From Escherichia coli (lineage in GTDB: Bacteria; Pseudomonadota; Gammaproteobacteria; Enterobacterales; Enterobacteriaceae): 64,000 bases of DNA. Position numbers and translations under genes: made by a program. Shown piece by piece: positions 1 to 64,000 of this stretch (positions are counted from its first letter, which is position 1; every line of letters begins with the position of its first letter). The DNA is taken from the NCBI RefSeq assembly GCF_024298765.1, contig NZ_CP101211.1; one strand, given 5' to 3'. The notes beneath the pieces were generated by a model. It did not search any database. It was not told the origin of the DNA and worked only from the letters and a program-made list of their open reading frames with translations.

Positions 1-75
1 CTCCGTCTTCAATTTGCTACAATGGCGGCGGCAGCCACAGCCTCCGCCCCAACCCATACAGAAGGTGAACACTGA
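1..75 (+). CDS. mrx: 3' end of mrx (MFS protein of mph(A) operon), cut by the window edge
   Basis: Bases 1-1418 are the reverse complement of 13931-15348 (identical ORF translations on opposite strands); mrx ends at 15274 in the full copy, which maps to 75 here. Confidence 0.6.
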   Translation, partial: LRLQFATMAAAATASAPTHTEGEH

Positions 76-659
76 TGCCCCGCCCCAAGCTCAAGTCCGA
101 TGACGAGGTACTCGAGGCCGCCACCGTAGTGCTGAAGCGTTGCGGTCCCATAGAGTTCACGCTCAGCGGAGTAGCAAAGGAGGTGGGGCTCTCCCGCGCA
201 GCGTTAATCCAGCGCTTCACCAACCGCGATACGCTGCTGGTGAGGATGATGGAGCGCGGCGTCGAGCAGGTGCGGCATTACCTGAATGCGATACCGATAG
301 GCGCAGGGCCGCAAGGGCTCTGGGAATTTTTGCAGGTGCTCGTTCGGAGCATGAACACTCGCAACGACTTCTCGGTGAACTATCTCATCTCCTGGTACGA
401 GCTCCAGGTGCCGGAGCTACGCACGCTTGCGATCCAGCGGAACCGCGCGGTGGTGGAGGGGATCCGCAAGCGACTGCCCCCAGGTGCTCCTGCGGCAGCT
501 GAGTTGCTCCTGCACTCGGTCATCGCTGGCGCGACGATGCAGTGGGCCGTCGATCCGGATGGTGAGCTAGCTGATCATGTGCTGGCTCAGATCGCTGCCA
601 TCCTGTGTTTAATGTTTCCCGAACACGACGATTTCCAACTCCTCCAGGCACATGCGTAA
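75..659 (+). CDS. mphR(A): TetR-family macrolide-responsive repressor MphR(A)
   Basis: 194-aa ORF MPRPKLKSDDEVLEAATVVLKRCG..., recognised as MphR(A); identical to the copy at 14690-15274. Confidence 0.9.
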   Translation: MPRPKLKSDDEVLEAATVVLKRCGPIEFTLSGVAKEVGLSRAALIQRFTNRDTLLVRMMERGVEQVRHYLNAIPIGAGPQGLWEFLQVLVRSMNTRNDFSVNYLISWYELQVPELRTLAIQRNRAVVEGIRKRLPPGAPAAAELLLHSVIAGATMQWAVDPDGELADHVLAQIAAILCLMFPEHDDFQLLQAHA

Positions 660-1097
660 ACGGAGGTGTGCAGAGTCCCTGCGGCAGGCGACGAACACGA
701 CCGTCGTCGATTAGTACCGGTACGGTCGGTGGTATCGAAGTCTTGATCACCACTCAGGTCTACGGCTTACAAATGGTGACCATCCCGATACTTGCGTCAG
801 AGCACCGGGCCGATTCTTTGACAGTGAATCACTCCCGTAAGGTTGTGCCGGTGTGGGTGTCCCGGGTCGAGACGATACTCCGCCAATGCGCCCAGCAAAC
901 AACCTGGCCATCGCAGGTGGTGGGGAGCGGTGTGGCGGATGAGTTGGACAAGTTGGTGTAGCAGCACGAGCACGGCGAGATAACATCGCAGGAGTTCGAC
1001 ATGCTCAAGAGACAGCTGATTGCGAATCGCGATGCAGATTCATAACCCGATTGCGGGTTGGCTTCACTCCACCATCACCGAGCAGACTAGCACGGCG

Positions 1098-1418
1098 GGC
1101 TCTGTTGCAAAGATTGGCGGCAGTCAGAGGTAGGCTGTCGCTCTGCGCCGATCAGGCGGCTGCTGCGAAATGGTGGTTGAGCATGCCCATGGCCTCCGTC
1201 AGCGCCGAGGGCCCAATGCCAAAAGCTCTCTCCACAAGGCGCACCTCGCCCCTGATGCCGGGCTGCAGGCACCAGGGGCGAGCCTGTCCTTTGCGCAGGG
1301 CTCGCATGACTTCGAATCCCTTGATCGTGGCATAGGCCGTGGGGATCGATTTGAAACCGCGCACCGGCTTGATCAGTATCTTGAGCTTTCCGTGATCGGC
1401 CTCGATCACGTTATTGAG
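1098..1418 (-). mobile_element. IS6100 3' fragment (about 321 bp), truncated by IS26
   Basis: IS6100 terminal repeat GGCTCTGTTGCAAA at 1098 and IS6100 tnpA C-terminal codons on the minus strand; the identity with the full copy (13372-14251) stops at the IS26 end at 1419. Confidence 0.85.
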
Positions 1419-2200
1419 GGCACTGTTGCAAATAGTCGGTGGTGATAAACTTATCATCCCCTTTTGCTGATGGAGCTGCACATGAACCCATTCAAAGGCC
1501 GGCATTTTCAGCGTGACATCATTCTGTGGGCCGTACGCTGGTACTGCAAATACGGCATCAGTTACCGTGAGCTGCAGGAGATGCTGGCTGAACGCGGAGT
1601 GAATGTCGATCACTCCACGATTTACCGCTGGGTTCAGCGTTATGCGCCTGAAATGGAAAAACGGCTGCGCTGGTACTGGCGTAACCCTTCCGATCTTTGC
1701 CCGTGGCACATGGATGAAACCTACGTGAAGGTCAATGGCCGCTGGGCGTATCTGTACCGGGCCGTCGACAGCCGGGGCCGCACTGTCGATTTTTATCTCT
1801 CCTCCCGTCGTAACAGCAAAGCTGCATACCGGTTTCTGGGTAAAATCCTCAACAACGTGAAGAAGTGGCAGATCCCGCGATTCATCAACACGGATAAAGC
1901 GCCCGCCTATGGTCGCGCGCTTGCTCTGCTCAAACGCGAAGGCCGGTGCCCGTCTGACGTTGAACACCGACAGATTAAGTACCGGAACAACGTGATTGAA
2001 TGCGATCATGGCAAACTGAAACGGATAATCGGCGCCACGCTGGGATTTAAATCCATGAAGACGGCTTACGCCACCATCAAAGGTATTGAGGTGATGCGTG
2101 CACTACGCAAAGGCCAGGCCTCAGCATTTTATTATGGTGATCCCCTGGGCGAAATGCGCCTGGTAAGCAGAGTTTTTGAAATGTAAGGCCTTTGAATAAG
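1419..2200 (+). mobile_element. IS26, lacking the last 38 bp including its right terminal repeat
   Basis: Left repeat GGCACTGTTGCAAA at 1419 and intact tnpA; sequence diverges from the other IS26 copies after TTTGAATAAG at 2200 instead of continuing ACAAAAGGCTGCC...TTTGCAACAGTGCC. Confidence 0.85.
1464..2186 (+). CDS. tnpA: IS26 transposase (supplied ORF has a 6-aa N-terminal extension)
   Basis: Translation [31 protein letters not shown]... matches IS26 Tnp26. Confidence 0.95.
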   Translation: MLMELHMNPFKGRHFQRDIILWAVRWYCKYGISYRELQEMLAERGVNVDHSTIYRWVQRYAPEMEKRLRWYWRNPSDLCPWHMDETYVKVNGRWAYLYRAVDSRGRTVDFYLSSRRNSKAAYRFLGKILNNVKKWQIPRFINTDKAPAYGRALALLKREGRCPSDVEHRQIKYRNNVIECDHGKLKRIIGATLGFKSMKTAYATIKGIEVMRALRKGQASAFYYGDPLGEMRLVSRVFEM

Positions 2201-2226
2201 GAGAGCATGAAAAACCTCGGGGCAGC
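2201..2226 (+). repeat. Left terminal inverted repeat of the ISKra4-family element
   Basis: About 21 of 26 positions match the reverse complement of 5026-5051. Confidence 0.7.
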
Positions 2227-2292
2227 CATCGAATGATGCCATCTACAGGGGTTAAAATAACCACCATCATTTCATAACAATACCTGCTGACT

Positions 2293-2883
2293 ATGAAGAT
2301 CTACGTCATCAAAATAGCAGTTCATGGAGTCAGTCCGATGGTCTGGCGTCGGCTGAGAATTGCTGCCGACACGTCACTGGCCGCGCTTCACTTCATTTTC
2401 CAGATAGTGCAGGGCTGGGGGGACGACCATCTCCATCAATTTCACATTTATGGCAAAGATTACGGTATCTCCTACGAAGGAGGCATCGGTTTTGTCGATA
2501 ATCCGTTCCGGGTCGTGATTGATGATTTTGCTTTTGATGCTGGCGATCGCTTTACCTATGAATACAATTTCTTTGAGCACTGGCTTCATGACATTCGTGT
2601 TGAGGCCATTTATGAAAACTCTACGCTGAAAGCGCCGTTTTGTATAAGCGGCCATGGTATGCCCGGAGCCACAGCTGCGGATGAGTTCGATAAAACCCTG
2701 GCGTTTCTTGAAGCTATCGTTAATGCGGATGATGAAACAACGGTCGGCGAGATCCGCCCTTTTGCTGACGACCTGGATGCTGTCAGGTTCAACCGCCACA
2801 AAATCAACCGGCAACTGAGCAGGCTCGACCTTGCATCTCCGGTACTGGAGCCTGAAGTTATCTGGCTGGGCCGTCGTCGCTGA
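2293..2883 (+). CDS. Passenger protein of the IS (pRiA4b ORF-3-like), function unknown
   Basis: 196-aa ORF inside the IS boundaries, upstream of the recombinase and transposase genes; family name from memory only. Confidence 0.6.
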   Translation: MKIYVIKIAVHGVSPMVWRRLRIAADTSLAALHFIFQIVQGWGDDHLHQFHIYGKDYGISYEGGIGFVDNPFRVVIDDFAFDAGDRFTYEYNFFEHWLHDIRVEAIYENSTLKAPFCISGHGMPGATAADEFDKTLAFLEAIVNADDETTVGEIRPFADDLDAVRFNRHKINRQLSRLDLASPVLEPEVIWLGRRR

Positions 2884-3019
2884 CTGATGTCTATAAAGGT
2901 ATACGTTTTCAGCATGCCTCTCAGATCCCCGAAAAAATGTCTATAAACCTCCCTAAATCAGTGTTTATGGATTATTCTTTAAATCTCTATGATGTTTAAA
3001 GACCTTCCGGAGGTTTTGC

Positions 3020-3592
3020 GTGCAATATGCCTACATCAGGGTAAGCTCGGCCGATCAGAATACGGCCCGTCAGGAAGAGGCATTGTCAAAGGCGGGTTTT
3101 CAGCCTGATAAAATTTGTGTTGAGCATGCCAGCGCGAAGGACACAAACCGCCCGGGGTTACAGGAACTCCTGGGGCAATTACGCCCTGGTGATACGCTTC
3201 TGGTTCATTCCATCGATCGCCTTTGCCGGAATATGTCGGATATGTGCGCTGTCACCACCCGGCTTCGTGACCAGGGCGTTACCCTTATTTTTCTGAAAGA
3301 GCAGCTGACGTTCAGCGCCGGCACAAACAATCCGATGCAGGAACTGCAGCTGCACATGATGTCGGCATTCAGCCAGTTTGAACGAGCCTTACTGAAGGAA
3401 AGGCAGGCCGACGGCATCGCCGCGAAAAAAGCACGGGGTGAAAAAACAGGGCGCCCCGGCGCCGATATCAAAAAGATCCAGGAAATTGACGCACTCAGAA
3501 GCAGAGGGGTCAGGCTCAGGATCGCCTGCGACCATGCGGGCCTTGGCGTTTCCACATATTATAAGCTTCGTCACCAGATGAACAACCAGTAG
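3020..3592 (+). CDS. Serine recombinase (resolvase/invertase family)
   Basis: N-terminus YAYIRVSSADQN with the catalytic Ser context and a C-terminal helix-turn-helix; 190 aa. Confidence 0.8.
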   Translation: MQYAYIRVSSADQNTARQEEALSKAGFQPDKICVEHASAKDTNRPGLQELLGQLRPGDTLLVHSIDRLCRNMSDMCAVTTRLRDQGVTLIFLKEQLTFSAGTNNPMQELQLHMMSAFSQFERALLKERQADGIAAKKARGEKTGRPGADIKKIQEIDALRSRGVRLRIACDHAGLGVSTYYKLRHQMNNQ

Positions 3593-3625
3593 CCGGGAGA
3601 TAGTCATCCACCACAGCAGGAGGCA

Positions 3626-5020
3626 ATGATGCAACTGACGCTCCAGATAGTCATCACCGATGAATCAGGCTCCAGTCGAACGGAGGAACTGATGACAATC
3701 CAGAAATCAGGGGAGACCCGGAACGACATCGGATTATCGGTGTCAGAATCCAAGCTGTTGCTGAATACGGTCCAGCAGTCGGTGGTCCAGCTGCAGGCAG
3801 ACGAATATACTCAACACCATATCCGGTGCCCTCACTGCCTTGCTGCGCGCAGAATCAAAGGCAAACAGAAAATACGGTACCGGACGCTGTTTGGCGTTAT
3901 TCCGGTATCCGGGCTTCGGGTGTACCGGTGCCGTTGTGAAGAGAGTGATACAAAGACAGTCAGTTTGCTCAGCGACTGGGCCGGCGATTATTCTCACCCG
4001 GCACTGAAATATATTGAAACCCGCTGGGCCTCGATGATCTCCTATGAAATGACGACTCGTCTGCTGAAAGATATTCTGCCGGTGGGCCACAGCCTGAATG
4101 CCTCAACGGTGAGGAATCATTTATGCCAGGTGGCGCAGCGTCTTGACGCTGAGGCTGAAGCTCATTCAGGTTTTCTTTCCGGCTGCCCCCGCGACTGGGG
4201 GAACCTGCCCAGGCCAGGAAAACCGCTTGTGGTGGGTATAGATGGTGGTTATGTTCGCGATCGGGATGACAAAAAGCGTAATTTTGAAATTATTGCCGGG
4301 AAGTCTTTTTCCGTTGGTGCGCCTGCTGACACCCGCCGCTTCGGTTTTGTTCAGAAGGATGACTGTCATCCGGAACGCAGGCTCATGACCCACCTTTCAG
4401 CGCAGGGAATGCAGGCCAACCAGCAGATATTTTTTCTGTCCGACGGCGCGGATAATCTCAGGGACCTCCAGTTCGGTATGTACCCTGAGTCAACGCATGT
4501 GCTGGACTGGTTTCATATCACCATGAGGCTGAAGGTGCTCATGCAATATGCCCGGGGACTGCTGGTATCAGATCCAGAGGCGGGGAGTAAAGTTCTGGCA
4601 CTGCTGGAAAGCATTAAACGATATCTCTGGCATGGCAATGTTGTCGCTGCGCTGGAACATATTGATAATTGCGTTATGTATTGCGATGACCCTGAACTCA
4701 GCTATCCTAGCCTGAAATCCCTGCAAAAACATCTGGATGAAATGTATACCTACATCCGGAATAATAAGATGATGATCCCAAACTACGGCGAAATGCGTCG
4801 GTACGGAGAGCCGGTATCAACCGCGTTTGTGGAATCCACGATCAATGAAGTGATCGCCAGACGAATGGCCAAAAAGCAGCAGATGCAGTGGAGCAGAAAA
4901 GGGGCTCATTATTTGTTACAGACCCGGACCGCCGTTTTGAATAACGAACTGCAGGATAAATTTGTCTGCTGGTATCCGGGTTTTCAAAGTGACGGGAAGG
5001 GACCAGCGATGGCAGCATAG
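3626..5020 (+). CDS. ISKra4-family DDE transposase
   Basis: 464-aa ORF with an N-terminal Cys cluster (CPHC...CRC) and a transposase-like core; sits against the right inverted repeat. Confidence 0.75.
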   Translation: MMQLTLQIVITDESGSSRTEELMTIQKSGETRNDIGLSVSESKLLLNTVQQSVVQLQADEYTQHHIRCPHCLAARRIKGKQKIRYRTLFGVIPVSGLRVYRCRCEESDTKTVSLLSDWAGDYSHPALKYIETRWASMISYEMTTRLLKDILPVGHSLNASTVRNHLCQVAQRLDAEAEAHSGFLSGCPRDWGNLPRPGKPLVVGIDGGYVRDRDDKKRNFEIIAGKSFSVGAPADTRRFGFVQKDDCHPERRLMTHLSAQGMQANQQIFFLSDGADNLRDLQFGMYPESTHVLDWFHITMRLKVLMQYARGLLVSDPEAGSKVLALLESIKRYLWHGNVVAALEHIDNCVMYCDDPELSYPSLKSLQKHLDEMYTYIRNNKMMIPNYGEMRRYGEPVSTAFVESTINEVIARRMAKKQQMQWSRKGAHYLLQTRTAVLNNELQDKFVCWYPGFQSDGKGPAMAA

Positions 5021-5025
5021 CTCAC

Positions 5026-5051
5026 GCTGCCCCAATATTTTTTATGCTCTC
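5026..5051 (-). repeat. Right terminal inverted repeat of the ISKra4-family element
   Basis: Reverse complement matches 2201-2226 at about 21 of 26 positions. Confidence 0.7.
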
Positions 5052-5481
5052 GGTCGTATGGAAGCTGGACCGCCTCGGTCGTGATCTTCGTCATCTCATT
5101 AATACAGTGCACGACCTGACCGCGAGGGGGACCGGTCTGAAAGTGCTGACCGGTCACGGGGCGACTATCGACACAACAACGGCCGCTGGCAAGCTTGTCT
5201 TCGGTATCTTTGCCGCACTGGCGGAGTTTGAGCGCGAACTGATTGCTGAAAGAACGACTGCAGGTCTGGCATCAGCAAGAGCCCGTGGGCGGAACGGCGG
5301 CCGACCTTATAAAATGACGCCAGTCAAACTGCGACTGGCAATGGCATCAATGGGACAATCAGAAACAAAGGTCAGTACGCTATGCCAGGAACTTGGGATA
5401 ACCCGGCAAACTTTGTACAGGCATATTTCCCCTGTTGGTCAACTGCGGGCGGACGGGATCAAGCTGCTCAACCGTGGATAA
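5052..5481 (+). pseudogene. tnpR: Resolvase gene fragment lacking its 5' end including the catalytic Ser region
   Basis: Reading frame begins VVWKLDRLGRD immediately after the IS right repeat; C-terminal helix-turn-helix present, N-terminal about 60 codons absent. Confidence 0.7.
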
Positions 5482-5538
5482 TTTGAACGGACGGAAAAAT
5501 CTGGGGTTCCGGCGTAGTACCCCTATCACCTCCACATT

Positions 5539-5552
5539 TTTGCAACAGTGCC
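5539..5552 (-). repeat. Isolated IS26-type 14-bp terminal repeat (IS6-family end remnant)
   Basis: Exact TTTGCAACAGTGCC; the adjacent inner sequence resembles but does not match IS26. Confidence 0.4.
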
Positions 5553-5802
5553 TTATAAATGGCAGCCTTATGTTTACTTGCCAAGATGGGCTACCATATG
5601 ATGTTTTATACTGAGCAATATTAATATTATCTTTAATGGAAAAATTAAGCCCACTAAGTGACCCACTGCTATATGGCTCTATTGTGAAGACGCCTGAGGG
5701 TAAAAATTTATACATGGTTGTCCCTATGTCTATTATTGCAAGGTTGACAATATTATTCGTTTTATAAATTTGAGCGTTTAAAATCACACATCAAAGCAAT
5801 TA

Positions 5803-5866
5803 GTCAGGATAAACAACAATACCCAGTGCTTCGAGAATCAGTTCTTGCTGCCAGGCTGCAATTTTG
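5803..5866 (-). pseudogene. qnrS1: qnrS1 3' fragment (last 20 codons plus stop)
   Basis: Minus-strand translation KIAAWQQELILEALGIVVYPD* continues the 5' fragment at 8397-8994 across the 8-bp duplication. Confidence 0.85.
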
Positions 5867-6686
5867 GGCACTGTTGCAAAGTTAGCGATGAGGCAGCCTT
5901 TTGTCTTATTCAAAGGCCTTACATTTCAAAAACTCTGCTTACCAGGCGCATTTCGCCCAGGGGATCACCATAATAAAATGCTGAGGCCTGGCCTTTGCGT
6001 AGTGCACGCATCACCTCAATACCTTTGATGGTGGCGTAAGCCGTCTTCATGGATTTAAATCCCAGCGTGGCGCCGATTATCCGTTTCAGTTTGCCATGAT
6101 CGCATTCAATCACGTTGTTCCGGTACTTAATCTGTCGGTGTTCAACGTCAGACGGGCACCGGCCTTCGCGTTTGAGCAGAGCAAGCGCGCGACCATAGGC
6201 GGGCGCTTTATCCGTGTTGATGAATCGCGGGATCTGCCACTTCTTCACGTTGTTGAGGATTTTACCCAGAAACCGGTATGCAGCTTTGCTGTTACGACGG
6301 GAGGAGAGATAAAAATCGACAGTGCGGCCCCGGCTGTCGACGGCCCGGTACAGATACGCCCAGCGGCCATTGACCTTCACGTAGGTTTCATCCATGTGCC
6401 ACGGGCAAAGATCGGAAGGGTTACGCCAGTACCAGCGCAGCCGTTTTTCCATTTCAGGCGCATAACGCTGAACCCAGCGGTAAATCGTGGAGTGATCGAC
6501 ATTCACTCCGCGTTCAGCCAGCATCTCCTGCAGCTCACGGTAACTGATGCCGTATTTGCAGTACCAGCGTACGGCCCACAGAATGATGTCACGCTGAAAA
6601 TGCCGGCCTTTGAATGGGTTCATGTGCAGCTCCATCAGCAAAAGGGGATGATAAGTTTATCACCACCGACTATTTGCAACAGTGCC
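5867..6686 (-). mobile_element. IS26 (820 bp, complete)
   Basis: 14-bp terminal repeats at both ends, with tnpA on the minus strand. Confidence 0.95.
5919..6641 (-). CDS. tnpA: IS26 transposase
   Basis: Identical translation to the other IS26 tnpA copies. Confidence 0.95.
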   Translation of the reverse strand: MLMELHMNPFKGRHFQRDIILWAVRWYCKYGISYRELQEMLAERGVNVDHSTIYRWVQRYAPEMEKRLRWYWRNPSDLCPWHMDETYVKVNGRWAYLYRAVDSRGRTVDFYLSSRRNSKAAYRFLGKILNNVKKWQIPRFINTDKAPAYGRALALLKREGRCPSDVEHRQIKYRNNVIECDHGKLKRIIGATLGFKSMKTAYATIKGIEVMRALRKGQASAFYYGDPLGEMRLVSRVFEM

Positions 6687-6754
6687 CGCTTAAAAATAAT
6701 AAAAGCAGACTTGACCTGATAGTTTGGCTGTGAGCAATTATGTGCTTAGTGCAT

Positions 6755-6825
6755 CTAACTTTGTTTTAGGGCGACTGCCCTGCTGCGTAACATCGTTGCT
6801 GCTCCATAACATCAAACATCGACCC
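6755..6825 (-). other. attI1 recombination site of a class 1 integron, apparently with no cassette
   Basis: 5'-conserved segment ...GTCGCCCTAAAACAAAGTTAGAT followed on the cassette strand by what I recall as the start of the qacE cassette, cut by IS26 at 6686; boundaries approximate. Confidence 0.6.
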
Positions 6826-6894
6826 ACGGCGTAACGCGCTTGCTGCTTGGATGCCCGAGGCATAGACTGTACAAAAAAACAGTCATAACAAGCC

Positions 6895-7576
6895 ATGAAA
6901 ACCGCCACTGCGCCGTTACCACCGCTGCGTTCGGTCAAGGTTCTGGACCAGTTGCGTGAGCGCATACGCTACTTGCATTACAGTTTACGAACCGAACAGG
7001 CTTATGTCCACTGGGTTCGTGCCTTCATCCGTTTCCACGGTGTGCGTCACCCGGCAACCTTGGGCAGCAGCGAAGTCGAGGCATTTCTGTCCTGGCTGGC
7101 GAACGAGCGCAAGGTTTCGGTCTCCACGCATCGTCAGGCATTGGCGGCCTTGCTGTTCTTCTACGGCAAGGTGCTGTGCACGGATCTGCCCTGGCTTCAG
7201 GAGATCGGAAGACCTCGGCCGTCGCGGCGCTTGCCGGTGGTGCTGACCCCGGATGAAGTGGTTCGCATCCTCGGTTTTCTGGAAGGCGAGCATCGTTTGT
7301 TCGCCCAGCTTCTGTATGGAACGGGCATGCGGATCAGTGAGGGTTTGCAACTGCGGGTCAAGGATCTGGATTTCGATCACGGCACGATCATCGTGCGGGA
7401 GGGCAAGGGCTCCAAGGATCGGGCCTTGATGTTACCCGAGAGCTTGGCACCCAGCCTGCGCGAGCAGCTGTCGCGTGCACGGGCATGGTGGCTGAAGGAC
7501 CAGGCCGAGGGCCGCAGCGGCGTTGCGCTTCCCGACGCCCTTGAGCGGAAGTATCCGCGCGCCGGGCATTCCTGGC
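6895..7576 (+). pseudogene. intI1: Class 1 integrase gene truncated at its 3' end by IS26 (about 227 codons kept)
   Basis: Translation [44 protein letters not shown]... matches IntI1; reading frame runs into the IS26 repeat at 7577. Confidence 0.9.
6982..7010 (-). promoter_or_regulatory. Integron cassette promoter Pc, hybrid variant (-35 TGGACA, -10 TAAACT, 17-bp spacer)
   Basis: On the cassette strand: TGGACAtaagcctgttcggttcgTAAACT inside intI1. Confidence 0.7.
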
Positions 7577-8396
7577 GGCACTGTTGCAAATAGTCGGTGG
7601 TGATAAACTTATCATCCCCTTTTGCTGATGGAGCTGCACATGAACCCATTCAAAGGCCGGCATTTTCAGCGTGACATCATTCTGTGGGCCGTACGCTGGT
7701 ACTGCAAATACGGCATCAGTTACCGTGAGCTGCAGGAGATGCTGGCTGAACGCGGAGTGAATGTCGATCACTCCACGATTTACCGCTGGGTTCAGCGTTA
7801 TGCGCCTGAAATGGAAAAACGGCTGCGCTGGTACTGGCGTAACCCTTCCGATCTTTGCCCGTGGCACATGGATGAAACCTACGTGAAGGTCAATGGCCGC
7901 TGGGCGTATCTGTACCGGGCCGTCGACAGCCGGGGCCGCACTGTCGATTTTTATCTCTCCTCCCGTCGTAACAGCAAAGCTGCATACCGGTTTCTGGGTA
8001 AAATCCTCAACAACGTGAAGAAGTGGCAGATCCCGCGATTCATCAACACGGATAAAGCGCCCGCCTATGGTCGCGCGCTTGCTCTGCTCAAACGCGAAGG
8101 CCGGTGCCCGTCTGACGTTGAACACCGACAGATTAAGTACCGGAACAACGTGATTGAATGCGATCATGGCAAACTGAAACGGATAATCGGCGCCACGCTG
8201 GGATTTAAATCCATGAAGACGGCTTACGCCACCATCAAAGGTATTGAGGTGATGCGTGCACTACGCAAAGGCCAGGCCTCAGCATTTTATTATGGTGATC
8301 CCCTGGGCGAAATGCGCCTGGTAAGCAGAGTTTTTGAAATGTAAGGCCTTTGAATAAGACAAAAGGCTGCCTCATCGCTAACTTTGCAACAGTGCC
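7577..8396 (+). mobile_element. IS26 (820 bp, complete)
   Basis: 14-bp terminal repeats at 7577 and 8383-8396. Confidence 0.95.
7622..8344 (+). CDS. tnpA: IS26 transposase
   Basis: Identical translation to the other IS26 tnpA copies. Confidence 0.95.
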   Translation: MLMELHMNPFKGRHFQRDIILWAVRWYCKYGISYRELQEMLAERGVNVDHSTIYRWVQRYAPEMEKRLRWYWRNPSDLCPWHMDETYVKVNGRWAYLYRAVDSRGRTVDFYLSSRRNSKAAYRFLGKILNNVKKWQIPRFINTDKAPAYGRALALLKREGRCPSDVEHRQIKYRNNVIECDHGKLKRIIGATLGFKSMKTAYATIKGIEVMRALRKGQASAFYYGDPLGEMRLVSRVFEM

Positions 8397-8994
8397 CAAT
8401 TTTGATACCTGATGTATCGACTTTGCGGGGATCTAAACCGTCGAGTTCGGCGTGGCATAAATTGGCACCCTGTAGGCTAAATTGCCCCCAGACATCTTCG
8501 GAAAAAACACCTCGACTTAAGTCTGACTCTTTCAGTGATGCACCCGCTAGGTTCGTTCCTATCCAGCGATTTTCAAACAACTCACATTTTTCTAAACAAA
8601 CCCTCTCCATATTGGCATAGGAAAGATTACATCCAGAAATAAATGCTGAGCAAAAGTACATACGATTACTCACTTGATGGGCAAAGTTTGTTCGGGAAAA
8701 GTTGGCACCTTTTAAATCACACGCACGGAACTCTATACCGTAGCAATTGGCATTACTGAAGTTTGCCATCGCAAGTTGGCATTGTTGGAAACTTGCATCA
8801 CGAAGATCTGCGACATCAAAGTGGCAGCCTTCGATATCACCCTGTTCAATGAACTTGCAGTTGACGAATGTCGTATCACGCAAGTTAGCACGTCGAAAGT
8901 CGCTGCGAATGAATGTGCAAGCGGTGAAGGTGAGATCACTTAAGTCTTTATGTGAAAAGTTGTGGTGCCGATATGTATGATTGTAGGTTTCCAT
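8397..8994 (-). pseudogene. qnrS1: qnrS1 5' fragment (first about 199 codons), interrupted
   Basis: METYNHTYRHHNFSHKDLSDLTFTACTFIRSDF... pentapeptide-repeat protein matching QnrS1; the supplied ORF tail is read-through into the IS26 repeat. Confidence 0.9.
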
Positions 8995-9361
8995 GAGTAC
9001 TCCTTGTTGAAAGGAGGGCTAGACTACCATTATACATATGCCAAGACATTAAAATAAAAGCCTGTTACATCAACACATTACAACCCCTCAATTTACCTGT
9101 TTTAAGTGGTCAAATTGGCGCGTAGAGCGCCTATCGCTCTTGCATTGGCACGCGGCCCTGTTGAAAAAAGTTATTCGCTTTAGATAGGGTTAGGAGAGCC
9201 GTGCTTCGCCGGTAAAAAATCGGACTATCCGACGCAGGGCGGACTCATCGGCGGAGAAGCAAACTTTGACTATATCTCCCTACACTTGGAAGAGGGCTAG
9301 ACTGGCCCCATAGATCACCAGACACTTCGACTCTCTTAAAATAAGAGGTAGTCTTGGAACT

Positions 9362-9553
9362 ATGTTTAATACCAGTCAGAACGATAAGATGGTTGAAGTG
9401 TTATCAGGACCTGAGCGGCGTCGGCGTCGTACACCGCAGGAAAAAATTGCCATTATTCAGCAGACTATGGAGCCCGGTATGACCGTGTCTCATGTCGCGC
9501 GCCTGCATGGCATCAATGCAAACCAGATATTCAAATGGCGCAAGCAATATTAA
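9362..9553 (+). pseudogene. IS2-like orfA with an in-frame TAA stop after codon 63
   Basis: ...QIFKWRKQY* then, in the same frame, [21 protein letters not shown]..., which matches the continuation of IS2 OrfA. Confidence 0.6.
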
Positions 9554-9870
9554 GACGGTTCACTGACGGCTGTTGCATCGGGCGAGGAAGTGGTGCCGGC
9601 CTCCGAACTCGCTGCCGCCAATAAGCAAATTCGCGAACTCCAGCGCCTTCTGGGCAAAAAGACGATGGAAGCCGAGATACTCAAAGAGGCCGTGGAGTTC
9701 GGCCGGGCAAAAAAATGGATTGCGCATGCGCCCTCGTTGCCTGGGAACGACGAATAAGCGACGTTTGCAGAAGTCTTGGCGTGTCGCGTGCGCAGTTGAG
9801 CATTCGGGTTCACCGGCCATCTGACTGACAGGATCGCAGACGGCAGCCCCGTTCTGACGATACCACCGTA

Positions 9871-10413
9871 TTGTCCCGGATAAACATGGCGGTGGCTGAC
9901 CTGCCGACGTATGGTTATCGCCGTGTGTGGGCGCTGCTGCGACGGGAGTCGGAGCGGGACGGCCTGCCTGTGGTTAATGCAAAGCGGGTGTATCGCATTA
10001 TGAGAACGCATAATCTGCTTCTTGAACGTAAACCCGCTGATCCTTGCCGTAAGCGGGCCCATAAGGGGCGCGTAGCAGTAGCGGAAAGTAACCGGCGCTG
10101 GTGCTCAGATGGCTTTGAGTTCCGCTGTGATAATGGCGAAAAGCTGCGGGTGACCTTCGCGCAGGACTGCTGCGACAGGGAGATCATTGACTGGGCAGCG
10201 AGCACCGGAGGCTATGACAAAGAAACGGTGCAGGATGTCATGCTGGGTGCGGTGGAAAAACGCTTCGGAAGGCAGTTGCCAACAGTGCCGGCGTTCGCCC
10301 GGTTGCTGGGACTGGAGCCTTGTACGACAGCAGTGCGAAGCCCGGAAAGCAATGGCATAGCAGAAAGCTTCGTGATGACGATAAAACGGGACTACATCAG
10401 CATCAGGATTTTA
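9871..10413 (+). pseudogene. IS2-like orfB (integrase core), C-terminally truncated
   Basis: ...[23 protein letters not shown] then the Tn3-family repeat; the true orfB start lies upstream in the -1 frame. Confidence 0.7.
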
Positions 10414-10451
10414 GGGGTCTGACGCTCAGTGGAACGAAAACTCACGTTAAG
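10414..10451 (-). repeat. 38-bp terminal inverted repeat of Tn2/Tn3 (tnpA end)
   Basis: GGGGTCTGACGCTCAGTGGAACGAAAACTCACGTTAAG; the tnpA stop lies inside it. Confidence 0.9.
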
Positions 10452-13371
10452 CAACGTTTTCTGCCTCTGACGCCTCTTTTAATGGTCTCAGATGTCCTTT
10501 GGTCACCAGTTCTGCCAGCGTGAAGGAATAATGGCCGAGCATATTGATATGTCCGTGGCAAAGCGGGGAGAGGCGTGCGATATCTTCATCATTCAGTGTT
10601 TCACCCTGCGCCCGGAGATGATCCAGGGCTGCCTGCATATAAATAGTGTTCCATAACACGACGGCGTTAGTGACCAGCCCCAGTGTGCCCAGTTGATCTT
10701 CCTGACCGTCGGTATATCGTTTTCTTATCTCACCTTTTTGACCGTGACAGATGGCTCTGGCAACGGCATGGCGACTTTCTCCCCGATTAAGCTGGGTCAG
10801 AATGCGCCGGCGGTAATCTTCATCATCAATATAATTAAGCAGATACAGCGTTTTGTTGATGCGCCCCACTTCAATGATTGCCTGAGTCAGTCCGGAAGGA
10901 CGTTCACTTTTCAGCAATGAACGGACCAGCACTGAAACCTGTACTTTGCCCAGCTTCAGGGAGCCAGCGGTCCGGATCATTTCGTCCCACTGAAGGACTA
11001 TTTTTCGGGGATCTGATTGCCCTCTGGCAATATCATTCAGCACGCCATAGTCGGCATCATGGTCCATTCGCCAGAAAACCGAAGCACCGGCATCAGCCAG
11101 GCGTGGAGAAAACTGGTATCCCAGCAGCCAGAAAAGGCCAAAGACAAGTTCGCTGGCACCTGCTGTATCGGTCATAATTTCGGTTGGATTCAGCCCGGTC
11201 TCCTGTTCCAGAAGACCTTCCAGCACAAAGATAGAGTCCCTCAGCGTCCCCGGTATAACGATGCCATGAAAGCCGGAATACTGATCGGACACAAAGTTGT
11301 ACCAGGTGATCCCTCTGTTATTACCAAAGTATTTGCGGTTCGGTCCGGCATTGATTGTTCTGACTGGCGTAACAAAGCGCATTCCATCTGCAGATGCCAC
11401 TTCTCCTCCACCCCATATCTGTGCCAGTGGCAGCGTTGCCTGAAAATCAACCAGTCTGGCATTAGCGCTGGTGATAGTTTCAGCCCGCAGATAGTTCGCT
11501 TTTGTCCAGTTCAGCCGGTGTCGGGTCAGTGCAGGAACATTTGATCTGATCAGTGGTTCCAGACCGATATTGCAGGCTTCAGCCATCAGCACGGCGCTGA
11601 TGCTGACGGGCAGATCATCAACTCTGGCACTGGCTTCACTAGCATGGAAAAACTCATCAGCAAATCCGGTATGGGCGTTAATTTCGAGCAGCAACTCCGT
11701 TAAATCCACCGGAGGGAGTAGATCACTGATCATTTTGCTCAGTCGTTTCAGACTGTCCGGCTCATCAAGACTGGCGAGGGGAGAAATTGTCAACCGGGGC
11801 TTCGGGCCAGAAACATCGAGTTCGACAGCCTCATTTTCGCAAAGACGTGCAGCAACCTGTCTGTAACGACTATCAAGCTGATGACCCAGAGATTTTATTG
11901 CTTCCTGCGGGTCTGTCGGGTGCCCCAAAGAACGATAAACCTTAATCCGGTTTGCCTGCCAGTCAGCACCCTGTAGTAATCTTGCACGAGGATCTCCCCA
12001 CCGGTTACTGCCGGTAACGTAGACATCCCTCCGCCTCAGACTATCCTGCAGTTTACTGAGAAAGCAGAGCGTGTATCCCCTGCGGGTGATATGTTTTTCC
12101 TTGTTAATCACCAGCCGTTTCCATGACCGACTGATAATTTCCGTTGGTGCGTCGTCAAAAAACTGCCGCCGTGAGCTGAACTCCCGGCTGAGGTAGTCAC
12201 AGGCATTCAGAGTGGTAACCCCGGCAGGTGCGGATGAAAATTTAACGGTATTCAGCAGATGGGGCAGGAAACGACGAACGCGCCCGTACTGCTCCACCAT
12301 TTCTTCATGAAAATTATCGTCTGAGGGCCGGGCAATTTCACGGACAAGCGTGATGATTTCAGCCAGCTTTTGCCTTGGGATGTAGCTGAACACCTCAGCA
12401 CGAATCGATTCGTCCGGTGTTTCTTCTTTCAGCAGGTACGAACATGCGCTGGCGAGCGCCAATGCAGATTTATCCAGATCCTTCAGCGAGCGGAGCCGTT
12501 TTTTCTGCCCAATCTTTCTGGCGTCACGGATGATAACGGCCAGCATGGCGTCCAGAACGTCCAATGCATCATCCAGCGCCAGCGTTTCCCATGCAAGGAC
12601 AAAGGCAACCAGAACCGCCATCCTTTTCTGCGGTGACATCCTGGCAATATTGAACACCGAAGTCATACCAGCATAACGTGCGAGATTTTTCAGGCGCACA
12701 GCCGGGAGTGTACTCAGGTTTTCAGCATGCAGGCCAAAATCGTTCAGAGTTTTCCAGCGTTCAATTGCTTCATTAAACGCCGGACCACTGATGGTCACAG
12801 GGCCCTTTTTCAGTGATTCCAGTAAAGACAGGCGGCTGCAATCAGTTGGCCCCAGCAGCATCTCCAGCTGTGAACGCTGTTCGGCTGACGGTATCAGTGC
12901 CAGTTTGTTCCACAGGCGCAACGTCGCCTTTTCCCTTACCTCTGAAATCAACCGGGTCAGCGTAGTGGCTCCGGGGAGAATAATACGATGTTGCATAAGC
13001 CACCCTGTCGCCAGATCGAAAAGCAGGCCAGGACGTTCGTTGCTTATCCAGCTCCGGGTATATAAAAGACGGGTAAGGCGAAATGTCCAGGGCCAGGCAA
13101 ATTCACGATACTGATAGTGCTGACGTATCAGCGCTGCATGCTCACGGCGGGTATTTTCCCTCTGACCGTATTCTGCAAGAACGGTGATATCACGAATCCC
13201 GAGCTGTCTGGCGGTAAAATGCCGGACGCCGGAAGGAATATGATTCATATCGGTGAGGAAGGTGCCCAGAAAACGGACACATCCAATTTGCAGGGCAATG
13301 CCCAGACGGTTGTGATCACCTCTGCTTTTTCCGATAAATTCCTTGTCTGCTTCATCAAGGTGAAAATATCG
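10447..13371 (-). pseudogene. tnpA: Tn2/Tn3-family transposase lacking about 27 N-terminal codons (IS6100 insertion)
   Basis: Native sequence begins RYFHLDEADKEFIGKSRGDHNRLGIALQ...; the first 25 codons of the supplied ORF are IS6100 sequence. Confidence 0.85.
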
Positions 13372-14251
13372 GGCTCTGTTGCAAAAATCGTGAAGCTTGA
13401 GCATGCTTGGCGGAGATTGGACGGACGGAACGATGACGGATTTCAAGTGGCGCCATTTCCAGGGTGATGTGATCCTGTGGGCGGTGCGCTGGTATTGTCG
13501 CTATCCGATCAGCTATCGCGACCTTGAGGAAATGCTGGCGGAACGCGGCATTTCGGTCGACCATACGACGATCTATCGCTGGGTCCAGTGCTACGCCCCG
13601 GAGATGGAGAAGCGGCTGCGCTGGTTCTGGCGGCGTGGCTTTGATCCGAGCTGGCGCCTGGATGAAACCTACGTCAAGGTGCGGGGCAAGTGGACCTACC
13701 TGTACCGGGCAGTCGACAAGCGGGGCGACACGATCGATTTCTACCTGTCGCCGACCCGCAGCGCCAAGGCAGCGAAGCGGTTCCTGGGCAAGGCCCTGCG
13801 AGGCCTGAAGCACTGGGAAAAGCCTGCCACGCTCAATACCGACAAAGCGCCGAGCTATGGTGCAGCGATCACCGAATTGAAGCGCGAAGGAAAGCTGGAC
13901 CGGGAGACGGCCCACCGGCAGGTGAAGTATCTCAATAACGTGATCGAGGCCGATCACGGAAAGCTCAAGATACTGATCAAGCCGGTGCGCGGTTTCAAAT
14001 CGATCCCCACGGCCTATGCCACGATCAAGGGATTCGAAGTCATGCGAGCCCTGCGCAAAGGACAGGCTCGCCCCTGGTGCCTGCAGCCCGGCATCAGGGG
14101 CGAGGTGCGCCTTGTGGAGAGAGCTTTTGGCATTGGGCCCTCGGCGCTGACGGAGGCCATGGGCATGCTCAACCACCATTTCGCAGCAGCCGCCTGATCG
14201 GCGCAGAGCGACAGCCTACCTCTGACTGCCGCCAATCTTTGCAACAGAGCC
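13372..14251 (+). mobile_element. IS6100 (880 bp, complete)
   Basis: Terminal repeats GGCTCTGTTGCAAA at 13372 and at 14238-14251. Confidence 0.9.
13397..14197 (+). CDS. tnpA: IS6100 transposase (true start may be the Met at 13433)
   Basis: ...[39 protein letters not shown]..., an IS6-family transposase. Confidence 0.9.
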   Translation: MSMLGGDWTDGTMTDFKWRHFQGDVILWAVRWYCRYPISYRDLEEMLAERGISVDHTTIYRWVQCYAPEMEKRLRWFWRRGFDPSWRLDETYVKVRGKWTYLYRAVDKRGDTIDFYLSPTRSAKAAKRFLGKALRGLKHWEKPATLNTDKAPSYGAAITELKREGKLDRETAHRQVKYLNNVIEADHGKLKILIKPVRGFKSIPTAYATIKGFEVMRALRKGQARPWCLQPGIRGEVRLVERAFGIGPSALTEAMGMLNHHFAAAA

Positions 14252-14689
14252 CGCCGTGCTAGTCTGCTCGGTGATGGTGGAGTGAAGCCAACCCGCAATC
14301 GGGTTATGAATCTGCATCGCGATTCGCAATCAGCTGTCTCTTGAGCATGTCGAACTCCTGCGATGTTATCTCGCCGTGCTCGTGCTGCTACACCAACTTG
14401 TCCAACTCATCCGCCACACCGCTCCCCACCACCTGCGATGGCCAGGTTGTTTGCTGGGCGCATTGGCGGAGTATCGTCTCGACCCGGGACACCCACACCG
14501 GCACAACCTTACGGGAGTGATTCACTGTCAAAGAATCGGCCCGGTGCTCTGACGCAAGTATCGGGATGGTCACCATTTGTAAGCCGTAGACCTGAGTGGT
14601 GATCAAGACTTCGATACCACCGACCGTACCGGTACTAATCGACGACGGTCGTGTTCGTCGCCTGCCGCAGGGACTCTGCACACCTCCGT

Positions 14690-15274
14690 TTACGCATGTG
14701 CCTGGAGGAGTTGGAAATCGTCGTGTTCGGGAAACATTAAACACAGGATGGCAGCGATCTGAGCCAGCACATGATCAGCTAGCTCACCATCCGGATCGAC
14801 GGCCCACTGCATCGTCGCGCCAGCGATGACCGAGTGCAGGAGCAACTCAGCTGCCGCAGGAGCACCTGGGGGCAGTCGCTTGCGGATCCCCTCCACCACC
14901 GCGCGGTTCCGCTGGATCGCAAGCGTGCGTAGCTCCGGCACCTGGAGCTCGTACCAGGAGATGAGATAGTTCACCGAGAAGTCGTTGCGAGTGTTCATGC
15001 TCCGAACGAGCACCTGCAAAAATTCCCAGAGCCCTTGCGGCCCTGCGCCTATCGGTATCGCATTCAGGTAATGCCGCACCTGCTCGACGCCGCGCTCCAT
15101 CATCCTCACCAGCAGCGTATCGCGGTTGGTGAAGCGCTGGATTAACGCTGCGCGGGAGAGCCCCACCTCCTTTGCTACTCCGCTGAGCGTGAACTCTATG
15201 GGACCGCAACGCTTCAGCACTACGGTGGCGGCCTCGAGTACCTCGTCATCGGACTTGAGCTTGGGGCGGGGCAT
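14690..15274 (-). CDS. mphR(A): TetR-family repressor MphR(A)
   Basis: Identical to the 75-659 copy. Confidence 0.9.
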   Translation of the reverse strand: MPRPKLKSDDEVLEAATVVLKRCGPIEFTLSGVAKEVGLSRAALIQRFTNRDTLLVRMMERGVEQVRHYLNAIPIGAGPQGLWEFLQVLVRSMNTRNDFSVNYLISWYELQVPELRTLAIQRNRAVVEGIRKRLPPGAPAAAELLLHSVIAGATMQWAVDPDGELADHVLAQIAAILCLMFPEHDDFQLLQAHA

Positions 15275-16512
15275 CAGTGTTCACCTTCTGTATGGGTTGG
15301 GGCGGAGGCTGTGGCTGCCGCCGCCATTGTAGCAAATTGAAGACGGAGCGAGAGTAGAGCCACGAGCCCCGCAAACACGGCCGATACAACGAGGCCAGGG
15401 AGCGGACCAGCAAGGTCGACAAACGCGCCGGCCGCAAGCATAACCATGGGCGAGGCTGACAGCATCACCGCCGAGACCGTGCCGAGTACCCGGCCGAGAA
15501 GTTCTGGCGGCGTGCGGTTGTAGATGGCAGCGTTGAGAATGGGAGAGACTGAGCCGGTCAGCAGTCCCACGAGCGCGCCCAACAACATCAGCACCGGCAC
15601 GCCTGGCAACTGTGAAAGCAGAAGCGAGCCCACCGCAGAGCCACAAAATGCCACCGCCAGCCAGTTCTGCGCTGATATCCGGGCGCCGACCGACGCATGA
15701 ATGGCAATGCCAAGGAGACCACCAGCCCCCATCATTGAGGAGAACAGCCCGAGCTCTGCTACTTGGCGTCCTGCATCTACAAACAGCGCAGGCATGATGA
15801 CGCTGCCGTTGGCGCCAACGATGCCCACGAAGATCATCACTATACCAAAGAGAGGGCGCAGCAGGGGTTCGCTCCAGAGAAAAGCGACGCCGGCGCGCAT
15901 GGAGAGAGTCGCCGTCGTGGTCATCGTCCGAGCGGCACGCGCGGGAAGCACCCACGCGCCGAGCAGACCTGCAAGGACGGAGCAGAACGCCGTCAGCCCG
16001 AGCGTTGGCGCAGCGCCAAGCAGGCCGATTGCGGCCCCCCCAAGGGCCGGGCCACCTAGAATCGCGACGTTCCCGATCACCGCTTTCAGTGACGAGACGC
16101 GCTCAACGGAGAGCCCGGCGACGTGGCCGAGTTTGGGCAGCTCACTGTCCTGCGCGGCCATACCGGGTGCGTCGAACGCGGCACCGAGCACCACGCAAGC
16201 GATCAGCCCAGTGTTCGAGAGGGCGCCAACGGCATCGAGCAGTGGGATGCTCGCCATGGCCACGCCGCCCACCACACCCGAGATCAATGCGACGGGCGCG
16301 CGCCCGAACCGATCGACGAGGCCACCACCAACCCACGCGCCGATGATGGTCGCGATGACGCTGCTAGCGGCCGTGGCGCCCGCCCAGGCCGCGCTCTTTG
16401 TATGAGACAGGACGAACCATGGAAGCGCGAGGGCCGCCACCGCGTTGCCGATCCGGAAGAGAAAGGTCGCCGCGAACAGCGTCGCGAGCGGGCTATATCG
16501 ACGTTCGCTCAT
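15274..16512 (-). CDS. mrx: Mrx, MFS-type membrane protein of the mph(A) operon
   Basis: 412-aa hydrophobic ORF between mph(A) and mphR(A) with overlapping stop and start codons. Confidence 0.85.
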   Translation of the reverse strand: MSERRYSPLATLFAATFLFRIGNAVAALALPWFVLSHTKSAAWAGATAASSVIATIIGAWVGGGLVDRFGRAPVALISGVVGGVAMASIPLLDAVGALSNTGLIACVVLGAAFDAPGMAAQDSELPKLGHVAGLSVERVSSLKAVIGNVAILGGPALGGAAIGLLGAAPTLGLTAFCSVLAGLLGAWVLPARAARTMTTTATLSMRAGVAFLWSEPLLRPLFGIVMIFVGIVGANGSVIMPALFVDAGRQVAELGLFSSMMGAGGLLGIAIHASVGARISAQNWLAVAFCGSAVGSLLLSQLPGVPVLMLLGALVGLLTGSVSPILNAAIYNRTPPELLGRVLGTVSAVMLSASPMVMLAAGAFVDLAGPLPGLVVSAVFAGLVALLSLRLQFATMAAAATASAPTHTEGEH

Positions 16513-17414
16513 TCCGCTGCGGCGAGCTGCGCCTTCGCCGCAGCGAGGTACTCTTCGTTACCCGAGTCGAGGGCGAAGAGTGCGTAGGTGACCGCCCCGA
16601 ACGCAAGGCGCTCCGCGATGTGGTGGGCGAGCCGCGGCCACACCCGGCCACCGGCCGCTTCATACGTGAGGAGGAGCTTCGCGAGCCCCTCTTCACCAAA
16701 GACCATAAGGTGCGCGGCCATGTCGATGGCAGGGTCATCAACGCGGGCCTCGCTCCAGTCGATCATCCCGCTGACGCGCTCCGTGTTGTCGATGAGCACA
16801 TGGCCCACGTAGAGATCGCCATGCACCACCACGGAGAAATCTGGCCACGACGAATCGTCGTCGAGCCAGCGCTGCCACCGGTGGAGGCGCTTGTCGTTCA
16901 CCACGAACTCGCGTCGGACGCGGTCAACGTCGTCGGCCACCTTCTGACGGGCCTGCGTCGGTGTACGGATGAGCATCCCCGCATCCACGGCGGCGGAAAT
17001 GGGGACGGCATGCAGGGCGGCGAGCGCGGTCGCGAAGCTCTCCGCGAAGACCTCCGAGTCCTGCGGCACGACCCAGTCGGGCGTGGACGAACCAGGCTGG
17101 ATGACCATCGCAGTCGAGTCTTCGAGCATGGGATAGGCAACGAGCTCGGCGTTGGCCACGCGCCAGTCCGGCACCGCGAACGGCAGGCGATTCTTGAGCA
17201 TTGCCAGCACCCGCGCCTCTGGTTCGACCTTCGCGCTTACCTCGGCTCGGCGCGGGATGCGCAGCACCCACCGACGTCCATCGTCGACGGTGGCGATCAC
17301 GATCCTATAGTCGAGCCCAAGCTCATTGACAGTCAGCGGGCCATGGAGCTTGAGCCCATGTCGGGCTGCAAGTGCGTACAGTTGGGAGGTATCGGCGGTC
17401 GTGACTACGGTCAT
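16509..17414 (-). CDS. mph(A): Macrolide 2'-phosphotransferase Mph(A)
   Basis: 301-aa ORF MTVVTTADTSQLYALAARHGLKLHG...HGDLYVGHVLID..., an APH-like kinase fold. Confidence 0.9.
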   Translation of the reverse strand: MTVVTTADTSQLYALAARHGLKLHGPLTVNELGLDYRIVIATVDDGRRWVLRIPRRAEVSAKVEPEARVLAMLKNRLPFAVPDWRVANAELVAYPMLEDSTAMVIQPGSSTPDWVVPQDSEVFAESFATALAALHAVPISAAVDAGMLIRTPTQARQKVADDVDRVRREFVVNDKRLHRWQRWLDDDSSWPDFSVVVHGDLYVGHVLIDNTERVSGMIDWSEARVDDPAIDMAAHLMVFGEEGLAKLLLTYEAAGGRVWPRLAHHIAERLAFGAVTYALFALDSGNEEYLAAAKAQLAAAE

Positions 17415-17446
17415 GATTCACTCCTGAGGGCTTGACGGGTTTAGCC

Positions 17447-17480
17447 ACCTAAATGTAACAGTCACGTCGGTTATATTCAA
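17447..17480 (-). promoter_or_regulatory. mph(A) promoter and MphR(A) operator region (pseudo-palindrome)
   Basis: AATATAACCGACGTGACTGTTACATT pseudo-palindrome directly upstream of mph(A); limits approximate. Confidence 0.45.
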
Positions 17481-17483
17481 TCC

Positions 17484-18303
17484 GGCACTGTTGCAAAGTT
17501 AGCGATGAGGCAGCCTTTTGTCTTATTCAAAGGCCTTACATTTCAAAAACTCTGCTTACCAGGCGCATTTCGCCCAGGGGATCACCATAATAAAATGCTG
17601 AGGCCTGGCCTTTGCGTAGTGCACGCATCACCTCAATACCTTTGATGGTGGCGTAAGCCGTCTTCATGGATTTAAATCCCAGCGTGGCGCCGATTATCCG
17701 TTTCAGTTTGCCATGATCGCATTCAATCACGTTGTTCCGGTACTTAATCTGTCGGTGTTCAACGTCAGACGGGCACCGGCCTTCGCGTTTGAGCAGAGCA
17801 AGCGCGCGACCATAGGCGGGCGCTTTATCCGTGTTGATGAATCGCGGGATCTGCCACTTCTTCACGTTGTTGAGGATTTTACCCAGAAACCGGTATGCAG
17901 CTTTGCTGTTACGACGGGAGGAGAGATAAAAATCGACAGTGCGGCCCCGGCTGTCGACGGCCCGGTACAGATACGCCCAGCGGCCATTGACCTTCACGTA
18001 GGTTTCATCCATGTGCCACGGGCAAAGATCGGAAGGGTTACGCCAGTACCAGCGCAGCCGTTTTTCCATTTCAGGCGCATAACGCTGAACCCAGCGGTAA
18101 ATCGTGGAGTGATCGACATTCACTCCGCGTTCAGCCAGCATCTCCTGCAGCTCACGGTAACTGATGCCGTATTTGCAGTACCAGCGTACGGCCCACAGAA
18201 TGATGTCACGCTGAAAATGCCGGCCTTTGAATGGGTTCATGTGCAGCTCCATCAGCAAAAGGGGATGATAAGTTTATCACCACCGACTATTTGCAACAGT
18301 GCC
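17484..18303 (-). mobile_element. IS26 (820 bp, complete)
   Basis: 14-bp terminal repeats at both ends. Confidence 0.95.
17536..18258 (-). CDS. tnpA: IS26 transposase
   Basis: Identical translation to the other IS26 tnpA copies. Confidence 0.95.
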   Translation of the reverse strand: MLMELHMNPFKGRHFQRDIILWAVRWYCKYGISYRELQEMLAERGVNVDHSTIYRWVQRYAPEMEKRLRWYWRNPSDLCPWHMDETYVKVNGRWAYLYRAVDSRGRTVDFYLSSRRNSKAAYRFLGKILNNVKKWQIPRFINTDKAPAYGRALALLKREGRCPSDVEHRQIKYRNNVIECDHGKLKRIIGATLGFKSMKTAYATIKGIEVMRALRKGQASAFYYGDPLGEMRLVSRVFEM

Positions 18304-18596
18304 AGAGCGAGGCCCATTGACGCCACAACGTAGGCGAGGCCACCTCCCAGTAGAACGGGGCGGCGCCCCAGTCGGTCCGATAGCGGTCCAAACAAGAGCT
18401 GACCGGCACCAATCATGACCAAGTACGTTGTCAGCGTAAGCTGAATTGTGCTCGCTGTCGTACCAAGCGCGTTTGGCATAAACGGCACTGCTGGCAAGTA
18501 CATGTCCATGCCGAGTGATGCCAATAAATCGAACGGTGATAACAACAACACCGTGGCGGCAAGGGAGTACCGCCAACTAAAGTTTTTTGAGCGCAC
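18304..18596 (-). pseudogene. cmlA: cmlA chloramphenicol exporter gene, only the first about 97 codons (GTG start), cut by IS26
   Basis: VRSKNFSWRYSLAATVLLLSPFDLLASLGMDMYLPAVPFMPNALG... matches the CmlA N-terminus. Confidence 0.8.
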
Positions 18597-18916
18597 GAAA
18601 CCATCTCCTTGAACAAAGGATTTGGCGGCGCTCCCGTAGAGCAAAAGGATTCATGAGAACGCCGCAACAACCGAAAAATGAAGGTTGCTGCGGCTTACTT
18701 GTCTGCGTTCTTGGAAGTGCTCATCTGCTGACTATCTCATGATTGAATTTGAATCGTAACAACTTTCAAGCAACTCTGCGAGGAGCCTTATTGTGCGCCC
18801 AACGCCGCCATAAACGGCGACAGGGTGGCGCGCCTATTGCGCATAAAATGGCGAAGCCATGCGCAACAGGCGCGGAATCTCTGGCGTCCGGTTTGATGGC
18901 TTTGTTATGCAAAGGA

Positions 18917-19369
18917 CTAGTCTTCAATGACGTGTAAACCACGGCGCTTTAAGTCCTCTAACGAATCCAACATTCCCCTTATTAATTCAACAGGATGCCC
19001 CTCCCAGTCTTCAACAACGCCAACAATTCTCAAGGGTTCGCAGGTTCTATAGGACTGTGTTGGATTACCGGGAAATTTTTTGTTCGTAAGATTCGGATCG
19101 TCTTCGAACGGTCCTGTTGGCTCAACTATGTATATGTAGCCGCGACCCTCGAGGCCAGACAGTGACATAGCAAGTTCAGCTCCCCAAACTGCTGGCTCCA
19201 TCAAGGCTGAAAAGTAGATGTGCTTAAGAATACGACCGTCCTCGAAATGAGAGATGAACCCTGTGGTTAGCAAGTCACCAATCGCCAAATTGGCTTTGGT
19301 TCCATGATAGAACGGTCCTTGCACCTGCTTGTAATTATCATGAGAGATGGGAATCCAATCTTTTACCAT
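18917..19369 (-). CDS. arr: Rifampin ADP-ribosyltransferase Arr (arr-2 or arr-3 group)
   Basis: 150 aa from MVKDWIPISHDNYKQVQGPFYHGTKANL...; the supplied ORF extends upstream into the attC. Confidence 0.8.
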   Translation of the reverse strand: MVKDWIPISHDNYKQVQGPFYHGTKANLAIGDLLTTGFISHFEDGRILKHIYFSALMEPAVWGAELAMSLSGLEGRGYIYIVEPTGPFEDDPNLTNKKFPGNPTQSYRTCEPLRIVGVVEDWEGHPVELIRGMLDSLEDLKRRGLHVIED

Positions 19370-19399
19370 TTTAAGACCCTTAATTGTTGGGATTTGGCT

Positions 19400-19479
19400 G
19401 CATAACGTCGCTATCAATCGCGGAAAAGGCGTAGTGCGCGAAGCGAACGAAGCTTTTTGCCGTCGATTGCATAGCTTTG
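19400..19479 (-). other. attC of the dfrA cassette (approximate)
   Basis: Imperfectly palindromic stretch between the dfrA stop and arr, ending in a GTTATGC core. Confidence 0.4.
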
Positions 19480-19962
19480 TTAACCCTTTTTCCAAATTTG
19501 ATAGCAATAGTTAATGTTTGAAGTAAAGTGTTGCTCAAAAACAACTTCGAAGGTATTTGGAATACTCGGGAAGAAAACATCCCCCTCTGGCTCGATGTCG
19601 ATCGTCGATAAGTGGAGCGTAGAGGCCATGGGTAATGTTTCTCGGTAAATTTCTCCGCCACCAGACACTATAACGTGACCGGTGAATTCAGCTAGCCTGT
19701 CCATGGCCTCTTCGATTGACTGAAATACAACTACATTGTCATCATTTGATGTCCAACCTGAGCGGGTAACGACCGCGTATTTCCTATTGGGGAGTGCGCC
19801 CATAGATTCAAACGTCTTGCGACCCACCAGAAGCCACTGATTGTAGGTCAATGCTTTAAAAAGTAGCTGCTCCCCTTTCGCGGACCAGGGTATGTCTGGA
19901 CCGCAACCAATCACGCCGTTTTTCGCTTTCGCAGCCATCAATGATACTTTCAAGGTTCTCAT
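19480..19962 (-). CDS. dfrA14: Trimethoprim-resistant dihydrofolate reductase DfrA (dfrA5/dfrA14 group)
   Basis: 160-aa [58 protein letters not shown]...; first cassette after attI1. The allele is a best guess from the dfrA-arr-cmlA order. Confidence 0.7.
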
Positions 19963-19967
19963 CCTGG

Positions 19968-20040
19968 GTTAACTTTGTTTTAGGGCGACTGCCCTGCTGC
20001 GTAACATCGTTGCTGCTCCATAACATCAAACATCGACCCA
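19968..20040 (-). other. attI1 (second copy) with the GTTAACC cassette junction
   Basis: Same 5'-conserved segment as 6755-6825 but joined to the dfrA cassette. Confidence 0.6.
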
Positions 20041-20108
20041 CGGCGTAACGCGCTTGCTGCTTGGATGCCCGAGGCATAGACTGTACAAAAAAACAGTCAT
20101 AACAAGCC

Positions 20109-20553
20109 ATGAAAACCGCCACTGCGCCGTTACCACCGCTGCGTTCGGTCAAGGTTCTGGACCAGTTGCGTGAGCGCATACGCTACTTGCATTACAGTTT
20201 ACGAACCGAACAGGCTTATGTCCACTGGGTTCGTGCCTTCATCCGTTTCCACGGTGTGCGTCACCCGGCAACCTTGGGCAGCAGCGAAGTCGAGGCATTT
20301 CTGTCCTGGCTGGCGAACGAGCGCAAGGTTTCGGTCTCCACGCATCGTCAGGCATTGGCGGCCTTGCTGTTCTTCTACGGCAAGGTGCTGTGCACGGATC
20401 TGCCCTGGCTTCAGGAGATCGGAAGACCTCGGCCGTCGCGGCGCTTGCCGGTGGTGCTGACCCCGGATGAAGTGGTTCGCATCCTCGGTTTTCTGGAAGG
20501 CGAGCATCGTTTGTTCGCCCAGCTTCTGTATGGAACGGGCATGCGGATCAGTG
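20109..20553 (+). pseudogene. intI1: intI1 truncated after about 148 codons by IS26
   Basis: Same N-terminus as the 6895 copy; reading frame enters the IS26 repeat at 20554. Confidence 0.9.
20196..20224 (-). promoter_or_regulatory. Pc cassette promoter, hybrid variant (TGGACA / TAAACT)
   Basis: Identical to 6982-7010; drives dfrA-arr. Confidence 0.7.
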
Positions 20554-21373
20554 GGCACTGTTGCAAAGTTAGCGATGAGGCAGCCTTTTGTCTTATTCAA
20601 AGGCCTTACATTTCAAAAACTCTGCTTACCAGGCGCATTTCGCCCAGGGGATCACCATAATAAAATGCTGAGGCCTGGCCTTTGCGTAGTGCACGCATCA
20701 CCTCAATACCTTTGATGGTGGCGTAAGCCGTCTTCATGGATTTAAATCCCAGCGTGGCGCCGATTATCCGTTTCAGTTTGCCATGATCGCATTCAATCAC
20801 GTTGTTCCGGTACTTAATCTGTCGGTGTTCAACGTCAGACGGGCACCGGCCTTCGCGTTTGAGCAGAGCAAGCGCGCGACCATAGGCGGGCGCTTTATCC
20901 GTGTTGATGAATCGCGGGATCTGCCACTTCTTCACGTTGTTGAGGATTTTACCCAGAAACCGGTATGCAGCTTTGCTGTTACGACGGGAGGAGAGATAAA
21001 AATCGACAGTGCGGCCCCGGCTGTCGACGGCCCGGTACAGATACGCCCAGCGGCCATTGACCTTCACGTAGGTTTCATCCATGTGCCACGGGCAAAGATC
21101 GGAAGGGTTACGCCAGTACCAGCGCAGCCGTTTTTCCATTTCAGGCGCATAACGCTGAACCCAGCGGTAAATCGTGGAGTGATCGACATTCACTCCGCGT
21201 TCAGCCAGCATCTCCTGCAGCTCACGGTAACTGATGCCGTATTTGCAGTACCAGCGTACGGCCCACAGAATGATGTCACGCTGAAAATGCCGGCCTTTGA
21301 ATGGGTTCATGTGCAGCTCCATCAGCAAAAGGGGATGATAAGTTTATCACCACCGACTATTTGCAACAGTGCC
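20554..21373 (-). mobile_element. IS26 (820 bp, complete); right edge of the resistance region
   Basis: 14-bp terminal repeats at both ends. Confidence 0.95.
20606..21328 (-). CDS. tnpA: IS26 transposase
   Basis: Identical translation to the other IS26 tnpA copies. Confidence 0.95.
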
Positions 21374-21517
21374 ACGCAAAGACGTAATGAGCAGTGTATC
21401 CCCTGCCACAATACCCTCTTCAGGGATGCTGTCAGTGGACGTCCAGTACTGACCCGCCAGCAAAGAATGAAATCGCTCTAAACGGTCAATGCTATTTTTG
21501 CTGACCAGGTCACCCAT
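21374..21517 (-). pseudogene. Backbone gene of unknown function cut after 48 codons by IS26
   Basis: Ribosome-binding site then ATG at 21517; MGDLVSKNSIDRLERFHSLLAGQYWTSTDSIPEEGIVAGDTLLITSLR runs straight into the IS26 repeat. Confidence 0.5.
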
Positions 21518-21767
21518 ATACTTTTCCTTCCAGATTCGTGTGTTAGGTGAATCATACCAGATTGCCCTTGCCGTCTAATAACGCAGAAAACTGTGAATCC
21601 AAAATTCCTTAAATTCAAACCTGTCCAATATAAAAGATGGCTCTTTTTCTTATCCAGTGTTAAGCGATAATGCTCAATTTTATTTCATTATTGTCAGAAT
21701 CAAAATAATCTGAAAATAAAAAAGGCTTCAGAATTGAAGCCTCTATATTATACAACGTGAATGTATT

Positions 21768-22124
21768 TTATTTATCTTTCACCGGGTTCATTTCCCAGTA
21801 TCTTTCACGTACGTTTTCTTGGCAATGGTCCGCTCGCTCCGGCGTGTCCCTTTTACGAGTAGCAAATGCTTCAATTACGGCATTCAAGTCTTTTTCTTTG
21901 ATTTTAGATCCAACAGGCAAGTTTTCTTCAAACTCAGTCCTTACCAGTTCTTTCGTTTTTTTATAATCGGTTTCACTTTGGATTTCAGGTTTTAAACAAA
22001 TATCGGCAACCATCACATCTGATTTGCCCGGGATCGGTTTTTTCCCGTTTTCAGATGCAAGGACCGCAGAGGAGGTAAAGGCGACAGACAGAGTTGCACA
22101 TAACAGAAGGTATTTTAATTTCAT
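21768..22124 (-). CDS. Hypothetical secreted protein (signal peptide)
   Basis: MKLKYLLLCATLSVAFTSSAVLA... signal-like N-terminus; 118 aa. Confidence 0.5.
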   Translation of the reverse strand: MKLKYLLLCATLSVAFTSSAVLASENGKKPIPGKSDVMVADICLKPEIQSETDYKKTKELVRTEFEENLPVGSKIKEKDLNAVIEAFATRKRDTPERADHCQENVRERYWEMNPVKDK

Positions 22125-22273
22125 GACTCACTCCATGATTATCAATGATGGTTGCTCAGACACATCATTTATACCATGCCTGTCACCGAATACGAGATCC
22201 CCATATTTTGGCTTTAAATATTATCCAATAGGGTTTCATACACCTGGCTTCTGAAAGCAAGGTTCAAGGAGCT

Positions 22274-22891
22274 TCAGGGGGAAATCAGATTGTTGTCGAC
22301 CCAGTACTTGTGCAAACCTACCACCCAATTCCTGGAAATGGACGAAAGTTCATGCGCCAGTTCACGACAGCATTCAGGCGTAAAAATACGTATGGGTCCT
22401 GAAGTACCGATATCAACAGACATGATAAACTCCAGAATGTTGCCATGGCATAGGTTGTTTCTCAGCCTGACAATTTCTGCTTCAGGTGTTCTCCCGGCTG
22501 CTACCTTAACCAACATATCCTGCTCGGCTGGAAATGAAAGTAATTCTACCGGCACCCCTTCCTGCTTGGCCTTTCTCAGTAAGGCATTACTCATTACGGA
22601 GATACCCTCCAAGTCCACCAGCTCAGGAGCTGCATGCTGATCGTTAACTGTTGGTTTCAGCATCAGCGACTTCAACGTAACCATGAGTGATGTTTCAATC
22701 CCGTTCAGGAAGCTCGTACAGGCCGGTATCCATAGTTCGTGATGCAACGCCTCGGTTGCTTGTTTAAAGAACCAGTCAATCACGGGGACAGTGTGATAAT
22801 CATAATAGTGATTTATCTCGCTGAATCTTGACATATAAGCATCGTACTCAGCCTGGTCTTCAGGAGATAAAAAATTTGGTGGGAGGGGCAT
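22274..22891 (-). CDS. Hypothetical protein
   Basis: 205-aa ORF divergent from umuD. Confidence 0.45.
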   Translation of the reverse strand: MPLPPNFLSPEDQAEYDAYMSRFSEINHYYDYHTVPVIDWFFKQATEALHHELWIPACTSFLNGIETSLMVTLKSLMLKPTVNDQHAAPELVDLEGISVMSNALLRKAKQEGVPVELLSFPAEQDMLVKVAAGRTPEAEIVRLRNNLCHGNILEFIMSVDIGTSGPIRIFTPECCRELAHELSSISRNWVVGLHKYWVDNNLISP

Positions 22892-23047
22892 CAGAATCCT
22901 TTCATCCTAGCTTGTATACCTTCTTCGTAGGCCAGCTCGCCATTATCGGTAAAAGATGGTTTTTGGTGTTTGTGACAAAGCTTAATTTTTCGTCAGGCTC
23001 GATAGCGTTACCGGAGAGATTTGATCTTTTCTCTGTAACTCGCAATA

Positions 23048-23063
23048 CTGTTTATACATACAG
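23048..23063 (+). promoter_or_regulatory. LexA (SOS) box upstream of umuD
   Basis: CTGTTTATACATACAG matches the CTGT-N8-ACAG consensus, about 20 bp before the umuD start. Confidence 0.75.
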
Positions 23064-23084
23064 TATGAGAATTCGAGTGTAGCT

Positions 23085-23519
23085 ATGTCTGTTATCCTTG
23101 AGCACATTAGCAACAAGCCTTACGAAATGGCACCTTTTTTCAGTGATTTACTGAGCTGTGGAGTGATGAGTCCGTGCGCCGGGCATGAAGATAATGAATT
23201 AAATTTGCATGAATATGTAGTCCGTAACCGCCCCTCAACCTTCTTTGTCAGGGCGGCGGGCCTCAGTATGATCAATGCCGGTATCAATGATGGCGCTATT
23301 CTGGTTGTGGATCGGTCTTTAACGGCACGACACGGCTCTATCGTCGTTGCGCTGGTGGATGGAGAGTTCACGGTAAAGATCTTACACACGTATCCTGAGC
23401 TGCTTTTGATGCCTTCTAATCCAGCCTATAAGCCGATACGTGTAAATCCCGAATCCCTTGAGATATGGGGCGTCGTCACCTTTGCACTGAATCAGTTTAG
23501 CCATGTACATGCACGTTGA
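23085..23519 (+). CDS. umuD: UmuD/MucA-like S24 peptidase (error-prone polymerase accessory subunit)
   Basis: LexA-like C-terminal domain; start/stop overlap with the downstream Y-family polymerase gene. Confidence 0.8.
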   Translation: MSVILEHISNKPYEMAPFFSDLLSCGVMSPCAGHEDNELNLHEYVVRNRPSTFFVRAAGLSMINAGINDGAILVVDRSLTARHGSIVVALVDGEFTVKILHTYPELLLMPSNPAYKPIRVNPESLEIWGVVTFALNQFSHVHAR

Positions 23520-24762
23520 TATTAACGGGGCCTATGCGGCATTTGAGTGTGCGATGGATCCCAAGCTGGCAAAAAAGCCGCTCATCATAGCCAGCAATAA
23601 CGATTCGTCCGTCATTGCAATGAATAAACTGGCTAAAAGCGTTGGTATTAAGCGTGGGACCCCAATTTTTAAGTGCAGGGATTTGATTCAGCAACACCAG
23701 ATCGAAGTCCGGAGCTCTAACTTTACTTTGTATGAAGACTACTCAAATCGCTTCCATGAAACGCTGGAAAGCTTCGCGCCTCAATCGAGTCGATATAGCA
23801 TAGATGAAAATTTCATGTTATTGAAAAACATGAACAAGATAATAGATTATGAAGATTACGGCCGGTTGATCAGAAGTACACTTCTTCATAATCTGTCCCT
23901 TACCTGTGGTGTGGGGTGTTCAAGCACCAAAACCCTGGCTAAATTATGCACCTATGCGAGCAAACGATGGGCAGCTACAGGCGGGGTTGTAGTTTTGACT
24001 GATCAGGCCAGGATCAGGAAGCTCCTGGGCCTTATCAGTACCAGAGAAATATGGGGTATTGGTCAAAAGATCAGTGAACGCCTGTCGGCTTTCGGGATCA
24101 TCACTGCCGGTGATTTTTATAATAGCGACGTTCGCTTTTTACGTAAAAGCTTTGGCGTTGAAATCGAGCGTACCTGGCGGGAACTGCATGGCGAACCATG
24201 TTTCCGGCTGCATGAATCCCCTCCTGTCCGGCAACAGATTATCGTTTCCAGAAGTTTTGGTCAGCGCCTTAATGAGATAGGCAAGCTACATGAGGCAGTT
24301 TCATTTTTTACCGCCCGGGCGGCAGAGCAGCTGCGCAAGGATGGCTCGTGGACCCGTCAAATCACAGTCTTCATTCAGAGCAGCAATTATGCGCAAGGTG
24401 AAAACCGCTACAGCAATTGTGGTATCGAGCCGCTTACCGCTACACAGGACACCCGCGATCTGGTTGATGCAGCCATGACCATCCTGAACCGCATTTACAA
24501 ACCCGGGATAGCGTATGCGAAAGCTGGGGTAATGCTCTCCGCTATGACTGACGGCACAGAGCAACTCAGCCTGTTTGATGAGCGCCCGGCCAGGCCTGGC
24601 AGTCAGGCACTGATGAAAGTTATGGACCGGTTCAATAAAGAAAAGCGCGGAGCTCTGTTTTTGCTGGGGGAAGGCATTCAACAGGATTTTCGTATGAAAC
24701 AGGCCATGCTATCACCGAGATATACGACCCGCTGGGATGAATTACTCGTTGTAAAAGCGTAG
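23503..24762 (+). CDS. umuC: UmuC/MucB-like Y-family DNA polymerase
   Basis: 419-aa ORF starting ...HVDINGAYAAFE... with a typical Y-family layout. Confidence 0.8.
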   Translation: MYMHVDINGAYAAFECAMDPKLAKKPLIIASNNDSSVIAMNKLAKSVGIKRGTPIFKCRDLIQQHQIEVRSSNFTLYEDYSNRFHETLESFAPQSSRYSIDENFMLLKNMNKIIDYEDYGRLIRSTLLHNLSLTCGVGCSSTKTLAKLCTYASKRWAATGGVVVLTDQARIRKLLGLISTREIWGIGQKISERLSAFGIITAGDFYNSDVRFLRKSFGVEIERTWRELHGEPCFRLHESPPVRQQIIVSRSFGQRLNEIGKLHEAVSFFTARAAEQLRKDGSWTRQITVFIQSSNYAQGENRYSNCGIEPLTATQDTRDLVDAAMTILNRIYKPGIAYAKAGVMLSAMTDGTEQLSLFDERPARPGSQALMKVMDRFNKEKRGALFLLGEGIQQDFRMKQAMLSPRYTTRWDELLVVKA

Positions 24763-24781
24763 CGGCCATGACCGGCATGGC
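24761..24781 (+). terminator. Hairpin between convergent umuC and the DsbA-like gene
   Basis: GCGGCCATG-accgg-CATGGCCG stem-loop; no clear T-tract. Confidence 0.35.
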
Positions 24782-24807
24782 CGTACTCATCAAAAGTGAA
24801 AGTAACT

Positions 24808-25617
24808 TTAGGCCCCGCGAGCTTTTTCGATTGCGCCCTGCAAAGTTGCTGCGTCCATAGCCCCGGGGATAAATGTGGTAGTCGCCGCATTCGGCTTTTT
24901 CATATTCATAATGATGAAGCCGGGTGTGCCGGTGATCCCAAGCGCTTCGCCCAGCTGCATGTTGCCGGAGATCACGTTTTCATATCGGTTTTTTTCCCTG
25001 TCAGAAAACGTGCTGTTAAACCCTGACTTATCCACCACAGTATTAAAGTCGCTGAGTTCGAATTTGCGTTGAGAGGTCATGAAGGTATGAGCCACAGCCA
25101 TCAGGTTGTTGTGGTATTTACGATAGGCTTCAGCACCGAAATTCTGATAGACGTGCAGACCCGTAGCGGCCCCCATGGCAGATACAGGTTTTGAACCGGC
25201 AAAAATCGGGAATTCTTTAAAGAAGAATTTTACATCTTTGCTCTGATTCATTACCGATTCAACAACAGGTGTAACCCGCATGCAGTAAATACACTGATAG
25301 TCGAAGAACTCGATTACCGCGACGTCGGCGTCATCCGGGCCGATGTTTGGCGTCTCCTTGGTATCCAGCAGAGCTGGCGCATATGGAATTATTCGTTCCA
25401 CTGAGGCACTTACGTTCTGATTTTCCAGCGCCTTACCTGCTTCCACTAAATAATGGGGATTTTTTACCAGGTAAGTAGCGGCAATTTTGCCAATTTCTTC
25501 CTCACTGAGCACCTTCGGTTTAAAATAAGTTGCCGCGATTAACGCCGAGGCAGCGGTAGCAATTACCGCAGAAATTAAAATCGTGGCCATCGGTTTTAAA
25601 TAAAATTCTTTAGACAT
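24808..25617 (-). CDS. DsbA-like thiol:disulfide oxidoreductase (thioredoxin fold, CIYC motif)
   Basis: N-terminal membrane or signal segment plus a CxxC active site (FFDYQCIYCM). Confidence 0.65.
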   Translation of the reverse strand: MSKEFYLKPMATILISAVIATAASALIAATYFKPKVLSEEEIGKIAATYLVKNPHYLVEAGKALENQNVSASVERIIPYAPALLDTKETPNIGPDDADVAVIEFFDYQCIYCMRVTPVVESVMNQSKDVKFFFKEFPIFAGSKPVSAMGAATGLHVYQNFGAEAYRKYHNNLMAVAHTFMTSQRKFELSDFNTVVDKSGFNSTFSDREKNRYENVISGNMQLGEALGITGTPGFIIMNMKKPNAATTTFIPGAMDAATLQGAIEKARGA

Positions 25618-25723
25618 AGCTACCTTTATGCTTTTCAGCCTGTTAGTTATTAACCTGCGATGGATTATACTGGCCCGGTAAATCGGAATTATTCGTGAAA
25701 CAATGCTTTTTGGAGATTAAAGG

Positions 25724-26335
25724 ATGATTAGGCAGGGCTTTATACTCACAACCGCAATGCTTTTGAGTGGTTGTGGATATCATTTCGCAAACCAGGTAGA
25801 TGCGTACGATCTAATGCCTCGTCCTGTTACAAATAAAAGGTTTCAGATAGTCCCTCCGGACGAAAGTATTCAGTCCAGAATGTTTTCAGGCCGTTTTGCT
25901 GATGGATTAGCAAAAAAAGGAGTCATTATTTCCACTCACCAGCCAGATTATGTGCTCAGGTTCCGAATGAGCAGCTCACAGGAGAACATGCAGTATAGCG
26001 AGCAGCTTCTTACTGGGGTGACAGGCTACGTTGTAGATAAAAAGACAACGAGAACTGACAAGCATGGCGAATCGCATACTGACTATGACTACAGGCCGGT
26101 CGATGGGGTAATAGGCACTGAGACGATGTCGCAGATGCACTATATGCGACAGCTGGATGTCGAGGTATACCCGTCAGCGAAAGGAGCAAAGCAGGTTCTG
26201 AAAGTGAGTATGCAAAGCAATGCACCTGTGCCGTCAGACAGCATTGCTTATTCAGCAATGATCGACGCCTTTACTGATAAATTTGATGCGCCGCTGCGTT
26301 CCGGAAATTATGTTGCAGTGATCCCCTGGAACTGA
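25724..26335 (+). CDS. Hypothetical lipoprotein
   Basis: Lipobox LLSGC near the N-terminus. Confidence 0.55.
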   Translation: MIRQGFILTTAMLLSGCGYHFANQVDAYDLMPRPVTNKRFQIVPPDESIQSRMFSGRFADGLAKKGVIISTHQPDYVLRFRMSSSQENMQYSEQLLTGVTGYVVDKKTTRTDKHGESHTDYDYRPVDGVIGTETMSQMHYMRQLDVEVYPSAKGAKQVLKVSMQSNAPVPSDSIAYSAMIDAFTDKFDAPLRSGNYVAVIPWN

Positions 26336-26394
26336 AAGCAGACGGCGGGAAGAGAATGTTCAAAAGTGACTTTTGGACACGCACATAAACGTGG

Positions 26395-26817
26395 CTATCG
26401 CCCTCCCCCATTAAAATCATAAAGTCGGTAAAGATCGCCCATCGTGATGGAATTGGGCTTATTAATGATTAGATACTGTAACTGTTCTTTATGTTGAGTA
26501 CTGGCGGCTGCATTCATAAGCACTTCCAGGTAGAACTTGTAGCCTATGCTTCGCTCTGAATACATATACTGGAACTGCATCAGTAAAATGCCTGACATAA
26601 CATACAACAGCAGCAGACTGAGTAACACAGTGCTATCAGGCTGTTCCAGTGCCATACTGACATACCCTGAACCCAGAATGCACAGAAGCCAACCCGTCAT
26701 TAGAGCAGGCACCCTACGACTCAGACGTTCATAACAACGTTTTATTACGGGATCCCGGAGATACTTTTTGTCAGGTATCCCCGTTGCCCTGATGACGAAG
26801 TTACTGAGTATCGACAT
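26395..26817 (-). CDS. Hypothetical membrane protein
   Basis: Hydrophobic segments; 140 aa. Confidence 0.45.
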   Translation of the reverse strand: MSILSNFVIRATGIPDKKYLRDPVIKRCYERLSRRVPALMTGWLLCILGSGYVSMALEQPDSTVLLSLLLLYVMSGILLMQFQYMYSERSIGYKFYLEVLMNAAASTQHKEQLQYLIINKPNSITMGDLYRLYDFNGGGR

Positions 26818-26850
26818 CTTTTTTCCTTCTGGACGCTCTCAGTCAATAAA

Positions 26851-27249
26851 TCAGGCCAGGCGCTCATTGAAAGCTACCACGAGCTGCGAATCGGGATTTT
26901 TTACCAGTTCGGGCCGGATAACTTTTAGTTGCCTCGTTGGGGCGAGCTCATCTGTAGGCCTGATGGTGGTATTACCCGGCCCCTTGCGGGTACTGTCGGT
27001 GTTTACCTTGAGCTTTTTATTTCCCAGGTAGCTTTCCATCTTTTTAGAGATGGTGTCACCTGTGGTCGCAACACCAGAGAGTTCCTTTAGTTGTTCACCT
27101 TGATCCATTTGTACCGATGACATCAGAAATACGATTCCTGGATCGTTTTCCGTTCCACAGGCTCCGTACTGACATTGTGCAGCGAAAACGGGCTGTACAC
27201 CTACAGCAACCAGCATTAACGTACTCAGTAAAGTAGATTTCATACACAC
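26851..27249 (-). CDS. Hypothetical secreted protein
   Basis: Signal-like MKSTLLSTLMLVAVGVQPVFA; sits directly downstream of the DsbC-like gene. Confidence 0.5.
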   Translation of the reverse strand: MCMKSTLLSTLMLVAVGVQPVFAAQCQYGACGTENDPGIVFLMSSVQMDQGEQLKELSGVATTGDTISKKMESYLGNKKLKVNTDSTRKGPGNTTIRPTDELAPTRQLKVIRPELVKNPDSQLVVAFNERLA

Positions 27250-27262
27250 CTCTTACAGTCGG

Positions 27263-27275
27263 AAAAGTTACTTTT
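27263..27275. repeat. 13-bp palindrome AAAAGTTACTTTT (backbone motif copy)
   Basis: Exact copy; overlaps the DsbC-like stop codon, 14 bp before the next gene start. Confidence 0.8.
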
Positions 27276-28017
27276 GCGCAGCGCCCATTTGGGTCACCAG
27301 GTTTTCCGGGCTCAGCCACCCCGTAAATAACTGCGGTTTGCCGCTTAGTGTCACCATGGTAGGAGTACCTTGCAGCGGGATTGTTGAGGCCACCTGGAAA
27401 TGCGATTTGATAATGTTTAAGCAAGCCTCATCAGGACGTCCTTCCGGGATAGTTGAAACCGGATTCATCGCTGCATCCAGAGCTTCGTTTGGCTTTGCTG
27501 AACACCAGATTTTGGCCATGTTCCCGGCTACTACCGAGTTCAGTCCTGCACGTGGGAATGCAAGAAACTTAATCGAAATACCGGCATCAAGATAAGACTT
27601 CAGATCATGATGCAGTTTTTGGCAGTATCCACAGGTTATATCGGTAAAGATAGCAAGCCGGTATTTTTCGTTTGGTGATTTGTAGTCGATGGATTTTGTT
27701 TTGGATGCGAATTCCCGGACGCCCATTAAAATGGCCTGCTCAGTGGTGTTTACCACATCTTTACCTTTCACGTGGAATAAGCTTCCGGTAAAAATGTAAT
27801 CTCCGTCTTTGCTCACGTAACTTACCCCCTCCCTGGAAATCACCGTAAAAATATCTTTTACTGGCGAGGGTTCGACGTGCTCGATTGAAAGCCCAATGGC
27901 TTTGAGCTTATCCCGGGCTGCATCTGGCAGTACCATTGTATTAACCGGCTCGGCATTCATCGTGAAGGCGGTACTTAATGAAAGAAGTAATACCGATGCC
28001 TTAATAATTTTTTTCAT
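27268..28017 (-). CDS. DsbC-like disulfide isomerase (CGYC motif)
   Basis: Signal peptide, dimerisation-type N-domain and a thioredoxin domain with CGYC. Confidence 0.7.
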   Translation of the reverse strand: MKKIIKASVLLLSLSTAFTMNAEPVNTMVLPDAARDKLKAIGLSIEHVEPSPVKDIFTVISREGVSYVSKDGDYIFTGSLFHVKGKDVVNTTEQAILMGVREFASKTKSIDYKSPNEKYRLAIFTDITCGYCQKLHHDLKSYLDAGISIKFLAFPRAGLNSVVAGNMAKIWCSAKPNEALDAAMNPVSTIPEGRPDEACLNIIKSHFQVASTIPLQGTPTMVTLSGKPQLFTGWLSPENLVTQMGAAQK

Positions 28018-28164
28018 TTATGCTCCTTGAATCGAGCACTAATATTATCACGCCCAAAAATTCCAGAATTTTGCTTAAACGCTTAAATCAACGGGTAAAG
28101 CCGAAAGAAAGTCGATAGATATATGGGAGAATAGATAAAACGTAGATTCAGTGGAGAAATCGTT

Positions 28165-28704
28165 GTGTTTACACCACCAGCAGATGATGTGAAACCTATT
28201 CCCGTTCCTGATGAGATTTACACTCAGTGCATTACGGATGCCGCCCGCTTCTTCGGAATTGATGCCGAACTGGTTTTTACGTTGTTTGACAATGAAGGCG
28301 GTAAGGTTGGTACTTTCAGCAGGAATACTAACGGCACTTATGATATTGGCCCGATGCAGATCAACTCATCCAATCTGCCTGAAATAAAAAAGCATTTCCC
28401 GACTGTAACGTGGCGGGTTCTGGCTTACGATGCTTGCGCTAGTTTCTGGGTTGGAACATGGTGGCTCTACAGAAAAATTGTTGATCGCAAGGGCAATGTG
28501 TTTGAAGGGATTGCAGATTACAACAGCAAAACCCCAAAGGTACGTGCAAAGTACATATTTAACTTCATGGTAAAGTACAATCGCCGGATCCAGCAGCGTA
28601 ACGGGATGGGTGAGCTTTATCAATGGACCCAACAACCTCCTCGATACAATGGCCATATAGCTAAAAATGTCCCGGAGCAAAACCCGACTCCTGTTGTTAA
28701 ATAA
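28165..28704 (+). CDS. Lytic transglycosylase-like protein (transfer-associated)
   Basis: SLT-like motifs (GPMQIN); size and position typical of a conjugation-associated transglycosylase. Confidence 0.55.
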   Translation: MFTPPADDVKPIPVPDEIYTQCITDAARFFGIDAELVFTLFDNEGGKVGTFSRNTNGTYDIGPMQINSSNLPEIKKHFPTVTWRVLAYDACASFWVGTWWLYRKIVDRKGNVFEGIADYNSKTPKVRAKYIFNFMVKYNRRIQQRNGMGELYQWTQQPPRYNGHIAKNVPEQNPTPVVK

Positions 28705-28786
28705 ATTCAACCTGATATTACAGAAGATCATCGAGTAGCTTGGGTACCCCCCCGCAAAAAATTCGCATAGACTCAGGGGTAATAAA

Positions 28787-29353
28787 TTGTCTTTTTCTGC
28801 AAGAAATATATTTAAGATTCTCTCTTCTTTCTTGATGCAGAAAAGCCCTCTTCATGAAGAAGTATGTGTTCCTGAAGAAACAACAGCTGGTTTATGGGGC
28901 CCTCTCCCTGATTCGCATGTCGTGCTTTTCTTAGATTTCGATGGGGTTTGTCACAGGTGCAAAAATGAAACCTTTGAGCGAATGCCATTGGTGGAAAAAT
29001 TACTGGATAAATGCCCTTCCATGGTGATTGTCATCTCCAGTTCGTGGCGTGAATGTGCCAGTATAACTTACCTGAAATCTCTTTTCCGGCTACCTTATAG
29101 AGACAAAGTCATAGGTGCTACCGATTCGGTATATTTAAAACCTAATCAGTCAGGTGTGCGGGCTGCTGAGTGTGAGGACTTTGTATTTTCACATCGAGTT
29201 AAAGCATTTATCTGCCTTGATGACGACGAATCATTATTCCCGGTCGGTTATCCACATTTGCAAAAAACCAATTATTACACCGGCCTCACCGAATCTGATC
29301 TTGCAGCTCTTAACACCAGGTATCATCTGCTTATGAAACGTTGGGCTTCCTGA
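28787..29353 (+). CDS. HAD-like hydrolase-fold protein, function unknown
   Basis: VLFLDFDGV matches HAD motif I (DxDG). Confidence 0.45.
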   Translation: MSFSARNIFKILSSFLMQKSPLHEEVCVPEETTAGLWGPLPDSHVVLFLDFDGVCHRCKNETFERMPLVEKLLDKCPSMVIVISSSWRECASITYLKSLFRLPYRDKVIGATDSVYLKPNQSGVRAAECEDFVFSHRVKAFICLDDDESLFPVGYPHLQKTNYYTGLTESDLAALNTRYHLLMKRWAS

Positions 29354-29356
29354 ATT

Positions 29357-29368
29357 AAAGTAACTTTT
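29357..29368. repeat. Backbone palindrome copy (12 of 13)
   Basis: AAAGTAACTTTT directly after the HAD-like gene stop. Confidence 0.7.
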
Positions 29369-29460
29369 ACGGAGAGCATGCCCGCATTATCAGTTCTATG
29401 CTTCTCCATTTCTGCCCCGGGTCAAAGCATTGCACAGTTGGAAGAAAACATGCCGGTCTC

Positions 29461-30750
29461 TTAAGCTTGCTGCTCAGTTTGGTTCCGGTGCTGAAAAACC
29501 TGCCAACGGTGCTTTAGGAATTCAGTATTGATGGGTTTACGCAGCGGCTTAATAAACTCTCCTTGATATGCCGCTAAATCATGATCTACCGCCAAAGCTT
29601 CAGCGAGAATGTTAACCTCCAACGTCACCGGATGAATGGCAATCATGTTTGCGTCGAAAAGATCGTGTATATCATGGCGTAAGAGCAACCCATTTGTATA
29701 ATGGTCTACTCCTCCGTTACGATGCTCCATCAGATGAGCAGCCTCAGTGCGCTGGCGCAGTCTAGAGCCTGTAATCACACATTGGTCATAACAGTTGTTG
29801 CGGACGGCTTCTGCAAATGAGGCCTGATCTGGTCGTGTCTCGACAGTTGTCTTACTACCCTTACGCTTACCCGGTACAGTAGTTTCATCAGGAATATTCG
29901 GCTGAAGCTCCTTTTCTTCTATACCATCAGTCTTCATAGCGACCATAATCGCGGCCGGTGGAGATTTAGGCTGATCTTCCTGCGATCTTTCGCGGCCACC
30001 AACTGGATACCCTAGAAAACCCTCAATGATCTCTAGTGGAGGTAATGTAGCGTTTGAACGTGCATAAATAGCGAACTCTGCGGCACGTCCGCCGGGAATA
30101 TATCTACGTACCAGTATTGGAAGAGAGGCTTCTTCATCTGGTTCCTCTTTTTCCGACAGGATTATTCGTTCGGTGAGACGGGCTGAATTTTTTTTCATTT
30201 CACTCAACAGTCTATTGCGTTCTTTTACCTTTCGGTCATTATCCTCCAACATCTTACGATGACTAACCTTAGCCAGATGGTCTTCCAGTTCCTGTATATA
30301 TTCGGGATCGATAGTATCAATTAGACCGAACGCCATCAACCGCTCCCCCCTTGTTTTACAAGATTCTAGCCGAACGCGAATGTACTCCTTACGCTTGGCC
30401 ATCAAATGTTCTTTTTGTTTTTTTTCTCGAATTACACGGAGCTGAGTATTGTAATTAGAATAAACGGTTTCGCTATTCTGCTCTGTCTCTAGAGCAAATT
30501 TTTGTAGGTGTTCACGTAGTTTTTTACGGGTATTTTTGGGGGCATGCATTACGGTACGCTCAATGTATGAGCCTGTGCAGCGTAAAGAAAGTACAGTTTC
30601 AGCATGGGAATAACCAGCATTGAGACGATAGCGGGCAATTTTAAGCAAATTATTAAAGTGTGCACCATTACATATACCTAGTTCTTCCAAGACACGACGT
30701 TCTCTATCATTAATAGATGGATGGTTAATATCTTTTACTTTGTTTGCCAT
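29461..30750 (-). CDS. HNH-endonuclease-domain protein with a long charged N-terminal region
   Basis: C-terminal CYDQCVITG...AHLMEHRNGGVDHYTNGLLLRHDIHDLFD is an HNH-type motif; the N-terminal 300 aa are Lys/Glu/Arg-rich. Confidence 0.6.
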   Translation of the reverse strand: MANKVKDINHPSINDRERRVLEELGICNGAHFNNLLKIARYRLNAGYSHAETVLSLRCTGSYIERTVMHAPKNTRKKLREHLQKFALETEQNSETVYSNYNTQLRVIREKKQKEHLMAKRKEYIRVRLESCKTRGERLMAFGLIDTIDPEYIQELEDHLAKVSHRKMLEDNDRKVKERNRLLSEMKKNSARLTERIILSEKEEPDEEASLPILVRRYIPGGRAAEFAIYARSNATLPPLEIIEGFLGYPVGGRERSQEDQPKSPPAAIMVAMKTDGIEEKELQPNIPDETTVPGKRKGSKTTVETRPDQASFAEAVRNNCYDQCVITGSRLRQRTEAAHLMEHRNGGVDHYTNGLLLRHDIHDLFDANMIAIHPVTLEVNILAEALAVDHDLAAYQGEFIKPLRKPINTEFLKHRWQVFQHRNQTEQQA

Positions 30751-30833
30751 GTCCTGTGTCTCAGTGCCTATTCAGCCGGAACATCTACTACATAAAGAAC
30801 GAGATTGTACAGAAATCAGCTAAGTTTATGAAT

Positions 30834-30864
30834 AAAAAAGGCCGCAAATTTATACTTTGCGGCC
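30834..30864 (-). terminator. Rho-independent terminator after trhG
   Basis: GGCCGCAAA / TTTGCGGCC stem followed by a T-run on the minus strand. Confidence 0.65.
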
Positions 30865-30930
30865 TTCACTGTTTAACACCATATTTTAGTAAATACGTTT
30901 AATTTTCATTAGGTTATATTTGAAACTCAC

Positions 30931-33900
30931 CTACCTTTTATTTTCATTAAGCCACTGATCCGCTTTATCGACACGTGACTGGTAAGGCTCATTTGTGTTG
31001 CTCAGCTCTGACTTCATGTACTGAATGAATTCATCTGCTTTCTGAGGCCCAAAGCGTGGGTCATCCGTCAATTGCTGCCGGATAGCCCTTTCAGAGTTCT
31101 GCGCTGCATTCGCATAAGTCGAAACGCCGTCGCTGCTAATACTCTGATACCGGTCACTTACAGCTGCGACGCCATCAGACATCTGCATGTGATTAAGGAC
31201 TTTACCCTGGAGAGAATCAGGCATATTTGCAGGGTTAGAGGCATCATTTGCTATCGATGTCTGGGTTTGAAGGATGCCCGCTCCCGTAAGCATCTCATTT
31301 ACCGGTTTCGCCCCAACGCTGGTTAGCGTATCCGAAACAAATTGCTGGCCCCCGAGTAGCGCACCAGAAATCGCGCCCCGCTCAGTGTTGGCCTCTATCT
31401 TTTCCCCAACCAAGCGATCTGTGACGGTCTGAGTGCGGTTACCAACGAGACCACCGCCCGACCCACCCTCTCCTAGGTTTGCCCGTACGACTGACTCAAG
31501 TGAACCATCAGCTCTGTTATGAGTGTTGAAACTGCTATGGATGCTCTGAACGTCATTCATACTCCAGTTAACGTTATAGTTACCCAGTTCATTAAGGATC
31601 TTCTGGGTATCCGCTTTGAGCTGCTCTCTTTCGGCACCGGTAGCCATGGTGCTGGCACCATAGGTAAAGACAGCTTGCTGTGCCAATTCAGCTCGCTTAT
31701 CGTCCCGGCTTAAGTTCGGGTTGTTGGCAACACGACTAAAGTAGTTATCAGTGTTATTAGATAAGCCACGAACTTGACCGCTCTGATACATACTGTTCAA
31801 AGCAGTGGCTCGTTGATCCATTCCATCACCAACCACCCGACCTCCGGTAGCCTTTTCCAGATCGTTAAATGTGCCTTCTGCATTTCTGACATCCTGACCT
31901 GAATTGACGACTTTCTCTACACCCTGATTATTCAGTACAGGGCCATTCGTTTTGAGAGAATTGAGCACATTCCTTTCTTCATCAGAATAAGTGCGGCCCA
32001 CGTTGTTGTTATGTATTCCCTGAATATCGCCTTTGCCCGCGTTATCAAGGTTATACGGAGTAAAGCCAGCTTCACTTTTTCCAGGGACACGCTGAGTCGC
32101 GTCCTGAGCGTTGGAGGAAAGACCGAGTTTAGCCTGCGAATCAACACTTCCACCCAGTTCCCCTACGCGTGACGCACTCATCACGCCAGACGTATTTACG
32201 CTGTCAGGAGTTCTATCCTGTGCCTGAGTGATAGTATTAATTCCTGACCCTTCGCCTGAAATTCTGTCGAGCTGATTGGTGATAGGTAGCAGCTGCTGTG
32301 CATTACCACCGAAGTCGGAAACCAGACTTTTAAGCAGGCTGGAGGTTTCACGGAGATCCTGTTTATTACTTTCGGCCGTCTCTCCCCGGGCGGTATCAAT
32401 CGCAATTTTTTGCTCACTGAAATCTCGTGTTGCAGCCACAAGCGCGTCAGTACGTTGAAGCTGCGAACCAAGCTGATTACTGGCCTTGAAGGTATCGTTA
32501 TAGGAGTTGAATTTCTCCATAAACGCATTCTCATCCAGCCCATTCTTACGAGCAAAATTCCTTACATCATCATCACTGAAGTTTTTGTTGCGAATAGAAT
32601 CGGAGAACCTGTCCAGGTTAATGCTTTGTTTAGAATCAAGGCTCATTCCACTATTGGAGCTGGCGTTAGTCGATACCGATGTAGAAATGTTTTGCGCCAT
32701 CGTCTGTGTCGCCTGGTTCATTTTCGACGATGCTTCTTTAAACGCATTAGTATTGGATATCTGATCGCTGCTTACCTGAGACGCCGCTTTACTGAACTGG
32801 TCAGTCAAAGCAGAATCCTGGCTAAGCTGATTCGTGATTGCTTTTGAAAGGTCATTTGAAAGCGAGTCACTGCCTGTATTGGTCTTAGATGCGCCGCTAC
32901 TCAATTGCCCTGCTACAGCTGCTTTCAGCCCGGCTCCGTTGCCAGTTCCAGCACCTCCATTAAGCCCAGCGTTTAGAATAACATTTGAAGCAATGCTGGC
33001 CATCTGAGACGCACTCACCCCATGTTTCGTTGCAATACCTTCTGCTACAGAGGCACCAATCTTATCCGAGATCTGCTTCATTGTTTGCAGGTTGGTTGAG
33101 AACTGCTGGCTCGACTGTCCTGACCTTCCAATTTCACTCATCTGACTGTAACCAGCCTGGAATGAATTACTTGCCGCACTCATAACTGATGAGGTTACAG
33201 CTGATCCTTGCCCCTGGCTGTTAGCGATACTTGAACCAGCATTCCACATTCCAAGACGGAAATTACTTGAATCAACTGCGCCGCCATCGCTGTATCCCTG
33301 ACCGGTACTGGTCAAGGCGGTTCGTGTCACGTCACCAAATGAAGATTTACCGCTGTTAGGGCCATCCCATACTTTGGGCGTTACATGACCAGTATCCACC
33401 GGCGCATCGGGGGTCACTCCCTTAACCGCATTCATCATCGGGTGAATCGACTGTGTCATCAGGAATAATGTGAGTACCGGAATCAGAGCATAAAGCGCGG
33501 AAGCAACAGACAGGTATGAACTGTATGTTTCCGCAAGCCCTGGGAGCCCCATCCACGTGACGGCATTATTCTGGCTGTTGAGGGTGCTCCAGGTATCCAG
33601 ATCGGCCGTCGCGACTTTCTTCACATACGCGTTGACCATTACTGCCGTAAGCGGCCACATATTCACGAAGAGAATAAGTTGCAAATATTTCGCCGCAGCG
33701 GCAACACCATTACCACCTAACGCCAGCAGCATAAGCAAAGCAAATGGAGCAACCATGTAAGCAAACATCTCAAGGAATGCGATTGCTGCTCCAGACAGTT
33801 GTAACCACAACTGGCCCTGTGAAGCCATTGTGTTGGTTCGCTTCAGAGAAGCCTCAAACAACTGCATATCGGAAGCCAGACCGAGTGGGGTCTTATATTT

Positions 33901-34884
33901 GCTTGCGCCATTTCTGAGCTCATTCATTATGAACAGGTTCAGGGTGGCGTCATACGAACCAATAGCCTTACCGTACATACCATTTGCTGACGCCATAACA
34001 TCAGTAAAACTTGCGCCGGTAGGTGCACCATTTGCTTCGTCTGGAGTAAGGATGCCGTTTGTCTGTCCTATAAGGGAAATAGTCTGGCGAGCTTCAGCTG
34101 TACTGGTAACCTGTTTCACAGTTGACCAGACCTCATCACACGTACCAGATTTTGAACCGTTAGCGCCAACAATACTGGCAGAGGCATTCTTCAGTGCGCC
34201 TTTCATCGCCTGATTAATCCGGTCCATGCTATCTGCCAGATTAGCTGAGAAAATATCGTTAAAAATAGTTTCTTTACCGGCAATATTTGCGCTTGAGTTT
34301 TGGGTAGCCTTCAGGCAGTTGTATGCAAGAGACTGAACGGTAGCACATACGTTCATTGGCCCTAGCCCGCTGGCCGGTTCAGGAAATGCAGAACAGTAGC
34401 CCTGGCTATCGCCGCCCCATTGCAAAAACTTCACGAATCGGATCATCGGACCGAGGGTGATGTCATCGTCCAGAGTTGTTGCAGACAGGTCCACCGGAGA
34501 AAGCGGATCAAACGCAGTTTTATAATCCTTCAGCAAACCCTGGCTTAAGTTAGTGGTGACGGTGGCCATCGCAGCAATAAAAATTGGAATTCCGTCGACG
34601 TTTCTGACCTCTCCCGACTTTACAGATTCAATAGTTACATCCACTCGAACCATTGCCATCATGAAAAGGATCAACCCCAAAAACCAGGAGAAAAACGGTA
34701 ATTCATTTTTGGTCGGAGCCTGAAGCCATAGCCACGTTTTATAGAATAGGCTCACACCTGCTACAACGGCGGCCGTGGTCAGGAACTCTTTTACACCAGT
34801 ATATTGAGAAAAGATTAGGGCAATACCGGTAAAAGCCGACCAGACAAAATCAATATCACCCAGGGTATATATGTTGTAATCCAT
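30931..34884 (-). CDS. trhG: F/H-type conjugative transfer protein TraG/TrhG (mating-pair stabilisation, large inner-membrane protein)
   Basis: 1317 aa, polytopic N-terminal half and Ser/Gly/Asn-rich periplasmic region; follows traH. Confidence 0.7.
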   Translation of the reverse strand: MDYNIYTLGDIDFVWSAFTGIALIFSQYTGVKEFLTTAAVVAGVSLFYKTWLWLQAPTKNELPFFSWFLGLILFMMAMVRVDVTIESVKSGEVRNVDGIPIFIAAMATVTTNLSQGLLKDYKTAFDPLSPVDLSATTLDDDITLGPMIRFVKFLQWGGDSQGYCSAFPEPASGLGPMNVCATVQSLAYNCLKATQNSSANIAGKETIFNDIFSANLADSMDRINQAMKGALKNASASIVGANGSKSGTCDEVWSTVKQVTSTAEARQTISLIGQTNGILTPDEANGAPTGASFTDVMASANGMYGKAIGSYDATLNLFIMNELRNGASKYKTPLGLASDMQLFEASLKRTNTMASQGQLWLQLSGAAIAFLEMFAYMVAPFALLMLLALGGNGVAAAAKYLQLILFVNMWPLTAVMVNAYVKKVATADLDTWSTLNSQNNAVTWMGLPGLAETYSSYLSVASALYALIPVLTLFLMTQSIHPMMNAVKGVTPDAPVDTGHVTPKVWDGPNSGKSSFGDVTRTALTSTGQGYSDGGAVDSSNFRLGMWNAGSSIANSQGQGSAVTSSVMSAASNSFQAGYSQMSEIGRSGQSSQQFSTNLQTMKQISDKIGASVAEGIATKHGVSASQMASIASNVILNAGLNGGAGTGNGAGLKAAVAGQLSSGASKTNTGSDSLSNDLSKAITNQLSQDSALTDQFSKAASQVSSDQISNTNAFKEASSKMNQATQTMAQNISTSVSTNASSNSGMSLDSKQSINLDRFSDSIRNKNFSDDDVRNFARKNGLDENAFMEKFNSYNDTFKASNQLGSQLQRTDALVAATRDFSEQKIAIDTARGETAESNKQDLRETSSLLKSLVSDFGGNAQQLLPITNQLDRISGEGSGINTITQAQDRTPDSVNTSGVMSASRVGELGGSVDSQAKLGLSSNAQDATQRVPGKSEAGFTPYNLDNAGKGDIQGIHNNNVGRTYSDEERNVLNSLKTNGPVLNNQGVEKVVNSGQDVRNAEGTFNDLEKATGGRVVGDGMDQRATALNSMYQSGQVRGLSNNTDNYFSRVANNPNLSRDDKRAELAQQAVFTYGASTMATGAEREQLKADTQKILNELGNYNVNWSMNDVQSIHSSFNTHNRADGSLESVVRANLGEGGSGGGLVGNRTQTVTDRLVGEKIEANTERGAISGALLGGQQFVSDTLTSVGAKPVNEMLTGAGILQTQTSIANDASNPANMPDSLQGKVLNHMQMSDGVAAVSDRYQSISSDGVSTYANAAQNSERAIRQQLTDDPRFGPQKADEFIQYMKSELSNTNEPYQSRVDKADQWLNENKR

Positions 34885-34892
34885 GTCAGACC

Positions 34893-36308
34893 TCAGTTAC
34901 GTGTGCCACGAATACTTTCAGTGAAAGCCTTCCGTTGCAGGCGACGGTTATCCCAGGTTGAAATGACGTCCGAGCTGGTACCGACCTGGCTGTGCGATAG
35001 CTCATAGGCGGCTTTAACCTGTTTTGAGAGATTGTCTGTTAATCGGTTGAGATCATCCCTTTTACCCGACAGCGACTCACTCGGTATGCTCATGGTTGAA
35101 ATTTTGGCCTCAACCTGGCGCAACATGTTGATTACGAGGCTCGTCGCAGCAATAGTGCTTATGTCCTGAATGTATGCGTACCCTTCCGGTGCTTCGAATG
35201 TTTGCAAAGAGTCGATAATGGTCGGGATGCCGATATAGGAGATAATGCGTAATTCATCATCTGAAACACGAACGTCGTTGATGATTTTTTTCTGTACGTT
35301 TAAAAGAAGATCAGAAATGGTATCCTTCAATCCCTTAAAACCACCGTCATTAACTTCTGACATGACAAGGCACTGAGCCTTTCGTGGGGATGATGGATCT
35401 GGTGCCGGAGAACACTTGAGCATTTTAATTGATCCGCCAGCTGGTGGCCCCATGATGTAATCCGTGACAGTCATGGTAGACGGGCGGACTTCCATTCCCG
35501 CTTTTTCGCCTTTGCTATCCCAGTTGATAATGACAGTACCCACGAGAGACATAAGTTGTTCTGCCAATTTATAACCGGATAACTCCGTTACCCCTCCGAT
35601 GTTCATTGTTCCCTTATCAATATCCATGAACGACATATAGAAGAGGTTACCACTGAATTTTTCAGCGAACTCTTCGGGATCCTTTGCTTTAACCTGAGAA
35701 GTGACAGCTTCAGGTGACTTTGTCATCGATGAGCCAAAATCAGGAATGAGACCATTAATCGATCCCAGAATTGAGGCTGGTCCAGAGCTAACTGAGTTAG
35801 CGAACTGGCTTGGCGTACCCACGTTTTCAGAAAGGAAAGAGTAAGTTGCATTGCATGAATCTTTCGCAAATTTATTTAGCGCTTGCAGTTTGTTTTGGAT
35901 GTCATTAATCGTTGCAGCACAGTCAGCACAAATAGCTGAAACAGCAACGTTAAAAGCATAGATAGCCGCACCCTGGGCAATACCACGGGCCACCTGCACA
36001 AGCTGGTCCCCGTTGATCATGCTGAAGGACCCAAGAAAAACGTCAATACCATTACAACCGACAGAAGCTTTTGGAAACGACATGGAAACAAGGTTGGTAT
36101 TAACGTTTGTTGTTCGGTAAGACATTGACCCGCCAACTATGCCTGTACGGGTTGCTGTGGAAAAGGTGGCCGGGCTGGTAGACGTCATCATGCCATTGAA
36201 AATGTTACGCATTGCGTTGTCTGCATTTGCAGTCGGGGCTAAAATTGCAGCACAAACAGAAAGAGACAAAAGTAACTTTTTGAAGTTGAAAACGGCATTA
36301 CTGCGCAT
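34893..36308 (-). CDS. trhH: F/H-type pilus assembly protein TraH/TrhH
   Basis: Signal peptide MRSNAVFNFKKLLLSLSVCAAILAPTANA (start taken at the Met at 36308); about 470 aa. Confidence 0.65.
   Translation of the reverse strand: MRSNAVFNFKKLLLSLSVCAAILAPTANADNAMRNIFNGMMTSTSPATFSTATRTGIVGGSMSYRTTNVNTNLVSMSFPKASVGCNGIDVFLGSFSMINGDQLVQVARGIAQGAAIYAFNVAVSAICADCAATINDIQNKLQALNKFAKDSCNATYSFLSENVGTPSQFANSVSSGPASILGSINGLIPDFGSSMTKSPEAVTSQVKAKDPEEFAEKFSGNLFYMSFMDIDKGTMNIGGVTELSGYKLAEQLMSLVGTVIINWDSKGEKAGMEVRPSTMTVTDYIMGPPAGGSIKMLKCSPAPDPSSPRKAQCLVMSEVNDGGFKGLKDTISDLLLNVQKKIINDVRVSDDELRIISYIGIPTIIDSLQTFEAPEGYAYIQDISTIAATSLVINMLRQVEAKISTMSIPSESLSGKRDDLNRLTDNLSKQVKAAYELSHSQVGTSSDVISTWDNRRLQRKAFTESIRGTRN
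36270..36282. repeat. Backbone palindrome copy AAAAGTAACTTTT, inside the trhH 5' coding region
   Basis: Exact copy encoding FNFKKL of the signal peptide. Confidence 0.75.
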
Positions 36309-37344
36309 AAGTGCCTCCAAAACTGCCGCCAGCATTGAGATAATTGACCGGATCGGCCGTAGGCATGTCATAGCCTTCGAGTTTTTGGTCCATTATTTTT
36401 TGAAGTAAGAATGGGTCTGATTCCATTTCGGATTTATTAACGGTAATAACGCCATCATCACCGATGGTATATTGCCTTTTAATATCTAGAGTTGACTGAA
36501 ACGAAGCGTCATCGATCAGATTCATGCCCTTCGCGGCAAGTATAATAGTGTTCTTTAATTCATCAGCGGAGATCATGCCTTCACTAATGCGCTGAGCTGA
36601 TGTCCCATCCTTTGAAACCAGGAAAATTGTAGGTACCTCTCGAATTTTAAATTGATCAATAATTTGTGCATTGGGGATGTTAAAATCCTGAAAAAGGCCA
36701 TTATGCAATGGCCTTCCATCCATACTGATTGGAAGAATATCTACCGAATAATAGTTCTGCATAAATTGAAGTATTTGGCTCTCTTCGTGGCAAAACTGGC
36801 AAGTACTCTGGAAAAAGAAAAATAAACCTGACTTAGTAAAGATATCTTTCATTACCGTTTGCTGATTTTTTTCAACAACAGTGCGGTGAGCATCCAGTGC
36901 CACCTTTTCCACTGGTTGCCTGCGTTTTTCAGACATCATCGGGTTTTTAAGAAAATAATCTTTTGATTTGTCAGAAAAACGCGTACTGATATCCAGCATT
37001 AACCTTTGCGCCGTGTAATAACGTGATAGATTTTCTGCGGTAGGGTTATCCATTGCCTGCGTTAACAGTCGAGGAATATTCTCTTTTAGCCATTTTGAAT
37101 TTAAATCTACCTTTTCCTCTTTTGAAGGCGAGCTAGCAGCACCGGTTGGTGGCAAAACCTTTTCTTCTTCAGCTTCGCTTTTTTTAGCAGGATCGTCATA
37201 CCAGAAGAAACCCTTCTTATAAGCCTGGCCTGATACAAAGGGCGTATCTTTTATTAGGGGTTGCTCAGGGCTGGCGTGGGCACCAGTAATTACCAAAGAC
37301 ATAAGCAAAACCATCTTTGAAGGCGCTAATGCAATACGAGTCAT
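36298..37344 (-). CDS. trhF: F/H-type pilus assembly protein TraF/TrhF (thioredoxin-like, CQFC)
   Basis: Signal peptide and a thioredoxin-like C-terminal domain with CQFC; first gene of the traF-traH-traG operon. Confidence 0.6.
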   Translation of the reverse strand: MTRIALAPSKMVLLMSLVITGAHASPEQPLIKDTPFVSGQAYKKGFFWYDDPAKKSEAEEEKVLPPTGAASSPSKEEKVDLNSKWLKENIPRLLTQAMDNPTAENLSRYYTAQRLMLDISTRFSDKSKDYFLKNPMMSEKRRQPVEKVALDAHRTVVEKNQQTVMKDIFTKSGLFFFFQSTCQFCHEESQILQFMQNYYSVDILPISMDGRPLHNGLFQDFNIPNAQIIDQFKIREVPTIFLVSKDGTSAQRISEGMISADELKNTIILAAKGMNLIDDASFQSTLDIKRQYTIGDDGVITVNKSEMESDPFLLQKIMDQKLEGYDMPTADPVNYLNAGGSFGGTYAQ

Positions 37345-37937
37345 AGACCGTTCTCCTTTTCTGATGCGGTTATGATGGCATACAAAAAAAAGGTTAGAGC
37401 TCGTATAGCATGGTCGTTTTTATGTTGAAAAGGACGGAAAAGGAGTGCTGACTAAGAAGATAGTCTCGGTGATGGAAAGATCATCCATCTTGCACATTGT
37501 GAAAAATCCGGTGTAACAAAAACATGGTTTTATCGAATATCTAAAAGCAAATATTGCTTTGAAAACAGGTGTATTAAGAGCTGAAAAAAATCATCACCAG
37601 TAACGCTGTTTCTATATTTCAAAGAAGGAATAGCTAAGGATCAAAGAAGCGAACTTAGGCAAGAATATAAAATATATTAATTGAAAGCGATTAAGAAGTC
37701 GTCATGCATAGAAGGTTTTAGAGAACCTAAGTAGTTTTACGTTTTCAACAGAAAAAAAGGTGAACATTTTTTGGAACGAAGAAAGACTGTATAAAGAAAA
37801 ATCAAATTATATCTTTACTTGTCAAGAGTTAATATTTAAGTTGTAACTAATATTTGATTGTAAAGCAAACAACAGAATTTGACTTAAGTCAATATTTAGA
37901 TTCAGACAAGGCAAGTTTCGCGATATCTTTTTTAAAT

Positions 37938-38450
37938 TTAATCTAATTCTTCTTGAGAATACCTCTCTATGGCTGAAGCAGTTGAAGATAATCTGCAACG
38001 TGGACAATAAGCATCATTTGTCACTGGCACAATGTATGGGCGTTTACATTTTTCGCAGGCACCTAGTTCTTCAATTTCTTTCATAGAAGTAAGGATTTCT
38101 ATTATTTTATTAACTTCCGGTGCGCATACAAAGTATCCCAGATTATGAAGGACACTCATTATTCGGTTGAAGTCAATTTGCCGAAAACTCGCTTCCGGAT
38201 TTATTGGATCAAAACCAAAATAGTTAACTGCGACATCAATAACAGCAGAAAAAGCTCGGCGGTTATCTGTGCGTTTGCTCCAGCCCCGGATACCTTTTTT
38301 GAGTTTTGTTTTTGCACCAGGCTCAAAATCGATATTTTCAGCAACATGATTACCGTACAAAATTCGTATTGTATTTTTATTTGCCCCAAGCGACATAGTC
38401 CTTGCTGCTCGCAATAGAGCATTAGCTTTTGTTTGATCGACCTTTGCCAT
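37938..38450 (-). CDS. FlhC-like regulator with a C-terminal C-x2-C-x15-C-x2-C zinc ribbon
   Basis: CEKCKRPYIVPVTNDAYCPRC has the Cys spacing of FlhC-family activators. Confidence 0.5.
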   Translation of the reverse strand: MAKVDQTKANALLRAARTMSLGANKNTIRILYGNHVAENIDFEPGAKTKLKKGIRGWSKRTDNRRAFSAVIDVAVNYFGFDPINPEASFRQIDFNRIMSVLHNLGYFVCAPEVNKIIEILTSMKEIEELGACEKCKRPYIVPVTNDAYCPRCRLSSTASAIERYSQEELD

Positions 38451-38451
38451 A

Positions 38452-39252
38452 TTAATAATCCTTTAACATAACTTTATTTGTTAAAGTGTTGAACACATCC
38501 TGACGGTGACTGGTGAACATAGTGTCATAACGTAATAGTTCCATCAAATCATCACTAACTTTTCCTAACCGGATGTCAGCAGACAATTCATAAGCCCAGG
38601 CAAAAACTTTCGTTTTAAGTGAAACACTCTCTTCAATATGCCCTTGTGAGAAAGCAATTGTACGTGGGAAAAGAACGACATCGTTAATTGTTTTTAACGA
38701 TGAATAACCAATGTCTTTAATAGCATCAGCTGTAGTTGGTTTTAAACCAAAGAAAACACTTACAAACTCTGGTGCGAGCATTGAGATAAAGAACACCTGC
38801 ATAAAGTAGTCATTCTGTATATCAACACATTTAGAACGCAACTCATGAATCTTCTTGGGATTATAGATATCCACTGTACCATTCAGAAAAGTCACTTTTT
38901 CACCGGCATCGTAAATACCATAGTCAATATCATTTGTATCATATTCACGAATTACATTGGAATCACCGTCCAAGACCGCAGAAAAAAACCTCTCCCATGT
39001 AATTTCCTTTCCGAGTGTACGCGGAACCAAAAAACTACCTGGACGTGTTTCCACTTCAAAAGCTAAATCAGCGGCTGTACTAAATCCTTTCCCAAATAGG
39101 CGACGCTGGAGAAGAGGAGTCCCAGTTTGATATGCAGAAGATCCATGCACAGGCAATAACATTAAAAATGCACGGTAACTACGAATAAGCGAAATCTCAG
39201 TGCGGAAAAGTTTACCGAGTAAGCTACGAGTTAAATTATCAGATTCTGACAT
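38452..39252 (-). CDS. Hypothetical protein co-transcribed with the FlhC-like gene
   Basis: 266-aa ORF ending 1 bp before the FlhC-like start. Confidence 0.45.
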   Translation of the reverse strand: MSESDNLTRSLLGKLFRTEISLIRSYRAFLMLLPVHGSSAYQTGTPLLQRRLFGKGFSTAADLAFEVETRPGSFLVPRTLGKEITWERFFSAVLDGDSNVIREYDTNDIDYGIYDAGEKVTFLNGTVDIYNPKKIHELRSKCVDIQNDYFMQVFFISMLAPEFVSVFFGLKPTTADAIKDIGYSSLKTINDVVLFPRTIAFSQGHIEESVSLKTKVFAWAYELSADIRLGKVSDDLMELLRYDTMFTSHRQDVFNTLTNKVMLKDY

Positions 39253-39329
39253 GTGCTGATTGTCCTTGCGCCATTACAATTGTTCAAATCTTCAACATGG
39301 ATTTTTTGTTAGGTGTTCGGTAGGGTGAA

Positions 39330-39342
39330 AAGTAACTTTTAG
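39330..39342. repeat. Backbone palindrome copy AAAAGTAACTTTT
   Basis: Exact copy about 80 bp upstream of the 266-aa gene start. Confidence 0.8.
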
Positions 39343-39349
39343 TATTTTC

Positions 39350-39372
39350 TTAAGGCTTGAATAAGCCTTAAA
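39350..39372 (+). repeat. Inverted repeat TTAAGGCTT-gaata-AGCCTTAA
   Basis: Perfect 9-bp arms, 8 bp downstream of a 13-bp palindrome copy. Confidence 0.5.
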
Positions 39373-39578
39373 TCTATCCCTTCAACCACACCGCTTACTT
39401 GTAACACTTTTTAACCAAACTGACCAGAATTTTATCAAAATTTCTTCGCATGCTAACGAAATGTGAAGCGATTAAAAAAAAACCTAAATCCAGCCCCTCC
39501 CAACGTTGGATTAGAATAACGACGTCTTTCACTGACCGTCATAAACTGACATTTTTACTTTTCATCAACCTCATGCTT

Positions 39579-39744
39579 ACATAGGATCACTAAACAAAGA
39601 AAAGTGACCCTATGAATACCTCACATAGGGTCACTTATGTTTGAAAAGTGACCCTATGTAATGTCGTCATAGGGTCACTTTTTATAAAAGTGTCACTATG
39701 GACAAAGTTCCATAGGGTCATTTTTTTTGGAAAAGTGGCACTAG
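39579..39744 (+). repeat. Array of about 8 copies of CATAGGGTCACT / AGTGACCCTATG in inverted pairs (candidate oriT or operator)
   Basis: Pairs at 39603-39635 and 39647-39679 (9-bp spacers), degenerate pair at 39689-39722, extra half-sites at 39579-39590 and about 39733-39744. Confidence 0.7.
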
Positions 39745-39813
39745 ATATATGTATAACTTTAATAGAGCAATGCACATTATCAAAAGCAATAATCCACAAT
39801 GGTCATTCCCTCA

Positions 39814-39825
39814 AAAGTAACTTTA
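39814..39825. repeat. Backbone palindrome copy (12 of 13)
   Basis: AAAAGTAACTTT about 190 bp upstream of the relaxase operon. Confidence 0.7.
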
Positions 39826-40010
39826 GAGGGTAGCGATGGAAGTGAGGCTAAACTCGCTGTTACTGTTTCTGAAGGCCCCTCCCGAATGGGGGAAACAGCG
39901 AGTGCATTACATCTGTTCAATTCCCTCATCAAAGAGCATTCAAAAATCTTCTGTTCGTGAAAAAAAACGGAAATTTCCTCCGGTATAGTAATTTCACATC
40001 AGGAGGCGTC

Positions 40011-40496
40011 ATGAGTAATTCGAATCTTATAAGTTCTATAGAGCTAACACGTAAAAATTTACGTGCTCAGATTGAAGGTTTGCGTGTTGAGGCTGAAGAT
40101 CTCATTACAAAATACTGGATCAAGTGGAAGGAACGAAACCACCAAGAGATTAACCTTACCCGACATAGCAAAGTTCCAAAGAGGGAGTATCTGGGTTCTT
40201 ACGCACCAAAAGTTGAGCTAATTGGTAATGCCAGAAAAGTAACGATCACTTGGCATCAGTTCAGCCCTTATAAAACAAGAGCGCCTAGTCACATGTCAAA
40301 ACGGGTGCAACCAATGAAAAGTGGAAAATATTCTAAGAACTGTTTTGTAAACCATGCCAGCTGGGAATACGAAATGATTTCTGAAACGGAAGCATTGCTG
40401 GAGCCTTACAGAGAAATGCTTGAGCTCTATCATTCAGCATATATCGAACTTGGACGAAAAATCCGTCAATACTCAAAAACTAAGGTGGCACAATGA
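40011..40496 (+). CDS. Hypothetical protein, first gene of the relaxase operon (possible relaxosome accessory factor)
   Basis: AGGAGG ribosome-binding site before the ATG at 40011; the supplied ORF starts earlier at 39957. Confidence 0.45.
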   Translation: MSNSNLISSIELTRKNLRAQIEGLRVEAEDLITKYWIKWKERNHQEINLTRHSKVPKREYLGSYAPKVELIGNARKVTITWHQFSPYKTRAPSHMSKRVQPMKSGKYSKNCFVNHASWEYEMISETEALLEPYREMLELYHSAYIELGRKIRQYSKTKVAQ

Positions 40497-41230
40497 CCGA
40501 CGCAATTATCACGGACAATGAGCGTATTAACATTGAACCAAAAGATGTAATGGTAAAAGGTTCAAATAAAAAGCAAGGCGTAAACGCTCAAACTTCTACT
40601 CAACGTAGACCAGAGCACCAGGGTATGGCCAAAGTTATTATTAACCCCGGCACCCCAGATTTTAACCGGTTTTTAACTGCCAGAAATGGAGCAGTCATCA
40701 GAGGTTTTGATGATGTGAGTATCGCTATTTCCTCTCTCTTTAAAACGGTTGATGCAGTTAAACATCCTGACCTTGTTCAGGCTATTCAGGATTGGTTCAA
40801 CGAGCTGCATGAAGAAAACAATAAGATGAAAGAAAATCTTGTTGCTTATATTAAGTCAATTGAGTTCGACAAGAATGACTCATTCATGTCATCAACTCAG
40901 TTTGTACCTTTCAGTTTTGAACCAGTACAACTCAACTTCAATAACCACAACACCATGAGGTTTTACAAGTACATCTTCGAGATGAACCAGCTCATGAACA
41001 CAATGTATGAGTACAACTCATTGGGTTTACTGGCTGTAAGCGACTATCCGGTTATGTCTCACAACATTATAAAGAGTATTAATTTATATGTTGAGAATGT
41101 GAAAAAGACTCTGAATGTTTCTCGCCGTAAGGATGGGCCATACAGTCCAGCAGAGTTCATCACCAAAGTAATGCAATATAAAAGTGTGCAGGCATACATT
41201 GCAGCCGAACTGTCAGGCAAACGTCGATAA
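40493..41230 (+). CDS. Hypothetical protein (possible relaxosome component)
   Basis: 245-aa ORF translationally coupled to neighbours. Confidence 0.45.
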   Translation: MTDAIITDNERINIEPKDVMVKGSNKKQGVNAQTSTQRRPEHQGMAKVIINPGTPDFNRFLTARNGAVIRGFDDVSIAISSLFKTVDAVKHPDLVQAIQDWFNELHEENNKMKENLVAYIKSIEFDKNDSFMSSTQFVPFSFEPVQLNFNNHNTMRFYKYIFEMNQLMNTMYEYNSLGLLAVSDYPVMSHNIIKSINLYVENVKKTLNVSRRKDGPYSPAEFITKVMQYKSVQAYIAAELSGKRR

Positions 41231-41233
41231 GGT

Positions 41234-44200
41234 ATGATGATGAATTTCAGGGCGCTGTATTTATGTATTAAACGGATTTTGGGGATATTCTCATCTCAGG
41301 AGAATGATGCAACCTCTGTAATGATTGAGGATATATCAAGCCTCTCTCCTTTTGCGCAGATTCTAGGAGATCAGAAGTACACTGTTCCTGATCATCCAAA
41401 TCCAGAAGTCCTGAAATTCATCGAGTATCCAACTCGTCCGACGGGCATACAGACATTTAATGAACAGTCAATCCTGTCTCTGTATCGGGAAAAGCTGCAC
41501 TCAATTTCAATGATGTTAGCTATCAGCGATAGCGACATCAGGGACGATGCATATACATTTACTAATTTAGTATTAAAGCCCTTGGTTGAATATGTTCGCT
41601 GGATACATCTTTTGCCAGCTTCCGAAAATCATCATCATAATGGTATTGGTGGGTTACTTTCTCACAGCCTGGAAGTGGCCATACTCTCTTTAAAAAATGC
41701 GCATCACTCAGAACTGAGACCAATCGGATATCAAGATGAAGAAGTAGTCCGTAGAAAAGTATATCTCTATGCTGCGTTTATCTGTGGTTTAGTCCATGAT
41801 GCCGGAAAGGTTTACGATCTCGATATTGTAAGCCTGAATTTAGCTAGTCCGATCATTTGGACGCCAAGCTCACAAAGTCTTCTTGACTGGGCACGTGAAA
41901 ATGACGTGGTTGAATACGAAATCCACTGGCGAAAGCGTATTCATAATCAACATAATATCTGGTCCAGCGTTTTCCTTGAGCGAATCCTAAACCCGGTATG
42001 TCTTGCATTTTTGGATCGGGTAAATAAAGAACGTGTTTATTCAAAAATGATCACCGCCCTAAACGTTTATACTGATGGGAATGACTTTTTGTCTAAATGC
42101 GTGAGGACCGCTGATTTCTATTCTACTGGTACAGACCTTAATGTTTTACGTGACCCTATCATGGGTCTGCGTTCTAATGATGCAGCAGCAAGGGCCATTA
42201 GTACCATCAAGCACAACTTTACCAGTATCAATATCAACAATTACAATGCTAAGCCTATGCACATCATTATCGTAAATGGTGAGGTATACCTTAACGAGAA
42301 CGCATTCCTTGATTTTGTTCTCAATGATTTCGAATTACATAAATATAACTTCCCTCAGGGAGAGGCTGGTAAGATGGTATTGGTAGAATCCCTAGTTCAA
42401 CGTGGTTACGTCGAGCCCTATGATGATGAGCGTGTCGTTCACTACTTCATTCCGGGTATCTATTCGGAAAACGAAATATCAAACATCTTTAGAAATGGGA
42501 TAGGGAAACTAGAATTCTATAACCTTCTTAAGCTAAGGTGGATTGGTTTAATCTTTGATTCCTATAAAATCCCTGACTCAGTGCCGGGTCTTTTTAGCGT
42601 TAATGCCAATAAAGACTTTATTTACATTGACGAGCAAAAAACAGTTACTGAATACAGAAGACCAGTGCCCGGTCGGGACGCTATAACTAAAATTACTGAT
42701 ACTGTTGAGACGGCTGTTCTTAAGGTTAATGATTTAGGCCGCTCCACTGCCTCTATTGATGTTGATATACATTCTAAGAAAAATGAAGGCTCATCCGACG
42801 ATTTTGAGAAGAAAGCCGAAAGTGATAATGAAATTGATAATGACACGCAGATAGTTAAATCTGAGGGTGAGGAAGCAGCTGATCCTGTCATTCCTGATAT
42901 AGAAGAAAGTGAAGATGAATCGGCAAAGGACACGGAATCCCATGTCCTGGTCAACCAACTTCATGAACTCCTTTTAAGCGCTCCACTTTCCAATGACTAT
43001 ATAGTGTGTGTAGATGCTGTCCCCTACCTCAACATAGATGCCACTATGGCATTGCTGCCGGGATTAGATGAAAAAGCATTTAGTGAAGAGCCCTATTTCC
43101 AACTGACATTCAGAGAAGGCTCTCTCGATGGAATGTGGATAGTAAGGGACATTGACGATCTGCGTTTAGTCCAGCTCGGCGATAACTGCGCCGGGTTCCA
43201 GCTCACCTATCATGAGCCAAGAAGGCCAACAACTTTAAAGTCACTTTTCAATACTTCTATGTATCAGGCATTAGTGATTAATGATGAGTCTTCTGTTGAA
43301 AACTCTGCCCCACGTCCAAAGCAAACGCTTGAGCTGCCTCCCCCACGTGTAAATGCAGTCGAAGAACATTCTGGCGACGTGGAATATCATGGAACCGATA
43401 GTGCATCCGCGACTGGTCCGCTGAAAACTGAGGCTGTGGAATATGAACATTATCAACATCTTTTTGAGGAAGAAGATGAAGAGCATGAGATCATTGATTA
43501 TACCGATTTCACACAGCTTAGTGTTTCTCGGCCAGAAGTCGGTAGTTGTGCAACAAGCTCTTCGGTCCATAATGAAAAGCTTCTCCCCGAGCCGTCAGAA
43601 TTACCAGAACTTAACCGAGAACAGAACGCTGATCCCCAGGGTACGATTGAACGCTCTATGGATGTTTCTGTAGGACAAGAAAACTCAGAACCAGATACTG
43701 AGGGTAACTGCCCACCACCAGCTGAAGTTGTGTATTCCCAGACCGAAGCAGCCGCAACCAGTGTGATGGCAAGTGAAGAGCCCGCCTTACCTCCTGTACT
43801 TGAAGAATCAAATGGAGAGCATGCGCCCACAGACGCTAAGGGGCATCATCTTTCGCCAGCACTGGCCAGACTGTTCGCCCCAACAGCACCGGTAGAAAAA
43901 CAAAATCCCAAGCGCAACCGGAATAAATCATCGGACAAAGCAGAAGTACAAAAACCAGCATCACCTGTTTCTGGTCACAATCTGAACAGTAAAGTCTTTG
44001 CAACTACTGAATCAGACCAAAATGGTGAATTCTCGCTTATAAGCGAAGGTGACGTTACAGAGCTTGAATTTGTAGAAATTGCGTCAGTACTGCATCAAAT
44101 TCTGTCCAAAATGGAGGTGGCGTTTAAAAGAAAGCGCAAAAACAGATTTATGGTAAGTACTCCTAATACTCTCTATCTGACCCAATCTTGCGTGGAAAAA

Positions 44201-44386
44201 TTTGGGTCGCAGTTAGAGGCTCAAGATCTTTTCAATAAGCTTCCTCAGTACCTCGTTAATTCTGGTGCTGTGATCAATACAAAATGCCATGCATTTAACA
44301 TGCCTACTTTGCTGGCCGCATCAGACCGGGCGAAAGTGGACATTGAACGAATTATCAATAACCTGAAAGAGGCTGGGAACCTATAA
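41234..44386 (+). CDS. traI: MOBH-family conjugative relaxase TraI (HD-hydrolase domain)
   Basis: HHHNGIGGLLSHSLEVA...VHDAGKV is the HD-domain signature of MOBH relaxases; 1050 aa with an acidic C-terminal region. Confidence 0.7.
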   Translation: MMMNFRALYLCIKRILGIFSSQENDATSVMIEDISSLSPFAQILGDQKYTVPDHPNPEVLKFIEYPTRPTGIQTFNEQSILSLYREKLHSISMMLAISDSDIRDDAYTFTNLVLKPLVEYVRWIHLLPASENHHHNGIGGLLSHSLEVAILSLKNAHHSELRPIGYQDEEVVRRKVYLYAAFICGLVHDAGKVYDLDIVSLNLASPIIWTPSSQSLLDWARENDVVEYEIHWRKRIHNQHNIWSSVFLERILNPVCLAFLDRVNKERVYSKMITALNVYTDGNDFLSKCVRTADFYSTGTDLNVLRDPIMGLRSNDAAARAISTIKHNFTSININNYNAKPMHIIIVNGEVYLNENAFLDFVLNDFELHKYNFPQGEAGKMVLVESLVQRGYVEPYDDERVVHYFIPGIYSENEISNIFRNGIGKLEFYNLLKLRWIGLIFDSYKIPDSVPGLFSVNANKDFIYIDEQKTVTEYRRPVPGRDAITKITDTVETAVLKVNDLGRSTASIDVDIHSKKNEGSSDDFEKKAESDNEIDNDTQIVKSEGEEAADPVIPDIEESEDESAKDTESHVLVNQLHELLLSAPLSNDYIVCVDAVPYLNIDATMALLPGLDEKAFSEEPYFQLTFREGSLDGMWIVRDIDDLRLVQLGDNCAGFQLTYHEPRRPTTLKSLFNTSMYQALVINDESSVENSAPRPKQTLELPPPRVNAVEEHSGDVEYHGTDSASATGPLKTEAVEYEHYQHLFEEEDEEHEIIDYTDFTQLSVSRPEVGSCATSSSVHNEKLLPEPSELPELNREQNADPQGTIERSMDVSVGQENSEPDTEGNCPPPAEVVYSQTEAAATSVMASEEPALPPVLEESNGEHAPTDAKGHHLSPALARLFAPTAPVEKQNPKRNRNKSSDKAEVQKPASPVSGHNLNSKVFATTESDQNGEFSLISEGDVTELEFVEIASVLHQILSKMEVAFKRKRKNRFMVSTPNTLYLTQSCVEKFGSQLEAQDLFNKLPQYLVNSGAVINTKCHAFNMPTLLAASDRAKVDIERIINNLKEAGNL

Positions 44387-46470
44387 TGTCAGATTCGAAG
44401 AGGACTAACCTCCATGCACAAGAGAATTTTTATCGGCCTATTCTTGAGTATCGTAGTGCCTCAATACTTTTGATTTGTTCGGTTTCTATGCTTTATATGG
44501 GACTTTCTTCAGACGGACTGGACATCGCCCCAATAGTTCTGTTCACCTCAATATTGCTTTTTTTGCTGTGCCTTTATCGTTGCAAAACAGCAGCGCCATT
44601 CTTGATGGCTCATTGGCGTGTATTCAAGCGACATTTCATGTTCGTTAGTCTTGATTCACTGCGTGTAATTAACAAAAGTAACTTTTTCTCCAATGAGCGA
44701 AAGTATCGTCAACTGGTTCAGGATTATCAAAATAAAAATAAGGATATACCCGAGCGAAAGTCCTATTTTTGTGATGGGTTTGAGTGGGGCCCGGAACATG
44801 CGGATCGGGCATATCAAATAGCTAACCTCTCCAGTGATAAACGTGAGATCGAGTTGCCATTCGTCTTCAACCCAATTAAGAGACATTTTGACGCAATGGC
44901 TCGTAAGATGGGCGGCAGCAATGCAATTTTTGCTGTGGAACGTAGGGAACCCATATTTGTAACTGAAGACAATTGGTTTGGTCATACTCTGATAACCGGA
45001 AACGTGGGTACCGGGAAAACGGTGCTACAGCGTTTACTAAGCATTAGCATGCTTCATCTTGGTCATGTTGTTGTTGTCATAGATCCAAAGAACGATGCAG
45101 AGTGGCGAGAATCTCTAATGGAAGAGGCTAAGACCCTCGGTCTTCCTTTCTATAAATTTCATCCTGGCCAGCCAGCATCTTCGGTCTGTATTGATGTCTG
45201 CAACACCTATACTAATGTTTCTGACCTAACATCTCGTCTTTTGAGCTTGGTGACAGTTCCCGGTGAGGTTAACCCATTCGTTCAGTATGCCAAAGCTCTC
45301 GTTTCCAATGTGATTTCCGGGCTTTCTTACATAGAGAAAAAGCCTTCTATTTATCTGATTCACAAGAACATGAAAAGCCACATGTCTATTGTGAATCTTA
45401 CAGTCAAGGTAATGGAGTCATGTTACGCGAGATATTATGGTTACGATGTCTGGACCGAAAAAGTTAAGTACGTCGCTAACGAAACCTTGCCGGTACGTTT
45501 CAAGCGTCTCGCTGAATGGTTTACGGCTCATTTCATGAATTACGAGGGGTCCGAACAAATAGACTGGTTAGATACTGTTTCCCAGCTTATTGATTACTCA
45601 ATGTCCGACCCAGAGCATATGGCTAAAATGACCGCAGGTATTATGCCTGTTTTCGATATGCTCATTGAAAAACCTTTAAATGAGCTTTTATCTCCTAACC
45701 CGAACTCAGTATCATCAAGAGAAATTGTAACAAGCGAAGGGATGTTCAGCACTGGCGGGGTGCTATACATTTCGCTTGATGGCCTTTCAAACCCCGATAC
45801 AGCAGCTGCTATTTCTCAATTAATAATGTCAGATCTGACCTCCTGTGCCGGTAGTCGCTACAACGCTCAGGATGGTGATATGTCAGCTAATTCCAGGATA
45901 AGTATTTTTGTTGATGAGGCACACTCAGCCATTAACAACCCTATGATTAACCTTCTGGCGCAGGGTCGTGCAGCGAAAATTGCACTGTTTATTTGCACCC
46001 AAACCATCTCCGACTTTATTGCTGCGGCAAGTGTTGAAACTGCCAATCGAATTACGGGGCTCTGCAACAATTATATAAGCTTGCGAGTCAACGATACTCC
46101 TACTCAGACGCTTGTTGTAGAGAACTTTGGTAAGAGTGCGATAAGCACAAATATGGTCACTTATACGACCGGTTCAGAAACATCTTTGCCGCATAATAAC
46201 TTCTCAGGTTCAATCTCAGAAAGAAAGCAGACAACTTTAGAAGAGAGTATTCCAAAGGATCTCTTGGGTCAGGTCCCTATGTTTCACATAGTTGCCAGGC
46301 TTCAAGATGGCAGGAAGGTTGTAGGCCAAATCCCTATTGCTGTTGCTGAGAAACAAATGAAGCCAAACACAACTCTGTCGGAAATGCTTTTCAAGAAGGC
46401 CGGAAAAGTTACTTTGCGTCAAAATCTCGATATCAAAAATCTTAATAAATTTCTAAGGAAGTTGCATTGA
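44386..46470 (+). CDS. traG: Type IV coupling protein (TraG of H-type plasmids; TraD/VirD4 family)
   Basis: N-terminal transmembrane helices and Walker A GNVGTGKT; 694 aa. Confidence 0.75.
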   Translation: MSDSKRTNLHAQENFYRPILEYRSASILLICSVSMLYMGLSSDGLDIAPIVLFTSILLFLLCLYRCKTAAPFLMAHWRVFKRHFMFVSLDSLRVINKSNFFSNERKYRQLVQDYQNKNKDIPERKSYFCDGFEWGPEHADRAYQIANLSSDKREIELPFVFNPIKRHFDAMARKMGGSNAIFAVERREPIFVTEDNWFGHTLITGNVGTGKTVLQRLLSISMLHLGHVVVVIDPKNDAEWRESLMEEAKTLGLPFYKFHPGQPASSVCIDVCNTYTNVSDLTSRLLSLVTVPGEVNPFVQYAKALVSNVISGLSYIEKKPSIYLIHKNMKSHMSIVNLTVKVMESCYARYYGYDVWTEKVKYVANETLPVRFKRLAEWFTAHFMNYEGSEQIDWLDTVSQLIDYSMSDPEHMAKMTAGIMPVFDMLIEKPLNELLSPNPNSVSSREIVTSEGMFSTGGVLYISLDGLSNPDTAAAISQLIMSDLTSCAGSRYNAQDGDMSANSRISIFVDEAHSAINNPMINLLAQGRAAKIALFICTQTISDFIAAASVETANRITGLCNNYISLRVNDTPTQTLVVENFGKSAISTNMVTYTTGSETSLPHNNFSGSISERKQTTLEESIPKDLLGQVPMFHIVARLQDGRKVVGQIPIAVAEKQMKPNTTLSEMLFKKAGKVTLRQNLDIKNLNKFLRKLH
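44675..44687. repeat. Backbone palindrome copy AAAAGTAACTTTT, inside the coupling-protein gene
   Basis: Exact copy in coding sequence. Confidence 0.75.
46405..46416. repeat. Backbone palindrome copy (12 of 13)
   Basis: AAAAGTTACTTT about 50 bp before the next gene start. Confidence 0.7.
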
Positions 46471-47579
46471 TGGATGAAAAAATTGTCCTGACGCGCCAGC
46501 AAATTTTAAGCTCTGCACTAAAAGTCAGCAAATGTCGCTCGCTCGTAAAAAGGCGCTTTCAGTCTTTGGGTTTAAAGTACGCAGATTCTCAGGAAGTTCG
46601 AGATCGGCTAACTAAGATAGAAAAAAACGCGTTTCATCATTTGGGAAAATTTTGTCAGAGCAACGATATCGATTCCCTATTCTCCATGGCAAATACCCTG
46701 TCTGAGCTTTTCCTTTTAAAGGGAGAGTTGATCACGACTGATCCCTTTGGGGACCGTGAAACCAGCTACTGGTCGGTACCACAAGGTTCATGCCATGAAT
46801 GGATTCAATCGCTGACCACCAGCGAAGGTCCTGAACGTAAATTCGTTAGTTTCCGTATTTCTTTCGATAACAATGACGAACGGTGTGATCTTGTAAAGAA
46901 GAATGCCCGTATGCTTGGTTGTTATCTTTTGCCTTATTTCGTCGATTTGACACGCACGGTGGGCGCATTCATTAATTTGCCAGGTAGTGTCTCTTTTAAA
47001 CAAGTACAGCGCATCAAACCCCAGATTCATCCAGAAACAACACATAGTCATATAGTTACTATTGAGGACTCTCCCTTTCTTTCTCGGTTAAAATTTAAAA
47101 TCATTACTGCCATAGATCGGCTTCCTGACCCTAATGGCCTTTATACAAACACCTTTAACAGCATTATTGACCGTGCACTGCTGACTCATCTCAAAACCGA
47201 ACAGGAAAAAATAGATAGTCCAAGAGTCTGCAAAAATGTGATTTCGGCTTTTGCCGACTCAACTCTTTCTCTGCCGGTGTTTAACATCGGCCTAAACGAG
47301 CAGTACAGATACTGGACGCCGTGGGGCATCAACTTTATAGAATTTTCCCGCCAGGCCGCAAAAGCAAGGACCGCTGTATTTGTTCCTGATGTGGGACAGA
47401 TCGAGTGGAAAAGCGCAGAGCATAAAGAACTGGCGGAGTTAAGCCTCATCGACCAAATCATACCTAAACAGTACCACTGGCTCCTGGGTATCCCGACGAT
47501 GTGGCGTAACAACTATTGCAATCACGATCAGAGGCTAGCTCTTTTTCGTGAATGGAGGGAAAGCAATGGCTGCGGATAA
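46467..47579 (+). CDS. Hypothetical protein
   Basis: 370-aa ORF overlapping the coupling-protein stop. Confidence 0.45.
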   Translation: MMDEKIVLTRQQILSSALKVSKCRSLVKRRFQSLGLKYADSQEVRDRLTKIEKNAFHHLGKFCQSNDIDSLFSMANTLSELFLLKGELITTDPFGDRETSYWSVPQGSCHEWIQSLTTSEGPERKFVSFRISFDNNDERCDLVKKNARMLGCYLLPYFVDLTRTVGAFINLPGSVSFKQVQRIKPQIHPETTHSHIVTIEDSPFLSRLKFKIITAIDRLPDPNGLYTNTFNSIIDRALLTHLKTEQEKIDSPRVCKNVISAFADSTLSLPVFNIGLNEQYRYWTPWGINFIEFSRQAAKARTAVFVPDVGQIEWKSAEHKELAELSLIDQIIPKQYHWLLGIPTMWRNNYCNHDQRLALFREWRESNGCG

Positions 47580-48228
47580 TACAAGCAGAGCAGCAGTGCT
47601 CAGAACAATGCTTTTTTTTGGCATGGTCATTTATTTTGGTTACAGCCTGGCTTTCCAGAATACTGAGGAGCTCAAATATCAGATTACTCAGGAGGTTAAT
47701 GCAAGCCGGTCCATCATATCAAATGACCGTTGGAAGTCTGTTATTGCAAATAGTGAAGCGACTTTAAATTGGTTGGTACATGACTATAAGTTAATTGACT
47801 ATCTGAATACTATTCTGATCCCTGACACCAAAAAACCAGCCAGAGGTATTAACATTGTTGCTGAAAAATTTACCTCTATTAATTACACTATGGCCAAAAA
47901 CATACCCCTCTTACTTTATCAGTCCATTTTCCGGTGGAACTTAATCCTGGGGTGGCTAATCGTTTTTCTGCCCTATCTATTTGCCATGCTAGCAGATGGA
48001 ATGTACCAGTGGAAATTGAAGAGGTACGTATTTGGTAAGGTTACAGTTCAGTTTTATCGTATTTGGTTTCGAGCATTTTGGGTGATCAGTGCTTTAACGA
48101 TGGTCTACCTGGTCATGCCGAATATGTCACTATTTAACAATATCGCTCAACTTTTCCCACCAGTCGCTTTATTGATACTGGGAATTGCATTGAATCGCTT
48201 GTGGTCTAACTTTCAAAAACTCATGTAA
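47548..48228 (+). CDS. Polytopic membrane protein (possible TraJ-like partner of the coupling protein)
   Basis: Several hydrophobic helices; 226 aa. Confidence 0.45.
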   Translation: MNGGKAMAADNTSRAAVLRTMLFFGMVIYFGYSLAFQNTEELKYQITQEVNASRSIISNDRWKSVIANSEATLNWLVHDYKLIDYLNTILIPDTKKPARGINIVAEKFTSINYTMAKNIPLLLYQSIFRWNLILGWLIVFLPYLFAMLADGMYQWKLKRYVFGKVTVQFYRIWFRAFWVISALTMVYLVMPNMSLFNNIAQLFPPVALLILGIALNRLWSNFQKLM

Positions 48229-48238
48229 AGGTGGTCAG

Positions 48239-49420
48239 ATGTTAAGCAGTAAAAAAAGGAAGTCCCCTACAAATATCAAAGAATCGCTCAATGATAACGC
48301 TGACCGTTTTTATAAGATGTTTCGCATTCATACCACGGCAAAAGTTGCTATGTCGCTAATTGCCATGACCGCTGTAGGGTTTTCTTTCTACAATCTTTAC
48401 GAACAATGGCAGGACGCTGAAGGGAAGAAAGACCATATAGCTGTAATACGGATTTCTGGCGAGATGGGTACCGGCTCGGAAACGGGCGATGGAACAGTGA
48501 TCGCAACAGCTCTTGCCAAAGCTTACAATAATCCCCATGCCAAAGCAGTTATTATCGAGGCAGAGTCAGGTGGTGGTGGTCCCTCTGACGCCATCATTAT
48601 TTACCGCCAGATAAACGCGCTTAAAAACCACCAGCCACAGATTGAACGCGTATCAGATGCCGGTTGCTCTCTTTCATCTGTAGCCGCTGACAAGAGTAAC
48701 AAAACCGGGAGCACAGAACGTGGCGATGAAGCACGGTCGAAGCAAAACTCCCTCGAAGTACTCTCCAGCGGTACCGGTCGTTTTTTCTCTGATATCGCAG
48801 ACTCATATAAACCAATCATCGTTAGTGTGAAAGGCATATGCGCATCCGCATGCTATTACGCGGTATCGCCCGCTGATGCAATTTATGCCGACAGTAATGC
48901 CCTGATCGGTTCTATCGGTGTGCGTATGGACCACTGGAATCTGTCAGAGATCATGAGCACAGTAGGCGTCAAGAATGAGCCCCTTACGGCCGGTGAGTTC
49001 AAAGATGCTCTTGACCCCTTCCACCCATTGTCCGATTCAACGAGGGAGTTCATGCAGAAGGAGATCCTGAACACGATGCATGAAAAATTTATAACTGATG
49101 TTGAACTTGGACGGGGTAAAAAGCTTCTCTCGCGTCATGATGCCGATGCTGTTTCTCTCTATTCAGGCCGTGTATGGCCAACACCTCAGGCAGTTAAGTA
49201 CGGCCTGGTGGATGGAGATCTTACGTCAGTAGAGATCCGTACACGTCTTTCAAAAATGTACTCCACTGACACGTTCAAAAACTACAATGAGCCTCATCGT
49301 AATCTCCGTTCTGCACTCGGCATGCTGATGAGCCTGTCTTCAAATATTGAGAGCCTTACCGGTACCACTACCCGCTTGGTAGAATCTGTTAATGCCACCA
49401 GCTACCCCTCTGTGAGGTAA
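48239..49420 (+). CDS. S49-family (SppA-like) serine peptidase
   Basis: HIAVIRISGEMGTGSE and GICASACYY in the positions of the SppA motifs; N-terminal membrane anchor. Confidence 0.6.
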   Translation: MLSSKKRKSPTNIKESLNDNADRFYKMFRIHTTAKVAMSLIAMTAVGFSFYNLYEQWQDAEGKKDHIAVIRISGEMGTGSETGDGTVIATALAKAYNNPHAKAVIIEAESGGGGPSDAIIIYRQINALKNHQPQIERVSDAGCSLSSVAADKSNKTGSTERGDEARSKQNSLEVLSSGTGRFFSDIADSYKPIIVSVKGICASACYYAVSPADAIYADSNALIGSIGVRMDHWNLSEIMSTVGVKNEPLTAGEFKDALDPFHPLSDSTREFMQKEILNTMHEKFITDVELGRGKKLLSRHDADAVSLYSGRVWPTPQAVKYGLVDGDLTSVEIRTRLSKMYSTDTFKNYNEPHRNLRSALGMLMSLSSNIESLTGTTTRLVESVNATSYPSVR

Positions 49421-49421
49421 C

Positions 49422-50153
49422 ATGGATGCTTTCAATCTGCTGTGGAGCATTACGGGGGTAGCTTTCATTATCCTTATTTTCGTCGTGTTGCTGTGTCTGT
49501 TGGGTTTTATGACCTCTGCCATAGCGGAACGGCGGACTGCAAAGGCAATTGAATCTGGGCTTCCTGAAGAAGCTCAGGGGCTACTTAGTGATCTCACCTT
49601 TCAGTTGTCGGCTCATAGCACTACTCAGGTTGATCACATTCTCGTAGCCCCACATGGTATATACGTCATAGAGCAGAAAAACTACGTAGGCAAGCTCTAC
49701 GGTACTCTGGAGGAAAGCCACTGGCGGAAATGGACTCAGTCCCGAACCCTCAAGTTGCAGAACCCGTTTAAGCAAAACCAGGGGCACATCAGGGCTATTC
49801 AGTCTGCTCTTAAGGCTAGAGAACTGGAATGTATCAATGTCGTCATCATAAACGGACGTTGTAAGTTTGATGGCATCAAGCCGGAATGGTTATGTATGGG
49901 GATGGACGATTTTATCCATAAAGTCAAACAACGACGAGGGCTACGGTTGTTCACACCGGAGTCTGTTCAGCACATCTGTTCGGTGTTGAAGTCAACAAGG
50001 AAGTCGCCAGGGCTCTATACGGACCTTACTCATATTCACAACATAACGACAAAGTACAAAGCCCCGATGAAATTCGAGCAACGAGTAACATACATTCTGC
50101 TCAACTTTATCCATTATCTGTGGGCAAGTCTGTTCACTAAGCAGAAGCCTTAG
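49422..50153 (+). CDS. NERD-domain protein (nuclease-related domain) with an N-terminal transmembrane helix
   Basis: DHILVAPHGIYVIEQKNYVGKLYG...W matches the NERD core; translationally coupled to the peptidase gene. Confidence 0.65.
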   Translation: MDAFNLLWSITGVAFIILIFVVLLCLLGFMTSAIAERRTAKAIESGLPEEAQGLLSDLTFQLSAHSTTQVDHILVAPHGIYVIEQKNYVGKLYGTLEESHWRKWTQSRTLKLQNPFKQNQGHIRAIQSALKARELECINVVIINGRCKFDGIKPEWLCMGMDDFIHKVKQRRGLRLFTPESVQHICSVLKSTRKSPGLYTDLTHIHNITTKYKAPMKFEQRVTYILLNFIHYLWASLFTKQKP

Positions 50154-50189
50154 CGCTCTATCATTGGTAAGGCTGTAAAATGTCTGCAA

Positions 50190-50224
50190 AAGGCCCCATC
50201 GGTAAATTGTTGGGGCTTTTTCTT
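50190..50224 (+). terminator. Rho-independent terminator after the NERD gene
   Basis: GCCCCA / TGGGGC stem followed by TTTTTCTTT. Confidence 0.55.
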
Positions 50225-50439
50225 TGCGTAGTTCTGATACGGTTTATCCTGTGGAGCATTATGGCCACCAGCCAGCTGGTGACTGGCCAACGCTTTGTAT
50301 GACGTAGCCTACTCAGGGCAGGCTATTTTAGAGGGACCGATTTTTATCCGGGCTAATTTAGAAAGAGATAATTTGAACTTAGGCGGGCTGACCACCAGCA
50401 GAGAGGTAAATCACTAGCCGGTGATATTGACAGAAGTCG

Positions 50440-50802
50440 TCAGGGGTTTAACGCCGGAATATTTTGCCAGGCCTCCTGCAAGGTCTGCAAGACTTCTACA
50501 AGTGATAGTGACGGCCACAGGACTGTTTCCGTCATTATCACTCCAGGTGGCTCGCACTCTACTGGTACCAGAATTAAAACAACACGAGTTCCTTTTACCT
50601 GGTAGGCAAGGTTTACTGCCGGTTGGCGGTAGGAGGCCAGTACACCCTCACCATATTGAGCAGGGTTACTTGCCCAGTTCCGCACCATTGCATACACCTG
50701 AGGCATATACCGACTATCCAGATCCCCTTTGGGCCGTCTGAACGGCACGATTTCTTCTGAGCGGTAGGTGGTCGTTGTTGTATTGGTTGTCATCTTTGTC
50801 AC
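50440..50802 (-). CDS. Hypothetical protein
   Basis: 120-aa ORF with a GGGGAGG ribosome-binding site. Confidence 0.4.
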   Translation of the reverse strand: MTKMTTNTTTTTYRSEEIVPFRRPKGDLDSRYMPQVYAMVRNWASNPAQYGEGVLASYRQPAVNLAYQVKGTRVVLILVPVECEPPGVIMTETVLWPSLSLVEVLQTLQEAWQNIPALNP

Positions 50803-50858
50803 CTCCCCTGTTCGTCCATTTAGAGTTTTAAGCTGCTTTACACATCACACTCAACTGA

Positions 50859-51143
50859 TTATTTAAGCTGGTCATCGTCTCTGGCCAGCATAGCCCAACC
50901 ATTCGACTGGTTTTCGCGGGAGTAAGGATTCATTTCAAAATAACTATCTACCGCGTCGCTGTCCGCAACAGAACTGTTGTTAGCTCTCTTTGAACCCTGA
51001 ACCACTACAGCATCAACCTCTGCGGCTTTCCCGTTGCGCTGTACCAGGATTTTAACCGTCTTGGGCTTACGTCTTGCGAGCAGTTTGTTGGCGATAAAAA
51101 GCACAACAATCCAGGCCAAAAGCACGTATAAAAATTTATTCAT
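50859..51143 (-). CDS. Small membrane protein
   Basis: N-terminal transmembrane helix; AAGGAGGG ribosome-binding site. Confidence 0.5.
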   Translation of the reverse strand: MNKFLYVLLAWIVVLFIANKLLARRKPKTVKILVQRNGKAAEVDAVVVQGSKRANNSSVADSDAVDSYFEMNPYSRENQSNGWAMLARDDDQLK

Positions 51144-51305
51144 AATGCCCTCCTTTGTATGTGATTATTATACCTGCTTCCATTGCAGGCCAAACAGGTT
51201 CGGTGTATGAAAAATAGACTTCTCTCCGGCGTATAGCAATCTACTTACTGATCTGTTTTCGTATCAAACTGTATGGCATAACCGAGGGGCGTACGTGGTG
51301 AGTCA

Positions 51306-51318
51306 GAAAGTTACTTTT
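51306..51318. repeat. Backbone palindrome copy (12 of 13)
   Basis: GAAAGTTACTTTT upstream of the 94-aa membrane protein gene. Confidence 0.7.
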
Positions 51319-51499
51319 CCGTAATAGTTAATTTCAGATCCTTCTTCCAGTTACGCTTCAGTATAAAACCGATACCCTCTAATTCAGCATCCTTCACGTT
51401 TAATACGCTTCACTTTAAGGCAGGGCTTTTCGGTTGATATGAATTCTTTTTCCGGTTGCTGGACATGGGTTTCATCCTGATAGTTAAAATTGCAGGCTA

Positions 51500-51802
51500 T
51501 CAGTCACCACCACCACCTCCTCCTCCTCCTCCTCCACCGCCACCATCACAACCACCAGCTATGCTATTTTCACCATTACAATCACCTCCGAGGGGGTTCA
51601 AATGGCTGCTCCCCTGTAGATGGTGTCCTTGCCAGATCGAACCCGAACCAGCGCCTCCTGAGCGTCTTTGCTTGCCCTGAGGCAATTGTGCAGGCTCACC
51701 AGCACCGGCGGTCCCAAAAATGTCCCGGGCAATTTTATAAAGAAGGTAAAAAGGTACGCCCAGCATCATAAAAAAGATTACTGAAAATATTACACGTTCC
51801 AT
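51500..51802 (-). CDS. Small membrane-anchored protein with a Gly-rich C-terminal tail
   Basis: AGGAG ribosome-binding site 7 nt before the ATG; N-terminal transmembrane helix; the tail is encoded by the CCN repeat. Confidence 0.45.
   Translation of the reverse strand: MERVIFSVIFFMMLGVPFYLLYKIARDIFGTAGAGEPAQLPQGKQRRSGGAGSGSIWQGHHLQGSSHLNPLGGDCNGENSIAGGCDGGGGGGGGGGGGGD
51507..51545 (+). repeat. Trinucleotide (CCN)13 simple sequence repeat
   Basis: caccaccaccacctcctcctcctcctcctccaccgccacc. Confidence 0.8.
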
Positions 51803-52234
51803 TGATGATCTCCTGTCTTGTGAGAGACCAGTTATATCAGGGTGATTCAGTATTTCCGTTTAGAAAAGAGTACTAATTTGGCCCTGTTCGATCTTAATTT
51901 GCCATCCGGGAAAAAGTCATAGGGATAGGCCTGCCAGAGTCAATAACTTCCAGTGATCTGGAGGAGACCCCGGCTCTCTGAGCCCTCATGGATGGTACGG
52001 CTTTACCCCCTGTAAACAGATTCACGTTCCGCAGGACAAACATCGACTACTGACGTCTCATATTTGCTGACGCTAATCCGACGTCTCATTGCCGTCTGCT
52101 TGTTTTCTTTAAAGGGTGTATTAGACGAATATCAAATCGGAATGGTAGGGGATGTGTGGGCACCATGCCCGGCCCTCTTTGAGCATCTGAGAGATTGGAG
52201 ACCTAGCCGGGTAAGATAGCTACTTTCTTACGGG

Positions 52235-52603
52235 TTACCCTTCAAATCCAAAGACGAAACGGACGCTGCCGTTCTCCACGTGGAGACGCTTTACTTCTTC
52301 GACAAATTCCTGGATCACCTCTCCGGCGTTATCGGGTGGTATGGCTGACAAAATTTCTTCCGAAGTCAGCCATGAGTATGAATGTTCACCGAATAAATCA
52401 TCATCTTCGGACGGTATATCATCAGGTAATCCGCGTAATGCGTGGATAAAAACTGCTGATGTGCTCGCCCTTTCACGATCTACATCAAATCCGAGCCAGG
52501 CAAAGTGGAGATATGATCGGTCCCCTTTATAATTGCTTGATAAATTAATCCATTTACCAGGCTTTTCTTCCCTTTGAAATCGCCAGCAGATATCAACGCC
52601 CAT
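52235..52603 (-). CDS. Hypothetical protein
   Basis: 122 aa; last gene of a seven-gene minus-strand cluster. Confidence 0.4.
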   Translation of the reverse strand: MGVDICWRFQREEKPGKWINLSSNYKGDRSYLHFAWLGFDVDRERASTSAVFIHALRGLPDDIPSEDDDLFGEHSYSWLTSEEILSAIPPDNAGEVIQEFVEEVKRLHVENGSVRFVFGFEG

Positions 52604-52767
52604 TAAGAAACTCCATTACTATCGTTCGTATGAGATAACTATCATTTCAGAATACTATGACTTCTTCCCGTATAGAACTAATCGCTCACGCCAACTGGGC
52701 GAAGCCAACCGGTTCCGCCACTTCGCTCATTGGTTTTTAGGCGTAAGCACTGAAGCCAGTCTCCATG

Positions 52768-53310
52768 CTAACTGGCGAGCCTGCGAAAGTCAGACTCGTT
52801 GTTATAAAGCGGCATATCGTAAGCGGTGTCTGAAATGAACATGCGGATCTGCTCAAGCGTCATGCCACAATGAAAACGGTTTACGCTCACATTGGCCCGG
52901 GGGAAGTCAGCACAAAACGCATTCAAAACATTTTCATGGACAATGCCAATGTTGATCAACGCAGCTGGCCCGTTGTCACGGAAGGATACGACACGGAATC
53001 CCCCATACCAGCCTGAATGGGAGAAAAATGAAAATGCGCCGGATGCCAGACCATTAGACAGGTCATAGCGCAATTTCCCGCACAGAGACTGGCTGTCTTT
53101 GCTGTACACGCGATTAATGAAAATACCGGGACCAACTTCTACCGGCTGCTTGTTGCTTGCTAAACACGGAAAGCCCACCAGCGAAACCTCCCTTTCTCCT
53201 GACCAGTTTACCTGATACCCGGCAGTGAGAAAGTCCGTCAGTTCTACGCCAGAAAGAGCATTAATGGCCGCGATATCGGTAGTCAAAATATTTACGTTTT
53301 TCATATTCAT
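52768..53310 (-). CDS. Hypothetical protein
   Basis: 180 aa. Confidence 0.4.
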   Translation of the reverse strand: MNMKNVNILTTDIAAINALSGVELTDFLTAGYQVNWSGEREVSLVGFPCLASNKQPVEVGPGIFINRVYSKDSQSLCGKLRYDLSNGLASGAFSFFSHSGWYGGFRVVSFRDNGPAALINIGIVHENVLNAFCADFPRANVSVNRFHCGMTLEQIRMFISDTAYDMPLYNNESDFRRLAS

Positions 53311-53371
53311 CTCATCTTTATTCTAAAGTGCGTTTTTTGTCTATCAGCCCGAGGATTGAAAATTTGAATAT

Positions 53372-53809
53372 TTAATGTGACAGATAAATACCTGTCACTT
53401 TTTCAAAAACAGCCTGTAATTGAATATCGAGAGAGTTCATTTTAAAATCCACCAGCTCAGCTTTATTATCGCAAACCAAATAAAAATAGGAGTCAAATGC
53501 GTCTGTATCTTCATCTTTAAAAATACGGAAGGAATTAATTTTATCATGCCCTTCAAATTCGGCATGAATACCATAGCGAACCGAGCCGTCATCGAACTGA
53601 ACAACCCGTCGTACAGAATTAATCCGGACGTACTGTTTTAAGGCCCTCGCGAAATCGGCATTTAACGCCAACGCTCGTAAGATTGAATCAGCGGTTTCAT
53701 TCTGCTTTTTACGATCGTATTCAAATATCCCACAGCCGGTGTTACGAAAGACCGGCTGAAGAGCATTAACCAGGTTGAAGGAATCCACGTTTCTGTCGTT
53801 TCTGTACAT
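53372..53809 (-). CDS. Hypothetical protein
   Basis: 145 aa. Confidence 0.4.
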   Translation of the reverse strand: MYRNDRNVDSFNLVNALQPVFRNTGCGIFEYDRKKQNETADSILRALALNADFARALKQYVRINSVRRVVQFDDGSVRYGIHAEFEGHDKINSFRIFKDEDTDAFDSYFYLVCDNKAELVDFKMNSLDIQLQAVFEKVTGIYLSH

Positions 53810-53853
53810 GAGATATCTCCTGCCCCTCCGCTATACGAAGGGGCTTGATAGGG

Positions 53854-54150
53854 TTACTGCCAGGCTGCGATCACTTCTTCGCACTGGAAATGAGATAAGC
53901 ACTGCTGGAGTAGAAGAGCCAGCACCGCTGTGTTAGGGACGCGATTGTTACACCACGCGTTGAAAAGCAGCTGCCATGGACCGGCATAATACCCGGCCAG
54001 TTTCTTTTTTTGTTTAGCTGTACGGCAGCGGGAAATGGCCTGCTGATAAAGGCTTTCATTCTCATCACCAGCCCGTTTTTGCAGAGTGCGATAAATATAC
54101 GAATAAAGACTGTCAGAACAGTTTGAAGCGTACGCCAGTTGTTTTTTCAT
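53854..54150 (-). CDS. Hypothetical protein
   Basis: 98 aa. Confidence 0.4.
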   Translation of the reverse strand: MKKQLAYASNCSDSLYSYIYRTLQKRAGDENESLYQQAISRCRTAKQKKKLAGYYAGPWQLLFNAWCNNRVPNTAVLALLLQQCLSHFQCEEVIAAWQ

Positions 54151-54270
54151 AATACCTCCTGTTTAGAAGTATTATATGTAAACAGCCTCAGCGGCTAATA
54201 ACCCGTAGCAATATAATTTGCATTTTTTCTATTTCTGAAGACGCTTTTTAAATTAATATTTACTGAGTTA

Positions 54271-54549
54271 TCACAACTTATTATTCTTCCCGTCTGCTGT
54301 TTTATTAATCCCCCAGTTAGTAATCACGCCAAGTCGGCGCAATTTTTCACGTTGTTCATAAATAAAAAAATCGCCAAGGCAGTCTTTTAAAACTTCACTA
54401 TCCTGATATTTTATTTTTTGAAGCATCCTCGCAACTATGGCGCGTTTCAGGAATATGGCTGCATCAGACTCAAGCATTTGTGAGGACTGTCTGACGGTCT
54501 CCTGCATGTCGACGATACTGCTGAGCTTTCGTCTGACCACGCTTAGCAT
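54271..54549 (-). CDS. Hypothetical protein
   Basis: 92 aa. Confidence 0.4.
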   Translation of the reverse strand: MLSVVRRKLSSIVDMQETVRQSSQMLESDAAIFLKRAIVARMLQKIKYQDSEVLKDCLGDFFIYEQREKLRRLGVITNWGINKTADGKNNKL

Positions 54550-54733
54550 AGTGTCCGGGAACCGCTTAGCGGCTGAATGTAACCCGCAACAACGTTACGC
54601 ATTGTTTTACTCACTGCAATTTTCCATTTAAGTCTGTTTGTTCCACCAGCTGCTAACATCAGCGTTATTCATCCTGAGGTTTCGCCCGCGATTGACAGAT
54701 CAGAGGCAGCATGGATGAAATTGCCAGAGTAGA

Positions 54734-55015
54734 TCACTGCATACGCGAATAGTGGTTTGTATTCAGTTCTGCGTTTGCCTGCTTTTCCAGTGCTGTCATA
54801 ACCCGGCGGAGCATCGCCAGAGCCTGAACAGGCGAGCTCCCAAACTGCACTTTCACTTCAGCCGTATCATGATCCTGAATCAGGTCGAGTATATTCACTT
54901 CGATCCCTGCCCCGTTTTCATCTTTTGCCGTGCACTGAATACTTACCCGGGTCACCGAATCCGTCAGGACTGGCAGTGGGTTAGTTTTGTCTACGTTGAT
55001 AACAGCCTTCTTCAT
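54734..55015 (-). CDS. Hypothetical protein
   Basis: 93 aa. Confidence 0.4.
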   Translation of the reverse strand: MKKAVINVDKTNPLPVLTDSVTRVSIQCTAKDENGAGIEVNILDLIQDHDTAEVKVQFGSSPVQALAMLRRVMTALEKQANAELNTNHYSRMQ

Positions 55016-55080
55016 TGCCCTGTTTCCCCTTGTCCTGAAAAAGTTACCGACCCGTCCGGATGGAGGGGTCGGTCAGAAAA

Positions 55081-56265
55081 TCATGACTGTCCCTTGTTCA
55101 TCTTATCAGCATGCTTACGCAGGTACTCTTTCAGGTCAGCATGAGCGTTGATGATATCGTTCATTTCATCATTGGTCAGAACAAGCGTGTAAGTATCAGT
55201 ACTGACAGATTCACCTTCTTTAAGCTTGGCTTCTTCAGCAATACGTTCAAAAATCGGGATCGCGGTGTCTGCAATGACGGTCACAGTCTTTTTGTTCAGA
55301 ACGCTGGACATGGAAGGTGCTTTACCTGCCGGGTTCTGTTTAGGAGCGCTGTCCTTTGGAGCTGGAGCCGGTTCCTGTACCGGTGGCGTATCCAGCGTCT
55401 CCGTATTGCTTTCATCGTTCAGTTGATCCGGTACCGGGGTGTTATCGGTAGTATCATCTGCCGGTTGCTCAGCACCGATGTTTTCCGGAGTCTGCGGATC
55501 TGCCATGCGCTCTTCTACCTTGGCAGCTTTGACGAATTTCAGCGTGTTTTTCGTCGCCTTGCCATAGATGGAGATCGCTTTGTTGATGTTATCTACCGCA
55601 TCCTCACCGCTGTACATATACTCGTCCAGTGCAACGTACATGCTCACCTGATCGCTCACAAGCATGGTCTGTAGTTCAGAAGGCAGGTCCAGTACGCGAA
55701 CCATCTGGCGAAGATGCTGCTCTGATTTACCACGTTTTTTTGCCAGTTCCGCAAAGGTCTTAGGCTCTTCTTTATCTTCAACCAGACGCTTAATTGAAAG
55801 CGCTTCAGCTACGACAGACAGCGCCAGGTTGGAGTTGCCGGTCAGGGTGAAGAGTTCTGCTTTTGAAGCGCTACCGCGAAACTCTTCGCAGCGAATACGA
55901 GTAATGCGTTCACGCCCTTCTGCTTCCAGCTGGCGGTTTGCAATAGCGATGGAACGGATACGGCAAGCCCCCTGACGCAGTACAGGTACGCCATTAACCA
56001 TCTGAACAACGATAGGCGTCACGCTGAACGGGTCTTCCATGTAGGCATCGGCCAGGCTGTTCAGGTGTTCCACAACGTGAGGCATTGAATAGTAGAGCTC
56101 GCCCATACCGGCCGTGCGGGTGTTAAAGCCTTCCTGCTCTACAACAACCGAAGGGTCAATGATAAGGCCGTTGCCTTTACGGGCACCGTTACCAGTGCGT
56201 TCCAGGTAACCACGAAGGCTGATTTCGTTGCTGTTGTTTTTTACTTCAGTTTCGATTGCGGACAT
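55081..56265 (-). CDS. ParB-like nuclease-domain protein with an acidic, Pro-rich linker
   Basis: N-terminal region ...FNTR...IVVQMVNGVPVLRQGACRIRSIAIA resembles the ParB/Srx fold (GxRR-type motif); 394 aa. Confidence 0.5.
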   Translation of the reverse strand: MSAIETEVKNNSNEISLRGYLERTGNGARKGNGLIIDPSVVVEQEGFNTRTAGMGELYYSMPHVVEHLNSLADAYMEDPFSVTPIVVQMVNGVPVLRQGACRIRSIAIANRQLEAEGRERITRIRCEEFRGSASKAELFTLTGNSNLALSVVAEALSIKRLVEDKEEPKTFAELAKKRGKSEQHLRQMVRVLDLPSELQTMLVSDQVSMYVALDEYMYSGEDAVDNINKAISIYGKATKNTLKFVKAAKVEERMADPQTPENIGAEQPADDTTDNTPVPDQLNDESNTETLDTPPVQEPAPAPKDSAPKQNPAGKAPSMSSVLNKKTVTVIADTAIPIFERIAEEAKLKEGESVSTDTYTLVLTNDEMNDIINAHADLKEYLRKHADKMNKGQS

Positions 56266-56356
56266 TTTTGTTCTCTTTTTTGGTTGGTTGTTTAACTGCG
56301 CTACAACACAACAATACCAGGTTCGACATTTTTCCTAATAGGTTGCGGAGAAGAAA

Positions 56357-56369
56357 AAGTAACTTTTTT
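56357..56369. repeat. Backbone palindrome copy AAAAGTAACTTTT
   Basis: Exact copy about 90 bp upstream of the ParB-like gene. Confidence 0.8.
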
Positions 56370-56480
56370 TAAAAATTTTCCTGAGGCAATACTACTCGAT
56401 CCGTCCGTTTTAAATCTTCACAACAGTGGGCCGTTTTTACGTTTAAGCAAAATAACTGGTTCAGAAGGTGACTCAGAGAG

Positions 56481-56493
56481 AAAAGTTACTTTT
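56481..56493. repeat. Backbone palindrome copy AAAAGTTACTTTT
   Basis: Exact copy about 215 bp upstream of the ParB-like gene. Confidence 0.8.
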
Positions 56494-56680
56494 CCGGTTG
56501 TCTGGGCCAGTGATGGGAGAGTGGCAGGACAGGAATGGCTAAACCGGTGCGGGTCTCTTGTAAGTCGCAGGGGATTCAGGAGATATAGAGGTAAACTGGT
56601 ACGTTCAGTTTTTGGATTGAGCCGGGCTTTTGGCCCGGGCTTAAGGAAGCAGAAATTTGAACGAACTGGCAGGTAATGCT

Positions 56681-56857
56681 TTATGCCGCCGACAGCTGGC
56701 CGTCAGTGCTTTGCTGTTCTGGTTTGACAGTTGGGGGATAACCGGCAGTTAGCCGCTGGCATTCCGCATCACAGAAAGCCCTGAGGTTGCTGAAGACGGA
56801 CTCCATGAAATCAGCATGAGCATACGAGTCTACAGGACGTGTCTTGTTATCTTTCAT
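56681..56857 (-). CDS. Small hypothetical protein (58 aa)
   Basis: GAGGAG ribosome-binding site 6 nt before the ATG at 56857. Confidence 0.3.
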   Translation of the reverse strand: MKDNKTRPVDSYAHADFMESVFSNLRAFCDAECQRLTAGYPPTVKPEQQSTDGQLSAA

Positions 56858-57366
56858 CTTGTTCTCCTCAATCATTATTAAAACCAGCGGATTTAGTTTC
56901 TGGCGCTCCATCTGCTGACCGGCTTTCCCAGAGAGCAGCGATGTGTCGGGTTCTTTTTCTCATTTTATCGTTTTCATCGGGCCCATCCGGGCGTATAAGA
57001 GACCGATTTGGCATGTTTAGGAAACGTACTGGCGTAATTAAAAGCTGAGGTTGGATTTGGAATAAAAGGATGCTTTTCCCGTTTGTCGGGTCTTTCGCCA
57101 CCGCTGCACGATGATTCTGTCAGGCATTCTGCGCCCTCCCAGGCTGCACATCTGGAAACAAGCGTTGGGATGTTCCCTTCCCCTGCTCACCGTAGAAAGA
57201 TCGGCAAGTCCCGACGGTCGTTCCGTACGAGCCGGGTCCAAATAATGAATAAATAAAACGCCGCTTCAATTGTATTGACAATAGAAGTCAGGAGGATCAT
57301 AGTGTCATTCATGGTGCGGCTTTCGCACCACCGCCCCGGCGGTACCGGGCAGAACTGGAGTACCTC

Positions 57367-58311
57367 ATGAAACTTTCCCGTCAGACGACTTCTGATACTT
57401 CTGTTGATGGCCGTTCACGCGCATATGCCTGGGGCCGTGTCCATTATTTCATTATCGAACATGCACCAATGGCTGAGCTGGTCGCTATTGACGAGCTGCT
57501 GGAAAAAGCTGGCTGGAGCAATGACGGCTGTCCGAACTATGAGAAAGATGACGAGTTTGGTAATGCTGGTTACAGCTGTGGTTACTGGATCGATATTGAC
57601 AGCGTGGGAAGCTTCAAGGCTGACTACAAACGTCTTAAGGGGGAGATTAGTGCGCATATCGCCTCAAAGGCGGCAGAGGTGGAGATCCGCGTACTGGACT
57701 CGATGTCCGACAAAGAATGTAAAGATGTTGCCTCGGTGGCATCTACTGTTCGCCGTGACTTACGTACGCAGTCCGAATCGCTTCATTCACTGCGTACAAT
57801 CGTAACGGTTGATCATTACAATCCCTATGTGACCACCAGCCGCCCGCTGAGCATTTCCGCCTGGACACTTATCCACGACTGTCTGAAAACAGGCACCATC
57901 AATGACGTCTGTTCACGGTTGAGTTCATTAATCCTGCACTCTGAAGCCGCGATTGCCCGTTGTAAGGGAAGCTCCGACTACTCTTCGGAACACGCTCAGC
58001 TATCGTTTTTTGCTGGTAACGACTATGTCACCAGACGCACCCTTGTTGATGCAGCTCACGAAGAGGCTCTGCGAATGAACCGCCGCTTTGATGAACGCAT
58101 TGCAATGAACGCGGATTCTGATGCCAGAAGGCTCCAGTGCGAATTCAACCTTAGCAACCATGTCGTACAGCGTAGGACCGTTGAATCTGCTCATATCCAG
58201 GCACTCAATGAAGACGTCACCCGTTCACAGGCGGAACCACGCTGCCCTGGAAAGCTTCTTCTGAATATGACCAGTCATGAGGAAGTGCGGGACTCACTGA
58301 GCGCCTGTTAG
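57367..58311 (+). CDS. Hypothetical protein
   Basis: 314 aa. Confidence 0.45.
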   Translation: MKLSRQTTSDTSVDGRSRAYAWGRVHYFIIEHAPMAELVAIDELLEKAGWSNDGCPNYEKDDEFGNAGYSCGYWIDIDSVGSFKADYKRLKGEISAHIASKAAEVEIRVLDSMSDKECKDVASVASTVRRDLRTQSESLHSLRTIVTVDHYNPYVTTSRPLSISAWTLIHDCLKTGTINDVCSRLSSLILHSEAAIARCKGSSDYSSEHAQLSFFAGNDYVTRRTLVDAAHEEALRMNRRFDERIAMNADSDARRLQCEFNLSNHVVQRRTVESAHIQALNEDVTRSQAEPRCPGKLLLNMTSHEEVRDSLSAC

Positions 58312-58407
58312 TCCAGCGACACCCCCTGCGGCTCTACTACCGGGCCGCAGTCTGCTCCTGCCCAGATGGTGCCAGTGGTGTAATGAATTTGTTTAATAAG
58401 GCTAAGT

Positions 58408-59010
58408 ATGATGAATAAAGAACAACTAATCGACAAACTGGAACGCGTGGTATGTGGTCAGTACTCCTACGAAATGCAGGAGCTTGCGTATTCGGCCCTC
58501 TGCTGCATTAAAGGCACCCCGGACGACTGCGCTAAGTTCCCTGTTACGCGTCCGCTGCCTGACACCTTAGTGGACGTATGGGACGAAATCGGGCAATACC
58601 TTGGCACAGGCAAAGCCATTGAAACTCGCAGTTGCGGCGTTTCGCTTCTGCTTCATGGACACTGCTACGATTCAAATCATGTGCTTTACTGGCGCAATGC
58701 TGGCGCACTTCCAGCAGCTTGCGATACGCCACTGGCTGGTGGGTCTCGCAAACTGTTCACCTGCTCAGCCTGTGGAGTGGACGGTCTGGATGAACCACCT
58801 GAAACCAGTTGCCACTGCTGCACAGAGGGGGCCCACTGGGTTGAGAGCAGGCTCTTCACCTCCGGGCAGGCAGACCCTGAAGAATTTAGACCCGTGGCGG
58901 TCGTGAAAGAGTGTGCAGGCTCAACGCCGGATGATCGGCTCATCTGGAGTGTGATTGAACAGCTCAACGGCGAACTGGCGGAAGGCGATAAACTATTTAA
59001 GCGACGCTGA
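58408..59010 (+). CDS. Cys-rich hypothetical protein
   Basis: 17 Cys in 200 aa, including CSACG and SCHCC clusters. Confidence 0.45.
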   Translation: MMNKEQLIDKLERVVCGQYSYEMQELAYSALCCIKGTPDDCAKFPVTRPLPDTLVDVWDEIGQYLGTGKAIETRSCGVSLLLHGHCYDSNHVLYWRNAGALPAACDTPLAGGSRKLFTCSACGVDGLDEPPETSCHCCTEGAHWVESRLFTSGQADPEEFRPVAVVKECAGSTPDDRLIWSVIEQLNGELAEGDKLFKRR

Positions 59011-59063
59011 CAGATCACGGCAGCATTTATAACAGACGAACTCCAGAATAATTTAAAGCAACC

Positions 59064-59420
59064 ATGAACATGAAAAAGCCCAAAGCTGCATTACAGAATG
59101 CCATGAAAGAAGATGTGCCAGCTGTGACACAGATTCAGATGCGATCTACGGTTTCCAGAAAGGTTCGCTATGTAAAACAGGCAAATCGAGAGGGTCTGAA
59201 ATTATCTGAGTGGATGTCGCGGCATCTCGACGCTGTCTGTGATACCGCAGATGAGATTCATAAAGGCAAACGCTCAACTCCGGTTGCGCCTGGGAAGATT
59301 CCCCCAGAGGTATACCAGGTGATATACGATCAGTGCGGCGGGTTCGTGGAGTGTGATGCTAATGCCCAGGTTATCTGGGAAGCCTGCCGTAATGCCATTC
59401 TTAACGGAGACAAAGGGTAA
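59064..59420 (+). CDS. Hypothetical protein
   Basis: 118 aa. Confidence 0.4.
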   Translation: MNMKKPKAALQNAMKEDVPAVTQIQMRSTVSRKVRYVKQANREGLKLSEWMSRHLDAVCDTADEIHKGKRSTPVAPGKIPPEVYQVIYDQCGGFVECDANAQVIWEACRNAILNGDKG

Positions 59421-59450
59421 ACGGCAGGTATCGCCTGTCATTTTACCCTT

Positions 59451-59669
59451 GTGAGGACAATACTGATGAACCATGAGAGCCGAACTGTATACCTGAACAC
59501 GGCCATTGAGGCCCTGCTGAAAGCTGAGGCGGCTCTGAACGATCTGGCATTAGCCTATGAGCTTAAACCTGATGAAAAGGCAAGCGCATGCCATCCCAGA
59601 ACCGGCACACTTTCCACTGCGTCCCAGGTAAAAAAACTCCGCCGTGTCCTTGAGAAGCAGAAGGTATGA
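59451..59669 (+). CDS. Small hypothetical protein
   Basis: 72 aa. Confidence 0.35.
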   Translation: MRTILMNHESRTVYLNTAIEALLKAEAALNDLALAYELKPDEKASACHPRTGTLSTASQVKKLRRVLEKQKV

Positions 59670-59986
59670 AGGGCTGCATCAGCCAGGCCCGGATATAAAT
59701 ACATGCTCTGCCAGGTGAGTACCACTGCCCGGTAGCCGAATGATAAGTTTTGATTTCACGGTTGCAATTTCTCCCTCTGGCATCACTGCTCCACGATGCA
59801 CCCCGATCAGCTTAGCGTCTGAAAATGAAGATGCACCGGACCTGCATGAAGCGGAACGGTGCCCAGCTGAGTGTTTGTGGGCACAATGAACCGCAATTTC
59901 ATGATGGGAATGAAAGATGGCTGGTGGCCCGCTGATATGAACGCTTACCCTGCATAACGTTACTAACCACAATCTTTTCACTAAAA

Positions 59987-60021
59987 GAAAAAAGGGTTCC
60001 TCCGCTTTAGAGGAACCCTTT
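59987..60021. terminator. Bidirectional terminator hairpin
   Basis: A-run, GGGTTCCTC / GAGGAACCC stem, then T-run. Confidence 0.55.
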
Positions 60022-60060
60022 CAAAAGGTGCCGATGGCATACTAATCCACACCCTGAAAA

Positions 60061-60079
60061 GAGGGGGGTTGCCCCCCTC
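60061..60079 (-). terminator. Hairpin directly after the hok stop codon
   Basis: GAGGGGGG-tt-gCCCCCCTC with T-rich flank on the minus strand. Confidence 0.55.
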
Positions 60080-60087
60080 TTTGTCAG

Positions 60088-60246
60088 CTACTTACCGGAT
60101 TCGTAGGCCAGGATAGCAAATACCTCCCTTGTTCCGTCTTTCATCCGCAACTCGCAAAGCGAGTTTCGTGTGAGCCAGGTGAATATCAACAGCGTTAAAC
60201 AAACTATTAATATGCACAAAACAATGGGTTGGTTCGGCATTTTCAT
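60088..60246 (-). CDS. hok: Hok-family type I toxin (52 aa)
   Basis: [52 protein letters not shown] is close to plasmid Hok/FlmA. Confidence 0.85.
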
Positions 60247-60344
60247 GGCCTTCTTCTCCTTGCATTTAAGCAGGCAAGAGGCTACGCTGTGTGTGACTAG
60301 CATACAGGGGCCTCGGGTTGTACTGACCCCAGAAAGTTGGACAG

Positions 60345-61196
60345 TTAAACACGAGGCATATAGGTCTGATTCCGATATTCAATTGGAGTCAGACCTTTTA
60401 ATTTCAGGCTAATTCTTCTGCTGTTGTAGTATTCAATATATTCCGTAACAGCATCCTTCAGCTCGCTTATATTACTGAACTCATCAAGATAAAAACACTC
60501 CGACTTTAAGGTTCCAAAGAAACACTCCACCACAGCATTATCCAGACAATTGCCTTTTCTGGACATGCTTTGTTTAATACCATGTTCTTTAAGGATATTT
60601 TGATATCTTCTCATACGATACTGCCATCCCTGGTCAGAGTGCAGAACAGGATGCTCGTGAGGATTAAGCTTTTTGAATGCCTGATCGAGCATATTCTCGA
60701 CCATGTTCATCACTGGTCTTTCCGAAAGGCTGTAAGAAATAACTTCGTTGTTGAAGAGATCTATTACTGGAGACAAATACAGCTTGCGCCCATTGACTGC
60801 AAATTCAGTAACATCGGTAACCCACTTCTCGTTTGGCCGCGTAGCCTTGAAATCTCTTTGGAGAACATTGGGGGCGGTTTGCCCTACCTCTCCTCTGTAA
60901 GAGCGGTATCGCTTGACCTTAATCGCTGCCTTCAGTGAGAGGATTCCCATCAGGCGCTGAACAGCTTTATGGTTAATCTGTTTCCCTTCTCGATGAAGAG
61001 ACAGCGTTACCCTACGGTATCCGTATCGGCCTCTATTCTCATGATAAATCTCACCAATACGCTTTTTAACGTCCGCATACTTGTCAGGCTTGCTGAGAGC
61101 CTTTAGATGGTAATAAAACGTACTGCGCGGTATCTCCGCAGCCCTGAGAAGCTCATCAAGAGGATAAAACTGCCTTAGCTCGTTGAGTACTTTCAC
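60345..61196 (-). CDS. insK: IS150 OrfB (InsK, integrase core)
   Basis: [33 protein letters not shown]..., DDE integrase core; overlaps orfA by 4 nt in the -1 frame. Confidence 0.9.
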
Positions 61197-61714
61197 TTTT
61201 TCGTGGGATGAGCTAAGGCTTTCAGCTTTTTTAGATACACAAGCCGCGTTTCAAGAAATCGAACTTGCCTTTCAAGATCCTCAATGCGTCGGTCTTTTGA
61301 CAGCTCCAATGCTGATGCCGCTTTTTCTGGATCAACTGATATTGCAATGTTTCTTTTGGTGCCAATCTTGAGCGCGCGTAAACCAGCTTCTCCGCGCTCT
61401 TCATAAACCTTCAGCCACCTGGCTACAGAACCACTACCAGCAAGCATAAAGTGAGCAGCAGCCTGATTAAGGGACATGTGCTGCTCGATCACCGCTTTCA
61501 CGACCTTAATACGCAACTCAGGATCAGCACTAACACCTTTAGGTTTGGGAATTAAACCTTTTTCTCCATGTTTTTCATAGAGGGCAACCCATGTCCTGAC
61601 CTGGGTTCGGGGGACACCAAAACGTGCCGAGATGATCCTGTAACCATCATCAGTAGTGAAGTAGTGATTCACGACTTCAAGGCGCTTTTCAAAAGGGTAT
61701 TTTGGCTTTGACAT
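61193..61714 (-). CDS. insJ: IS150 OrfA (InsJ)
   Basis: MSKPKYPFEKRLEVVNHYFTTDDGYRIISARFGVPRTQVRTW... Confidence 0.9.
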   Translation of the reverse strand: MSKPKYPFEKRLEVVNHYFTTDDGYRIISARFGVPRTQVRTWVALYEKHGEKGLIPKPKGVSADPELRIKVVKAVIEQHMSLNQAAAHFMLAGSGSVARWLKVYEERGEAGLRALKIGTKRNIAISVDPEKAASALELSKDRRIEDLERQVRFLETRLVYLKKLKALAHPTKK

Positions 61715-62046
61715 ATCAGGGGCTATTCCATTTCATCGTCCAACAAAATGGGTGCAGTACAGGTTAATTGAAAAATTACTCGGGGCTTTCTGCTTTTACC
61801 ACAGTCAAACAGTGTTACCGCTGGCTGGGGCAAAAGCCTCCAGCACCAGCGTCATTATATCACTCTGCCCTGATCAGCCAAACACCCTGCCTGCATAAAT
61901 CATTGATTTATAATTTATTTGACATGAGTCACTTCCGGTTGTCGGAGACAGTCTTTTTACACTAAAGAAAAGGGTAACGGGCAGCTGCTTGGTCGGAACA
62001 TACAGTGCAGTTCCTGCCCGTTTAATTTCCGGATGCAATGGTAGGA

Positions 62047-62652
62047 TCAGGAGGCACTGGTTCCGTTGATTAGGGAAAGCTTATGTGCCTGAATACGGCT
62101 GTATTCGAGATGGGATGGAATATTACAGATGCGCTCCAGTCGATCATGCAGCCTCGTGTAGGTCAGTCGATGAATACCGGACATTTCATCAAGTAGCCAG
62201 CGCTTGATGTAAGGGTTACAGGAAAGCCGGGCAAGATCGTCGTCATCCACTTCGTCAAAGAACCAGTACTGCTCCATCGGGACTACCTGAAATATCCACG
62301 GCCGGGGATAGTCCCCTGTGACAACCAAAAACCATGCGAGAAAGCATAGACACAGCTCAACGATCATCAGCATCGAAAATTGCGAATAACTTAGACCAGG
62401 CACATAGGGTGAACTATCCGCAACATACCCCCTGAACAATTCCGCCACAAGGTAGCCCAATAGCGACAAGGCCAGCATCAGGGTCAGGATTAATCCCCCA
62501 TTAAACGCTACCGAAGCCTTTTGAACCCGATCAGGTGCTGTCCGGCTGCGATAGTTGGTCACTACTCTTTCTACAAGTGCCCTTATGGCAGCCTGTTCTT
62601 TACTGACATCAGCTCCGGAAAAACCGGACGGGCTTTTATTTAATTCAGTCAT
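62047..62652 (-). CDS. Hypothetical membrane protein
   Basis: Two hydrophobic helices; 201 aa. Confidence 0.45.
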   Translation of the reverse strand: MTELNKSPSGFSGADVSKEQAAIRALVERVVTNYRSRTAPDRVQKASVAFNGGLILTLMLALSLLGYLVAELFRGYVADSSPYVPGLSYSQFSMLMIVELCLCFLAWFLVVTGDYPRPWIFQVVPMEQYWFFDEVDDDDLARLSCNPYIKRWLLDEMSGIHRLTYTRLHDRLERICNIPSHLEYSRIQAHKLSLINGTSAS

Positions 62653-62867
62653 ACCCCACTCCTGTTATGTGCTCTACTGAACAAACACGTAGATCATACA
62701 GAGCTCACGGACGCACTCCTGCCAGATAAAGGAGGGAATTTGGCTGTAAGACGGTTAGCCAACAGTTCAGGTTATGCGTGGGATCCGGCCAGTCAGAAAG
62801 GATTCCGTTATTAACAGGCAAGGTTAAAGGCAGATGGACGTTGAAATTGTGGATGCTAAAAGGGGTA

Positions 62868-63149
62868 TTACTCTTTTTCCTGCATAGCGGCTTTTTCAGC
62901 CCGGGTGGCCAGGCGAGCATTTCCGAAAGGTTCACGGACAAGCAGGGGCTTCTCCTTCTTCCAGCCCCTGATAGCCGTTTCTCCAAAACGACGTGGTGCA
63001 TTGCCGTTCCAGCGAGCAATCACATGATTATCATGAATTTCTATAATGACAACGGGGTGGACAATGACCGTTGTAATGGTGGTATTTCCCATTTTGGTAC
63101 GGGTTACAGACCAAACCTGCATCCCGGATTCCAGCTGGCTGATTTTCAT
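62868..63149 (-). CDS. Hypothetical protein
   Basis: 93 aa. Confidence 0.35.
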   Translation of the reverse strand: MKISQLESGMQVWSVTRTKMGNTTITTVIVHPVVIIEIHDNHVIARWNGNAPRRFGETAIRGWKKEKPLLVREPFGNARLATRAEKAAMQEKE

Positions 63150-63523
63150 ATTATATCCTTAAGCCAACACGAACTGCGCCACAAAAATTAATGTGGCGCA
63201 ATTTACCATAAACAATAAACATCAGATACCCGTGAAGAGATTTCCCTTTATTTTAAAATTCTTCTGGAGAAAAAATGATATTTCCAGAAGAAGTCAGCGA
63301 AATTCAGAAACGGCCATCACAATGGTGCTGCGCTGACGCTGGCGTTCTGCCTTGCGCTGCCTGCGGCGATAGATCTATTTTGCGCTGACGTAAGGGCAGT
63401 CCTCACGGGTATACCAGCAGCAGCCGCAAGGTTCGGGCCGGGGTTTTCCGGCAAGTCCAAATGGTTTCATCAAGTCACCTTTTTAATATTTTTAATGGCA
63501 AGATACTTCCCTAACACATTGTT

Positions 63524-63835
63524 TTATCGCATATAACGCTGTTGCATAAACAGATACAGATAACCCTCAGGAGAAAACATGCAAAGGTTATCAGTGATAA
63601 CCGCATCCAGATACCGAGTGTCAGTCTGTAAACGTTTTATCACCAGAAAATGTGCTGCCGCAGCCTTAATGCCAGAACTACCGTTTACAACATTATGTAT
63701 ACCCGCTTCGAATAACGAACGAGCATGAATTACCTTTTCCCGGGCCGCTTCGATCTCCGCATTAATAACGCATTGCCGCGCCTGGATGACTGCCTCTCCG
63801 GTTAAATCGCGGAAATTCATTAGAGATGTGATCAT
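63524..63835 (-). CDS. Hypothetical protein
   Basis: GGAGAG ribosome-binding site 6 nt before the ATG; 103 aa. Confidence 0.45.
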   Translation of the reverse strand: MITSLMNFRDLTGEAVIQARQCVINAEIEAAREKVIHARSLFEAGIHNVVNGSSGIKAAAAHFLVIKRLQTDTRYLDAVITDNLCMFSPEGYLYLFMQQRYMR

Positions 63836-64000
63836 GATTAACTCTCCAGATTATGTGGAATCATTATAACAACTGGCATCCCGCCACAAATAACCTGAGA
63901 AAAATTCTTTGAAATATTCCTATATATAAGGAATTACAGTCGGAAAAGAAACGATGAAATAGCGCCGACCGCTTAAAATCGATAAATTAAAATGGACGGC

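Follow-up and report, generated by a model that had tools for sequence, protein, structure and literature searches.

Inverted copies of an mphR(A)-IS6100 module flank a disrupted qnrS1 segment in an IncHI2 resistance region: a probable product of plasmid recombination

Organization of the resistance region

We analyzed a window of 64,000 nucleotides of Escherichia coli DNA. The IncHI2 backbone starts at position 21374, and many IncHI2 plasmids match the stretch 21400-46000, which encodes TrhH, a MobH relaxase, and TraD, at 100% identity from end to end. This transfer and maintenance backbone identifies the window as the resistance region of an IncHI2 multidrug-resistance plasmid. The features to the left of the backbone are as follows.

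1-1418, plus strand: left arm of the inverted repeat, matching the reverse complement of 13931-15348 at every base, its outer side cut by the window edge
1-74: 3' end of the left mrx(A), 100% identical to the annotated gene in pDETEC65, pEC71, and pHN8C65
75-659: left mphR(A), intact, 100% identical to the annotated gene in the same three plasmids
1098-1418: IS6100 remnant of 321 bp, with a single terminal inverted repeat at 1098 and the transposase gene reduced to its last 267 bp
1419-2200, plus strand: IS26 copy A (IS26-A), with IRL and tnp26 intact and the final 38 bp, including IRR, missing
2201-5866, plus strand: left qnrS1 context, 100% identical to annotated regions of pHN8C65 and pDETEC65
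2293-2883: pRiA4b ORF-3 family gene (ORF3)
3020-3592: resolvase gene
3626-5020: ISKpn19 transposase gene (ISKra4-family transposase match)
5044-5481: truncated resolvase gene
5800-5866, minus strand: last 67 bp of qnrS1
5867-8396: 2,530-bp unit within qnrS1, 100% identical to pHN8C65 (L005 19528-22057)
5867-6686, minus strand: IS26 copy B, 820 bp
6687-7576: attI1/ΔintI1 fragment of 890 bp (IntI1 residues 1-228 of 337)
7577-8396, plus strand: IS26 copy C, 820 bp
8397-13371, minus strand: right qnrS1 context, part of a stretch (8397-18303) that is contiguous and 100% identical in pHN8C65
8397-8994, minus strand: first 598 bp of qnrS1 (QnrS residues 1-200 of 218)
about 9389-10404, minus strand: IS2-like pseudogene
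about 10447-13371, minus strand: truncated Tn3/Tn2 tnpA (Tn3-family transposase, 1154 bits)
13372-14251, plus strand: complete IS6100, 880 bp, with inverted repeats at 13372 and 14251 and 100% identity to the annotated transposase gene
13931-15348, minus strand: right arm, comprising the inner part of IS6100, a spacer, mphR(A), and the 3' end of mrx(A)
14690-15274, minus strand: right mphR(A), 100% DNA identity to the annotated WP_001137892.1 locus
15274-16512, minus strand: right mrx(A), 100% DNA identity to the annotated WP_000004159.1 locus
16509-17414, minus strand: mph(A), recognized by NF000254 Mph(A) with 685 bits (cutoff 550) and matching the annotated gene at 100% DNA identity
17484-18303, minus strand: IS26 copy D (IS26-D), with 0 mismatches to the other full copies
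18304-21373, minus strand: truncated class 1 integron and boundary IS26
18304-18596: ΔcmlA
18917-19369: arr-2
19480-19953: dfrA14
19970-20553, plus strand: attI1/ΔintI1
20554-21373: IS26 copy E, at the boundary to the backbone

The stretch 13372-18303 is a complete IS26-mph(A)-mrx(A)-mphR(A)-IS6100 unit with all of its defining parts, in which mrx(A) and mphR(A) directly follow mph(A) and share its strand, IS26 lies upstream, and IS6100 lies past mphR(A). This unit has been described as widespread in plasmids and chromosomes of Enterobacterales (PMC9927516, PMC13041382), and the right copy is 100% identical to annotated examples. The left copy, which runs from the first base of the window, retains both mphR(A) and the IS6100 end and is, so far as the window reaches, a known variant that ends in IS26. 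The window differs from the known unit in having two inverse copies with unequal IS6100 ends, a 321-bp remnant in one and 880 bp of intact sequence in the other. The integron order and the backbone junction in 18304-21373 are as in pDETEC65.

Extent and exactness of the inverted repeat

The first-pass annotation had described bases 1-1418 as the exact reverse complement of 13931-15348. Direct comparison gave 0 mismatches over the 1418 nt, a result confirmed by a repeat search and by self-BLAST, and the two fully complementary arms are separated by 12,512 nt. The longest repeat that chance would yield in a 64-kb window is ~16 bp. The match ends sharply on its inner side, at 1418/1419 where IS26 starts (GGCACTGTTGCAAA) and at 13930/13931 within IS6100, with zero extension beyond. 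On its outer side the left arm stops where the window does, rather than at a point of divergence, making 1418 bp a minimum repeat length.

Each arm contains 74 bp of the 3' end of mrx(A), mphR(A), a spacer, and the 321 bp of IS6100 closest to mphR(A). In the complete IS6100, these inner 321 bp (13931-14251) form part of the right arm, and the outer 559 bp (13372-13930) occur just once in the window by self-BLAST. The arm comparison thus upholds the earlier proposal that a second, inversely oriented macrolide module enters from the left window edge with its IS6100 cut by IS26. IS26-A cuts IS6100 on its left, at 1418/1419, and adjoins the qnrS1 context on its right. Beyond mphR(A), the module runs on as mrx-mph(A)-IS26 in pDETEC65 and pEC71-IncHI2, and by analogy with these two relatives the left arm probably continues past the window through the equivalent mrx(A)-mph(A)-IS26 stretch, which would make the arms ~4.4 kb long. 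That the two arms are 100% identical is a weak clue to the age of the duplication, as 2808 of 2816 plasmid records carry this segment at 99% identity or higher.

A compound IS26 unit interrupts qnrS1

The DNA between the arms had been annotated as a qnrS1 and integron segment, and neither part stands as a whole. The qnrS1 gene is broken after 598 bp by the 2,530-bp IS26-ΔintI1-IS26 insertion, and the integron sequence between the arms amounts to an 890-bp intI1/attI1 fragment; the true cassette array, dfrA14-arr-2-ΔcmlA, sits at 18304-20553, beyond the repeat. An 8-bp direct duplication, CAATTTTG, flanks the inserted unit (5859-5866 and 8397-8404), the two qnrS1 halves overlap by these 8 bp, and intact qnrS1 contains the 8-mer once. 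With its inverse IS26 pair and direct target duplication, the unit at 5867-8396 has the form of a compound transposon with inversely oriented IS26 copies, for which Tn6023 is the described precedent (PMC6657655).

The 2,530-bp unit is common among plasmids, and no 8-bp target duplications were found around it in 11 other plasmid contexts. When window 5300-9300 was used as the query for the junctions of qnrS1 with IS26, all matches were in multiple pieces, and the insertion was present in no other record searched. Canonical IS26 routes of one or two steps to this 8-bp-flanked unit were considered and set aside: neither insertion of a single IS26 with intramolecular inversion nor homologous exchange would leave both target copies outermost. 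On a larger scale, an IS26 pseudo-compound transposon or translocatable unit spanning 1419-18303 was also rejected, as IS26-A (plus strand) and IS26-D (minus strand) are inverse and IS26-A is without IRR.

Each module copy carries the junction of a different plasmid lineage

Two arrangements of the unit recur among related plasmids. In the T-type, the usual IncHI2 form, an IS26-truncated IS6100 attaches the unit to the qnrS1 segment on the ORF3 side. In the Y-type, found in pHN8C65-like plasmids, an intact IS6100 links the unit to the ΔTn3 end of the same segment. The left junction of the window, ΔIS6100|ΔIS26-ORF3-ISKpn19-qnrS1 (breakpoints 1418/1419 and 2200/2201), recurs unchanged in 51 PLSDB records and 22 E. 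coli records, most of them IncHI2 plasmids, and because these records share both breakpoints, the junction is older than the present plasmid. An exact-match scan for the ΔIS6100|IS26 junction across GTDB representative genomes found 0 matches. Plasmids of the pHN8C65 type have an identical right junction, ΔTn3 tnpA|intact IS6100, in one contiguous stretch, and 8397-15400 is contiguous in five of the six PLSDB records with 80% or more of that stretch.

The closest T-type relatives are pDETEC65 (NZ_CP116107.1) and pEC71-IncHI2 (NZ_CP085623.1), in which the backbone, the IS26-ΔintI1-dfrA14-arr-2-ΔcmlA-IS26-mph(A) block, and the ΔIS6100|ΔIS26-ORF3-ISKpn19-qnrS1 junction are identical to those of the window. 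Window segments 1-5866 and 13931-23000 match pDETEC65 at 100% and 99.9%, and the bases that correspond to window positions 1419 and 13931 are adjacent there (L006 25592|25593). Both plasmids have one module and an intact qnrS1, whereas the window has two modules and a split qnrS1. Their Tn3 fragment stops at the equivalent of window position 13243, in ΔwbuC-blaCTX-M-55-ISEcp1; in the window, by contrast, the fragment runs into intact IS6100 and the second module.

The Y-type plasmids are pHN8C65 (NZ_CP125886.1) and four similar plasmids of 86-100 kb, which are collinear with window 1419-18303 minus the qnrS1 insertion. Segments 2201-5866 and 8397-18303 are 100% identical between this type and the window, and two mismatches fall in IS26-A. 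These plasmids also carry the 2,530-bp IS26-ΔintI1-IS26 unit, adjoining mph(A). They differ from the window in having an intact qnrS1, another backbone, and, to the left of IS26-A, an SDR oxidoreductase gene in place of a module.

No record in PLSDB or among the complete E. coli genomes searched contained both junctions together. Likewise, coverage of 1-19000 stayed below 80% in every PLSDB record, and the two E. coli records that reached this level begin at 1418/1419. To judge from these sequence comparisons, the two module copies are two distinct, pre-existing versions of the unit, each with the junction of a different plasmid lineage, and a duplication in situ does not account for them.

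Origin of the inverted pair

We consider it probable that the inverted repeat arose by recombination of an IncHI2 plasmid with a pHN8C65-like element within shared sequence, followed by one flip. The T-type IncHI2 relatives and the pHN8C65-type plasmids share an identical qnrS1 segment of ~8.5 kb (2201-5866 plus 8397-13243) and the module of ~4.4 kb. Since this perfectly identical segment and module are common to both putative parents, a crossover can yield an inverse module pair. A single homologous crossover, or an IS26-mediated fusion followed by homologous recombination, would leave inverse modules flanking the qnrS1 segment, and a second crossover between the inverted arms would then flip the 12.5-kb center to give the isomer seen in the window. 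We infer the order and the nature of these recombination events. The presence in the window of a 2,530-bp unit 100% identical to that of the pHN8C65 type fits such a donor, though the unit is a frequent one.

No SNPs by which a crossover could be placed occur in the shared qnrS1 segment, where the window, pDETEC65, pEC71, and pHN8C65 have one and the same sequence; relative to pHN8C65, the window differs only at 1418, 1439, and 2072, all in or beside IS26-A. Tnp26-targeted fusion at IS26, or a multi-step path with deletions, would be further routes that leave the same sequence as the one proposed. We read the inverted repeat as an ordinary mosaic produced by recombination, and it implies no new element, gene, or mechanism.

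The shared stretches on which this recombination would depend are also those that could mislead an assembler. The second module could be false, the assembly being a chimera, through shared segments, of a T-type IncHI2 plasmid and a pHN8C65-like plasmid or of a mixed population. All junctions in 1-21373 except the qnrS1 insertion are known separately from T-type or Y-type records, the identical stretches are long (~8.5 kb with IncHI2 relatives, 4.4 kb), no other record searched has the combined arrangement, and the left arm lies at the window edge. Against this, the qnrS1 segment has an insertion of its own, seen in none of the relatives searched, that marks one specific molecule, and both ends of the segment enter a module from the IS6100 side, which is impossible with a single module copy. 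A false path would need to cross the T-type module twice, in opposite directions, and we regard an artifact as unlikely.

An origin within one molecule was also weighed, in which replicative intramolecular transposition of IS26, IS6100, or the whole unit inverted the DNA between the copies. IS26 is known to invert DNA ‘in trans’ by this means (He et al. 2015, PMC4471558; IS6 family review, PMC7986276), and 1-21373 contains five IS26 copies in both orientations. As in the regions described for that process, inverse IS26 copies and inverted segments occur together in a multidrug-resistance region, but the window is without the defining signatures. Such an event duplicates the insertion sequence alone, yet the duplicated DNA here comprises 1,097 bp of mrx, mphR, and spacer (1-1097, at least this much being non-IS DNA) and 321 bp of IS6100, and does not include IS26. 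The nine IS26 flanks of the window (TTATTGAG, CAATTTTG, CGCTTAAA, TTCCTGGC, CAATTTTG, TTCAATCC, AGAGCGAG, GATCAGTG, and ACGCAAAG) contain no reverse-complement 8-bp pair. Together, the duplicated non-IS DNA and the absence of such flanks led us to reject an inversion made by IS26 as the origin, and the part of inverters that the first-pass annotation had given to the IS26 copies has no signature at their flanks. Moreover, the left ΔIS6100|IS26 junction is present in more than 70 other records and so was not made here, and the two IS6100 ends are unequal (321 bp against 880 bp). Taken as a whole, inversion and duplication in situ is a highly improbable account.

The direction of change could also be reversed. 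A double module could be ancestral, with the T- and Y-types derived from it by module loss through IS26-adjacent deletion or through insertion of ISEcp1-blaCTX-M-55 with deletion. The window does contain all junctions of both types, and the intact outer end of IS26-A could drive adjacent deletions. However, the double form was seen once, against 51 plus 22 T-type and five Y-type records; the two types reside on unrelated backbones (IncHI2 of ~260 kb and plasmids of ~88-100 kb); and the origin of the inverted pair itself would still require an explanation. We therefore find an ancestral double form very unlikely.

Our preferred reading, recombination between the two lineages, makes the region a clear worked example of how recombination within common stretches can bring together two linkages of the same resistance genes that had formed independently, the merged linkages giving inverted repeats that in turn permit a segment to flip. 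The practical value is modest. The plasmid probably has two copies of the azithromycin-resistance operon, and the disruption of qnrS1 means that gene-presence calls for quinolone resistance may mislead. The inverted arms would also make short-read assembly of the region difficult and leave its orientation ambiguous.

Flipping of the central segment and comparison with other multi-copy plasmids

The further suggestion that the arms can invert the intervening DNA is mechanistically reasonable, and an in-silico flip of 1419-13930 restores the usual T-type arrangement of IncHI2 plasmids. The same multidrug region lies in opposite orientations in pEC71 and pDETEC65, and the 890-bp center of the IS26-ΔintI1-IS26 unit is found both ways round relative to its flanks in other plasmids. 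At the level of sequence comparison, these orientations mark flips at inverted repeats as routine events in this plasmid family. The arms would still be a substrate for RecA-dependent flipping, and both isomers may coexist. A stronger version, in which the 12.5-kb qnrS1 segment is an active flipping cassette with two isomers and the IS26(-)-ΔintI1-IS26(+) unit moved in one step by way of its outer IRR ends, seems to us doubtful. The standard IS6 cointegrate model makes no provision for the one-step movement of an inverse IS26 pair by its outer ends.

Among PLSDB records that bear mphR(A), at most ~5% have multiple copies. Like the window, pEQ2 (NC_023277.2) and pE16EC0256-3 (CP088572.1) carry more than one copy of the unit in an IS26-rich region. 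Their copies are direct repeats, as expected of IS26 translocatable-unit or tandem events, whereas those of the window are inverted.

An inverted repeat bearing two module copies

By direct comparison, the reverse complement of 13931-15348 equals 1-1418 with 0 mismatches, and a repeat search, with self-BLAST in concordance, found the same pair of arms again with 12,512 nt in between. The three comparisons agree and so confirm the exact inverted repeat claimed in the first-pass annotation. The inner ends are sharp, with 0 bases of extension beyond 1418 or ahead of 13931; because the left arm runs to the window edge, the arms are at least 1,418 bp long. The second, inversely oriented macrolide module that had been proposed at the left edge, with its IS6100 cut by IS26, is likewise present, a 321-bp IS6100 remnant adjoining IS26-A, the leftmost of five IS26 copies (A to E).

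Features of positions 1-21373 and the adjoining backbone
1-74, 3' end of mrx(A)
75-659, mphR(A)
1098-1418, IS6100 remnant, 321 bp, one IR, transposase gene down to its last 267 bp
1419-2200 (+), IS26-A, without the last 38 bp and IRR; tnp26 intact
2201-5866, ORF3, resolvase, ISKpn19, Δresolvase, last 67 bp of qnrS1
5867-6686 (-), IS26-B
6687-7576, attI1/ΔintI1 fragment, 890 bp
7577-8396 (+), IS26-C
8397-8994 (-), first 598 bp of qnrS1
about 9389-13371, ΔIS2, then ΔTn3 tnpA ending at 13371
13372-14251, complete IS6100
14690-15274 (-), mphR(A)
15274-16512 (-), mrx(A)
16509-17414 (-), mph(A)
17484-18303 (-), IS26-D
18304-20553, ΔcmlA, arr-2, dfrA14, attI1/ΔintI1
20554-21373 (-), IS26-E
21374 onward, IncHI2 backbone

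A probe of mphR(A) plus spacer hit 2,951 places in 2,816 PLSDB records; multi-copy records therefore make up at most ~5%. Two multi-copy plasmids were inspected, pEQ2 and pE16EC0256-3; both hold direct repeats, whereas the copies here are inverted. On both counts an inverted pair is a rarer product of well-known processes.

Separate histories of the two copies

On the right is the canonical IS26-mph(A)-mrx(A)-mphR(A)-IS6100 unit, reported from many species and replicons (PMC9927516; PMC13041382), whereas the left-hand copy, over its part in the window, is a variant with IS6100 cut by IS26. The junction of this variant (T-type: mphR(A)-ΔIS6100/ΔIS26/ORF3, 900-2700) occurs without interruption or sequence difference in 51 PLSDB records and 22 complete E. 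coli genomes, carried mostly by IncHI2 plasmids of ~260 kb, and 1-5866 matches the IncHI2 plasmids pDETEC65 (NZ_CP116107.1) and pEC71-IncHI2 (NZ_CP085623.1) at 100%. The junction with intact IS6100 (Y-type: qnrS1-ΔIS2-ΔTn3/IS6100-mphR(A), 8397-15400) forms one uninterrupted stretch in five 86-100-kb PLSDB plasmids; in pHN8C65 (NZ_CP125886.1), a single 9,907-bp block corresponds to 8397-18303 at 100% identity. No PLSDB record covers at least 80% of 1-19000, the stretch with both junctions, and the two E. coli records with such coverage begin at 1418/1419, without the left arm. Judged by these matches, the left and right copies differ in history. The truncated IS26-A junction to the ORF3/qnrS1 context occurs in both IncHI2-type and pHN8C65-type relatives and is for that reason older than either arrangement.

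Origin of the inverted pair

In pDETEC65 the order is blaCTX-M-55-ΔTn3-qnrS1-ISKpn19-ORF3-ΔIS26-ΔIS6100-mphR-mrx-mph(A)-IS26-ΔcmlA-arr-2-dfrA14-ΔintI1-IS26-backbone, with the backbone as in the window and a 99.9% match to 13931-23000. There, base 1419 (other strand) directly adjoins base 13931 (pDETEC65 25592|25593), so reversing the centre (1419-13930) in silico restores, next to the backbone, the order usual in IncHI2 plasmids; on the side away from the backbone, the reversal gives the pHN8C65 arrangement.

The qnrS1 segment (2201-5866, 8397-13243) and the 4.4-kb module (13931-18303) are ~100% identical in IncHI2 relatives and 100% in pHN8C65, with the module joined to one end of the qnrS1 segment in T-type molecules and to the other end in Y-type molecules. 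One homologous crossover in either shared stretch would fuse the molecules and leave a module at each end of the qnrS1 segment, mutually inverted; a second, in the other inverted-repeat pair, would yield the isomer present in the window, the order of the two being immaterial to the product. The left arm would then be expected to run through mph(A) to IS26, so that each arm would measure 4,373 bp, with donor-type DNA further out. We infer that recombination between T-type and Y-type molecules most likely made the inverted pair, although comparison of the window with its relatives found no SNP marking a crossover position. The 2,530-bp IS26-ΔintI1-IS26 unit of the pHN8C65 type is present at 100% identity, which fits a pHN8C65-like donor; the unit is common, with up to 448 PLSDB records covering at least 80% of it.

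Replicative inversion in situ by IS26 (or IS6100) does not fit. Such inversion by IS26 duplicates the IS alone and leaves reverse-complement 8-bp flanks (PMC7986276; PMC4471558), whereas the duplicated DNA here includes 1,097 bp outside any IS, the nine IS26 flanks include no reverse-complement pair, and the left junction, being present in the 51 PLSDB and 22 E. coli records, predates the plasmid. A false second module created by mis-assembly is less probable: all junctions but one do occur separately in T- or Y-type records, but the qnrS1 segment bears a private insertion, found in none of the relatives searched, and at both ends it runs into the IS6100 side of the module, an arrangement impossible with a single module copy. 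Record counts and the unrelated backbones of T and Y make it unlikely that the double form was their ancestor. The window is a new arrangement of known modules, accounted for by recombination between known configurations, and the first-pass interpretation holds in part.

Inversion between inverse repeats

The ~20-kb IS26-bounded multidrug region is oriented oppositely in pEC71-IncHI2 and pDETEC65 beside the same umuDC backbone flank; by sequence, a large segment has here been inverted in nature between inverse IS26 copies. In 11 other plasmids, flanks of the IS26-ΔintI1-IS26 unit recur on either side as reverse complements (GTAAAGGC/GCCTTTAC, AAAAATAG/CTATTTTT, CGAGTGGG/CCCACTCG); the centre between these 820-bp inverted IS26 copies therefore flips in nature. 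Together with the in-silico reversal, these cases make it plausible that the arms could invert the centre in this plasmid.

qnrS1 and integron remnants

The segment between the arms had been described as carrying qnrS1 and an integron. qnrS1 is there, split after 598 of its 657 bp, but integron DNA there amounts only to the intI1/attI1 fragment of 890 bp, and the dfrA14-arr-2-ΔcmlA cassette array is not enclosed by the arms. The gene (8397-8994, 5800-5866) is broken after codon 199 of 218, and its 5' part continues into IS26 as a predicted 234-aa ORF (8290-8994). Gene-presence screening could still report qnrS1 despite this truncated, fused predicted protein.

The interrupter is the 2,530-bp unit IS26(-)/890-bp ΔintI1 fragment/IS26(+), with an 8-bp direct repeat, CAATTTTG, on both sides (5859-8404 with the repeats included). 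This is a true target duplication: the two pieces of qnrS1, 598 and 67 bp long, share 8 bp and together make up 657 bp; the 11 other contexts checked have no flanking duplication around the unit. Under the standard IS6 model, mobile IS26 compound structures should have directly repeated IS copies (PMC7986276), and the 8-bp-flanked inverted-IS26 unit could not be derived by one or two canonical IS26 steps. Inverse IS26 copies have a published precedent in Tn6023 (PMC6657655).

The attI1/intI1 5' region forms an exact 584-bp direct repeat (6756-7339 and 19970-20553). IS26 truncates the two ΔintI1 fragments at 7576 and 20553, respectively, and their attI1-side sequences differ; by sequence, they derive from two different integron remnants.

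Many IncHI2 plasmids match 21400-46000 over its full length at 100% identity. The interval 39599-39743 contains imperfect direct repeats (77%) together with palindromic repeats (82%), within a ~700-bp intergenic stretch (39253-39956) of backbone shared identically by many IncHI2 plasmids. Between Δresolvase and qnrS1, at 5539-5552, 14 bp match the IS26 terminal inverted repeat (TTTGCAACAGTGCC) without an IS26 body; this orphan match is identical in relatives.

Follow-up and report, generated by a model that had tools for sequence, protein, structure and literature searches.

Resistance regions in Enterobacterales are organized mainly by IS26, which by the usual account moves passengers only when they lie between directly oriented copies. 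Inverted IS copies are known from the classical compound transposons Tn10 (with IS10) and Tn5 (with IS50), which move by cut-and-paste. Pseudo-compound transposons of IS26 were reportedly treated by Harmer, Pong and Hall in 2020, and Tn6023 is said to have been described by Cain and Hall in 2011 as flanked by an 8-bp duplication. According to two reports, Tn6023 consists of aphA1b between inverse IS26 copies and lies in Tn5393 on the IncHI2 plasmid pSRC125 (PMC6657655, PMC10333595). Against the movement of such an inverse unit as a whole stands a review of the family, in which functional compound transposons of the IS6 family always have directly repeated IS copies (PMC7986276).

Here we analyze a window of 64,000 nucleotides of Escherichia coli DNA (contig NZ_CP101211.1), the whole stretch to which all coordinates below refer, in which the quinolone resistance gene qnrS1 is interrupted by an insert bounded by two inverse IS26 copies. 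We consider it likely that a pre-existing 2530-bp element entered codon 200 of the qnrS1 gene of an IncHI2 plasmid by transposition, moving in one piece. Such whole-unit movement, if true, runs contrary to the review's rule of direct repeats.

The insert and the interrupted qnrS1 gene

The insert is 2530 bp long and consists of two inverse IS26 copies with 890 bp of a class 1 integron remnant between them. Sequence and inverted-repeat searches place the left copy (complete, 820 bp) at 5867-6686 on the minus strand, with tnp26 running from its ATG at 6623 to its stop at 5919, and the right copy (complete, 820 bp) at 7577-8396 on the plus strand, with tnp26 at 7640-8344. The original prediction of a 2530-bp block made of two complete inverse IS26 copies around attI1 and a truncated intI1 was borne out to the base. 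In the inverted-repeat search both copies bear perfect 14-bp terminal inverted repeats (GGCACTGTTGCAAA), and their IRR ends point outward (5867 on the left, 8396 on the right) while their IRL ends point inward (6686 and 7577). In a sequence comparison, reverse-complementing the left copy reproduces the right one exactly, and the pair is also identical to the window's two other full IS26 copies, at 17484-18303 and 20554-21373. Each copy holds a single transposase gene in the list of open reading frames (tnp26, 705 nt), with zero mismatches against copies annotated in other records as WP_001067855.1, "IS6-like element IS26 family transposase". The window as a whole contains five IS26 copies or remnants, four identical full copies and a truncated fifth, in a heavily rearranged resistance region; all of them fall within 21 kb together with a second intI1/attI1 segment, and a 1418-bp inverted duplication of an mphR(A)-IS6100 segment lies around the region of the qnrS1 insertion.

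The IS26 pair as a whole, and neither copy alone, is flanked by a direct 8-bp duplication, CAATTTTG: the copy at 5859-5866 directly adjoins the left IS26 and the copy at 8397-8404 the right IS26, in each case at the IRR end. The chance that two given 8-mers agree is 4^-8 (about 1.5e-5); the motif occurs 3 times in the window, where about 5 occurrences are expected, so its position carries meaning and its abundance does not. The gene lies on the minus strand in two pieces, a 5' fragment at 8397-8994 (codons 1-199 and one further nucleotide, the start codon lying at 8994) and a 3' fragment at 5800-5866 (from the last two bases of codon 200 to codon 218, with the stop codon TAA at 5800-5802). Joining 5800-5866 and 8405-8994 on the minus strand gives a 657-nt open reading frame that encodes the 218-aa QnrS1, and in silico removal of 5867-8404 (the block and one repeat) restores the locus base-perfectly. 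The restored 863 bp (5700-5866 plus 8405-9100) match the uninterrupted qnrS1 locus of the IncHI2 relative pXJW9B277-HI2-N at 863/863 positions, gapless, and are 99.9% identical to the qnrS1 locus of p30COLEC-1. The claim that qnrS1 is split over a perfect 8-bp direct repeat (5859-5866 and 8397-8404) is therefore exact; of the two pieces as first delimited, 8397-8994 stands and 5803-5866 becomes 5800-5866 once the stop codon is included.

The 657-nt frame is interrupted after codon 199. The 5' fragment keeps its own start and upstream region and now runs into the IRR end of the IS26, forming a 234-aa fusion open reading frame at 8290-8994 on the minus strand, with QnrS1 residues 1-199 followed by 35 residues from the IS26 end; this exact product is absent from the gene-position index. 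From its C-terminal dimerization motif the fusion product has lost the helix and the last strand (PMC3089455, PMC7897471), and by analogy with homologues qnrS1 is likely inactivated, in keeping with the original prediction, so that gyrase would no longer be protected. Because the 598-nt 5' fragment makes up 91% of qnrS1 at 100% identity, presence/absence screens with permissive coverage would still call the gene. A prediction based on gene presence would thus report qnrS1 on this IncHI2 plasmid though its product is probably inactive, and split or partial qnrS1 matches should be flagged and not counted.

The 890-bp interior (6687-7576) comprises a truncated intI1, the cassette promoter Pc and attI1, together with 73 bp of sequence on the cassette side. 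The intI1 gene, at 6895-7576 on the plus strand, retains its first 682 of 1014 nt (227 of 337 codons) before IS26 cuts it; window positions 6756-7576 correspond to 6992-7812 of p30COLEC-1, where intI1 is annotated at 7131-8144. Lacking the C-terminal catalytic part, the truncated integrase is presumed inactive, and with attI1 and Pc retained but intI1 ending at nt 682 the remnant is no functional class 1 integron platform. We take attI1 to extend approximately from 6756 to 6820 on the minus strand, ending at the G/TTAG crossover point at about 6756-6760; homology to cassette-bearing integrons (p30COLEC-1 and window positions 19970-20553) starts at 6756. A promoter scan found Pc at 6982-7010 on the minus strand (hexamers TGGACA-17-TAAACT), directed leftward via attI1 at the left IS26, whose IRL end and tnp26 lie in its path, and within 6600-7100 the scan gave no terminator-like site. 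The 73 bp that adjoin attI1 (6687-6759, minus strand; cut by IS26 at 6686/6687) had been left out of the original prediction. In pNDM-1fa they have two 100% matches, one where the 3'-CS begins upstream of qacEdelta1 and one at the 5' end of the cassette for aac(6')-Ib-cr. As the two matches are equally good, the origin of the 73 bp is ambiguous, fitting an empty integron with attI1 directly on the 3'-CS as well as a cassette.

The unit in other plasmids and the search for a precursor

The IS26-attI1-intI1-IS26 arrangement, for which a database search had been proposed, was found elsewhere in both PLSDB and complete E. coli genomes. All 2530 bp are present with 100% identity in pGSH8M-2-3. Both inner junctions are matched in one piece, at full length and 100% identity, in roughly 85-170 PLSDB plasmids, the two bounds being approximate ranks in the PLSDB ranking, and among complete E. 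coli replicons about 46 records hold the unit as a single piece. The flanks vary among plasmids, the same bounded unit lying at other locations. Its presence, with identical inner junctions, in so many plasmids indicates that the unit predates the qnrS1 insertion, and its presence in the IncHI2 relative ps11011-CTX and the IncHI2-related pX1-13 makes a donor within the same plasmid lineage plausible. The sole chromosomal match is a variant 330 bp longer, inside a larger fosA3/ISCro1 region. Within the window there is no donor copy of the unit, the only shared integron segment being the 584 bp at 19970-20553. Matching outer 8-mers were seen in 0 of 14 other copies on IncF, IncI, IncX1, IncR and IncHI2 plasmids, a small sample of the roughly 100-170 records, and these copies therefore provide no second independent insertion that would prove the mobility of the unit as a whole.

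Queries of 300 bp across the left and right outer junctions returned only two-piece matches with different spacing from PLSDB, as did the left junction query from complete E. coli genomes; in these matches IS26 interrupts qnrS1 elsewhere in the gene. Neither junction, searched as an exact 40-mer, had a match in GTDB species representatives or JGI metagenomes. Across the collections searched, we found neither outer junction, nor a precursor, sibling or source record, nor a single IS26 in either orientation at the CAATTTTG site of qnrS1. Junctions that are unique in this way could reflect an assembly artifact, in which an IS26-bounded block was misplaced into qnrS1 through collapsed or mis-joined IS26 repeats, and mis-joins classically arise from repeats such as the four identical full IS26 copies, the truncated fifth and the second intI1/attI1 segment that lie here within 21 kb. 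However, a mis-join cannot duplicate an 8-bp target on both sides such that its collapse restores qnrS1 base-perfectly, and both junctions lie exactly at IS26 termini; we regard this explanation as very improbable.

Probable whole-unit transposition and alternative routes

The locus has the anatomy of a compound transposon: two IS copies with a passenger, one duplication of the IS-specific length, and a target that is otherwise intact. A single IS26 insertion leaves one IRL and one IRR junction, so that two IRR junctions on one 8-mer imply strand transfer by two IRR ends. Following the described mechanism of IS26, replicative, conservative and RecA-dependent events would all keep existing junctions between IS ends and flanks (PMC7986276), and because these junctions are preserved, recombination and single-IS26 reactions would be unable to make the IRR/IRR pair. 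With both outer junctions of the IRR type, inner flanks that lack an inverted target, and a unit that existed beforehand, movement as a composite, as originally suggested, is the most economical reading. The sequence itself shows the anatomy, the exact duplication, the exact restoration of qnrS1 and the identical unit elsewhere. For the enzyme and the ends, and for the intermediate and its resolution, we infer that Tnp26 would have synapsed the two outermost IS26 ends, both IRR with the same 14-bp terminal repeat, that copy-in (replicative) strand transfer into the staggered 8-bp target CAATTTTG would have followed, and that homologous recombination between the 2.5-kb copies would have left a simple insertion with a direct 8-bp duplication.

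Inverse IS26 pairs are usually explained by a single intramolecular IS26 inversion or by recombination between inverse copies, with no composite movement (PMC7986276, PMC13098264), and the mphR(A)-IS6100 segment, present as a 1418-bp inverted duplication, is in keeping with such events in the window. An inversion, however, would leave inverted target copies, one inside and one outside, the inner one being the described signature of the reaction (PMC7986276), whereas here both copies lie outside and are direct. Recombination between IS copies, for its part, leaves every flank next to the same IS end as before. The inner flanks, CGCTTAAA and TTCCTGGC, show no relation to either CAATTTTG or the complementary CAAAATTG and so exclude a single IS26 inversion; we judge this class of explanation as a whole to be highly unlikely. 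Recombination between IS26 copies, a double crossover with a linear IS26-X-IS26 fragment, and targeted conservative insertion were likewise rejected on geometry, because none of them sets an IRR end at the flank where a single insertion leaves IRL.

A stepwise route deserves somewhat more weight, although we still think it improbable. An IS26 would have inserted into qnrS1 with an 8-bp duplication; fusion with a replicon carrying the integron would have followed via the right-hand IS26 of the unit, by homologous or targeted conservative recombination; and in the last step the left IS26 of the unit would have made an adjacent deletion into exactly the 8 bp adjoining the resident IS26. Cointegrates and adjacent deletions are common IS26 reactions (PMC7986276), the window holds a heavily rearranged region with five IS26 copies or remnants, and on paper the pathway yields the observed product. 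Yet the deletion would have had to strike a single particular 8-bp target, for which the odds on a plasmid this large are about 1 in 10^5. The targeted reaction requires identity at the reacting end (PMC7885326), and this is missing here, since IRR and IRL share only 14 bp. Nor is there any record, in the collections searched, of the single IS26 at the site from which this route would start.

Whole-unit transposition thus remains our preferred reading. We put forward more tentatively, as a possibility that we would not yet favor, that the locus is a natural record of Tnp26 pairing IRR ends 2.5 kb apart, and hence of a true compound transposon, with Pc possibly aiding. Pc reads into the left IS26, entering at its IRL end and continuing into tnp26, with no terminator-like site on the way. 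It might in this manner raise the supply of transposase in cis, which might account in part for the spread of the unit and for the rare event in which it moved as a whole.

Comparison with known IS26-bounded elements

A close structural match is the block of IS26, truncated intI1/attI1 and IS26 that lies adjacent to fosA3 in pHK23a, pHNAH4-1, pGSH8M-2-3 and ps11011-CTX, which has the same 890-bp interior and the same inner junctions and occurs on F-type, IncI, IncX1 and IncHI2 plasmids. Unlike in qnrS1, each IS26 of that block is common to a neighboring module (fosA3, mph(A), oqxB, blaTEM or pemK) and the outer 8-mers differ, so that the fosA3-adjacent block looks like a by-product of IS26 mosaicism and not a discrete insertion.

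Pseudo-compound transposons such as PTn4352 and PTn6020 resemble the locus in being bounded by IS26, in often having an 8-bp duplication, and in depending on Tnp26 together with host recombination (PMC7986276, PMC12802963). However, their IS26 copies are direct, and they move via a translocatable unit or by a one-IS cointegrate followed by recombination with a second copy; the bounding IS26 copies in qnrS1 are inverse, and this orientation allows neither route. Tn10 and Tn5 are alike in that the outer ends of the inverse IS copies act together and a target duplication typical of the IS flanks the insertion. They differ in moving by cut-and-paste, whereas IS26 is known only to form cointegrates (PMC7986276), and for this reason a recombination step is needed to arrive at the simple insertion seen in qnrS1.

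Tn6023, which the original prediction did not mention, is a close parallel. As described, it too is an inverse IS26 pair of about 2.6 kb with a short passenger, regarded as a composite transposon that went as a unit into another element on an IncHI2 plasmid (PMC6657655, PMC10333595). Movement of an inverse IS26 unit therefore has a named precedent and is unusual, not new. The passenger of Tn6023 is a resistance gene, whereas here it is a non-functional remnant (attI1, Pc and truncated intI1) and the target is qnrS1 itself, so that the net effect is a probable loss of resistance function where Tn6023 brought a gain. On our reading, the qnrS1 insertion would join Tn6023 as another natural case in which recombination succeeded copy-in by two IRR ends, and the 2530-bp unit, which calls for no selectable cargo apart from a swapped-in marker, offers a short, well-defined substrate on which the outer-end reaction could be measured.

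Structure and product of the interrupted qnrS1 locus

The qnrS1 gene lies on the minus strand in two parts, a 5' part at 8397-8994 and a 3' end at 5800-5866, separated by a 2530-bp unit (5867-8396) that consists of a left IS26 (5867-6686, tnp26 on the minus strand), an 890-bp class 1 integron remnant (6687-7576) and a right IS26 (7577-8396, tnp26 on the plus strand). Each IS26 copy measures 820 bp and has perfect 14-bp ends; reverse-complementing the left copy gives the right one exactly, and the window contains two further full copies, identical to these. As the copies are inverse, the outer ends of the unit are both IRR and the inner ends both IRL. The octamer CAATTTTG adjoins both outer ends, at 5859-5866 and 8397-8404. 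It occurs three times in the window versus approximately five expected, and the motif as such is not rare; chance agreement of two specified 8-mers is expected about once in 65,000 trials. When 5867-8404 is deleted in silico, qnrS1 is rebuilt: translation gives the 218-aa QnrS1, and the joined sequence matches the uninterrupted qnrS1 locus of the related IncHI2 plasmid pXJW9B277-HI2-N at 863/863 positions. The original prediction, of a gene split across a perfect 8-bp target duplication by two complete inverse IS26 around attI1 and a truncated intI1, is borne out, and the insertion is bounded by a true target-site duplication. Mis-assembly at repeats could have been the source of such a structure, but it is not expected to yield a target-site duplication, and we regard this explanation as very improbable.

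By its reading frame, the promoter-proximal fragment codes for residues 1-199 followed by 35 residues from IS26. QnrS1 aligns over its whole length with AhQnr and QnrB1. The AhQnr dimer is made of strand 195-199, a helix, and strand 211-215 (PMC3089455). The break in QnrS1 is equivalent to AhQnr residue 198, so that the helix and the last strand are missing; with these elements of the dimer-forming part gone, QnrS1 function is likely lost. Jacoby et al. (2013) reportedly found that small C-terminal deletions abolish the activity of QnrB1. The split gene is a useful caution for genotype-based resistance calls.

Integron remnant and occurrence of the unit elsewhere

In the remnant, IS26 truncates intI1 (start at 6895, full length 1014 nt) after nt 682, leaving an integrase without its C-terminal third, presumed inactive from what is generally known of tyrosine recombinases. 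The promoter Pc (TGGACA-17-TAAACT, 7010-6982, minus strand) is directed via attI1, which ends at ~6756-6760, into the left IS26 with its IRL end and tnp26, and no terminator-like site was found between Pc and that IRL end. A hybrid promoter-like site at 6673-6700 (TTTGCA in the IS26 IRL, 16 nt, AATAAT) is directed the opposite way, toward the truncated intI1. The 73 bp beyond attI1 (6759-6687) are identical to two sites in pNDM-1fa, the beginning of the 3'-CS ahead of qacEdelta1 and the 5' end of the aac(6')-Ib-cr cassette, so the remnant may or may not have come from an empty integron. Within pNDM-1fa itself, qacEdelta1 and the aac(6')-Ib-cr cassette gene are preceded by the same ~100 bp (20500-20640 versus 23592-23732), and short attI1-adjacent remnants are thus not attributable to one source rather than the other.

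A database search for the IS26-attI1-intI1-IS26 unit, proposed with the original prediction, located it in many plasmids. The query 6537-7726, which spans both inner junctions, gave single full-length 100% alignments that in PLSDB end between rank 85 and rank 170, as estimated from an evenly spaced sample of the ranked matches; 46 records among complete E. coli genomes carry such a match. The plasmid pGSH8M-2-3 carries all 2530 bp, identical. The usual neighbour is a fosA3 module, and the unit is found in IncHI2 plasmids too. Among 14 other copies the outer flanks differ, with modules that include fosA3, mph(A), oqxB, pemK and blaTEM, and none (0/14) has matching outer flanks. Neither outer junction was found in PLSDB, GTDB representative genomes or JGI metagenomes, the left outer junction had no match in complete E. 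coli genomes, and no record of the IS26-QnrS1 fusion protein was found. The unit is old and common; its insertion in qnrS1 is unique among the collections searched. A variant longer by 330 bp, in which a further, partial "IS6 family transposase" fragment adjoins the left IS26, occurs in several plasmids (e.g., NZ_CP020547.1) and in one chromosome (E. coli NZ_CP104629.1) beside fosA3 and ISCro1.

Surrounding plasmid region

The stretch 21400-46000 matches IncHI2 backbones of Escherichia, Salmonella, Enterobacter and Klebsiella at 100% identity. Positions 1-21373 form a resistance mosaic rich in IS26; its close relatives are pXJW9B277-HI2-N and p30COLEC-1, and in both the qnrS gene is intact (qnrS1 in pXJW9B277-HI2-N, a gene annotated qnrS13 in p30COLEC-1). 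Components of the mosaic include mph(A)-mrx-mphR(A), IS6100, ISKpn19, a fragment of a Tn3-family tnpA and a remnant integron with dfrA14-arr-2-cmlA6. This second remnant sits between two IS26 copies in direct orientation (17484-21373) and contains truncated cmlA6, arr-2, dfrA14, attI1 and an intI1 cut after ~445 nt; its 19970-20553 matches 6756-7339 of the unit, and the two intI1 cut points differ.

An mphR(A)-IS6100 segment forms a perfect 1418-bp inverted duplication (1-1418 versus 13931-15348), whose left copy extends past the window start and whose right copy lies within a complete IS6100-mphR(A)-mrx(A)-mph(A)-IS26 module (13373-18303); the qnrS1 region between the arms could be inverted by recombination. 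A truncated IS26 (1419-2200; 782 bp counted from the IRL end, the last 38 bp missing) adjoins truncated IS6100 at 1418/1419, a junction common to pXJW9B277-HI2-N. In that plasmid the Tn3-family tnpA fragment is separated from IS26 by blaCTX-M-55 and ISEcp1; at this place (13244-17483) the window has IS6100, which starts at 13373 and truncates the tnpA fragment, and an inverted mph(A) module. A 468-bp stretch (5052-5519), spanning most of a 145-aa resolvase-like ORF (5044-5481), is common to the window and p30COLEC-1 and absent from pXJW9B277-HI2-N. At 5539-5552, ~250 bp downstream of qnrS1, there is a lone terminal repeat of the IS26 type, TTTGCAACAGTGCC, perfect over 14 bp and without an IS body; its surroundings are 100% identical in both intact-qnrS relatives and therefore older than the insertion.

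Origin of the insertion and comparison with known elements

Known IS26 reactions comprise copy-in cointegrate formation, intramolecular deletion or inversion, targeted conservative recombination, and RecA recombination between copies (PMC7986276), and by these mechanisms every one preserves existing junctions between IS ends and flanks. The duplicated CAATTTTG meets an IRR end on both sides of the unit. Since a single IS26 insertion yields one IRL and one IRR junction, strand transfer with two IRR ends is required. A single IS26 inversion predicts inverted target copies, one of them internal; the unit instead has CGCTTAAA and TTCCTGGC as its inner flanks, which excludes this route or leaves it at best very improbable. 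Insertion of a single IS26, followed by fusion via the unit's right IS26 and then an adjacent deletion, exists as a route on paper, but its deletion endpoint must fall on one particular 8-mer and a search for the precursor found none, making it unlikely. The economical account, and in our judgment probably the correct one, is that the unit transposed whole into qnrS1. Tnp26 would have acted on the two outer ends of the pre-existing unit in one copy-in event, after which homologous recombination between the duplicated 2.5-kb units would resolve the cointegrate or re-invert an intramolecular product. The earlier suggestion of movement as a composite thus gains support from two IRR outer junctions on one duplicated 8-mer and from a unit pre-existing elsewhere.

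The unit offers a clean natural substrate to test outer-end transposition by IS26. With inverse IS26 it falls outside the IS26 pseudo-compound transposons, whose definition demands direct orientation, and it has the structure of a compound transposon. Among named elements Tn6023 comes nearest: this 2.6-kb element has aphA1 enclosed by IS26 copies of inverse orientation and is inserted in Tn5393, carried by an IncHI2 plasmid (PMC6657655, PMC10333595). According to a review of the family, direct repeats are always present in functional IS6-family compound transposons (PMC7986276). The qnrS1 insertion is unusual and slightly at odds with such textbook summaries, and is not a new kind of element.

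Follow-up and report, generated by a model that had tools for sequence, protein, structure and literature searches.

The 64,000-nucleotide stretch of Escherichia coli DNA analysed here (contig NZ_CP101211.1; hereafter the window) contains a fragment of a class 1 integron that, in our reading, is inactive and free of gene cassettes, is carried as a passenger between two inverted copies of IS26, was inserted as a block into qnrS1 and most likely came to be empty through the loss of its cassettes. We give this overall explanation a probability of roughly 0.8, the origin of the empty state being its least certain part.

Architecture of the integron fragment

The interval between the two IS26, positions 6687 to 7576 of the window, is 890 bp long and has the same coordinates as in a preliminary description of this DNA. 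Followed along the cassette (minus) strand, it consists of the 5' part of intI1 (encoded on the opposite strand), Pc, P2, attI1 and a 72-nt stub of the 3'-conserved segment (3'-CS), after which IS26 begins. The sequence on this strand reads ...GCCCTAAAACAAAG/TTAGATGCACTAAGCACATAATTGC...TTTTTAAGCG, where the slash marks the attI1 crossover and IS26 comes next.

The attI1 site (6753..6814, minus strand) has the DR2, DR1, L and R boxes and the core GTTAGAT, and is identical to that of the annotated integron 5'-CS; its sub-sites are named here after the established description of attI1. The crossover, G/TT, lies between positions 6759 and 6758. Beyond it are the first 72 nt of the 3'-CS (6687..6758, minus strand), that is, the 5' untranslated start of the qacE cassette, which match p123 exactly; IS26 cuts them off 36 bp short of the expected qacEdelta1 start. 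The P2 region (6866..6891, minus strand) has a 14-bp spacer and lacks the GGG insertion, which we presume, from general knowledge of the class 1 5'-CS, to be the inactive form; overlapping it, upstream of intI1, is a LexA-box-like sequence, CTGTACAAAAAAACAG (6867-6882). A promoter scan and a pattern search both identify Pc (6982..7010, minus strand) as the variant PcH1 (TGGACA-N17-TAAACT), directed leftwards through attI1 to the left IS26.

The truncated intI1 (6895..7576, plus strand) was recognised by its open reading frame, its length and its match to an NCBIfam model. From its start to the edge of the right IS26 it measures 682 nt, or 227 codons plus 1 nt, so that the truncation at codon 227 reported in the preliminary description is borne out. 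The reading frame continues into IS26, gaining five residues (RHCCK) before a stop at 7593, and the integron integrase equivalog of NCBIfam is matched with 540 bits over model positions 1-228 of 337. The fragment's entire 5'-CS (818 nt) matches that of annotated integrons without a difference. Statements of identity on the integron parts rest on 100% matches, and chance was therefore set aside as an explanation for them.

In having an intI1, here truncated, that adjoins attI1 and holds Pc within it, the fragment has the make-up of a class 1 integron 5'-CS. It is not a functional platform, its integrase being without the C-terminal catalytic region, and no complete intI1 was found when all intI1 copies in the window were checked. 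The qacEdelta1-sul1 pair of clinical class 1 integrons is missing downstream, where 72 nt of 3'-CS are all that remains, and a search of the whole window for the 5' end of qacEdelta1 did not find it.

We also observed a promoter-like site (6673-6700, plus strand) that spans the junction of IS26 and the 3'-CS, with a -35 of TTTGCA within the IS26 end, a 16-nt spacer and a -10 of AATAAT in the stub. It is aimed through attI1 at intI1, and is a match to consensus only.

The 72 nt past attI1 begin the 3'-CS

The 72 nt that follow the crossover are identical to a stretch of the annotated IncF plasmid p123 (NZ_CP023378) lying directly 3' of the aadA5 attC (p123 locus 5011-5082), which stops 36 bp before the qacEdelta1 ATG. 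Because the same p123 stretch spans the distance from the aadA5 attC to 36 bp before qacEdelta1, we identify the 72 nt as the start of the 3'-CS. An exact-pattern scan covering one genome per species also found the attI1/3'-CS junction in four complete cassette-free integrons, from Extensimonas, Nitrotoga, Microbacterium and an actinomycete MAG, each of which runs on into qacE or qacEdelta1. As in integrons of the In0 type, the junction AAACAAAG/TTAGATGC is identical in these four cassette-free loci and in the p123 3'-CS start. The four complete integrons differ from the window by 1 base in 818 nt; all are PcW, while the window is PcH1.

On a rival reading, IS26 cut into an ordinary resistance cassette and the 69-72 bp past attI1 are what is left of its 5' end, in which case the remnant would not be cassette-free. 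We give this practically no credence, as the 72 nt are 100% identical to annotated integron sequence that separates the last attC from the start codon of qacEdelta1, and the same 72 nt lead into qacE or qacEdelta1 at the four complete loci; no support for a resistance cassette start was found, and p123 and the four loci contradict it, so we rejected it. The preliminary description had likewise held that the sequence past attI1 is the beginning of the 3'-CS, a view that would have fallen had the 69 bp matched the 5' end of a resistance cassette; instead they belong to the qacE/3'-CS region. Its statement that IS26 cuts the 3'-CS 69 bp in is right as to the cut and wrong as to the length, which is 72 nt from the crossover, a trivial difference. 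Sequence comparison thus confirms the window fragment as a cassette-free (In0-like) piece of a class 1 integron.

When chimeric queries (601 nt and 132 nt) are run against PLSDB, joined pieces across short cassettes outrank single-piece matches, and dfrA and aadB arrays dominate the results. As a separate observation, the integron of Candidatus Nitrotoga sp. M5 (NZ_CAKMNW010000088.1) is a cassette-free class 1 integron with PcW and, downstream, a full-length qacE (110 aa). Carrying qacE and not qacEdelta1, it has a pre-clinical-type arrangement, in the genome of an environmental nitrite oxidiser.

The fragment lies between inverted IS26 in qnrS1

The left IS26 (820 bp; 5867..6686, minus strand; tnp26 ATG at 6623) has 14-bp terminal repeats at both ends, and the right IS26 (820 bp; 7577..8396, plus strand) has its tnp26 ATG at 7640. 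Both are full length and they are identical over 820 bp; tnp26 is an open reading frame for a 240-aa transposase, and the element is annotated as IS26 in matching records. The two are inverted relative to each other, with both IRL (transposase-start) ends facing the integron fragment, and the whole unit of IS26, stub and IS26 occupies 2,530 bp (5867-8396). IS26 pseudo-compound transposons such as Tn4352 likewise have two IS26 bracketing a passenger, but theirs are in direct orientation and move via a translocatable unit or a single-IS cointegrate (PMC7986276). In the window the left copy is on the minus and the right on the plus strand, which sets the unit outside that class, and because its IS26 are inverted the translocatable-unit or single-IS route is closed to it.

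The unit interrupts qnrS1; the preliminary description mentions neither this insertion, with its flanking repeat, nor the inversion of the two IS26, nor how widespread the module is. Flanking the unit are two identical copies of the 8-bp sequence CAATTTTG, at 5859..5866 on the left and 8397..8404 on the right, of which the uninterrupted comparator qnrS1 has a single copy. To the right lies the 5' part of the gene, codons 1 to about 199 (8397..8994, minus strand; an open reading frame matching positions 1-200 of 218 in the QnrS model), and to the left its 3' part, the last codons and the stop (5800..5866, minus strand), with a translation ending ...AWQQELILEALGIVVYPD before the stop. The open reading frame that remains is a 234-aa read-through fusion of QnrS1(1-199) with IS26. 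Deleting the unit and one copy of CAATTTTG in silico restores a qnrS1 of 657 nt and 218 aa, and this empty site is found in two related plasmids, p142_A-OXA181 and pXJW9B277-HI2-N, as an exact match with 300 nt on each side (600 nt); the closely related pXJW9B277-HI2-N, leaving the insertion aside, follows the window colinearly for 4.8 kb rightwards. The qnrS1::IS26 junction is absent from PLSDB, from complete E. coli genomes and, by exact look-up of the 234-aa fusion, from the gene catalogue.

A solitary 14-bp TTTGCAACAGTGCC, the IS26 terminal repeat sequence, stands without an IS26 body at 5539-5552. It is about 250 bp downstream of the qnrS1 stop, and the colinearity with pXJW9B277-HI2-N breaks nearby, at about 5519.

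Since the filled and empty sites differ by the unit plus one copy of the 8-bp repeat, the comparison indicates that the 2,530-bp unit probably entered qnrS1 as one block, with an IS26-type 8-bp duplication. This interpretation rests on the one repeat-flanked copy: an 8-bp target duplication was sought in 14 other sampled copies of the unit, and none had one. There are two other ways in which the arrangement in qnrS1 could have come about. A lone IS26 might have entered qnrS1 first, generating the 8-bp repeat, and later events of IS26-targeted or homologous recombination might then have brought in the integron fragment and the second IS26. Such a sequence is encouraged by the strong preference of IS26 for reacting with a resident IS26, and by signs that the module's two IS26 recombine independently elsewhere, where its 8-bp flanks recur on either side and reverse-complemented. 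We nevertheless think it decidedly unlikely. Reasoning from published work (PMC7986276, PMC4471558), targeted conservative addition yields direct IS26, not an inverted pair, while recombination across inverted copies does no more than invert the DNA that they enclose and offers no way to set a second outer end against the duplicated 8 bp; moreover, neither PLSDB nor the complete E. coli genomes hold a lone IS26 at this position in qnrS1.

The other way is an artefact, the module having been placed in qnrS1 by misassembly across many IS26 repeats. The region would lend itself to such an error, with five full-length IS26 and one 3'-truncated IS26 within 21 kb, and the qnrS1 junction occurs in no other record or gene catalogue. 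Yet a chimeric join at IS26 would not yield a precise 8-bp duplication with perfect colinearity on both sides, and the module itself is present in many complete plasmids. On the strength of the duplication, the colinear flanks and the module's presence in complete plasmids we rejected assembly error, which we hold to be very improbable.

A likely route for the block insertion

For insertion of the unit as a block, the simplest and most likely route would have Tnp26 act on the outer ends of both IS26. A cointegrate in which the module is present twice would follow by copy-in transposition, to be resolved by homologous recombination between the two copies. We prefer this outer-end route because neither conservative addition nor inversion yields an inverted pair abutting a direct 8-bp repeat.

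There are published precedents. Tn2000 consists of a truncated class 1 integron between IS26 of opposite orientation, with target duplications flanking it (PMC6340991, PMC3575428, PMC10656743), and He et al. proposed that an IS pair can be mobilised when both of its outer ends are cleaved (PMC4471558). According to a review of the IS6 family, functional compound transposons of the IS6 type invariably have their IS in direct repeat, and those with an inverted pair would get no further than the cointegrate; its argument covers only the single-IS route (PMC7986276). The window unit has the features of the Tn2000 type: two intact, inverted IS26 around an integron fragment, an 8-bp outer duplication and an identifiable empty site. 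It resembles Tn2000 itself (IS26, truncated In53 and IS26, on plasmid pNLT1) in its integron fragment, its inverted IS26 and its flanking duplications; going by the descriptions, the two are set apart by the long resistance cassette array and part of the 3'-CS in Tn2000, whereas the window unit has no cassette array and no resistance. The repeat-flanked copy with its empty site would be a clean natural example of two inverted IS26 moving together as a block. Tn6023 may also have inverted IS26, and no argument here rests on it.

A second remnant of separate arrival

The window holds a second integron remnant, bounded by IS26 (17484..21373, minus strand), in the order IS26, truncated cmlA, arr-2, dfrA14, attI1, PcH1, intI1 codons 1-148 and IS26. 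It was identified by its identity to annotated pXJW9B277-HI2-N, which is exact over 3,890 bp. Its intI1 runs from 20109 to 20553 (445 nt, or 148 codons plus 1 nt), and its two IS26 are in direct orientation, unlike the pair around the first remnant. The account of this remnant in the preliminary description, as cut at codon 148 of intI1 and carrying dfrA-arr-cmlA, is therefore accurate, and the hybrid Pc that it attributed to both remnants is indeed TGGACA-N17-TAAACT in each. The comparison of Pc and attI1 between the two copies that it proposed finds them identical, there being no differences over the shared 5'-CS.

Since the shared 5'-CS is without differences, it cannot discriminate between origins, and the argument turns on junctions and comparator plasmids. 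The first remnant is found alone in many plasmids, and pXJW9B277-HI2-N has the second remnant exactly and lacks the first. As IS26 cut points, contents and distributions all differ, the comparison supports a separate arrival of the first remnant, and the preliminary description's proposal of independent origins agrees with these differing junctions and contents and with the occurrence of each remnant apart from the other.

Other rearrangements were observed nearby. An exact inverted duplication of 1,418 bp with 0 mismatches links window positions 1-1418 and 13931-15348, on the mphR(A) side of the mph(A) module, and may continue past the window start. The IS26-mph(A) block at 13931-18303 is inverted relative to pXJW9B277-HI2-N. 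The IS26 copy at 1419-2200 diverges from the other copies from about position 782 and is missing the far-end terminal repeat, its 3' end having been replaced or cut short; this form recurs in the comparator plasmid.

Distribution and variants of the unit

The module of IS26, stub and IS26 is already known, being established and widely circulating in enterobacterial resistance plasmids. Other plasmids, NZ_CP019282, NZ_AP019678, NZ_CP024822 and CP101353 among them, have the 2,530-bp unit at 100% identity, and most sampled copies are 100% identical over the whole unit. With a 161-nt probe reaching from IS26 through the 72 nt into attI1, coverage was found in 114 PLSDB records, whose hosts are Escherichia, Salmonella, Klebsiella and Shigella. 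Of 5,426 complete E. coli genomes, 56 cover the probe as well, in one case on a chromosome. Sampled hosts of the unit are IncF, IncX1, IncI, IncN-hybrid and IncHI2 plasmids, in which it often adjoins fosA3, blaCTX-M, blaTEM or pemIK modules.

In contrast to the window copy, the 14 other sampled copies have different flanks and no 8-bp direct repeat, and the qnrS1 location is found in the window only. The outer 8-bp flanks of the unit recur in varied pairings and as reverse complements (CTATTTTT/AAAAATAG, GCCTTTAC/GTAAAGGC, CGTCGCGC/GCGCGACG and CGAGTGGG/CCCACTCG). These recurring flanks indicate that the core stayed constant while IS26-level recombination and inversion probably took place repeatedly around it. 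Given 14 copies without a duplication, and 8-bp flanks in mixed combinations, the unit's two IS26 mostly act separately outside the window copy. The block insertion into qnrS1 is the unusual point of this copy, and a minor addition with published precedent.

A variant of the unit, 2,860 bp long, occurs in the E. coli chromosome NZ_CP104629.1 (locus 1828-4687), with about 330 bp extra between the left IS26 and the stub, annotated as a partial IS6-family transposase. The same variant is in NZ_CP020547, NZ_CP012141, NZ_MW025966, NZ_MW025960, NZ_CP102856 and NZ_CP163043; one copy is chromosomal.

Origin of the empty state

How the integron came to be empty admits two explanations, of which we favour, as somewhat the better bet though unproven, the loss of cassettes from a PcH1 array such as dfrA17-aadA5. 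The ancestor would have been a PcH1 integron in an IncF context, already cut by IS26 at intI1 codon 227 and carrying, for example, a dfrA17-aadA5 array. Two events, in either order, would then have produced the present fragment: integrase-mediated cassette loss, and an IS26 adjacent deletion of sul1 and qacEdelta1 that would end 36 bp before the qacEdelta1 start. Both p123 and p142_A-OXA181 (NZ_CP048338) have the same intI1/IS26 junction, an identical 818-nt PcH1 5'-CS and dfrA17-aadA5 cassettes, and the outer-left IS26 flank AGGACTATTTTT, beside pemIK, is common to p123 and to p13P484A-2, a plasmid with the empty unit. The IS26-bounded dfrA17-aadA5 integrons of IncF plasmids have the same inverted IS26 arrangement as the window unit, but p123 and p142_A-OXA181 retain their cassettes, and p123 also qacEdelta1 and sul1, where the window unit has none of these.

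The fragment could instead descend from an In0-type integron that was never occupied, so that there would have been no cassettes to lose. The attI of In0 on pVS1 is described as unoccupied (PMC5567636), and in In0 of this Pseudomonas plasmid, as in other In0-type integrons, the attI1 crossover is likewise joined to the qacE/3'-CS start with no cassette between. At the attI1/3'-CS junction, the window and the four complete cassette-free integrons show no difference, and over 818 nt they are 1 base apart; PcW and PcH1 themselves differ by one base. The intermediate predicted if the cassettes were lost after the deletion, IS26 followed by the 72 nt and the aadA5 attC, has no single-piece match in PLSDB. 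A query of IS26 and the 72 nt was covered in 146 PLSDB records, against the 114 with attI1, the excess being ambiguous, since the search also joins nearby non-adjacent pieces. We consider descent from a never-occupied integron to be possible but rather unlikely. PcW is the variant in In0 of pVS1 (PMC5567636) and in all four complete examples, and these integrons also have a complete intI1 and either qacE or qacEdelta1, whereas the window has PcH1, 3'-CS of only 72 nt and intI1 cut at codon 227. In addition, the intI1/IS26 junction and the pemIK-side flank are common to cassette-bearing PcH1 integrons of IncF plasmids, and the shared junction and flank point to a common IS26-bounded ancestor that held, or exchanged, cassettes.

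Discussion

With the last 110 residues of IntI1 missing, the module is predicted to be unable to capture or excise cassettes by itself; judging from the truncation point, the majority of the catalytic residues, the tyrosine among them, would lie in the missing region. The fragment encodes no resistance and is, as far as its sequence tells, a passive passenger and a functional relic. In principle, its intact attI1 and Pc could receive and express a cassette if IntI1 came from elsewhere.

A more speculative idea, which we rate as improbable, is that the stub might serve IS26 as a two-way promoter cassette, with Pc reading into the left tnp26 and the intI1 promoter into the right. The intI1 promoter, which bears the LexA box, is directed rightwards through the truncated intI1 to the right tnp26. 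No convincing terminator was found by scanning between either promoter and its tnp26, the Pc path having no terminator-like site and the intI1 path one chance-level hairpin. If read-through does raise Tnp26, possibly in an SOS-inducible manner, it would explain both the wide spread of an otherwise useless module and its movement as a block despite inverted IS26.

The value of the finding is mainly practical. The interrupted qnrS1 has lost about 19 C-terminal residues, yet the QnrS model is matched over 200 of 218 positions, and resistance-gene callers may thus report qnrS1 although the truncated protein is probably non-functional. Surveys that use intI1 as a marker are affected too. Stubs of this kind have two thirds of intI1, from its 5' end, together with an attI1 and a Pc that look to be in working order, but no cassettes, qacEdelta1 or sul1, and depending on the position of the primers or reads they would score as positive for class 1 integrons while contributing neither resistance nor recombination activity.

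Follow-up and report, generated by a model that had tools for sequence, protein, structure and literature searches.

The region that joins a truncated qnrS1 gene to a macrolide resistance module in this Escherichia coli sequence (contig NZ_CP101211.1; the stretch analysed, hereafter the window, comprises 64,000 nucleotides) is a fossil junction within a plasmid-type multiresistance mosaic. We propose, with a probability of about 0.6 for the explanation as a whole, that the present border between IS6100 and the Tn2 transposase gene (tnpA) arose by an IS6100-adjacent deletion in a progenitor resembling plasmid pEQ2, on top of a junction between Tn2 and an IS2-like element, ISEcl2, that had already suffered three inactivating lesions. 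Across the stretch, the order is ΔqnrS1, ΔISEcl2, eight orphan bases, IRL-ΔtnpA of Tn2, IS6100 and mphR(A)-mrx-mph(A) (Table 1).

Table 1. Coordinates of the features of the ΔqnrS1-ΔISEcl2-ΔTn2-IS6100 region in the window
Feature	Position	Strand	Details
IS26, 820 bp, cutting the qnrS1 3' end	7577..8396	+	14-bp repeats GGCACTGTTGCAAA at 7577 and 8383-8396; Tnp26 ORF 7622-8344
qnrS1, 3'-truncated	8397..8994	-	598 of 657 nt, 199 of 218 codons; kept part without mismatch to pVQS1 qnrS1
ΔISEcl2, IS3-family IS2-group remnant	9298..10405	+	left 1108 bp of the 1282-bp element; right inverted repeat missing
orfA (HTH_Tnp_1)	9362..9757	+	Pfam PF01527, E 3e-20; ATG at 9362; TAA at 9551-9553
A7 slippery run	9709..9715	+	GCAAAAAAATGG, conserved in IS2 and the Salmonella relative
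Second nonsense codon, TGA, orfB frame	9826..9828	+	TGG (Trp) in IS2 and in relatives P0001-P0003
51-bp in-frame orfB deletion scar	10285..10286	+	...LEWLTDNGSAYRAHETR... gone, with the second Asp of the DDE triad
Eight orphan bases	10406..10413	.	GGATTTTA; belong to neither ISEcl2 nor the transposon
38-bp terminal inverted repeat, tnpA end (IRL) of Tn2/Tn3	10414..10451	+	exact pattern; identical in complete copies
ΔtnpA of Tn2	10447..13371	-	codons 28-1001 and stop; first 81 nt (27 codons) missing
IS6100, 880 bp	13372..14251	+	transposase gene 13433-14197, 254 aa; 14-bp repeats
mphR(A) and mrx(A), start of the macrolide module	14690..16512	-	ORFs; identical block annotated in pEQ2 and pB6CTX

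The mosaic and its place among known plasmids

The ΔqnrS1-linked debris, composed of ΔISEcl2, the Tn2 end and IS6100, is ordinary and already known from public records. Hundreds of plasmid records match the block 9298-13446 at 100% identity, and therefore the structure is not a product of chance; at least 80% of it is covered in 419 records, the remnant is found at 99% identity or more in at least 1,573 plasmids, and the exact tnpA/IS6100 junction is annotated in at least one public record (reciprocal junctions were looked for in 72,556 plasmids). The qnrS1-ΔISEcl2-ΔTn2 and IS6100-mph(A) modules are common stock of enterobacterial resistance plasmids, and their value as a discovery is small; the practical gain lies in annotation, namely base-exact boundaries and the recognition of the IS2-like element as a triple-hit pseudogene, not a recent casualty.

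The same IS2-like remnant, qnrS1 spacer and TEM-transposon junction characterize the ΔISEcl2-qnrS1-ΔtnpR-ISKpn19 platform (the pAH0376/pINF5-type, 'Tn3-like' transposon), whose ΔISEcl2-qnrS1 part has been described as widespread (PMC5034289; PMC2600179). In the platform part, pK91, pVQS1, pEQ2 and many more match the window at 100% identity; unlike the platform, the window has qnrS1 cut by IS26, ISKpn19 is gone, and the transposon is reduced to the IRL and tnpA codons 28-1001. On the other side, the IS6100-mphR(A)-mrx-mph(A)-IS26 module is identical to that of pEQ2 over 4,088 bp. This module usually occurs in the context padR/chrA-IS6100-mphR(A), whereas in the window the place of the padR remnant, on the outer side of IS6100, is taken by ΔtnpA of Tn2.

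The identity of IS6100 is clear, since the 14-bp repeats GGCTCTGTTGCAAA are present at both ends (13372-13385 and 14238-14251), the transposase matches the profiles NF033587 (E 2e-85) and PF13610 (E 8e-50) as an IS6100 of the IS6/IS26 family should, and the identical copy is named IS6100 by PGAP. Both its size and its 254-aa transposase agree with the published description (PMC7986276).

As regards the Tn2 remnant, the 2,925 nt of ΔtnpA show zero mismatches to the intact tnpA of pVQS1, compared with which exactly 81 nt are missing; the loss of the first 27 codons, stated in the original prediction, was thus exact. Along with residues 1-27, the gene has lost its start codon and promoter, and no promoter-like site was found at the tnpA/IS6100 junction. 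Membership in the Tn3 family is clear nonetheless (NF033527, 1151 bits; PF01526, DDE_Tnp_Tn3, E 3e-148). The 38-bp IRL and the 2,925 nt of tnpA do not differ from those of complete Tn2 copies, in comparison with which the window lacks the IRR, res, tnpR, bla and tnpA codons 1-27; only one exact copy of the 38-bp repeat, and no second one, was found in the 64-kb window, and res, tnpR and blaTEM, present in related plasmids, have IS6100 and the macrolide module in their place. Since the window lacks the part (near res/tnpR and bla) in which Tn1, Tn2 and Tn3 differ, the subtype Tn2 is a probable one, judged by relatives: linked complete copies of the transposon carry a T at positions 18, 228 and 396 of the bla coding sequence, which fits the blaTEM-1b pattern, and ΔtnpA is labelled tnpA_Tn2 in OZ026763. 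The PGAP label is generic ('Tn3-like element Tn3 family transposase'), and Tn2, the blaTEM-1b transposon of the Tn3 family, is frequently annotated as Tn3.

Degeneration of ISEcl2 and its junction with Tn2

The IS2-like element begins at 9298 (TAGACTGGCCCC...), the left boundary originally given, with its left terminal repeat present, and its identity with a 1282-bp copy in NZ_CP101767 that keeps both ends runs to 10405 and diverges beyond. We assigned the name ISEcl2 by location, as the IS2-like element directly upstream of qnrS1 is called ΔISEcl2 in the literature (PMC5034289; PMC2600179). Its DNA identity to IS2 is about 70%; repaired OrfA and OrfB match the NCBIfam profiles of IS2 TnpA (E 5e-64) and TnpB (E 2e-101, over profile positions 1-247 of 301) with 214 and 340 bits, below the curated cut-offs of 229 and 597, respectively. 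The organization is that of the IS2 group, with an orfA (HTH), an orfB (DDE integrase core) and an A-rich slippery site, the A7 run, where orfA and orfB are presumably connected by -1 frameshifting as in IS2/IS3. The left repeat, orfA/orfB, the A7 site and the HTH and rve domains are shared with IS2 and with an intact ISEcl2-like element of Salmonella chromosomes (P0001; L015 and L016), which shows about 91% protein identity to ISEcl2; unlike these, the window copy carries a nonsense codon in each frame and a 51-bp deletion, and it has neither a right end nor a target duplication.

The in-frame TAA described earlier at codon 64 of orfA (codon 55 counted from the Met of the homologues) is a genuine nonsense mutation, as the closest intact relative, from Salmonella, has GAA and the reference IS2 OrfA, checked for the same stop, has CAG. 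It is not, however, private to the window, but one of three lesions already present in full-length ISEcl2. The other two, the orfB TGA and the 51-bp deletion, had been missed. The deletion corresponds to a 17-residue gap against P0001 (51 gap columns against the IS2 and Salmonella copies), the missing segment includes ...WLTDNGS..., which holds the second catalytic Asp, and the rve profile match is limited to positions 3-66 of 102. The C-terminal 45 residues of OrfB are gone along with the right end, and the orfB frame runs on to a TGA at 10420-10422, inside the 38-bp Tn3-family repeat, in agreement with the claim that it stops at the transposon terminal repeat. Neither the open frames and complete DDE triad of the IS2 group nor the pair of terminal repeats (TAGA...TCCA in IS2 and relatives) is found, the right end being absent from the window and kept in the 1282-bp copy. 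The window copy of ISEcl2 is a pseudogene rather than an IS.

The TAA, the TGA and the deletion all occur in the copy with both ends, and none occurs in the intact Salmonella relative. This comparison shows that ISEcl2 was inactivated (GAA>TAA in orfA, TGG>TGA in orfB and the 51-bp deletion) before it was truncated. No 5-bp target duplication flanks the both-ended copy of NZ_CP101767 (AGGGC vs CTGTA); intact Salmonella relatives are flanked by the 5-bp duplications AAATG and GTTTG, at different chromosomal sites.

Between ISEcl2 and the transposon stand the orphan bases GGATTTTA, which are not present in full-length ISEcl2 or its flanks and had no match among GTDB genomes. The ISEcl2/Tn junction also occurs in pK91, in pVQS1 and in a Shigella plasmid, all with complete tnpA-tnpR-blaTEM, and no 5-bp target duplication was found for the transposon, the left flank being TTTTA and the right one AATAA (pVQS1) or TAAAA (Shigella plasmid). 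The other end of the transposon (IRR) stands beside the missing right part of ISEcl2 in no plasmid among the 72,556. Given the eight foreign bases, the lack of a 5-bp duplication and the lack of an IRR/right-ISEcl2 junction, the idea that the Tn2/Tn3 end had inserted into the IS2-like element is not supported; the right 174 bp of ISEcl2 were replaced by a segment beginning 8 bp outside the Tn2 IRL. This junction spread widely while Tn2 was still complete. Since it occurs with intact tnpA, while the IS6100 junction is seen in 9 PLSDB records only, the comparison supports the view that the ISEcl2/Tn junction is older than the loss of the tnpA 5' end, the part of the proposed order of events that held. 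The tnpA 5' end, res, tnpR, blaTEM and the IRR were lost after the junction was formed.

It had also been stated that the IS2-like and Tn2/Tn3 elements are fixed in place, and indeed neither is able to move alone; the ΔqnrS1, ΔISEcl2 and ΔTn2 pieces, none of them mobile alone, are carried passively by the surrounding IS26- and IS6100-bounded segments.

Origin of the IS6100/tnpA junction

IS6100 appears to bound ΔtnpA by a deletion or cointegrate-type event, not by simple insertion. No 8-bp target duplication was found around it (the flanks are AAATATCG and CGCCGTGC), no reciprocal IS6100 junction exists in PLSDB, and the DNA past IS6100 is the mphR(A)-mrx-mph(A) module, not the remaining Tn2; an insertion of IS6100 into tnpA, as originally read, is contradicted on all three points. 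The right boundary has to be moved as well, since the tnpA/IS6100 junction lies at 13371/13372 and position 13446, already 75 bp into IS6100, is where a chimeric ORF begins with TTG. A missing 8-bp duplication is the expected outcome of cointegrate or deletion events.

The plasmid pEQ2 shows zero mismatches to the window on either side of the junction, over 4,975 bp on the left and 4,088 bp on the right, and its sole difference over those flanks is an extra 1,335 bp beside the left end of IS6100. A progenitor resembling pEQ2, with tnpA already cut by IS26 27 bp further upstream, could have given the window arrangement if IS6100 transposed replicatively within the same molecule, with AAATATCG as its 8-bp target; the 1,335 bp deleted would comprise 27 bp of tnpA, the IS26 copy and a padR remnant of 488 bp. 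The opposite change, from the window type to pEQ2, would require the regain of 27 bp of tnpA. Against this model counts that pEQ2 is the only PLSDB record with the intermediate arrangement. Moreover, pEQ2 is a cousin and not the direct parent, because 24 bp separate its IS26/mph(A) junction from that of the window, and the shared blocks, all 100% identical, hold no SNPs to root the direction of change. The junction itself can serve as a lineage marker, common to 9 PLSDB plasmids and tied to pEQ2.

A rather unlikely alternative is a copy-in cointegrate between a molecule carrying IS6100-mph(A) and a qnrS1-Tn2 plasmid, in which an intact tnpA was hit, one junction was later lost and pEQ2 arose independently. 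IS6-family elements form cointegrates, often without flanking duplications after rearrangement (PMC7986276), and AAATATCG is usable by this family, as IS26 insertions there have 8-bp duplications; nevertheless, two independent events would have to bring one and the same macrolide module, equally oriented, to positions at most 27 bp apart in the same qnrS1-linked Tn2, and the absence of the reciprocal junction from PLSDB also weighs against it.

It is less probable still that IS26 first cut tnpA at this nucleotide, as in pFUJ80154-2, and was then precisely lost with adjacent DNA so that IS6100 was left at the former IS26 boundary, either by slippage between near-identical direct 14-bp terminal repeats or by a transposase acting at both ends. 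IS26 does occur at exactly the same nucleotide in many plasmids, qnrS-linked ones included, and its terminal repeats match those of IS6100 at 13 of 14 positions, but no PLSDB record shows the order IS26 (at AAATATCG), padR remnant, IS6100, and the only intermediate found has IS26 27 bp off. In addition, the IS6100-type T at repeat position 4 would confine the crossover to the first 3 bp, and in targeted conservative reactions the transposases must be identical, as must the DNA at the end that reacts (PMC7885326). Two simple nested insertions, of Tn2/Tn3 into the IS2-like element and later of IS6100 into tnpA, are highly improbable, for although the adjacencies reported are real and plasmids with intact tnpA back the order of the junctions, the eight non-ISEcl2 bases between IS and IR, the absent duplications (also in complete Tn copies), the missing partner junctions of both elements and the unrelated macrolide module beyond IS6100 all speak against them.

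A breakpoint common to IS26 and IS6100

The tnpA nucleotide 13371, immediately after AAATATCG, is used by the left end of IS26, by the right end of IS26 and by IS6100, and both IS26 orientations at this site have their 8-bp duplication partners. The sampled breakpoints in the surrounding 501 bp fall at about 10 distinct sites, so that an exact coincidence would be expected in about 2% of cases per event. IS26 is generally regarded as having little target specificity, and an open-text literature search for the 8-bp target AAATATCG with IS26 gave nothing relevant. We consider it possible, if on balance doubtful, that 13371 is a preferred target of IS6/IS26-family transposases or that members of the family replace one another there; if a systematic count confirms it, the shared breakpoint would be of interest for target choice in the IS26 family.

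The same nucleotide and the same target are seen in IS26::Tn2 insertions (e.g., pPK8275-145kb, and the ΔTn2-IS26 boundary near ISEcp1-blaCTX-M-15 of IncF plasmids), where IS26 is present in either orientation with a proper 8-bp duplication, whereas in the window the element is IS6100 with a single junction. A deletion endpoint on a nucleotide also used by IS26 is not predicted by the deletion model, and may reflect target preference or luck.

Composition of the resistance region

The region was mapped by reading positions 8000-15000, listing ORFs and searching for exact patterns. The assignments of the IS2-like element, the tnpA remnant and IS6100 to their families are secure at the level of protein models, as the repaired OrfA and OrfB matched the NCBIfam IS2 TnpA and TnpB models (E 5e-64 and 2e-101, respectively), the tnpA remnant scored 1151 bits against the Tn3-family transposase model and the IS6100 protein matched the IS6-family model (E 2e-85). 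Neither a search of PLSDB with the first 24 kb of the window nor one of complete E. coli genomes with 6800-14400 gave a single continuous match; only component modules were recovered. The region is an ordinary mosaic, correctly observed in the original prediction and already catalogued.

Features of the region in window coordinates
Feature	Position	Strand	Details
IS26	7577-8396		pattern search
qnrS1, 3'-truncated	8994 down to 8397	minus	last 59 nt removed by IS26
IS2-like element (ISEcl2)	start 9298
Junction string, left to right			GGATTTTA-GGGGTCTGACGC
38-bp Tn3-family terminal repeat	10414-10451
tnpA remnant	stop codon at 10447-10449	minus
IS6100	13372-14251		880 bp; repeat GGCTCTGTTGCAAA at both ends; transposase gene 13433-14197
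mphR(A), mrx(A)	beyond IS6100

Cut by IS26 at 8396/8397, qnrS1 retains 598 of its 657 nt (199 of 218 codons), and this quinolone-resistance gene is probably non-functional here. A further IS26 truncation affects the class 1 integrase gene intI1 (in the region 6895-7593), identified by eye from the ORF translation, the 5' part of which ends at the IS26 left end at 7577.

Decay of ISEcl2 and its junction with the transposon

The IS2-like remnant has been published as ΔISEcl2, part of a widespread ΔISEcl2-qnrS1-ΔtnpR-ISKpn19 platform (PMC5034289; PMC2600179). It is present in at least 1,573 plasmid records at 99% identity or more. A copy with both ends, 1282 bp long and terminating in ...CTGGATATATAGGGTCAAATCCA, adjoins blaLAP-2 in NZ_CP101767, and the element of the window follows it without difference as far as 10405. 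The in-frame TAA predicted in orfA was found at 9551-9553, codon 64 counted from the ATG at 9362, and represents a true mutation and not the reference state, IS2 having CAG and a Salmonella relative GAA at the same codon. Besides this GAA>TAA change with respect to the Salmonella relative, ISEcl2 carries two lesions with respect to both that relative and IS2, namely TGG>TGA in orfB (9826-9828) and a 51-bp in-frame deletion at 10285/10286 that removes ...LEWLTDNGSAYRAHETR... In the IS3 family the lost stretch contains the second catalytic Asp (DDE triad), and the Pfam rve match in OrfB ends at profile position 66 of 102, which is consistent with the deletion. All three lesions are shared by the 1282-bp copy, and therefore ISEcl2 was dead before it lost its right end; on this comparison the TAA goes back to the ancestor of the whole plasmid lineage and is not confined to the window.

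The protein search returned intact 401-aa fusion transposases, such as the Salmonella protein P0001, that are at most about 91% identical to the ISEcl2 product. Since copies of this relative lie at differing sites in Salmonella chromosomes, flanked by the 5-bp duplications AAATG and GTTTG (loci L015, 1501-2732, L016 and L017), the element is apparently an active IS. One of the Salmonella copies splits proQ. In the window, two exact copies of a 12-bp direct repeat, GAGGGCTAGACT, lie 278 bp apart (within 9014-9062 and 9292-9347), together with TTAAAATAA[A/G]AG. The sequence immediately upstream of the qnrS1 start resembles a degenerate duplicate of the flank together with the left end of ISEcl2.

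The original prediction held that the IS2-like element was cut by the end of the transposon. The orfB frame indeed terminates within the transposon repeat, at a TGA in 10420-10422, and the adjacency of both elements is roughly right, but the IS homology ends at 10405 and is followed by eight foreign bases (10406-10413, GGATTTTA) that are part of neither ISEcl2 nor the transposon. This junction, including the eight orphan bases, is identical in plasmids with a complete tnpA-tnpR-blaTEM-1 (for example pK91, pVQS1 and a Shigella plasmid). The 5-mers flanking the complete transposon copies are unequal, the left one being TTTTA and the right one either AATAA (the tail of IS26) or TAAAA (upstream of an ISCR2-like gene), and a plasmid search for the reciprocal junction (IRR plus the right part of ISEcl2) returned no record at 80% coverage. 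Given the foreign bases, the unequal flanks and the missing reciprocal junction, the marks of a simple insertion are absent and a cut by the transposon end is therefore only an approximate description.

As for the source of the orphan bases, GGATTTTA plus the inverted repeat had no exact match in 100,044 species genomes, and neither full-length ISEcl2 nor its LAP-2 or ColE-plasmid flanks contain the 8-mer. It is present inside IS26 (as a 9-mer counting the preceding A), a match with a chance of about 2-3%. IS26 was rejected as a simple source because strand and position are wrong, and the match may be due to chance.

The transposon is likely, rather than proven, to be Tn2 and not Tn3, because the window lacks the diagnostic res/tnpR region. 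One record annotates the tnpA remnant as Tn2, and in the linked complete copies the bla gene carries T at positions 18, 228 and 396 of its coding sequence, which we take to be the blaTEM-1b (Tn2) pattern.

The boundary between tnpA and IS6100

As predicted, exactly 27 codons are missing from the start of tnpA (81 nt, MPVDFLTTEQTESYGRFTGEPDELQLA), and the retained part has no mismatch to the intact tnpA of pVQS1. The end proposed for it, 13446, had to be corrected: at this position a chimeric ORF of 999 codons (10447-13446), reaching 75 bp into IS6100, starts with TTG, and the true junction is 13371/13372. No consensus promoter able to express this ORF and no promoter-like site at the junction were found, promoter-like sites being at chance level, and nothing in the sequence suggests a current function for the remnants.

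A simple nested insertion of IS6100 into tnpA does not account for this boundary. The 8-bp flanks of IS6100 are unequal (AAATATCG versus CGCCGTGC), its far side is the macrolide module and not the remainder of Tn2, and only two-piece artefacts came up when the reciprocal junction was sought (right end of IS6100, AAATATCG and the 5' part of tnpA). The tnpA/IS6100 junction itself is present in nine PLSDB records, with E. coli and Klebsiella aerogenes as hosts. By sequence comparison, the most informative relative of the window is the plasmid pEQ2 (NC_023277.2), which has no mismatch to it over 4,975 bp to the left of the junction and 4,088 bp to its right but carries an extra 1,335 bp between ΔtnpA and IS6100, consisting of 27 tnpA bases, IS26 and a 488-bp padR remnant. 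One deletion step next to the left end of IS6100 would turn a pEQ2-like form into the window type; the opposite direction is unfavoured because 27 bp of tnpA would have to be regained. Members of the IS26 family make adjacent deletions through intramolecular replicative transposition, and we infer that such an event took place at the IS6100 junction of the window. Along this route, IS26 would already have inactivated tnpA before IS6100 fixed the present boundary. The predicted order, with the transposon junction first and the loss from tnpA later, is supported by the plasmid comparison, not by the window alone, and in place of two nested insertions we propose decay followed by an IS6-family-mediated deletion.

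pEQ2, the sole PLSDB record with this arrangement, is a cousin and not the direct parent of the window, since their IS26/mph(A) junctions differ, the IS26 of the window lying 24 bp further from mph(A) (17459-17484 versus 21498 in L012, the pEQ2 locus). A precise excision of IS26 from pEQ2 is ruled out, as its IS26 sits 27 bp further into tnpA.

The tnpA nucleotide that abuts IS6100 (within 13364-13372) is also an IS26 boundary in many plasmids, in both orientations (loci L002 and L008-L011). The left end of IS26 lies there in a CTX-M-27 plasmid, in pPK8275-145kb (a simple insertion) and in the IncF context of ISEcp1-blaCTX-M-15, and the right end in pFUJ80154-2 and CP020060; partners with the 8-bp AAATATCG duplication exist for both orientations. 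In a spread sample of matches, breakpoints fall at roughly ten distinct sites across the 501 bp around this nucleotide, so that the chance of an exact coincidence is about 2% per event. This suggests, but does not prove, a target preference or hot spot of the IS6 family. In the openly searchable literature text, AAATATCG as a target with IS26 matched only Acinetobacter genomics, judged unrelated. The targeted conservative reaction requires that the transposases, and likewise the DNA at the reacting end, be identical (Harmer and Hall, 2021; PMC7885326), and experiments speak against a swap of IS26 for IS6100 by this route (PMC7885326).

At 1098-1418 (region 1098-1432) there is a further fragment of IS6100, in inverted orientation, whose flank on the mphR(A) side is the same in reverse complement. 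An additional IS26 truncates the fragment at 1419, and the arrangement is indicative of an inverted duplication inside the resistance region.
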